A stretch of DNA of 42,572 nucleotides from Seison nebaliae (GCA_023231475.1 JALJEE010000916.1:1-42572); one strand, 5' to 3'. Counted from the stretch's first letter, positions 1 to 42,572 are shown. Translations and numbers: made by a program. Notes: generated from the sequence alone by a model not told the origin.

Positions 1-741
1 AATGAAATTATTTGATAATTTTCTTCTATTGATTTCTTCATTTTATATTCCATCATTTTGTCAAGATCATCAAAATAAAATTGACAGTTAAACGTAGAGA
101 AATTAATCGAATTGAATTTAATATCTTCAATCTTGACATTAACTGCTCACGTAATCAATTTTTTCAAGAAATTCAGTTCAATCAATTAGAAACGTAAAAG
201 TTGAGGTAATTTTAGTTTCCCCTACACAGTTTCCTAAAAGTATAATAACCAGATAACAAAAAGAAATATTAATCAACGAAGAGGCTGTTGATGTAAAGAC
301 TCGTCCGTTTTTACCAGTTAATAAGATTTACCAAAGAAATTTCAAACTAAACGAATAAATTATTTCACCATCATTTAATTATTTACTGTTCCTCTAAAAT
401 ATTCAAATTATTCTTCTGACTCGTAAACGGCAAAGGAAAACACAAAGTTAAATGAAATTAGAACATAGAGCATAATATTCATACTCTTGTTGAACTCTTT
501 ATAATCTGCATACTTTGGATGAGAGAAAGTTTCTCTGAGAAACATGACTTTTTAATATCGAATACCAGATAAAGATATTTTTATGATTAACAATAGGAAG
601 AAAAAAATACCCATTACACAGGACATAAATGCGTGATTGAAGAGACGTTTACATCCGAGTAGAAGACAACATCGATTGTATCGATATACTCTTCCTATGT
701 ATGTGCGGAATAGCTGATTTTACAATTCGATATATAGTAAT

Positions 742-997
742 TGATGCTGTTACTTTCACTTCGAATTACTTTCCCCCCGAAAAAAAAAAGTCCAACTTGT
801 ATCTTAAAATTTTAATATTAATATTTAATTTCTTTAAATGAAATTCTTATTTTTTAATAAACGAAAGAGAATTTTATGCTCTTTCGAATGAACCCTACTT
901 CGTTAATTTTCAATGAGGAAAAACCCCTAAAATCTCATTTTTCTCTTCAATTTTTTTTTCGGGGGGAAACTAATTCGGGGTGAAAGTAACAGCATCA
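742..997. mobile_element. MITE-like non-autonomous element with ~47-bp imperfect terminal inverted repeats
   Basis: 742-789 TGATGCTGTTACTTTCACTTCGAATTACTTTCCCCCCGAAAAAAAAAA is the reverse complement (3 mismatches) of ~951-997 TTTTTTTTTCGGGGGGAAACTAATTCGGGGTGAAAGTAACAGCATCA. The interior is AT-rich and non-coding. No clear TSD. Confidence 0.6.
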
Positions 998-3900
998 TCG
1001 AATTTTTGGTTTAAGTCAATTATCTAATGATTTACAATATAGTAAAATATTGATATATTACTGTTTATCTAAATTTCTGAAATAATTTAAGGAATTTCAA
1101 TTCCGGAATAAATTTTATAATATTTAGTTTAAACTTTATAGTTATAAATCAATGTATTACGAATATTATTTAATCAGATAAAGTTTCTTTGCATAATTTG
1201 TACATTTGAGAATTTTTCTGTGAAAAACCTATTAATTTTTTCGTACTGAATATTTGGATAGATTCCAATTATCAAACAAATGGAGGAATGTCTTCCAGTA
1301 AACAATCGATCATTTCATTTCTTATACTTTCAGGAGTTATCATGTTGAAAGGATTCTCCTTTATTCTTCTTAATTTGTTTAGAGAAAAATCTGGATAATT
1401 ATTAAGTTTCAATCCTTCATATAAACTTCTAAAGAAAAAAGAATTTTTCCTTTATTATCCTCAACAAAAAAAATGACAGAATTTGTATCTTTCGATTTAT
1501 CAATAAATTTTTTTATTGTGCGATATTTTAGAAGATACATAATTCGTTATCATTCTCCATAATTTTCCTTTATTTTTCAATTTCAACACATACATTAACG
1601 TATAGTGTCCGTACAGTGAGAGTTTTAATTTTCAAGAACGAAAAGATTTATTTAAATAATAATTATTTCGTAATAAAATAAAAATATTCTGCATCTTTTT
1701 CTACTTGATGTATGACGAGAGATTAATATTTAACAGACTATCCATTTGATATCATATCATAGCTTATCAGATCATCAGATCGAAATAGAAATTTTGTTAT
1801 TCTTTGACGTTATGTTATTTTCTTTTTAGATCATGTACCAAGTCTCATATTTGCATTGAAAATTGATTAAGGACCTTGTTCTCCTATCTTCTATACTACT
1901 TCTCTTCCATCCATTCCTCTCATTCTCCTCTCTTCCTTCACACACAATCCACCTCCGTTTTTTATTAAACATTTTTTAAATCTTATTTCTCCCTAATATA
2001 AAACTGTTGCAATTCAGCACAATCAACTAGCTAGTTAACTAGCAAACACTCCACTCTTCATCTAACAACAATATGTTTTATCTGAGAATATTTGACATTT
2101 GTATTCCGATGCAGCTGTAGTGCATATCTCTCCACCATCTCTATGTATGTGATGTGATTTAAGAATTCCATAATAATCAAAGAAATATTGAATGATAATA
2201 TTGAAAAAGAAGGAAAAAAGGACAATTGATGATATCGTTGAAGTGTCAAATCTTTTATTTGGAATTTTCTTCCATTTTTCCTCTTTTGGATTTGTCTTTC
2301 AGATGATAATGCTGTCGATTATTTGGATTATTCAATATAATTATTAGAAGAAATATGATGACATCAAAAATTCTATTGTAGTATTCCTTATTTTTCTCGA
2401 TCGACGGTTGGTGGCAATGTCGTATGTGTCGAGATTTTAATTATTTCCCCATATGAAGGAGGAACGAGATGATGATGCACAATGAAGAGAATTTGTAGTA
2501 AATATATCGACAATAATATTGATCGTAATAATTGTAATTATTATTTTATTATGTTTCTCCCTCCTACATTCTTCATATGTTCACCAACATATGTTCACTC
2601 GAATATAATTGTATCTTCGATATTTTCTTCTTAAACCAAAACTTCTTCAATAGAAATTAATGGGAAAAAATGGAAAGAAAATTCTCTAATGTGACTAACT
2701 AAATAGAAATTCTTATTATGTAACTTCATTCTATTCGTGCTGTGCGTAAGAACAGAAACTAAAATTTTGTTTCGGGAAAAAAATTGGGGAAAAGTTTTCA
2801 AAATCTCCACAATGACTTACCAATATCATTTTTCTGATTGGAGAAATCATTGAACAATTAAAAAAGATGATAGCTTTCGTAAAACATTCTGAAACGTGTT
2901 TCGGGACGTATTAGGTACTAACAATTTATGGATGTTCCGTACGAAATGATTTTCACAAACCAGATATTTCAATTTGTTTCCCAAAATAAAATTACTGTTC
3001 CTTCGCACAGCACTACATTCTATTTTCTCCAACAAATAATTAATTCTTTCTCATTCACAACTTTCTCTTCATGTTTTCCTTCGTTTTTTCTTTTTCATTC
3101 GACCAGCAGTTATCAATGCTGTTCCATGTTATTTTCTTTCATCATAATTATGATATGGACACTTAAGTATTGGGAAGGAATTACTACATCGAACAAAAAT
3201 GTAATTTTTTCATTTTCCCTCTTGTATCCCATCATTCTTTGCCATCAACGACGAACAAACAAAATTTTATGTTATTATTTTACAGAATATTTCCATTCTA
3301 TTACTTAACTGAAACTATCTTAACCAAAGTAGTATAACCTCCTCCTACTAACTAATTCCTCATGTAACAATTTCTTCCAACAATTCAATCTTTTGAAAAT
3401 GTATGTCTCAATTTCTCACCACTGTATAACAAAAAACAAAATATATGAGTAGTTCGGACACTCAAAATTATTGTTAGGTTTTTTCCCTTATTTTCAGTTA
3501 GAAATTGATAAAAGCTTTACCGGATATTATGGCCGAAAATTCCTTTTAGTTCGGATATTTTGAAAAAATGGTTGTTTTTATTTGGACAGTCTCATTTTTT
3601 TTGGTGGAGATTAGGGAAATTCTATTTCTTTTTCCCCATAAATCAACAACATTTCTACTTCTTTAAAGACTTTTCACAGCAGTTCATTTCAAAATCAGAT
3701 CATTCATCTCTTATTATATAGTAGCAGCTCTCAAACTATATATTTATAAAAAAATGTTACGAAAATTCATGTAGCATGTATCTCATATAAAATTTTGGTT
3801 TGGGATGAAAATAAATCGTTTTAAAGTACTTAATTGGTTTGAATATCAATAAATTGAATAAATTGATCAGTATGTTTATTTATGAAAATATTCGATATGA

Positions 3901-6900
3901 TTCGTTTCTAATAGATGAAATCAGAAGTTAACGGAAAGAAAAGATGATGAATTGGTATCACGTATTAGAAAGTTTTTATCAACTGTTCTTCTCGAATATT
4001 TGAAAAATAATTTCTTTGATTTTCCAATTTTATTACATAATTTCAGTAAAAATAAATAAAAACTTTTGAATTGTTATGTTTCCTCTAAAAAAAATGAGGA
4101 AGGAATCAGTCAGACAATTTTTCGTATGACTATAATTCCAAAATAATAAAGTTGAATTATACAATTATTACGAAAAAGAAAGGTAATGGAAAATGTGCTT
4201 CAATCGATGAAAGATTCGACGATGAAAAAGAATATTTTTCATAAAATTATCGGCTGTCTAAACGTGTTATTGGGGTTATTGTATGCATTCTTTTAATTGA
4301 GATTTATTTCCACAATTCCCGAAAGTCATTGAATAGAAGATAATGGAAGAATTAAGCATATGTGAACTCCTTACTGGTTGTTGTCTTAACAAATTCTTCA
4401 GTATTAGATGACAGAGTCATGGTGGTGTTATTTGAGGGAGAAGGAAAAGAGCCCTAACTAAGAAATAAAACTTAAAGGTGACTCATCTTTTTTTTGTTCG
4501 ACAAATGTATTAGGGAATCGGTTTAAAAATAGTGATTGAGAATAAGATTTTAATTGTTTCTAATAAAATTCAGTCATGACAAAGTAAGAAAACGTGTCAA
4601 ATTTAGTAATGAATTGATTAAAAACCTATTTAAAATAAATTTAAGCCATCGTTTTTCGTACGCTCTAATAGCACTATGTCCGATGTGAAGGACATTCGAT
4701 GTAGAAATTATATAAATATTCCTGCACATTCAGCGCAATGATGTTCAATCTCTACTTATTTGAGGCAACGATAATATGACAAATATGTAATTAAATTTTT
4801 ATTTTATTTATTTGCATAAATCATTTGGTGATGGATGAATGGAATTATCCTTTAAAAGAACTTTCATTATTTTCTCGCCCCTTATGTTTTTCCTTTTTCG
4901 CAGTAGACATTTCTCCATAACAAAAAAAGAAGAAAGATGTATCAATAAAAAGGAAAGGAAACGATTTCCAAAAAGAAGATACAAAAATTCTTTCACCAGC
5001 CATTTTCCTTTCTGCTAAACTTCTCTATTTGTGGTTGCGTATGAATGGAAGTTGAAATGAAAGAGAAATATTATTTATATATACATAATAATATATATTT
5101 TTCGAGAAATCAGTTTACCATTCGAATGATTTGGTTGATGATTAAAGAGCATATAAATTAAAATATGCATAAGTTATAATGTAGGTCGTCCGATATCTAT
5201 AAGCAGTGGGAGAAGTAGCATTGATCGATGCCAACATTTTTAGGTATTTGTTTGAGTAAACTCCACATTTGTGGTTGAGAACTGTCGTTTTTCCAATAAA
5301 CAATTGAAGAATTTTGAAGAAACAAAATGAGTGAAGTGTCCTTATGAATGCATTTTTTTATAGATAACTACTATGTTCCAAAATTTATAGAGGATTCGTA
5401 TATTTTTCAATTTGAATTGAAAAACTGTCAAACAGAGAATGATATCCAGGTTTCATAATCGATAATCTAACAAATTGAACAATTATTAATATCATGTATT
5501 AGAATGATCTGCAATATATGTTTAAATTCAAATTTTTCTAAATATTTTTGAGAAAAAATGGTGCAAAGTGATTCAAGTTCTTTTGAATCATCGAATAATT
5601 TATATTACGTATTATTATAATTCCTGGAAAGAAAGCAGTTGAAAAAAATGTGCAAAGAATTTTTTTCAAGTAATGAAAACTAAAGACAATAAAACGGAAT
5701 GATGTAGGTAGAAGAGATAAATATTAATGAACGATTATTGAAAATAATGAATTTAGCAGTGGAATTTTTGGAAAGAAAATATATATATAGGAATTAGTTG
5801 TTAAGTGAAATCGGAAATTAAATTCGGTGAAGTAAATTGACTGATGGATGATAGATAGATGAAATGTTTAGATGTGACAGTAACGCAATAGATGGATGGA
5901 TGGATTGATGGAAATGTAAGAATAAGAAATTGTTTTGATTTTGTTATTCACGTTCCAAAATTCTTCTAATTAATAAGATGTTATGCATAATCGTCAGAGT
6001 AATAGATATATAATGGATTGAATGAAATAACTTCTTTTATTCACTCGTTAATTTGGAACATTAAAATATAGGAGCATTATGATGACATTCAGAAGGAAAG
6101 GAAGAATGAAGGAGAAGAATTCTTGATTAATTTATTAGGTTTTATTTGAGGAGTAGAATATTTCCTTTTTTACGTATGATCACCAGCTAATTTGAACGAA
6201 ATAAGTATTTCTTGTCAAAGTAGCAGTCAGCTAATTATCACATTCCTTCATTAGAATTCGTTTATTTGATGCGGATAGAAAGCAATCGGTTCCGATAGGA
6301 AAAACATAATGTTATTTTCTTTATAAATTTTTGTTTGATTGTGGAGCGAAAACGAAGAGTATATTGTGAGAGTTTCGCTAGAGAATTATTTAAGACGACC
6401 GATATAAGAGAAGATGAAGAAGAATATTAAAAGAAAATTTTTTATTGTAACTTCCATAAGAGAGGAGGAATTTATAAATCATTTATGATAGACAAATAAA
6501 TAAATAAACTAATAAAACGATTGTCTTCTTAATTTTATTGGCTCTCCTCTATTTTATCGTTAAATCGTTCCGATTTCTTTCCAATAAATAAGTGATATAT
6601 TATTTCACTAATAAAATTGATGGATGTATTGATGATGGTTATGTTCTTCCTTTTCTTCAACGATTGGGAAGTGTATATGATTATATATGATCCATTGTTC
6701 TATATGCGGAATAAATTGTATTAGTTATATCACATTTCATAGTAGTACTATAAATGTAGTGGTGGCATATCATAGTGTGTTCATATAAAATTTATCTTAT
6801 CGAAAAGAAGAGATTTATTTATGTAAGCAATAAGAATCTATAATGATAACTACAAATATTTCCCCAATATTACCCAATGGAAGGAAGATCGTATATGTGA

Positions 6901-9298
6901 GGTATATGAAGATCATGAAGGTGCACATATAGATGTGATGTTAATCCACGACAAGAGTATGCGCTGGAGAATAAAGGAGAGATGTATATAGATGTTTATT
7001 TTTATTGGATTGAATAATAGAATAAACGAATAGTTTGTAAACACTAATGATTATTATGACTCAAATATTTCTCTTGTATTTATTCGAAAACGCATTAGCA
7101 ATCATGGCAAGATGAACGATATAAAGATACTTCGACCATTCTGTTTTTATCACGTTAAATTATCGATTAAATTAACTGTTTCCAAGAACAAAACCAACAG
7201 TCTGAGGAATAGAAGAGAATTTCGTGAAAATCAAATTTCAATTATTTTGAATTGGGAAAACAAATTGATTTTACGAATTATCATTACCATCAAAACTGAT
7301 TAAGTTAGTCGGATTAATTTAACGGAAAAGAATATTATGAATCGACGAGTATTATTTGACGTTTCTTAATAGTTATAATTCTTCTCTTCTCTAATAATGT
7401 TAATTCGAGTAAATCTCTAACAAATATTTACTATTTCTGTATTTGCCAAGGAGAATTTAAAAACAGTGCTCAAATGTCTGATAAGTGTAAAGTGTGGGAG
7501 ATGGGGAGATGGAGAATCACTTACTATGTAAAGATCCGATCTTTTCTTCCAATTGTGCATTGGAAAGTTGAAGTGTAAATGAGATTGAATTTGTTTTGTT
7601 TCATATGGAAAATATTTAAATCAAGTATTATTTCCGTCGTAATTTTTACCTCACTACTATGGAATTAGTCGATGAGATTTGTGCGAATAGAACGATTGAA
7701 ATATCAATAGAATGAAATCAAATTTAATAACATCAATATCACGAGGAAATGATGATCAGTTGAGCTAATCGGTTCAGTTGTATAAGAAGATGCATGTTCG
7801 ACATTTATCTCTCATCTCTTCTAATCCGTAAACATTGAGTTACGACGCAACGTCAAGGCGAATTAGGAAAACTTGTCGAAAAAAATCGTTTGATGGGAGA
7901 TCAAATAAAGAATTCGATGAAGAGAGGGAAGGAGAGAGAAAGAGGATATTTGCAGTCGACCTGCTGTTTCAATGCTACTAAAGAATAAGTTAGAAGAAAG
8001 TGTGCGACTACCGTAACTTCGATGAAGTATGAAGTCCGGATGTACAGATGAAGTGTTATCTGAAGAAGAAAAAGAATAAGAAGAAACGAAGAAGAAATGA
8101 AGAAGATACACTAATAAGAATAGATATTATTATCATCGTCATGATTATCGTCGAAAAGAATTATCTCTTAAAAATAAAAAGAAACGGCTCGTTATTATTA
8201 TAATCACCGTCAACCTGATGAGAAGGAAGAATTTTATGATAATTAGAATGAGGCCGATGATTAATGCAAGTCATTTCTGAGAATAATGATCATTAAAAGT
8301 GGAAATGGATAAAAATTAAACAGTAAAATAAAAGAAGATTACCTTTATTCTTCTCCGAGACGTCAACGATCAAGGAAAGTTCAATTTTATGTATTACCTA
8401 AGGAACTAATCTTCGGCCTTTTCCCATTCCAACTATTCGATTATATTCACACTCCTCCCAAAGATTAATTACAATGCATCTGTGACGCCAGTGGGGCAAT
8501 GAAAGGATGGTGGAAAAGTAACCATTGACATTTACGATGTGAGACCGTAAATATGAGAGGAATGAAGAAAAAAGGCAGAGTATTTGCTGTGGCATTCTAT
8601 GCGCCATTCTATATAATTTCAATATTTCTTTTGCATAGAATCAAAAAATATTTTTTGAAAAAGAAATAATGAAAGAGATTTCTTGTTAATAAATAAGACG
8701 AATTGTTCGACAGAATTATTTGAAGTAGAGGAAGTCCATAAAATTTCTCACTTTAGATTTTCCATCAAATTAGATATTGTCGATTTTCTTATTTAATTTT
8801 ATCTATAAAATTGAATAATCCGATTAATCATGAATTGACATGAATTGACATCTAACTATCTATACCCGTCGAATTTTGTCGATGGGAACACCATTTCGAT
8901 CTATATCTATCTATCTATTTCAATCTATCTATTTCTATCTATTTATTTCCACTAGTGCATCTTCATTTCCAATATTTATTTATATGTTGATAAATATATA
9001 TAAATATGTGCATATAGAGTGCCCTCACCTCATCCGTTGTTGACATCCACAGGAAACGGAATATTTTTGAGCGACATCAATTTTCCAACGAATCCCAGCC
9101 AAACGAGAAGGCGAAGAAAGAAGAAGAGGAATAATATCGAATATTCTCTATCGTATGTCTTAGTAATGAAGAAGAGACAATTAACATTGTCATTGGAAAG
9201 AATTGAGAAAATATTTCGAGAATTTAAACAATTTATTCTTTTCTTTCAATAATTCAGTACTCATCATTCAGTACAAACTCTTCTCCTTCTTCTTATTG

Positions 9299-12134
9299 AT
9301 GGCGTCGGTGGCAGCGTGGTTACCATTTGCGCGTGGTGCTGCCATCGGTTGGATACCATTAGCACAGCGGTCATTGCCATCACCTCCACGAACACCAAAC
9401 GATAAGAAATCGATTAGTGATGAACGTCTCATCATTAACGTTAGTGGACGTCGATTCGAGTGTTGGAAATCGACATTGGAAAAATATCCCGAATCACTTT
9501 TGGGATCATTGGAACGCGAATTCTTTTATGATAAAGAAATCGATGAATACTTTTTTGATAGAGATCCAGATATATTTCGTCATATTCTCACTTATTATCG
9601 AACAGGCAAACTACATTATCCAAAACACGAATGCGTTGCCGCTTATGACGACGAATTAATATTTTTTGGCATTCAATCTGATATCATTGGCGACTGTTGT
9701 TATGAGGATTATAAAGATCGCAAACGAGATACATGTGATCGAACATTGGATGAGAAATCACCAGATGATCCTGCCGCTGTTGCCAATCAATTAGCTGCCC
9801 AAACGTTAAGAGAGAAATTGTATCGTGCATTCGAAGATCCACAGACAAGTACAGCTGCATTAGTATTCTATTATATTACCGGTTTCTTTATTGGTGCATC
9901 CGTATTGACGAATGTTGTCGAAACATTACCATGTGGGAAAATGCCTGGTTCACACAAAGTACCTGCGTGTGGAGAAAGATTTGAAAAGATGTTCTTTTGT
10001 CTAGACACGGCATGCGTAATGATATTTACTCTTGAATATTGTTTACGTCTATTATCAGCACCAGATCGATGTAAATTCCTTCGTAGTGTTATGAGTCTTA
10101 TTGACCTTGTAGCTATTTTACCTTACTATCTCAGTTTTGTTATACCTCAAAATAAGGAGGTCAGCGGCGCCTTCGTCACCTTAAGAGTTTTCCGTGTTTT
10201 CCGTATCTTCAAATTTAGTCGCCATTCCGAAGGACTCCGAATTCTCGGCTACACTTTGAAAAGTTGTGCCAGTGAACTCGGTTTCCTTTTATTCACTCTC
10301 GTCATGACCATTGTCGTCTTTGCAACGGTCATGTACTATACGGAGAAGAATGTCATCAATACTCGATTCACTAGTATACCTGCAGCTTTCTGGTACACTA
10401 TCGTCACCATGACAACATTGGGGTTACTTCATATCTCCACTCCTATTCTCATTTCTAATTATTTCTCCAATTTTCAGATACGGAGATATGGTGCCCAAAA
10501 CATGGGCCGGTAAGATTGTTGGAGGCGTTTGTGCACTTTCTGGTGTACTAGTAATTGCTCTTCCAGTTCCTGTTATTGTATCGAATTTCGGCCGAATCTA
10601 TAATCAAAGTCAACGATCTGATAAAATGAAAGCACAAAAAGTTATTTAAACATTATTCGATAACCGATTTGTCATGCTTTTTTAGAAAACAAGATTGGCA
10701 CGAATTAAAGTAGCGAAAACGATTAGTAGTAACGCTTTCGTCGCAACTAAGCGACTAGCCAAACAACAATATGAAAGAGAACGATTACAATCGATTTGTC
10801 AAGAACATCCAGATAATAATTTGTTTAAAGAGAAACAAGTTGAAGATCAGGAAGCAATAAAATTATCAGAATCGCGTATCGCTTATAGTTTTATGGCGAA
10901 TTTATTTGAGAAACAACAGCATCATCTACTTAGTTGCTTAGAACATATAACAGTTAATTTTTATTCACATCCAATTATATTGCATTTATAATGAAAATAT
11001 TCATTAGAATTGTGAATTTGTCCAAATCGACTTTAGTAAAGTAATGCCGTCCGCGACACCAAAAACTTCAGTTAAACGAAGTCGAGTTAAAAAGTGTCGT
11101 GATGCATCTTGTTCATGCTTCCAATCGAATCAAGTTTCTATTATAAAAACAATATATATTTATTGTATTCGGAACTCTTTTTTAGACTCAAAACAAATCT
11201 CCATCGATTTCGATGATGTCAATAGCAAAATCATCTAATTCGTCATCAATTGGTAGTCGATCATCATCGGGAAAATATACATCAGCTGCATTACTCTCAA
11301 ACATTAATGAGAAGATATCGAACGATGAGAATGTGAAAGAGAAGAAGATGTTAATCGCACAAATTCTTGATACGGAGAAGAATGATACGTTTATGGAAGT
11401 GAATTCTGGAAATATTCGTGTCTCTTCTTCCACCGAATCATCGAATGTTACGAACCGAAAAAAGAATTCTTGTTGTTTGAAACATCTGGAGAAGAACAAC
11501 ATTTATACGAATGATTATTATGCACAAAAATCGTCAAACACATCTGATTCGTGTGGAAGACATTCGCACACTTTCTGTCAAATATTTCCAAATGAATCAA
11601 GTTCTCTCATAATTTCTTCTTCTCTCTCAATTCTAATCATTTATTATAGTTGGAAATAAGACAACTAGGATGAATGATGAGGAACAAATGATCTGCCATC
11701 AACGAACTAATCCACTTTTCACTTCTTCCTTCTTACCCAGTGATGTCTCACATACACCATCTTCCACGAGCATTTCACCCTTACTCGATCTGTCTTATTC
11801 GACTGTTCAATCGACTAATAATCATAAAGCCGTAAAGAATATTCCATTAACTACTACGGTTGCTACGCCCGTTACCACAGTAATGGCGAGTGCTATGCTC
11901 TCAATATTATCGACAACTGCAATGATGGCACCGAAACCATATCGTCGTACATCTCCAAGTTATCGGGAGATGACGGATCTCCTCTATCCATCTAGACAAG
12001 ACGCAACACATATCAATGACATCGAACATTCTCCAAATTCCATTAATAATGACAATAAGAAGAAGAATATTAATGAGAATACGATTAACAACAACAACGA
12101 TCAAAGTAATTATCAGCAAAATGACAATGATGAA

Positions 12135-12169
<35 letters not shown>

Positions 12170-12185
12170 TAATAAATTAGACTAA
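9299..12185 (+). CDS. Shal: Voltage-gated K+ channel Kv4/Shal (KCND), ~876 aa; exons 9299-10422, 10478-10640, 10686-10952, 11008-11133, 11186-11600, 11650-12185
   Basis: Diagnostic N-terminus [19 protein letters not shown]1 domain with HYPKHEC...GDCC Zn site; S4 [15 protein letters not shown]; pore TMTTLG|YGDMVP split by intron 1; S6 PVPVIVSNF; di-leucine motif [13 protein letters not shown]. All five GT-AG introns keep the frame. Exons 5-6 are supported by frame continuity only. Confidence 0.95.
12135..12174 (+). repeat. (AAT)n microsatellite encoding poly-Asn at the Kv4 C-terminus
   Basis: aataataataat... run translating to [13 protein letters not shown] just before the stop codon. Confidence 0.85.
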
Positions 12186-12509
12186 TGTCCAACATTAAAA
12201 TAATTTGATACGGTTCTCGAAACGTTCGTGATTATGTGCGTAATTGTGAGTAATAGGAAGGACGTACACGTATATCTCACAACGAATGAATAACCTATCT
12301 CTATGTGCCATACTGGCCAGTTATTTCTTCTTCTTCTCCTAATCAATTTCTTCATCCGGAAAGTTCTCTTCAAGATTGTCAAATGTAAATTGTATAGCTT
12401 TTTACAATCTTCATCCCAAATGAATCTTTTCAATCGGATAGAAATTCATCTCAAATCTTATTCTTTTGATCAATCTTCTCTCCATTCTATTTCTCTCATA
12501 TTATTCATT

Positions 12510-12557
12510 ACTATTATTATGATTATGATGATTATTATGATTATTATTATTATTATA
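12510..12557. repeat. (ATT/ATG)n degenerate microsatellite downstream of Kv4
   Basis: attattatgattatgatgattattatgattattattattattata. Confidence 0.7.
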
Positions 12558-13028
12558 AATAAAATATTTTAATCAATAATTCTTCACAAAAACACTTCCT
12601 TCTTCTTTAAAATGTCAAATGAATTTATAGAATTAATATACCAACACCATTTCGACGTTCCGTTATCTTCAAATCTTAAAATTACTATTTGAAAATGAGA
12701 ATTCGGGCTGTTTGATAAGCGCGCTCTAATAAATTTTCAGAAAGGAAATAATTCTCGGGGGAATTATTCTTAATAAAAGAAACTTAAAATGAAATTTGGT
12801 GATTTATGATAAACATCAATAAATGATGCTCAAACTAAATTCTTATTCTCGATAAACTTCTAATAAATGAAAAAGAATGTGAAATGATGAGACCAAATTA
12901 GAGTTTAATAAAAAAATTTAACAAATACGAAATTGGGAGACAAATTGCCAAATAAGGAAATTGTGAAGAGGGTTTGGTACTCGGACATTATAGAATATGA
13001 TATGGGAATTGAAAAAAATATTTGATTG

Positions 13029-13595
13029 TTATTTCGATTCGTGATAATGAAGTATCTGATTACCTAACCAGTCGATACCAGCACTTAGACCTTCTCCGCT
13101 CAATGCGTTACTCGCACATATCCTCCAAGGCTTATCGTTAATTTCATACAGTTTCATTTGTTCGGTAATATATTGAGGAGAATTTGCTCCAGGTAAGTCC
13201 ATTTTATTTCCGTAGAACAATATCGGAATATTCTTCTCCGCAATATTCGCATGCGTCAACATTTTGTTTAATTCGTCTTGTGCGACTGACAATCGTAGAC
13301 CGTCAGTACTATCGATAACGAAGACTATTCCTGACACATCTGCATAATATTTCTCCCATAGTGATCGATATACCGATTGTCCTGACATATCGAATGCAGT
13401 GAAAGAGAATAATTTCGTAGTGAAGGATTCGGTAGAAAAGCCGAGAGTTGGTACGATTCGTTCATTTCTCATATCAGCCGGTTTCAAATGTTGAAGTATT
13501 GTCGATTTTCCGCTATTGTCCAATCCTAAAAAAATTATCCTCGCCGTCTTCTTATGAAGACCAAATATTCTCGCCAATATTTCCAATAGACCCAT
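13029..13595 (-). CDS. ARL6: ADP-ribosylation factor-like 6 (BBS3) small GTPase, 188 aa, intronless
   Basis: MGLL N-terminus; G1 GLDNSGKST; G3 FDMSGQ (typical of ARL6 rather than the ARF WDVGGQ); G4 NKMD; IPILFYGNK and WRICASNALSGEGL match ARL6. Confidence 0.93.
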   Translation of the reverse strand: MGLLEILARIFGLHKKTARIIFLGLDNSGKSTILQHLKPADMRNERIVPTLGFSTESFTTKLFSFTAFDMSGQSVYRSLWEKYYADVSGIVFVIDSTDGLRLSVAQDELNKMLTHANIAEKNIPILFYGNKMDLPGANSPQYITEQMKLYEINDKPWRICASNALSGEGLSAGIDWLGNQILHYHESK

Positions 13596-13622
13596 ATACA
13601 GGTGTTCCGATAATTCTCTTTC

Positions 13623-13636
13623 GTTACTATGGCAAC
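13623..13636. promoter_or_regulatory. RFX X-box upstream of ARL6
   Basis: GTTACTATGGCAAC, a near-perfect X-box (GTTNCC-AT-GGCAAC type), 28 bp upstream of the ATG of a BBS gene. A forkhead core TGTTTAC lies nearby at 13681-13687. Confidence 0.85.
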
Positions 13637-13869
13637 ATTGACAATGATTATTATGTAATGAACGTCTTTATCGGCCGGTTTGTTTACAAACCAAAATTTT
13701 CAATAGTATCAAAAGTTAATCATTCATTTTTTCTCATTCAAATTTTCAGCTTTTAAATAAATTGAAAATTAATTGTTCCATATCGAATTAGTTAATAAGA
13801 GAGTTAAATGAAATATCTTTTTCAAATCATCTCTCATACGAAAGATATCCACCAAAATGTCTATGCGAA

Positions 13870-14736
13870 ATGATGAGTGATTTTATGAAAAAAAAGAATA
13901 ATATTTATTTGAATGAGAGAATGAATCATATGAAGAAGAATATTGATCGTTTATCAAATCAAACCAAATCCGAAAAATCTCGAAGTGACACTTTCATCTT
14001 TAAATCAGGAGAGAAGAGGAAAGTTATCGTTGATGACAACGACACTTCTCTCCCTCCCAAAAGAACAATGACCACAATAGATTTCCGATCGAAACAATTA
14101 GACAATATTCCCACAACATCATCTCTCCATGTGAAAAGGATTAATGATCAATTTCATCAAGATTCTATCATCTCTTCTAACAATAACGTACATATTCATC
14201 AATCTTTTTCACATACAGGAATTCCGATAACTTCGAAAACTCATCAACAAAATGTATCGTCATTCTCCTCCACCGCCACCATCACCTTATCGACTAATCG
14301 ACCTCCAATAAATTGTGTACGAAATCAATTTCCGACGAATGGAAATCATTCTCAATTCGAACATCAAAAGAGAGAGCCGATTGATTTGAGTAAAATGTCT
14401 GCATTATTCAAAGATGATTCAGAATTGTCGAATGTGAATGAAGAATCGATGATAAAAGGATTTCATCCATATCGACGATTTAAGAATGATGGTAAGAAGC
14501 ATGCATTATTACCCCCAATGATTACTACACCCAATCCATTATCGTTCACTGGTTTGAAGGAAATGAGTGAAATTTCTAGTTCGAATTTTTCTTTTCATAT
14601 AAATAGTCTTGGTAGTCACATACTCCCATCGACTTATATGTCATTTGATGGTCTACCTCATAAAAATTCGTCGAATGACTCAGATAATTTATTCGTCGAT
14701 TATTTTCATCGGAAAATTACAGGAATGGACAAATGA
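13870..14736 (+). CDS. Hypothetical low-complexity S/N/K-rich protein, 288 aa
   Basis: 867-bp ORF in very AT-rich DNA, divergent from ARL6; no recognisable domain. Confidence 0.55.
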   Translation: MMSDFMKKKNNIYLNERMNHMKKNIDRLSNQTKSEKSRSDTFIFKSGEKRKVIVDDNDTSLPPKRTMTTIDFRSKQLDNIPTTSSLHVKRINDQFHQDSIISSNNNVHIHQSFSHTGIPITSKTHQQNVSSFSSTATITLSTNRPPINCVRNQFPTNGNHSQFEHQKREPIDLSKMSALFKDDSELSNVNEESMIKGFHPYRRFKNDGKKHALLPPMITTPNPLSFTGLKEMSEISSSNFSFHINSLGSHILPSTYMSFDGLPHKNSSNDSDNLFVDYFHRKITGMDK

Positions 14737-15103
14737 TTCCTTATTGGTCAAAGACATCATCAATGACATTCTAAATGTCTTTTCTCATTTTTATAAGTTT
14801 CATAAGAATTTTAGTTTATTTTATTTTTCCGAAAATATTCTTTTGCGCATATAAATAAATAAAGGGAATATTGGACATTTTCTTCGTTCTGTGAGAGGGA
14901 ATTCATCATATTCATCATATAAATGAATAATTGTAAGAGAAGAATGTGAAGAAGATTTGTGGGAAGAAGGAAAGAAAAGAAAAAATTAAATGAAATTCGA
15001 CGTGTTTTTCCCATTAAGAATTATTATATAAATATTTGTTTTGAAATCAAATAGACAAGATTCATGACCTTCATTCAATTTCGTGATAGGAATTATCTTC
15101 ATC

Positions 15104-15117
15104 GTTACCATAGTGAT
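15104..15117. promoter_or_regulatory. Candidate RFX X-box upstream of the IR gene
   Basis: GTTACCATAGTGAT; its reverse complement ATCACTATGGTAAC fits RTHNYY-WT-RRNRAC. It lies ~112 bp upstream of the ATG at 15229. Confidence 0.55.
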
Positions 15118-15228
15118 TCGGAATATTTCATTGTAATTTCCATGAGAAGAATGATCAATTTCCATTTTTCCTCATTACCTTTCCATGTTCACTAAATTCT
15201 GCATCATTCCATTCACTTTCAATCGAAA

Positions 15229-17184
15229 ATGATTATTCGATTTCTATTAACTTCTGTTAATTTCTCTTCCTTCCTTATTTCCATATAATTTCTTTTATAG
15301 TTCATCATATCAACTGATGGTAAAATGAACGATTATATTTTCGCTAATCTCAACATGACTCTTCCAACCTTTGTCCGTTTTTCTGCAATTCAAGTTCGAT
15401 TTTCATCCAAATTTTTTTTTTGTGCATTTCTTGTGCACAGAAAATTCCTTTTATTATTGGGAGGTGTGAGGAAGTCGTTTGTCAATTGAGTAGTGAAGAT
15501 AGTAGAGAAGAACTTGAATTTTATGGATATTCTATCGACTTGTTATACGAAATAGCGAAAGAGTTACGATTCAAGTGGACATTAGACGTTTATGATCAAA
15601 ATCATTTAAATGGAAATCAATCAATCTACCATGAGAATTTATGGAACAATGATGCAATCGAATATTTAATTAATCTCTTAAAAAATAATGTTTTGAAATT
15701 TTCCTTCATAATAAAATTTAAATTAATTCCTCTTTAATTGAAAGGAGACTGATGTATTATTTACTCCAATTACGGCGACATGGACAACAGCCAACCAAAT
15801 TGATTTAACTTTACCTTTTTATGGTTTTTCAGGTTTGTCTATTCTTATGCAACGACATGAAGATAATCAATCGATCTGGAGTTTCATTTCCGAAGTATTC
15901 GATTGGCGTGTTTGGTTAGCTATCGGAGGAACTATCATATTAACCGGATTGACGATTGCATTTATTGAACGTGTTTCTCCTTATTCGGTGACGAATAGTA
16001 CAAATGAAGATCGTTTACTTAATGGCCATTTAAAATATTCGTTGAAAGAAAGTTTATGGTTTGCTTTCGGTAGTTTCTTATTAAGCAGTGGAGAGAGACC
16101 ACCAAATCCAATATCAGCTCGAGCATTACTCACTGCCTTTTGGTTCTTTTCTACTGTTTGTATCTCAACATATCAAGCGAACTTGGCAGCTTTTCTTACT
16201 TCATCTCGTCTTACAACTGCCATCACTTCTGTACAAGATTTAGCAGCACAATCTGATATAAAATATTCAGTCGTCAATGGATCAGAAGCGCACAGATATT
16301 TTCGTCAAATGAGAGATATCGAAGAAGAGTTTTTTAATTTTTGGAAAAAAATCTCGTTAAGTGATCACGTTATTCAACAAACGAATTATGATTTTAATTT
16401 ATCTAAGCTCTACAATGATTCTCGATTATTAAATCAGATGTCAACTCATACGGTGATGAATTTGAATTCAGATGAATTTAGCAGTCCAGCTAGATCAGGT
16501 CGATTAGCCATTTGGGATTATCCTTTAGATGACACGTTTACCCAATTATGGAATAGTATGTCTGATGTTGGCTTATTAAACGGTCCGATTGATGGTTTGA
16601 AATTAGCACTACGTGATTCCAGTTTTGCTTTCATTTATGAAGAAACAGCTGCGAAATTTGAAGAACAACATAATCCTCATATGATAACGGTCGGTTCGTC
16701 ATTTTCAATGAGACCGGTAGTTTTTGGTGTACAGAAAGAAAGTCAATTAACGAAATTATTGGATCGTTGTTTAGTGTTTCTGAAACAAAATGGAGTTGTA
16801 CAAAGATTAAAGACGAAGTGGTGGGAATCGTCAGATGTGGTCTATAAGGAAATATCTAAAAATTTCAAATTGAAAAATTTCGATCAAAGTTTCGAAATTA
16901 TGAAAGAAATTCATTCAAAAGATCTTGACCATACTTTAAAATCGTCGGGGAGGAGTCAAGAACCGAATAATATCATTTCTCTTAACACTTTGGGTGGAGC
17001 CTTCATTATTTTATCGATTAGTTTGTGTATCGCCTTATTATCATTGATAGTGATGCACATCCAATATATTATTGGTTGTAATAGATGTCGTTCAATCAAC
17101 AATAATTCAACAGAAAACGACAATAATAATATTTCAAGAAATGGAAATACTAGACTTAATAGTAATGTGTTAATAATTAATTAA
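15229..17184 (+). CDS. Ionotropic receptor, IR25a/IR8a-like variant iGluR lacking the ATD, ~602 aa; exons 15229-15255, 15301-15393, 15441-15689, 15745-17184
   Basis: S1 FYGYSIDLLYEIAKELRF and IDLTLPFYGFSGLSILM; M1; M2 SLKESLWFAFGSF; M3 STYQANLAAFLTSSRL; S2 with the co-receptor loop YFRQMRDIEEEFFNFWKKISL...LAIWDYPL; LKTKWW; M4 LNTLGGAFIIL. Three frame-preserving introns and a short hydrophobic N-terminus. Confidence 0.85.
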
Positions 17185-17284
17185 GAAAGAATTTTTCAAA
17201 TTTTTTATTTAGTTAATTCAATTTTTAATTAATGAAATTTCAACATTGTTAATCGATCATAATATTTTTATCGTCTACGAATAT

Positions 17285-20200
17285 TTAAACTTTCTTATTC
17301 CATAATTTAAAGAATCCACTTCCACTGCCAGACATTGAAGAGAAACTTGGCATCATATTTCCATTAACCGATTGTTGTGATGAACCTTGCATTTGTCCCT
17401 GTGTTTGACCTTGAACGGTTTTCGATGATCCAACATTTTGTTGCATATTCACTTGTTCTTGGGCTTGACCTTGATCTTGGGTACTTGACCAACCGGGTCT
17501 TCCGTGTTGTGTCCCCACTTCTTTTTGTGCTTGTTGTTGAACTTGTTGCGATTGAGCGACATTCATTGAGTTCATGTTCTTGTTATGGCTTTGTTGACCT
17601 TGTTGGTTGAAACTGTGGAATTGTGAATTCATTCCACTCATAAAACCTTTACCCATTCCAAATCCCATTCCCATTCCCATCATGCTACCTTGAGCTTGTC
17701 CTTGCATTTGTCCACTGGTCATTCCTGATTTAACTCCACCTTTGTTCATCACATTCATATTTGCTTGTTGTTGTCGTTGAGCTTGTCCATTCTGACCAGA
17801 AATAAAACCAGTTCCTGCTACAAAACCTGAAGCTTGTCGTTGGCCTTGTGTTTGTTTATTAACTGCCCCAAATTGACCAAAATTTCCATTCATTTGATTG
17901 ATATTTGCTTGTGCCTGACCTTGTTGTTGGACTGTTTGGGAATTTTTTCCAACTCCACTTAAACTTTCTGTTTGTTGCATTTGTTTCTGTTGTTGCATTT
18001 GGTTAGATGCGAAACCGGCTTTACTTCCACTTCTCATAGCTGAACTTTGTCCTTGCATTTGTCCACTGACCATTCCTGAGTTAACTCCACTTGGTCTGAA
18101 GGAGTTCAAGTTTGCTTGTTGTTGTCCCTGTTGTTGAAGGTTTTGGCCCGACACAAAGCCGCTTCCTGCAACAAAACCGTTAGAGCTACCTTGGAATTGC
18201 CCTTGTGCTTGCTTATTATTTTCAACCAAATTCCCGTTCATATTATTCATATTTACTTGTTTTTGACCTTGTTCTTGAATTGTTTCTGAAATTTTTTTAC
18301 TTCCACTCGAACTTTCCACTTTTTGCATTTGTGCTTGCATTTGATTTGCACTTAAATTGGGTTTACTTCCAAATCCCATTCCCATCATACTACCTTGAGT
18401 TTGTCCTTGCATTTGTCCACTTGCCATTCTTGAGTTAATTCCACCTTTGTTCATTATATTCATATTCGCTTGTTGCTGGTGTTGTCCAGACATATAACTG
18501 CTCCCACCTGCTACAAAACCTGAAGCTTGTTGTTGGCCTTGTGCTTGTTTATTAACTGCCCCAAATTGACCGAAATTTCCATTCATTTGATTGATATTTT
18601 GTTGTGCCTGAGCTTGTTGTTGGACTGTTTGGGAATTTTTTCTAACTCCGCTTAAACTTTCAGTTTTTTGCATTTGTTTCTGTTGTTGCAATTGGTTAGA
18701 AACAAAACCGGTTTTACTTCCACTTCCCATAGCTGAACTTTGTCCTTGCATTTGTCCACTGGCCATTCCTGCATTTATTCCACCTTTGTTCATCACATTC
18801 ATATTTGCTTGTTGTTGTCTTTGAGCTTGTCCATTCTGACCAGAAATGAAACCACTTCCTGCTACAAAACCTGAAGCTTGTTGTCGTTGACCTTGTGCCT
18901 GTTTATTAACAGCTCCAAACCGACCAAAATTCCCGTTAATTTGATTGATATTCTCTTGTGCTTGACCTTGCTGTTGGACTGTTTGGGAATTTTTTCCAAC
19001 TCCACTTAAACTTTCAGTTTTTTCCATTTGGCTTTGTTGTTGCATTTGATTAGATGCGAAAACGGCTTTATTTCCATAAGTTTCGGCAATATGATTCGTG
19101 TTTAACTGTTGCTTTTCTTGGTTAAGTGTATCTTTAGAAGAATATTCCATTTTCCCAGATTCGGTTTCAGTTTGCTGATTTTTATTTTGGTTTTGTACTC
19201 CTCCAGAAATGTATGCGGTTTTAGCTACAAATCCTGATTTAGTACCTTGTTCTTGTACCTGTTCATTTGTTGATTCATATTTACCAAAATTCTTATTTAC
19301 CATGTTTGTATTCGATTGTCCTTGTTTCTGTTGATCTACGGATTGTCCCATATATTTATTACTGTAAGTTTCCGTTTTAGTTCCTTGTGCTTGTTTCTGT
19401 ACTTGCGCTTCTTGATTATTATATTGATTTTCTCCTACAAATGTTGATGAACTTCCATTGTGTTGTTGTTGTTCTGTTTGTTGTACAAATTGGCCAATAT
19501 TACCGGAATTTGCTTGTTGCTGGTTCTGATATGTTTCGGACGATTGCTGGTTGACTTTTTCCTTTTGTTGTTGTTGTTGCAGTTCAATTTTATTTCCTAA
19601 TGTTTGACCACTTTCAACTGCGGCAACACTTTGTTGAACTTGTTTCTGTTGAATTGCGTTTCCTGCTACAAAATTAGTTCCGGATATAATTTGTTGTTGC
19701 TCTTGTTTGTTCGATTGATCAAACTTTCCTGAGTTTTGATTAATTACCTGTGAGTTTATTTGTTGTGTATTCTCACCAGTATACTTATAATTTGAATTAG
19801 GTTGGTTTAGTGGAAGTTCATTTTGACCAGTTTTTGATTCCATTCCATACTTATTATTTTTATTTTGCGATATTTGTTCATACTGATTATTCCCAATAAA
19901 TTTAGATTTTTCTTCGTATTTCATTTGGTTGTTTTCCACTTGTTGATCTATTTCTCCATATTTTCGATTATTGTTCATCAAATTAACATTTTCAAATTGA
20001 ATATTTTGTTTATTCGTGTTTAGTTGATTAGACATTTGATTTTCAGTGTAACTTCCTTCAACTATATTCGATTTTCCGCTTACGAATTTTTGCGACGATT
20101 TCTCTTCTATAATATTCGATTCTTTTCTAGTCTGTTGCGAATATTGATTCGAAAATTTATTTTGTTGTTCAACTAATTTTTGTTGTTGAAGTTGTTGTTG

Positions 20201-23200
20201 TTGTTGTTCAAATAATTTTTGTTGCTGTTGTTGTTGTTCAAGTAATTTTTGTTGTTGTTCTTGTTGTTGTTGGAGTAATTTTTGTTGTTGTTGCTGTTGA
20301 AGCAATTGTTGTTGTTGTTGCTGTCTTTGCCATTCAAGTTGGTTTGTTGGTCGTAAATTGTTTTCCAACGTTTTCTGTTGATCTATTTTCAATCTTTGCA
20401 TTTCATTCAATTTTGCTTGTGCCTCCAATTGACTCTGTCTCTGTTTTTCTACGCGTGCTTGTTGTTCGGCGATTATGTTTTCTTGTTGTACATTAAAATA
20501 TTTTAGTTGCTCCTCTTGTGTTCCTTGATAATTTTTCTGTTGTTCTTGTTGATTTTGTTGGTAAGTTTTGTACGAGTTCTTTTGTTCATTTGTCATTTGG
20601 TTAAATTGTTGGACAACTTGTTTTTCATTGTTAATCTGAGATAAACCTTGTTTAATACCCGAATTCACTTGGTTTATTTGATTCTTTTGAACAACATTTT
20701 GTTGTTGTTGTTGTTTTTGTTGTTGACTAGCGACATTATTTGTTTGTTGTTCATTATTTATAACTTTTTGATTAAATTGGGGAGAGAAGGATGAAACTGA
20801 AGAAGACGAACCGTATTGTTTGTTAGTATTAGAAAATTGTGCTTCATTTCCAAATTGATTATTGTAATTGGAATATCGAGAATTACTTTCTTCCACTTTC
20901 TTATTTGAACTTACTACACTATTTGTTTGATAATTGTTCATTTGTTGATTAAATTGATTTTTCTCATTATTCAACATCATTTGGTTCTTTTGAAGTCCTG
21001 CATTCTGTTGGACGTTCTTTCCCGACTGATATTGTGGAGAAATGGCAAATTGATTTGATACATTTTGTTGAAATAAATTCTTTCGATTTTTCTTCATTTG
21101 TTTTCTCATTTGTTTTCGATATTTTCTTCGTTGTTGTCTACTTAACATTCTTTCTTGTTCTTCAGACAAAATTTGGAAATTGCTATTCGTAAATTCTACG
21201 TCATTAGTCTCCCCTAACATATTATCCTCATTCTGAATATTATTCTTCAATTTCGAATTTATATTCTCCCATTTATTTTGTTGCATCTTTTCCAAATTTG
21301 TATTCTGTGCAAAAGATTCTTTTTGTTGATTCGTATTTACCGTTCCCCAACGTTTTGTATCAACAACTCCAACTGTCTTTCCTTCATTAAAATTTTTCGA
21401 TTTGATATAACTTTCTTTCGCAATTTTCTCATTCAAATGTTTCAAAGTTTCCGTGACTTTATCCACCGTATCTGTCGGTTTCATTTTTAACCATTTTTCA
21501 TCAACCTTCTCGACATTTGTAAGTGCTTGTTCTTGTAATTGTTGTTCTTTTGACATTACATTCCAATTTTTATTTTGTTCCCACGAATTCTCATGTTTTT
21601 GTTCTTGATTTTCCATTTTTGTGACTTGTTTATCAAAATTTTTATTATGATAATTCATCATATTCTTATTCTCATTCTGAATTACATTAAAACTATTTTG
21701 TTGTTGTTGTTGTTGTTGTTGATAGGTCTTCTGGTTAAAATTGCCCATGTTATTTGTCATTTGTTGTTGTAATTGTTTTTGATAAGTTGTCTGATCTTTG
21801 TTTCCGAAATTATTTGTTATTTGTTGTTGTTTCTGTTCATTGAATGAAACAATATTACTCCTTTCATTCTCTTGTTTATGTTGCTCGAATTGGGAAAATT
21901 GATTTTGCTTATTTTCATAATTCACATTATATTTATTGTCAATTTCTTTTTTTTGATTATACTGAAATTGGGATGACTGTTTATCTTTTAAATAATTTCC
22001 GTTAATCACATTATTGGTCAATTTTACATTTGTGTTTTCTCCATCCAAATTGTTCACAAATGGAACAATTTCAATATTATTAAGTTTTGGTTGTCTCAAC
22101 GGATTATCTTTCGGTTTCCATTGTCCATTTGCAACTTGAGAATTCATTCTTTGTGAGAGCATAATTCCACCGTAAGCATCTGAAAATTCTTTTGTAATAC
22201 ACGATTTGATTTCATCACTAAAGCGATGATTTGCTGGACATTTGATGACAGAAGCGAAACCATTTTGATGACAAGTAATAAATTTCTCTGGATTGGGATG
22301 TCGAAAGATGAAACGACCAGCTAAAAATGTATCTCGATTACATGGATTTGGGATAGATTCGGTTGAACATTCAGGTTCATAGAATTTGTTAGGACAAATA
22401 CAATTATAACCACCACTGTATTCCTTACAAATACCGCCATTCTTACAGGGATTCGGATGGCAATAACGAATTTTTTCTTTACATTCTTCTCCTTGATATC
22501 CTTTTTTACAAACGCACATTAATTCCTCTCGTTCACTCAACTGACATTCTTGGAATTCGTTACATTGTTTCACTGAACATTTCAGTTCGACTAACGACGG
22601 AGGATATCGGAGACAAGCTCGTTTCAAAGGATTCCAAAAGAAATTTTTTTGACAACTGAAAAAGGTGGGACGTCCCAAACCATCACATAGATAATAGAAT
22701 TGTTTATTGGGGAGGAAAGTGAAAAATTTTCCTTTGCTTATCGAATTGGAACATTCACTTAATTTCATCATCTTTTCTCCTTCTCCTATCATCCATTCGT
22801 TACTAAACAACTTATATGATTGACAGACATATCCATTGATTAAGTCGATACATTCTCCAATTCCACAATCATTCTTTTCACAATCGTCCACATTGATCGA
22901 ACAATCCAATCCGGCGAAACCGACTTTACATTGGCACATATATCGTTCGTTATCCACATTGAAACATTTCCCATTGTTCTTACAAGCGTTATCTATTTTC
23001 TCACAAGGTTTCAAATTTGTCTCACTATTATCACATCGAAGTGTTTTCAAATTGAATTTGGTTTGAGATGGACATGAATGAAGAAAAGTTTCCGAACTGT
23101 ATCCACATTGAATAAATTTCCTTTCATCTTTCTCATAAGGAAATACATCATTAATTTTTGCTTTAGCACATGGATTCGGTTCTAGAACAATGACAAATAG

Positions 23201-23364
23201 TTAAAATTGAAAGTTTAAGTTTTATTGAAGAAAAAAAAACCTAGTTCAATTTTTATTGACCAAATAGATCCTGATGGAAAAATAATGAAAAAAAAACATT
23301 AAAAAAAAGTTGAAATTTGAATTTAACCGAATGAGAGAATTGAAATAAAAAATATTGTTAACAT
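17285..23364 (-). CDS. Secreted protein, ~1987 aa: signal peptide, three chitin-binding-like (CBM14-like) modules alternating with two EGF pairs, then ~1600-aa Q/N/G-rich tail; exons 23364-23328, 23270-23241, 23181-17285
   Basis: Spliced start MLTIFFISILSFGSIWSIKIELEPNPCAK...FPYEKDERKFIQCGYSSETFLHSCPSQTKFNLKTLRCD; EGF motifs CKNNGKC...CQCKVGFAGLDC and CHPNPCKNGGIC...CICP; further 4-Cys modules (FYYLCDG...SCQKNFFWNPLKRAC, KFITCHQ...KCPANHRFSDEIKSC); 5.9-kb open exon. Confidence 0.85.
17690..19062 (-). repeat. Four tandem ~350-bp (~115-120 aa) coding repeats
   Basis: The unit FASNQMQQQ..M.KTESLSGV.KNSQTVQQQ.QAQ.NINQ.NGNFG.FGAVNKQ.QGQ..ASGFVAG...QQQANMN.MNKGG...M.SGQMQGQ recurs with starts near 19060, 18705, 18355 (diverged) and 18013. 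Confidence 0.85.
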
Positions 23365-23784
23365 CTTCTCAATAAGATAAGTAATGTTATGAAGAGGAAA
23401 AGGAAAAAGACAATTAATTTATACCTTTTCCCAATCATACCTGATGATGCTGACACCACCATAATAGTTTGACAATTAAGTGATTGACATCTCTGCTGAT
23501 TTTCTAATCAAACCAAAGTTCAAATACTTCTGACAAACCTTCATAGAAGATACATAAGAAATTGTTAAAAATTTACTTCATTATAATGAAAATATTCCCA
23601 TCCTTTTTCGAAGGAACTACTATTAGAAAAATGTGAAATAATTAAGAAGGAATGTCCAATTGATTCAATCATAACGACTGTGAGTTCGTTTACACTACCG
23701 AACTCTCATAACATTTTGTGTTTCTTATTAAAATTGTCAAAAATTGTTAATGAAGGAAGTATGAGATAATATGGGCTCGTTAAT

Positions 23785-25134
23785 TTATTGGGACGTATAA
23801 GCAGATATGACAGAGATGGCAAAACCAAGAAGAATTCCAGTATGTTCACACAAAGTAATCCAAAGTCGTACGGTTCTTCCTGACTTCTGATCATTATCTT
23901 TGTTAGCTCGGAAATTATTGTAAAGTTTTTCTTTCTGTTTTCGTAATTCTGGCAACTGTTTTTCATATGAAATTTCCCATTTTTATACATACGGAAAATT
24001 GAGGTAGAATTGTATGAAATGTATAATTTTAATAAATTTTTAATGAACAAATCGAAATTTACTAACGACAGTTCCAAGTGCTATGTAGAAGAACATTCCT
24101 GCTGCGAATAGGAGGACATATTTATTAATCATATTCCACTTATGTCCTACCAATGAACCGATCAACATTCCGACATAACAACTCAATCCTGAAAATAAGT
24201 TCCAACGAACTGCTTGACACGGTTGCATACCAGAACTCAACAGAATTGCAAAGTCACCTAAAACGTTTGTTTGGAGAATGAAAATGAAAAACGCAACGAA
24301 TAAATTAAAACCTAATTCATGAGGTAATTCTTCAAAGAAGACTGCTATTGATACAAACAGACCAGTTTTCAATGAGGAATTGAATGATGTTCCAATTGCC
24401 AATCCATCAACAAAATTGTGTACAGAATCTCCAATTATAATGAGGTAACTACTACTACCAGGCGTGGAATGAGAATGTCCATGATCATCATTCTTTTCTC
24501 TTCTAATAATGTTCATTTCATGATCAGTTTCTGCTAATAAATTCTCTATAAATATAATTTTATGATAATTCATAGTAATGGTAAAAGATGGAAACCGTTT
24601 TGGTTATTTTGTTCTGTCATCGTTTTCTCATCATCCTAAATCCGAAAAACATGACACTGATGTAATGACAAAGGAAAAACTTTCTTTCTCGATCTCATGG
24701 CACAAATAATTTCATCCAATATGAGAAAGGCATAAACACCAAAACAAATGAATAGCAAACTGAAATTGGATATGGTTAAATTGGTACCTTCGACTAGACC
24801 CTGAAAGAATTGAATTACAACAATTGTCATTAAATCGCCTTCTAACCAAAGGTAATAAATGGAGGACGGCTGTTGAACTCAATGTCGCTACACTTAATCC
24901 TATTAAAGTTAGAATAATCCACGGGTAAATCCCAAACGTCATACATGGCGTCAATAACCATCCGAAAGCGCCGCAAGCATTGATGAGTGTAACAGCTGTA
25001 AAACTATATAGCAACACTGGAAATAAAAATAATATAATGAAGATGATGATATGTAAGAGATGATGAGACAGTTTCGAATTAGAAGGAGAATATTGAACAA
25101 TATATTAACCATATTTTAATAATGGTTTAGTCAT
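23785..25134 (-). CDS. SLC39/ZIP LIV-1-subfamily metal transporter, ~316 aa; exons 25134-25110, 25016-24847, 24800-24681, 24635-24596, 24545-24312, 24257-24067, 23955-23785
   Basis: GLSVATLSSTAVLHLLP; His-rich loop DHGHSH; TM4 GDSVHNFVDGLAIG; TM5 FFEELPHELGDFAILL; AAGMFFYIALGTV|LPEL; last TM HTGILLGFAISVI. The first exon is less certain. Confidence 0.9.
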
Positions 25135-25747
25135 TTCATTAATTTATTAATATTTCTTCACCTTTTCTTTATTATAGATGATAATTGTTAAATATTATTG
25201 TTGTCTTCTCTTGTTCATTGTTTGAGTGGTCGAAAGAAATATTAATGTGGAATTTGTAACTTAAAAAAATTTCTTCCTCTTTTTTTAACTTATAACTCTG
25301 AAATTCATATATATATCGTCAATATATAGGTACGTCCCACAATGAGAAGAATTTTATGTAAATAAGAATCGTATGTGTGGGAAATTTAAGTGAATTATTT
25401 TAATATCTTTCCGAAAATGAAACAATCTAATTTACTTTATTTATCTTCTCCAAATTATTACTTCGAAATATTAGAGAACTAAAATTTCTTATTAGTTTTA
25501 TTTTCAGTTGTTTTGAAATTAAACGAAAATTTCCTTCACTGGAAATTTATTAATAATCATTTACCAACCGTTTAATCTCAAATATTTCATTTCTCCATTG
25601 AACTTTAAATAAATTTTTATAATTTTTTATTTAAATGTTTTAATTAAATTTATTCTTTTACTTTTATGTATAATAAATATGTAATTTTTAATACATCCTT
25701 TGATTGCTGACATATATATTGATGTAAACGAATCGAACGATCTCTAA

Positions 25748-28700
25748 TTAATCATCCAATTGACATAAGAGTGCTACTCCTCGTCCAATCCAATGTGATT
25801 CAGGATGTGCAGATGGCAATCTTACTGCAATAACAAAATTTGTTGAATGTCCAGTTGTTGATAATGTACCACGTCTTTCCGATGTCTTATAAACGGGTGA
25901 CACGTAAACTTCTTCTTCTGGCATATCTAGACGTTTAATCGGTTTAAACCAAATGACTGGCATCGGATCATATAATTTTTTGGGAGTTGATTCATCAATA
26001 GTGCGTTCCTTTCTATCCCATCGAGCACCTTCAATAAACAATCCATAAATATATGCACCTAAAATAAAAATGAATTGAATAATTAATTTTAAAAAGAAAT
26101 TTCACCATCATCAGGTGCACTTGTGGGTAACTGATCTTCCATTATTTCAAAAGTGAAAGTTAAGAGATCGATAGGGATCGTATATTTTCTTGCATAATTT
26201 TGCTGAACACCGGTAAGAAATGCTTGTGTAAAATAAAATCCAGAAAACCAAAAACATGGAGGCGCTCCAACATCATACCAATCCTTTTAAAATGATTTTA
26301 AAAGATTTATGAGAAAAATGAAACTTGAAGGAATTTAAGTCTGGCTAAGAAGTCGTTCACATAACTTCCCAATGGTTTTAGTGAGGGATATGATTTCTTC
26401 TTCCAAACTGATGGAATTTTCCCTTTCAACATCGATTCAGCAACATCTTCCAACTCATCAGACATTACAACTAAACCCTACAAACATATTAATCCCAGAA
26501 AAGGAAAATTAAGAAAAAGAAATAACTTTTATTGCTTTCCTTAAATCGATCAACGTCCTTCGAACAACATTCAGTAATTTATTGAATCTCACCATCTCTT
26601 GTACGAGGACGGTATTCATGCTTTGTGAATAATCGGTCGGATATTTTCGTAGAGCACTATCAATGTCGAAGTCATGAGGTAACCGAGTCAAAATATCAGC
26701 CGCCACTTCATCCAAAGTATCATCAGATGATTTACCTTCACCAGATGATGCATGTTTGGACTGATAAAAGAATAGATAAAATATTACGAATAAAAAGTGA
26801 AGAAAAATGTCAAATTAAATAAATTAAGCTTGAAAGAAAAAAATTGCTCATTTCTTAATTCACGTTCAGTTCAAAGATTCAAGGGAAACGGGGAAAAGTG
26901 GAAGAATAATAATCGATATTTTTGAAGGGGAAAATATAATGATTTTTCATACCATTCGAAAACGATTTTTTAATCTTAATTTATTCCATTTATTCATTTG
27001 AGATGATAATTTTAATTGTTTCATTAAAATTGGAATTCGAACATAGGAACTATAATCTCGCTTATCCGTCAAAATAAAATGAAATAAATATTAAATTGCA
27101 CTTAAATTACATGAAATTTCATAGGTTAATATTTCCAAAACATCCACTTCACTTTCTCTTTAACACATCGCAACACAAATTAATCGAGGGGGGCTTCAAA
27201 TTGTTTGGAGGTGAAGTTGATGAATCGAAAAACAAATAAAAATTTTAAAAATTTTTGGTGAAAAAGGAAGACAAAAAATATTTGAATGAAAATTTTCGTT
27301 TTGATATTCGTCCATTCTACCTCGTTGAACAGAAGAAGGATTAATCCCTAAATTAAACGTAATGGAGAATAACATAAAAAGGAAATTAAGGAGAATTCCG
27401 TCGAACGGAGAAAGATACAAAAACTTACTCGTTTCTATGAGAAATTGAGAAAGGAAATATGCGTTTTTGAGAGAGAAGAATTTAGAGTTATTGTACGAGA
27501 AAGATTCGAATGAAATAAGTGAAACTTGTGTAGACAAAATATTTTCGAATAAAATATAAGTCTCTTGTTGATCTTTGGTGATGTCAGCATTCTCATGCAT
27601 TCCAAATACATTGGGATGTGATACGATTGGTAATGTTCTGACATATTGCATATATTTCTCACCCTAATCATTATATTATAAAGAAATTTGAGAAAAGAAT
27701 AATAACATCTCCACTCTCGGGAACATAATATGTTCTATTTCCTGGTACTAGATAATATGGTTGATTGTCTTGGAAAAGATTTGTCGTATAATAATTCGCT
27801 AATAGAGTCTTTAATGTGCGACGGTCCCATTCTTCTGTAACGCGACCGCCATAATTGCATTCACCTGTTAAGTATAAGATTGCTTTATATTGAATTTCCT
27901 ATGTTAGGAGAAGTTTTTTCTATTATTAATTGTTCATAAGAATGATGGAAACTTGATAATCATCAAGGAACATATGAAGTTGTTGAACGGAAATTCTTAG
28001 ATCAGTTTCATTGAATTCATAAGGCGTATTCCAACCTAACGCTCCAAATTTCCTTCTTTCTTGAACGACAGCATGGAAGAAACATAAAGAAAATAATAAT
28101 CGCTGCCACGCCAACTACACAATGACTTTCAAATTTTAAGAAGAAATTTCAATAAAACCTGATTCTTACACGATTCATAAAAATCGGGATCGGAAATCGG
28201 GTCCATTAAATATGAACGAATAACATTATATCTCAATCCTTTGGGTGGTTCATTTGTCATTTTGACACCATTTTGTAAAACTGTTACAGGAAATATTTCA
28301 CTAGGATATGATGTTAACCAAAGACGGAAATCGGGATGAATCGTTTCCGGATTCAATTCTTCGCATAACTTCTCCAAAGTTGGCATCCAACTTGGAGCTA
28401 AATGACAATTTTGGAGGACGACCCATAATCCTTCTTTTACTGCTTGTTCGATCATTCGTCGAGCAATCGGTCCTTGTCCCTGTCCCAATGACAATGAATT
28501 CAACTTACTTCCACCAAATCCTTGATCATCAGCAAATTTGAGCAATGCAGCAGTTGGATCACTTCCAGGTGAAAGGAGAAAAATTAATGGAATTATCGAA
28601 TTCGAATCATTATAACAACGATTCAAATCGAATGGTGGTGGTTCTATGAATTTTTCACCTATTTTCACTTTGACAAATTCTTGTATTGCAGGAACTACTT

Positions 28701-31700
28701 TATCGGGTCGAAGAACACGCAAAATCATCAGACGTTGAAATTCATTAAAATTTCCTTGGTATGGATCGGGATAAGTTGCACTTTCCGGATTGAGTGAATC
28801 ATAAACTTCTTTCCATTGTTCTTTCAACTCAAGAAATTCCTTTCGAATTCCAGTGAAATTATCTAAATTGTCTAATCGACAAATCTCATCCCAAAATCGT
28901 GTTGGCAACCAAGTTGTTGGATTTGGATGAGGATTATCTAATCCGATACCTCCCGTAAGAAGAAATGCCCATTCTTTTTCATCGATTTCATCACGATGTT
29001 TCAACAGATTAATGCACAATGCAAATGAAAATAATAATTTGTCTTTCTCAAATAATGATCGACAAATATTTTCATATAGAGAGTAAGTGAAATAATTAGT
29101 CAGCGCAATCAATCGAACTTTTACGTCATCCGATTTTTCGGATTGATCGATGGCTGATATAAATAGATTGACGAACCAATTCAACGAATATTGATACATC
29201 GGTTCAATGTTGGCAAGATCGGCAATCGTAAAAAAAAGAATACTGGAATGAACAGAAATCGAAGTATAAGCACGACGTGCAATATCAATCTTTTCTTCCG
29301 TAGCTTCGGCAATTGTTTGTCGTTCAGTAATTTGGTTTGCTAAAACTTTCGATGAGGAAAGGATTTGGACGGCACTTTCATCCTCCAAAATATTTCCTTC
29401 AGATGATGATAATATTTGTAGAATTTTATCTTCGATGTCTTTCAATTGTTTCTTATTTTTAGCAGATTGAATAATTAGTGAATTCTTCTCTTCTTCCAAT
29501 TCTGGACGTTCTTTGGCAACAACAATTCCTAACAACTGATCCTCCAATCCTTCAGTTGTTATCATGAAATTTAACAAAGTTACTTTCACAGAAACTTCCG
29601 GCAAATAATGAGGATTACGATATTTAGTGGTAATATAAAATCGGAAATCTTCTGAATATTCGATGATGTTATCTCCCAATTTAATACAGAGACTTCCACT
29701 TTGTTTGAAAGTTTGTTTGAGTAAGAGCGGTTCTAATAATGGGTCTAATTCCTCTCCAATGTTCTCCAAAAGAATTGGATGGCCAAATTGAATACCATTC
29801 TCTAAATTCCTTACGTAGTCATGATCAGAAAATTTTATAATATGCAAATTATTAGTTTTCTCCATATTTTTCACCCATTTATTCGCTTGGCCTTGTGGAT
29901 CGATCATTAACGGCCATCGGTTAGAATTTCTATCAATTTTCATCATCATTATATGGGAAAATGGAAAAAAAAACTTCAGAATTATTGCATTCTCTATTGA
30001 GAAGGTATCGGCGGGTAAACCAGCTATATTCCAAGACCGTATCACTACCGGATCACCGATAGTCCGAATTAATGAGAAGTTAGCGGAATAAAGAATTTCT
30101 TTTTCCTGAATCAAATTTATCCAATCTTTCATTTGGGACTTTAACAAAAATGATTTCCAATTCAACTTAATTCGATTAAAATGTAACTTGTCTATAATTG
30201 GCAGTGAATGCGCCGAGATATGCAATTACACCCGATCCTACTAATACATCGCCTGTAACGAATACGAGTAGTTTACCTAAATCTTTTGCCATTTCAGTCC
30301 ATCGATTCTTCTCGCCACCTAAACCTCCAATCAATGCTTCGGCCCTTTCTAACGTTTGTTCACAAGCCACCACCTAAACAATATTGAAAAGTAGTTTTGA
30401 AATGAAAATTTTCAAAATTTAAACTTTCTTTTCATGCATATCTTTCTCTTCTTTGGCTGTGTCAAGTTTACGTTGTAAAGCAGCTAACTTCTCTTGAACC
30501 TCACGTAATCCAGCTCTCTTCTCTTCTAACGCAGCTTGGGCTGTCGCATATGTTTTCTCGGCATGAGCTAACTTCTCCTGGTGAGGCGCCACCATTCGAC
30601 GTACCCTAAACATAAACTTGAGAAGATTATGGGAGAAGAAAAATAAACTTTTCATATTCGTCCATTGCTCTTACCCATTTGCATAAACCTTCGGCAGCAG
30701 TAGAAGCAGTTTTAATTTTCTCGGGAACAAAATCAGGATTGGGTATATATTTCTCTCGAATAACTTTAATTAGATTCGGTGGAATATTGTTCTAAAAAAA
30801 GCAATATATAATCACAGGAATTATGGAATGTTGGTGAAAAACTTTGTCGAATTCTTTCAATTCTTGCAGGAATCCCATTTCTCCAAGTTTCTTTTTAGCC
30901 GGTCCCCAATAATCTTCTATTCTTTTTCCTGTTGCGTCAGGTACACGGTCCGGTTTAATACCTTTCAGTACCAGAACTGCTTCCATCGCTAATCGTACGC
31001 CAATTGGAGGAAAACGTAAAGTTTTAATTTCAGATATCGCCGTTTGTGTTACAGTATTCAAAGCGGCTTCAGCTCGTTCTTGAATTGGCAGTACTTTCTG
31101 CAAATCACTATCACATTGTTCTCGAATTTCTTTAGCTACTCTGGCTTGCTCGTTTGCCACTTCCTCATCTTTAGCCACCACTTTCTCTTTCTTAGCCACT
31201 TCTATTGATTCGTGTTCAATGTCTTGCATCATCGCATCGACTTTCTTACTTGCTTCTAACAACTTTGGTTGTAGTTGAGTTAACTCAACTTGCATTTCTC
31301 CAATCATCACGGCCGCATTATCCAACTTTTCCAAACCAATTTCATATCGACTCTTTTGAGTGATAATACTAGTTCGACTCTTGATGACAAGTGACTTGAA
31401 TATACTGATCAATTCGAGGTAACTTGTCGGTGTCACATAATTGTGTCGATCAGTTTCTTGCAAAAACTTTTTCGATAATTCCACAGTTGTTGTATGGAAT
31501 TTAATACAACAATCGACACATCCTTGTAATAATGCATCTGTTTCAAATTCGATTTCAGTAAAACTTTTATGAGCGACAGCTTCCAACGCTTCTTCAGGCC
31601 ATGCTTGAAACCAATTTATCGTACAACAATTAACCAATGAAGGAAATTTTCTTAATCTGGTACGAAATGCATCACCTATTGGCGACATACAAAGCATGAT

Positions 31701-34700
31701 GTGTAATTGGTCTCGACATCGTTGAATGAAAGCATTGAAGAGTGCAGTTGGAGAACCGTCACATTGTTGACTTTTATCTTTCAAACGATCTAATACTCTC
31801 ATTTTTTCACAGATTTCTGCTTTCTCGTCTGGTGGAAATAAATTTGGCACTTCACCTGCATTCAATAAATTACTAATATCTTCCAAGAATGATTCTAATT
31901 TTATTTGAGTATCGGAAAATATAAAGACACCATGTTGATCGGTTTCCGTTGATTTCCTGAGAATAATCTTTAAATCTTCTCGCCATTCATTAACACCATA
32001 AGATTTACTAATTTCCACTTGGAATTGTTCGTAATCGGCTAAATGTGCTGCTAAACGAGAAACGGATTGTCTTCCCGAACCTCCAACTCCGACTAACAAT
32101 CCGTGTGATCTGGGTGATTTTAAGATGCGACAAACACGACAAATATGTTGAATTGCAAAATTGAACATAACGAGATTCATCGGTTTCTTTGTTAAATTAT
32201 TGAATTCATCTAAATTCCTTTCAAGAATCTTCCTCAACTTTCCAATATCAGTAACTTCTTCATATCGATGTGTTTCACCCGTTTCATCATTGAAATCACA
32301 ATACAATAATGATTTCAAATCATTCTCACTGATACCATCCTGATCATCATGAATAAGATGATCGAATAAAACTTTAAAACTTTCTTTAAAGTGAATTGTC
32401 GTTCCACGAACAATATAATTGTACAACCAACTACGATCCTTATCATCAATTAATCGATCATAAAATACACGAAGAATTTCATGAATCGTCAATCTTTTCA
32501 TAGAACGTACATCTCTGCAACTTTCCGGTTCTGAAAGTAGAATGCCTTGAACGATACGAGAGAAATCTCTCAAGTTGAATAAATAATGCGACTTTGCTGG
32601 AGTTGGCAATAATTGGAGAGTTGATTGTTTATAGATATCGATCACCAAATCTACAATCATTCTTGACATATGTTTAAAGTCTTGTGAGAAATTCTTCATA
32701 TCTAAATGCCAATCGACAATCGTTTGGAAGATTCCTTTCATTGACGAATCATCAAATTCATTAATCGCCAACATATTGAAATGTCTAATAAATCTTTCCG
32801 TCACTGAATTTCGACCACCACCTGGTGGACCCATTGCCGTCAAAATTTGAATATCTTGCAGAACTAATTTCGTTTGATCTTTTCTGTCATACCAATTACC
32901 ATGATCGAGGAATTGTCTTAATAATTCGATTGGTGGTTGTGCACCATAAATTTCGATCTGTGGCATATTAACATCATCGATAAAGACGAGACTTTTGAAA
33001 TTTAAAGGTGGACCATAAATACCTTTTCGTCGTTTGTCTAATTTCGACATAATAATATCTTGAGTTTGATTGGCACTAGTTTGTGCGGAGAAATTAATGA
33101 TGATTACAGGTTTATATTCATTATTATTCGCATCATGAAGTAAATAATTTGTAATATATGAACTTTTACCAGTTCCCGTTGGACCAACTACCATTATCGG
33201 AATTTTCAATCTAACTAAACGATCAATAAGAAATTTATATCGAACTGTATCAATTGTGGGGACGATTATTTCACTGAATGTAATTCCTTTAGGTATAGGC
33301 GGTGATTCTTGTGCCGTTTTCGACCATGCTTCCCATGAACCACCACCTTCAGTAACTAATTTATACTGATAAATTAATGAATGATCAGAGAATGTTGATG
33401 TCTGAGGATATTGACAATTAAATTGTCGTTCTGGTGGTGCAATTGCAGTCAATTGACCAGTTGTATGGAATTCTCCTTCCGATATTCCTTCAATCATTAA
33501 TCGTCGAAAAAATACATCAAATTTCTCACGTGAAGGATTATCTAAACAACTTCCAAATGTCCATGTCATAGAAAAGAAGAACATACCATCGATAAGTGAT
33601 TGAATAGTTCCCGAATCGAAAGTTTTATATTGTGATTGATCCATAAATCCAGCTCGGTCTAATTCCGTGTTCATGAAATTCAACAACATATTTACCAAAT
33701 GCATATCAGATGTCGGTAACAATTCCTTCAAATGCATTCGTCTAATAAAATCGATGGACGGTTGCAAAAACCGACGAAATAATGCATCCACTTGTTTCTT
33801 CGTTGCTTCATGAAAGAATTCTGGTAATCGATTTCTCCACGACTGTATAATTGGAGCAAATCCTAATGACGCCGGTTCCATATAAATCATACCACATCTA
33901 GAAACAGTGGCTGGAGAAGCTTGTTCCAAATCCATCGGTTCGAAAATCATACTCATTTGTGGTGTCATTTGAATGATTTCTCCACTTGTCAAACACAATT
34001 TCTTATTGTCATCCAAAACTGTATTCAAATTTTCAATCCATACCGCATCAACCGGTCCATCGAATATTAACCATTTTCTGTCGGGTGAAGGATTGGTAGC
34101 AAATGCTCGATAAGACACCGCTAAAATCCCATCACTCCATTCGTGAGAAACTGCATCGAATTCTCCATATAATTGGCCCATCGTAATTGATTTTGGATTA
34201 ATGACTCTTATTTGTACTTTTTCATGATCATCTAGCAATTTCTTCTCATTAATAAGACCCAACGCTTCCGCTAATGTTCGATATGCAGTTGTCTTCCCAC
34301 CAAATGGCAATCCCACAATCATAAAGCCATGACGTACAATCATCATTTCATAGATTTGTTGTACTTTTTGTAAGAAGAAATCAGTTAACTGAAGATTATT
34401 CTTCTCACAAACTTCTTTCACTGCATCATTCAACACGTCATAATCAGGTTTTGGTAAATGAACTCCGGGAAATAAATCGGATGCAATTCCATCAAATAAA
34501 GGAAGATCATGAGATAAGAATTTAGGGAGATTTACATCGATAATCGAACGTAACATGAGAACTTCTTCATTCTCTTCAGGATATTTCAATTTTAGATTTC
34601 CTGCTGCTGTTAATACGGATTTGACAGCTCTCATACCATAATCATAATGATGTTGTGAAGACAATTGTTCCGAACATAAACGATACGTAGCAACAATCTT

Positions 34701-37700
34701 TACACTGAGTGGACGTGCATCTTTGAAACCGAAGGAATAAAGAACGATTTCAGAGATCATTGCATAATCAGGTACCATCATAGCAACCGGTCTAAAGAGT
34801 GCCTTCAAATTATCGGGTAATTCTGAACGTCCAGCATAACCAGGATTCATTGTAATAAAAACGGCACATGTTGGATCTAATTTGATGTCAGTTCCTTCGA
34901 AAATGATACGATCTGCTCCTCGTTGGACACCTCGTTGAATGGTGAGAATTTGTTGTGCTACTACAGACAATACTTCTAATTCGATACGATTGAATTCATC
35001 GAAGCATGACCATGCACCACAGGAAGCGAGACCTTTAAAGAATTTACCGAGTGCAATATAATCTAAACCATCTGAACAATTAAATACGACACATTGTTTG
35101 GCGACTGCCTTCGCTAAATCTTTTGTTGTTTCTGTTTTGCCAGTACCAGCAGGTCCTTCTGGTGCTCCTCCTAAATGTAAATGTAATGCACTGAATAATG
35201 TTCGATAACAACGATCAGTTAATGGTGTAATAACTAATCTTCCTGAATTACCAAGATATTCATATCCATAAGCTAATTGGGCATTGATCATTCGAGTAAC
35301 GAGTTCCTTATTTTCAATATAATATCTCATTTGTGATAACCAGGCAAAATCATTTTCTTTCGAAACCTTCTCCGCAATTATCGATACCAAAACATCTCTC
35401 GCATGTACATCGAGTACAACTAATGCTCCTAATGTCGTACGGTTTTGTTTCGACAATTTACCACGAACCAATTCGACAATTTCATTAATTTGTTTATTAT
35501 TCAATTCAAGATAAGTATTAAGAGCAGCTTCACCGCCTCGAATAGCTGCATGTACTAATTGCGTCCAATAATATTGAGAGACACAAAGAACCGCTTGACC
35601 CATCCAATTCTTTACCCATGATGTTCTCGCTGTTTTATCATAGGCATCGACTGATTCGAAAATAACTTCTCGTACTGAACGAATCATTTCATTCTCCAAT
35701 TCTAATAACCATTTTTCCACTTGTCCTCGAGCTTTCGATGTGTTGATGGACGCTTGTAATGGTACTTCTTCTCCTTCTGATGATATCATATGAGTGATAT
35801 CTAACGATGATGTAAAAGTGACGGAGGAGATACCTTCGAAACATTTTCGGAAATGTGGTTGTACTCGTGTTGGATCTTTTGTTTCTGATAAAATTTCTAA
35901 TAATTCATCATTCGATAAGAAGAAGAAACGTGGAAAGAATAATCGTTTCTTTTCCAAATATGCATTCAATCCTTTCAAAATCAATTCTAATAATTCGTTC
36001 GATTTCTGCAATTTCTCCAACATCTTCTCAATATGAATAATCTGCAAACAATGCTTATCGACGATTGCTAATTTCATTATCTCCTTCCAATGTTTGTCGA
36101 CGGTGGAGAATCGTCGTCCTTCTTCCGGCATTTGAGCCATAATATCTGGTGATGAAAATATCGGTTCGAGATATAACCAAGTCGATTGGACTTTTAACCA
36201 TTCGTCTAAAATGTCTTGTAATGACAATAAATTTGTTTCCCATTCTTCTAAATTTGCTTGGAATGGTTTAATGAATGGACTTCCTCTCATCGTTTGAGTT
36301 TTCACAATATGATCATCTAACAACATTTGTATTTCGTCTACCGACGATAAAATATGAGTTCCCGTTTCTCGATAAGGAACAATGACAAATTCCATTTCCA
36401 ACCATTCCTTCTGCATCTTATCTAATGCTTTCTCTAAAGAATATTCTTTGGAAGCCGCTTCGGATATTGGACGGAATTTCTCGACGAATTCAGTTAAATT
36501 CATATCAATAATTTTCGTCAATGTCGTCTCTTCATCGGGTTTGAATGGATATCCGATAATATTACTAATATGTTCCCAATGCCTTTCTCTCATTCCCGGA
36601 TTGAATAATGTTTGAATTAATGGTAAATGATCTTTAAATTCGTCAATATGTGATCGGATTTTCACTGCCATCTTTCGAGCTGCTGGTACATTTCCAAATT
36701 GTCTCTCCAACTTATACAATTGTCGCCAATAAGTACTGACATCTTGATCGACAGTATCCGGATCAACTTTCCTCATTGGACCTTCACGCCATTCTTTCTG
36801 TTTTGAACTGAATTCAACACCGATTTGATATAAACGTAAATATGGTTGAAGAATGTTCAATGTCTGCATTCGTAGAGGATAGGAAGATACTTCCCATTCG
36901 AATGCTTCTTCTTCCTTATTAAATTGATCAATACGATCTGCTGCTGCCACCAATTTCTGTTCTAATAATTGTGCTTTCTTATAATATCTTTGAATTTCCA
37001 TTAAATCACCATAAACTTCGAATTCATCCACCTGCTTCACATAACCATCCAATTCTTCTACGAATTTCTTCTTCTTTTCTATCAATTTCTCTTGGTAATG
37101 TGTCTCTCGTTCTGCAATGATCTCTCGATGTTGTTCGAAAACTTCTTTCATTCTTTCATGCCATAAAAATGTCTGATTATTCAAATTTATCTCCGATTGA
37201 GTAAATGTCACAAAATCAAGTAGAACACTCAAACGTTCTTTGGCTTGATACAATCGACGTTCCATATCCAACAGTGTTTTCTCTTCCGCATTTTTTACGA
37301 ATTCTCTTAACTCAACTAGTTCTGCCGTATCAGTTGGCGTTGTTAATGCTTTCTCTGCTATGAAATTATATTCATGACACAATCTAAAAATATTTGATTT
37401 CAACATTAAATAAGTTTAATTTAAGAAAATCATATTCTAAATTTAAAGTGTGAAAATTAGAGATTTAACTTTTAAAAATAAATTTAGAAAATTAGTTAGA
37501 AATGAAAAGAGTCTTAGTAGATTCGAAAAAATAAAGAAATTTAAATAAAAATGAAAATATTCCGATAAAGAGAAGACAACAATTGAATATGGAAAATCGA
37601 ACTTTTCATTCGCGACGACATGATCGTGTACCATTCTCTCCAACAATTTAGTGACACATCCATCGATACGTTTAGTTAATGATCTGATTAATTCTTCGTT

Positions 37701-39947
37701 GTGTAATTCGAACATACCAATATTCTCAATTTTATTCACATTATTTTGAATATCATCAGTTAATCGTCGAAATTTTTTCACTTCCATCGTATAACGATAG
37801 AAAGTTACTTCTTCATTCTTTAAGAAATTATTTACATCTTCCTCTGCTTTCCTCATGATAAGTGTATTGTATCTGACGAATTTCTTCAAATAATTTACGG
37901 GACCAACTTGTTCCTCTTGTAACATAAATTTAATAGCATCCTGATTCTCTTGCAAAATATTTGGGAGAACGATCGGATCTAAAGTTGGACCTTGGACGAC
38001 CGATCGTTGATAAGTTAATCGATGTCCTACTCTCGTTTTCGTTTCTTTAGCAGCAGGAATTTCAACTTCCTGGACTGGTTGACCATCCAATCCACTATCG
38101 ATTATACCGTCAGCGAATAAACGTGTTTCGATTCGAGGTAATCCCGAACATGATTGAACAATCACTTCGAATATTTGAAGGAAAACCTGTTCGAATTGTT
38201 GGAAGGTTGGCTGGAATTGGATCTCCTTATCATTCAATATCAATCGAATGATAAATCCACGATGTAAATATTTACCGGCAGATGTTCTTGTTGGATCATC
38301 AGGTGTCAACAATAATGTTCGGAATTCAGCCAAAGAATTCATTGCCAAATCATGTAGACATCGATTCATTAATGTGGCGGTTGCATTGAAGAAATTAGTG
38401 ACTCGTTGTCGATTAATATCACGAACAATTAATTGTTGTTCTCGTCTAAGAACTGGATCCTTTATCGATTTATCTGCTTGTGGTGTCATCGATGATGGGA
38501 TTTCTTTGAATTTATTCGCATTGTAAACAATTTGTTGAACTTCATTTATCCACTTTTTCAGTAACATATCCTTCCCCGTCTCACATTGACGCATTGCCAA
38601 ATTTTGAAATTCTCCTAATTCAATTGCAATATTTCTCCCTTGAAATTCTTGTGTGTCAACCATACGATATTTACTGTTAATCATATGAAATTTAGTTAAT
38701 TTCTATTGATTAAATCCAAACCTGAATTCTTTATTCCAATAAGCGAGTATTCGTCCAAGACATGGATTGATCGAATGAAGATTCAACTTCAAAAATGCTT
38801 TCGCACGAATATATGACTTAGCCCAAAGTCTCGGTACTTTCCAAAAATCTTGTCTATGTGGCAACAAATCATCTCTCATATCTTCTGTTACTTCTTCATC
38901 GCGAACATCTCGAAGAACGAAATCCACTGAATAATTTTAAAAATATTAATTATAATTAATATAAAAGAAAACCGATCGCTTTCTTTACTGCCACCAAATA
39001 ATCATCTTTCATCTCTTCCGACAATTTATCAACAGTTCGTCGATGTGCATGTATCAAATGCATAGGCAATTTCGATAAAACATTCCTCAACCAATTATTC
39101 TCCAATGCAGCAACGTCTTCCGTATCGATTCCGTTATGAATATAATAATAATATCTCTATAATAGTCGTTAATGCAATTCATATGTTAAAATATATCCCA
39201 ACCAAAATATTCGCTTCATCACTCGTTAGTCTCGTATCCGGATTTTGTGCATTCTTCTCCAAGAAATCTGACTTCAAATTTTCCATATTAAACTCATCAT
39301 TCCTTTGAAAGAAAATGGATAATTGATGCAAAGCTGACGAATTACAAACATGATAATTTTTACGAGAGATTGTCGAAATTGTTCTCGTAGTTTCATGTTT
39401 TGTTGATGTTGCAATTTGAGTACTTGACCAATGCTCATACCATTAATAATTTCACGTTTACCACATTGAGGAATAACTTCTTGTGTACGACCTTTTGTTT
39501 GACGGTCATTTACTTCAAATAATTCGAATTGAAACTAATTAGAAATATGACTTAGAAACCTTCCTGTAGTTGTTTTGCAACATCTTTTTCGGTTCGATCA
39601 ACTTCCGGTAATATCTCTCCAGTTAATGTGGCTCCCGTTAACGAGTATGATGGTTTTATTTGACTCCAAATCGGTTTCATTTGAACGTTATCAAATTTAG
39701 GTAGATATTGTGTTGGATCATTCGTCCCTTTACCTTTGGTGGGAACGGTAATGATTTCCATATTCTATTCACAATAAATATTTCCAATTAATAGTCGAAT
39801 GTAATATGATATTAACCTCGCCTTCTTCAATGGTGACTGTCGGCTCCTCCAAACCCTACAAGCAGAAGATCATAAACAGATATTCATTTTAAATTAATTT
39901 CCCCTAACCGAAGGTTTAGGAGACTTCTTCTTTTTGATTTTACTCAT
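25748..39947 (-). CDS. DNAH7: Axonemal inner-arm dynein heavy chain, DNAH7-like, 21 exons, ~4119 aa
   Basis: P-loops [65 protein letters not shown]-terminus [15 protein letters not shown]...[15 protein letters not shown]. Introns at 39856-39908, 39765-39816, 39513-39559, 39303-39349, 39157-39202, 38927-38972, 38674-38721, 37384-37602, 30792-30842, 30606-30648, 30374-30424, 30139-30187, 29930-29974, 28115-28158, 27899-27952, 27664-27706, 26761-27525, 26478-26526, 26284-26324, 26059-26105. Exons sum to 12360 nt, in frame. Confidence 0.92.
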
Positions 39948-40035
39948 ATTTCCAACTAAAACTAATCAATTGATCATTTCAATCATATTATTTAATTCTG
40001 AACAATTTATTAGTGTTTTCCTCAACGTTATCACA

Positions 40036-40048
40036 GTTGTCAAGTAAC
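40036..40048. promoter_or_regulatory. Candidate 13-bp RFX X-box upstream of the dynein gene
   Basis: GTTGTCAAGTAAC (reverse complement GTTACTTGACAAC), ~90 bp upstream of the inferred ATG at 39947. Confidence 0.65.
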
Positions 40049-42426
40049 AATGGCAGTTCCAAAAGGAACGATGCATTTCTTCTCAGAATCTTTATATTTC
40101 TCTTTCATATTGAATTTAAGCTTCAAACTTTTTCAATCTTTTTAAATTTGAAAAATTTCAGTTATTTCAGTCCACCAATCCTTTAACTAAACATTTTACA
40201 TCGATATTTTCAAATATGTTGATCTTTTATCTGAGTCGTTCCTATGCTTTCTCTACTGCACAATATGCACTTTAACAGAAATTTTCATTTTAAAAGTTTC
40301 CTTCTTTCTTGATAATATATGTAAAAGGTAAAACTTACTATCAATTTGAAATTTTCCTAAAATTAATTTGATGTTTCGTTAATAATTCTTTAACAGATCG
40401 AATAAACTTACTAAATAAGTTCTATTCATTTTTTTGACATTTATTCTGTTCTTCTGCAGTTATGATCACTTGCACCAAGAAAGAGGAGGAAATCCTATTA
40501 TTGCATGATTAAATTGTAAATTACGAAATTTCATTGTAGTAAATTTATTAGAAGAAAGTACCGAAATATTTTGTAGGGAACTGAAATGCAAAATAAATGA
40601 CGTCGGTTGTATATTGATTGAAATATTAATGATGAAATAATTGAAGGATTTAATGAAGGAATAATTTCATTTTATTTTAATTCGAAATAAGAATTTAAGT
40701 ACAAATACCTAACTTTAAATAAGTACAACAAGAGAAAAATAGAATTGTTAATGGAGAGAGTGAGAAGAGTTGAATTCGTATACTATCGCTAATTTCGTAT
40801 AAATTCATTTCGCAAATATACAACAAATTATTTTTGTTCGTGTTCGTTTCCCCAGCACTATTGATAATAAAGTTTTAAATTCTCTTATGTAATCATCATT
40901 GGCATGTATATGAGAAGAAGCTGTACGATTTAGCTTTCCTGTCTGATAAACATCAATTTTGAGGTTTTCATAATTTGGATATAGAAAAATGATGATAGGA
41001 AAGATATTAAATGACTTCTCATATGAAGTACTCGAATAATAGGAAAGCAGAGTTTGTAGAGACGATTGAAGTGTTTATAATAAAATTAGATTTTATTTCA
41101 AAAACAAAAGAAACCTTTCGACAATAATCGTTGTGAAGGTTGAAATATTTATTTGTTCATTGGTTCTTTGGAAATCTGAATGGAATATAAAACTTTCGTG
41201 TTTTCATATTATTATTAGTCATTTGTTATTTTTTATATTCTCATTCTTTGTTCTCGTCTCTTATGGAATTATTTTTTTAGTTTTCTTCAATTAATTTTTA
41301 ATTAATTTTCAATCTCTAACTTTTCTTTAAATTCTTTAACTTTTTCACGAAAAGTCGAAGAAGAGAACTATAGTAGAATTATGTGAGAATAAATTTGTGT
41401 GTCTTTCTTGTTAGTTTAAGTCTAGGAATCGAAAAAAGTAGATTTGTCCGCCCATTATGCCGGTTAATAATGGTATCAGGTTGAGAAATTATTTTGTTAG
41501 AAGTTTTCTTTTTCACAAATTCTTCAATTGGAAGTGAAGTGAAGTTGTTGGATTGGTTTGTCGATTAGATGAGGGACAAAACAATAATTTTTATTGTGGA
41601 TTGTTTGTGGTTGGTGAGACATTTTATGTAGTCAAATATTTTACAATTATGTGTGAATATGTGAAAGTGATCATTGTCGTTCGACATGAGTTAAGGATCA
41701 TCTTCAATCGATGGTCCGAATAACATGAAATGAATGACCGATATGTTATTGGTGAAATGTTTGTCTAACTAGATTGATATCTCTTAATATATATATATAT
41801 GTCTTTCATCATTCTTTCCCAATATCTACTTAGCAATTTGGCGTTATAATAATGAAGAAAATATTGGAACGAAGAGTTAAGACGAATCGATTTGATCCAT
41901 CTCGTCGAAGGACACGAATGACGATAATCCTCTCAATCAACAAACTTTAAATTTGTGAAAGTCAATTCATTCATTCTATTATTTGCGATAAACGGGAACG
42001 ATGAAATTTCTTTTTTCCTTCCTATTTTCACAAAACAATCTTTTCATTCATTCATTGAGAGTCTTTTGTCTTGCTTCAATTATTTTTCGTCGAACATTTC
42101 AAAATTGTATTTTGTCAAAAAATTCTCGTTCGTGTTAGAAGTTCAAAAAATTGGTCAATAAAAAACGTTTGGCAGATGACATTTATCAAAATTAAATGTT
42201 TAACGCAAGAAAACATCAACAACAATAAGAGTGATAATAAAAAAAATGCCAAAATATTTAATAAAATTATCAGTTCTTTAATTGGAATTGAGAACAGGAT
42301 AATTTACTGGAATGTTTTCCTCTTTTTTCTAATTGATATGTTTCTCTATCAATTTCCTAGGAATATAACGTTTGAGTGTGAGCGAACATGGAGAGGAATG
42401 TCCTATGTGATTTCCTTCGAGTCTAG

Positions 42427-42472
42427 GACATAAGAGCCACGAGACAAAAGAGCCACGGACAAAAGAGCCACG
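42427..42472. repeat. Three tandem 15-bp GACAAAAGAGCCACG units, possibly subterminal repeats of a DNA transposon end
   Basis: gacataagagccacg-a-gacaaaagagccacg-gacaaaagagccacg, GC-rich relative to the flanks. Confidence 0.7.
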
Positions 42473-42572
42473 CAGACTTTGATTTTCTGAAATTTATTGA
42501 TTGAAAATAAGTAAAACACAGTATATAACTGTATAGGATTGTCATGTCTGGATTTTTGTTTTCCAAAATTTA

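What the first reader, a model, noticed from the sequence alone, without database searches (positions are those of the whole stretch)
10423..39908. Rewired 5' splice-site code: 35 of 36 introns start GTT and none starts GTA
Seen in sequence: I reconstructed 36 introns across five genes on both strands (5 Kv4, 3 IR, 2 EGF protein, 6 ZIP, 20 dynein) from conserved protein motifs and reading frame. The donors read GTTACT, GTTATT, GTTAAT, GTTTCT, GTTCTC, GTTCGA, GTTTTG, GTTTTT, GTTAGA, GTTTCC and so on. The only exception is GTGAAA (26105). +5G occurs in only about 8. Established knowledge: the standard U2-type donor is GTRAGT, read by the U1 5' end and the U6 ACAGAGA box, and +3 T is normally rare. 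AT-richness alone cannot explain T over A. Inference: this lineage has a shifted donor consensus (GUU), implying altered U1 snRNA/U1C or U6 recognition. This is the best candidate for an undescribed system in the window.
Basis: partly seen in the sequence, partly recalled or inferred. Interest (0 to 1): 0.9.

Follow-up and report, generated by a model that had tools for sequence, protein, structure and literature searches.

The report
An animal whose introns start GUU
In this DNA from Seison nebaliae, a tiny rotifer relative, almost every intron begins GTT where bdelloid-like rotifers have GTA at the same introns, so its splicing machinery likely reads intron starts with an altered recognition RNA.

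Summary
Confirmed and strengthened, with one correction. The window is a Seison nebaliae contig. Published transcript mappings give 30 distinct donors: 28 GTT, 1 GTG, 1 GTA. The GTA is a canonical GTAAGT behind a 6-nt alternative microexon, so 'no GTA' is not absolute. The same aligner on bdelloid-like DNAH7 loci of similar GC and intron length gave 136 GTA and 13 GTT of 154. Thirteen introns shared in position are GTA there and GTT here. Old introns were therefore converted site by site; composition, short length and new intron insertion do not explain it. Beyond GUU the donor carries little signal, unlike Entamoeba's strict GUUUGU. A U1 5'-end change (ACUUAC to ACUAAC) is my best mechanism (about 50%) but is untested: no snRNA gene was reachable. 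The evidence comes almost wholly from one contig. Ten literature searches found no report for an animal. This scan noted GTT donors before on other DNA (the protist Bonamia).

The parts
9299..12185 (+). Kv4/Shal channel gene, 5 introns: 10423-10477 GTTACT, 10641-10685 GTTATT, 10953-11007 GTTAAT, 11134-11185 GTTTCT, 11601-11649 GTTCTC
   Evidence: Pfam Shal/BTB/Ion_trans. Introns 1-3 best by homology; 4-5 by frame only, with other stop-free options. Intron 1 is at the conserved TTLG|YGD position.
12860..12922 (-).
   Evidence: Transcript gap D63; Arf Pfam hit
15229..17184 (+). iGluR/IR-like gene, 3 introns: 15256-15300 GTTAAT, 15394-15440 GTTCGA, 15690-15744 GTTTTG
   Evidence: Pfam Lig_chan; PDB iGluR hits on both sides of intron 3; boundaries by reading frame only
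17285..23364 (-). EGF/CBM14 + Q-rich protein gene, 2 introns: 23327-23271 GTTAAA, 23240-23182 GTTTTT
   Evidence: Pfam; both junctions in a transcript
23785..25134 (-). ZIP zinc transporter gene (SNEBB_010454), 6 introns, donors 25109 GTTAAT, 24846 GTTAGA, 24680 GTTTTT, 24595 GTTTCC, 24311 GTTTTA, 24066 GTTAGT
   Evidence: Depositor protein P0241; all 6 junctions in a transcript
25748..39947 (-). DNAH7 dynein heavy chain gene (SNEBB_010455), 20 introns, 19 GTT + 1 GTG; donors 39908, 39816, 39559, 39349, 39202, 38972, 38721, 37602, 30842, 30648, 30424, 30187, 29974, 28158, 27952, 27706, 27525, 26526, 26324, 26105
   Evidence: Depositor protein P0001; homology scoring 19 of 20; +3-blind spliced alignment; all 20 junctions in transcripts
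26059..26105 (-). The one constitutive non-GTT intron, donor GTGAAA
27429..27434 (-). 6-nt alternative microexon inside DNAH7 intron 17; its donor at 27428 is canonical GTAAGT (668-nt intron 27428-26761)
   Evidence: One of two long isoforms carries it; a bdelloid-like locus has a 12-nt microexon with GTAAGT at the same junction

Best explanation
The introns on this Seison contig are GT-AG introns whose third base is T where bdelloid-like rotifers have A at the same introns, likely because the lineage's U1 RNA changed the base that pairs with that position. SHOWN: the junctions are real; +3 is U in 36 of 38 donors; 13 position-matched introns are GTA in a bdelloid-like locus and GTT here; +4 and +6 sit at intron background and +5G is only weakly kept. 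INFERRED: the direction of change is A to U in the Seison line, since other animals and bdelloids carry A. The working donor is roughly AR|GUU on 40-60-nt introns defined across the intron. PREDICTED, untested: the U1 5' end reads ACUAAC (or ACAAAC) instead of ACUUAC, possibly beside a canonical U1 variant. The exon end would pair with U5 loop 1 and replace most of the U6 ACAGA helix. A GUA donor would then survive only where +4A, +5G and +6U make up the lost pair, as at the microexon.
For: RNA-derived junctions: 28 GTT, 1 GTG, 1 GTA of 30 donors. Matched control: 136 GTA of 154 in bdelloid-like DNAH7 loci, GC 28-34%, median intron 54 nt; Fisher p 6e-16. Orthologous introns 13 of 13 GTA versus 13 of 13 GTT. 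Mirror-image compensation: bdelloid donors without +5G have +3A in 66 of 69, and 12 of 13 bdelloid GTT donors carry +5G; Seison donors without +5G have +3U in 28 of 29, and the lone +3A has A+4, G+5, U+6. Mean pairing score to canonical U1 is 4.60 in Seison against 5.95 in bdelloids, and 5.56 with ACUAAC. Canonical-looking GTAAGA sites 26 and 11 nt upstream of two used GTT donors are bypassed in the mapped transcripts. Precedent: the one published +3U lineage I found (Entamoeba) has a compensating U1.
Against: No U1, U5 or U6 sequence was seen. The pairing gain with a changed U1 is partly circular, since any RNA fitted to the consensus scores higher. A canonical GTAAGT donor is still used, and at a microexon, where strong U1 pairing is expected (own knowledge); this fits an unchanged U1 equally well. 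GTGAAA lacks +5G compensation. Near-invariant +3 with loose +4 to +6 could point to a catalytic-stage or protein contact rather than one U1 pair. Several lineages with atypical donors at +4 kept a standard U1 (yeasts, Giardia, Thecamonas, Micromonas). Nearly all data come from one contig; RNA support covers minus-strand genes only.
Confidence: 0.5

Rival explanations
1. U1 is unchanged; +3U is demanded later, when the donor is handed to U6/U5/PRP8 (a G44:U+3 wobble, an altered ACAGAGA box, or a changed PRP8, U1C or LUC7 contact). GUAAGU is then a minority class that relies on strong U1/U6 pairing.
For: A canonical GTAAGT is used at a microexon slot shared with a bdelloid-like locus. +3 faces U6 G44 and pairs only weakly as A/G (PMC11732430 passage). 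Roy and Bowser note that +3U extends pairing to U6 ACAGA. Information sits in +3 alone: 0.96 bit versus 0.32 bit for +4 to +6; bdelloids 1.11 versus 1.98.
Against: +5G, the main U6 pair, is down to 8 of 36 versus 85 of 154 (p 4e-4), so a stronger U6 helix is unlikely. Donors such as AAA|GTTTTT would pair very poorly with a standard U1.
Confidence: 0.3
2. U1 pairing is largely dispensable (U1 snRNP reduced or lost) and short introns are defined by length, U-richness and a GUU-binding protein.
For: Donors carry little information, 33 of 36 introns are under 100 nt, and no branch-point motif is enriched. U1 loss is known in Cyanidioschyzon (cited).
Against: Longer introns (111, 219, 765 nt) also use GTT and an alternative microexon with GTAAGT exists; alternative splicing is reported in Seison lamin.
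Confidence: 0.1
3. The GTT bias is local to this contig or chromosome region, as with the atypical chromosome of Micromonas, and is not genome-wide.
Against: Six unrelated genes on both strands agree. A paralogous ZIP contig from elsewhere has GTTAAC at the same intron position, and a diverged low-depth lineage matches GTT at 3 of 3 readable donors (small numbers).
Confidence: 0.06
4. Compositional drift, annotation bias, or new introns from a mobile element that begins GTT.
For: T is the commonest base after GT in this DNA (42-48%).
Against: P 1e-10 against that background; AT-matched bdelloid loci are 88% GTA; 13 of 20 DNAH7 positions are shared with a bdelloid-like locus; junctions agree between a +3-blind aligner and transcripts.
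Confidence: 0.02

Closest known systems
Entamoeba transformed donor GUUUGU(U) with co-evolved U1 (AACAAAC); Roy and Bowser, bioRxiv 10.1101/2022.06.08.495308
   Same: +3U replaces +3A at nearly all donors of GT-AG spliceosomal introns.
   Different: Entamoeba is an intron-poor protist with a strict hexamer (88-90% GUUUGU, 97-98% GUUUGN). Here the hexamer occurs 1 of 36 times, +4 and +6 are at background, introns run at about 1.5 per kb of coding sequence, the host is an animal, and U1 is unseen.
Standard animal U2-type donors (GTRAGT), including bdelloid rotifers
   Same: GT-AG ends, shared intron positions and phases, A-rich exon end, T-rich 3' end, microexon with GTAAGT.
   Different: +3 is inverted (T 97% versus A 89%) and +4A/+5G are largely lost.
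AG|GUNNN (U5 loop 1-dependent) donor class; PMC11732430
   Same: Weak +4 to +6 and an A-rich -2 (24 of 36) with purine -1 (31 of 36).
   Different: That class does not require +3U, and -1 is G in only 15 of 36 here.
Shifted-register donors GUUAAGU (Roca and Krainer 2009; recalled and seen only in scan notes)
   Same: Begin GUU.
   Different: No shifted AAGU signature: +6G 4 of 36, none with all four bases.
GTT(T) donors of Bonamia ostreae
   Same: Near-universal GTT with a loose, T-rich continuation.
   Different: An unrelated protist with 19-32-nt introns; it would be a convergent case.

Membership tests
Major (U2-type) spliceosomal introns | GT-AG termini at transcript-defined junctions | tested here: met
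   31 of 31 transcript junctions have exactly one GT-AG placement
Major (U2-type) spliceosomal introns | Positions inherited from other animals | tested here: met
   13 of 20 DNAH7 introns shared with L013; Kv4 intron 1 at the conserved site
Major (U2-type) spliceosomal introns | Donor consensus GTRAGT | tested here: not met
   +3 purine in 2 of 38 donors
Major (U2-type) spliceosomal introns | Branch-point motif YTRAY | tested here: inconclusive
   15 of 36 versus 16.4 expected in shuffles
Entamoeba-type transformed donors | +3U at nearly all donors | tested here: met
   36 of 38
Entamoeba-type transformed donors | Strict GUUUGU hexamer | tested here: not met
   1 of 36 has all of +4T, +5G, +6T
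Entamoeba-type transformed donors | Intron-poor genes | tested here: not met
   36 introns in 7,900 codons over five genes, although DNAH7 lacks many internal introns
Entamoeba-type transformed donors | Compensating U1 5' end | not testable with these tools
   No genome; no snRNA in the window; no U1 locus recovered
Shifted-register donors | GUU followed by AAGU at +4 to +7 | tested here: not met
   0 of 36 full matches; +6G not enriched, p 0.23
Minor (U12-type) introns | RTATCCT donor (motif recalled) | tested here: not met
   0 of 36 in the donor list
Introner-derived introns | Lineage-specific new positions | tested here: not met
   13 of 20 positions shared with L013 and one more with L029; intron-to-intron similarity was not tested
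METTL16/SNRNP27K-loss donors | +4U preference with loss of those genes | tested here: inconclusive
   +4T 18 of 36 equals background; gene presence not testable

The most novel reading that the evidence does not exclude
Seison is an animal that has rewritten the core U1:donor code. A U1 with A opposite +3, perhaps beside a retained canonical U1 for regulated GUAAGU microexons, reads a minimal GUU donor, and its ancestral introns flipped A to U one by one across the genome. It would be the first animal case of snRNA-splice-site co-evolution and a natural test of how a genome crosses that fitness valley.
Probability: 0.45. Interest if true: 0.87.

Novelty: new variant of a known kind. Interest (0 to 1): 0.76.

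Why it matters
The +3 purine is one of the most conserved letters of the animal donor. The preprint I read links transformed donors mainly to intron-poor lineages with strict motifs. Here an animal with ordinary intron numbers shows the opposite letter at orthologous introns and a looser motif. Because close relatives keep GTA at the same introns, the case makes a standing question testable: do snRNA and splice sites co-evolve, and which step (U1, U6 or PRP8) enforces +3? It also warns that gene finders trained on standard donors may misread this lineage.

Tried and rejected
The run search listed no RNA holder; runs X1 and X2 showed no intron-sized joints, and X6, X7 laid nothing. Rfam found no snRNA in the window. 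Two U1 pattern scans of viral contigs gave 120 and 2 stretches; Rfam on 3 of these plus 6 DNAH7 loci found nothing, and the rest were not scanned. The representative-protein search never ran, so IR boundaries stay frame-only. Rejected: a GTAATT alternative for DNAH7 intron 4 (scored 36.9 against 34.0), overruled by the shared bdelloid position and transcripts. Rejected: a 105-nt in-frame GTG 'intron' at 38095, 45% GC against at most 33% in introns and retained in transcripts. Rejected: GTA depletion in coding sequence (z -4) as a splicing signal, since CTA is depleted more. The codon-shuffle test for avoidance of canonical or GTT donors in exons was uninformative. Dropped: two low-depth pieces inside intron 20 (26070-26104), which lack the exon and look like AT-rich chance matches. 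Dropped before the comparator counts: 3 of 45 loci (L022-L024, other dyneins) and all introns with poorly conserved flanks. Splicing-factor names do not occur in the two held supplements of PMC8351084.

Full report
Identity. Protein searches returned 100% matches named Seison nebaliae SNEBB_010455 (DNAH7) and SNEBB_010454 (ZIP), each on a contig of 42,572 bases. Seison is an epizoic member of Rotifera-Acanthocephala with a genome of about 46 Mb at 32% GC (PMC8351084, passages). Pfam supports Kv4, an iGluR/IR-like channel, Arf, EGF, ZIP and dynein genes.

The observation. Mapping the depositor proteins gave 20 DNAH7 and 6 ZIP introns. With Kv4, IR and EGF the set is 36: +3 T 35, G 1, A 0; +4 T 18, A 14; +5 flat with G 8; -1 purine 31; -2 A 24; median 49 nt. 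Against the base that follows GT elsewhere, P is 1e-12 (window) or 1e-10 (intron interiors).

Three independent checks on the junctions. (a) Scoring every frame-preserving GT/GC-AG alternative near each DNAH7 intron against 12 non-Seison homologues picked the annotated donor in 19 of 20; intron 4, in a poorly conserved region, narrowly preferred a GTA alternative. (b) A spliced aligner with no +3 term recovered introns 5-20 (16 of 16) with two references and 5-18 with a shorter third; it was unreliable at the N-terminus and called one false 105-nt intron. (c) Additional file 2 of PMC8351084 maps RNA-seq assembled transcripts to the genome. One contig there has the window's coordinates, 19 rows in the held part (the file is cut). 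Its gaps give 31 junctions, each with one GT-AG placement, and 30 distinct donors: 28 GTT, 1 GTG, 1 GTA. All 28 predicted DNAH7, ZIP and EGF introns are among them, intron 4 included. Kv4 and IR have no rows; Kv4 1-3 stand on homology and five introns on frame alone.

The exception. One of two long DNAH7 isoforms includes a 6-nt microexon (27429-27434) whose donor is GTAAGT. A chance match of this kind is expected 0.0002 times in that intron, and a bdelloid-like locus has a 12-nt microexon with GTAAGT at the same junction. GUA therefore remains spliceable in Seison.

Controls. A metagenome scan with Adineta DNAH7 gave 45 loci. Fifteen are bdelloid-like: best hit Adineta, 85-95% identity after spliced alignment, GC 28-34%. 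Their 154 distinct well-flanked introns (median 54 nt) start GTA 136, GTT 13, GTG 4, GCA 1, and every locus is GTA-dominated. Some loci overlap, and the number of species is unknown. Other loci: L029 21 GTA of 24; L017 7 of 7; the remainder 24 GTA, 9 GTT, 8 GTC, 4 GTG, 3 GCA of 48. Thirteen of Seison's 20 DNAH7 introns share position and phase with L013: all GTA there, all GTT here. For Kv4 intron 1, 57 of 120 homologues are spliced models; of the other 63, 52 stop straight after TTLG, which implies GTAA, GTAG or GTGA at that phase-2 donor, while Seison reads on through GTTA. In runs X2 and X3, contigs of a diverged low-depth lineage match GTT at 3 of 3 readable donors: 26526 (GTTTCA, in an otherwise heavily changed intron), 24846 and 24066, the last two judged from alignment ends. 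A ZIP paralogue at normal depth has GTTAAC at the position of 24311. These numbers are too small to prove selection alone.

Anatomy of the donor. Against intron background, +4 and +6 are not enriched, +5G is weakly enriched (p 0.003), and +3U carries 0.96 bit against 0.32 for +4 to +6 together. There is no shifted-register signature and no branch-point enrichment. The dependence between +3 and +5 mirrors the bdelloid one with A and U exchanged.

Mechanism. Established: U1 ACUUAC pairs with GUAAGU, and +3 later faces U6 G44 weakly (PMC11732430, passages). The mirror pattern is what a changed U1 base opposite +3 would give, and Entamoeba did this. I put it at 0.5. An unchanged U1 with a new +3U contact at the U6/PRP8 step is the main rival (0.3), favoured by the microexon's canonical donor and by lineages that changed +4 without changing U1. 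Physarum is reported to hold both standard and modified U1 forms, which is a precedent for a two-U1 version. I could not see any snRNA or splicing protein of Seison. That the donor flip is real on this contig I put above 0.97; that it is genome-wide, about 0.9.

Literature. Ten searches listed no paper reporting GTT-dominant donors in Seison or another animal; subscription journals are largely outside the library. Seen: bioRxiv 10.1101/2022.06.08.495308 (abstract, Introduction, Results parts 1-2 of 3, Discussion part 1 of 2; its supplements not seen); PMC8351084 (passages, term search of both supplements, parts 1 and 241 of 400 of file 2); PMC11732430, PMC10125929, PMC13161344, PMC10599564, PMC3033335 (passages only); PMC10581693 (listing only). 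Roca and Krainer 2009 is recalled. I also recall, unchecked, that some nematodes have a sizeable minority of GTT donors. Earlier scan notes describe GTT donors in Bonamia and shifted-register classes in protists; none concerns this genome.

Verdict. Real, RNA-supported and specific against close relatives. A new variant of a known kind (transformed donors), apparently the first in an animal, with the mechanism open and directly testable. Interest 0.76.

Noticed in passing
window 30843-37383 (-): One 6.5-kb DNAH7 exon has no intron where L013 has 30 of its 57 and L029 27 of its 48: wholesale loss of the middle introns while both ends keep theirs.
   Followed up: partly
window 27429-27434; L013 24413-24424: A microexon slot after ILLTQ in DNAH7 appears shared across spiralians: 6 nt in Seison, 12 nt in L013, and extra residues at this spot in an Adineta and an oyster protein.
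   Followed up: partly
window 17285-22000 (-): The EGF/CBM14 protein ends in about 1,500 Q/N/G/S/M-rich residues with internal repeats; it has a predicted signal peptide and is transcribed as one 6-kb piece. A secreted adhesive or structural protein is possible for this host-attached animal.
   Followed up: no
window 26733-27320: A multi-copy element lies inside DNAH7 intron 17 (loose ends and raised depth), with a separate unspliced 264-nt transcript at 27057-27320; no Rfam match.
   Followed up: no
window 13795-14736 (+): An intronless 313-aa ORF with no Pfam hit, divergent from the Arf gene; no transcript row seen.
   Followed up: no
window 10473-10586 (+): Rfam K_chan_RES (potassium-channel RNA editing signal) scores 84.8 bits over Kv4 exon 2; probably conserved coding sequence.
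   Followed up: no
PMC8351084 Additional file 2, parts 1 and 241: The mapper wrote most 40-95-nt gaps as deletions, not introns: 25 of 27 on this contig and about 50 of 57 on other contigs (counted by eye). If this reflects poor scores under standard donor models (recalled, unverified, no control), it hints that weak donors are genome-wide.
   Followed up: no
L004-L018, L033-L040: Several GC-richer animal DNAH7 loci show mixed donors (GTC, GTT, GCA frequent) in long introns; small numbers.
   Followed up: no
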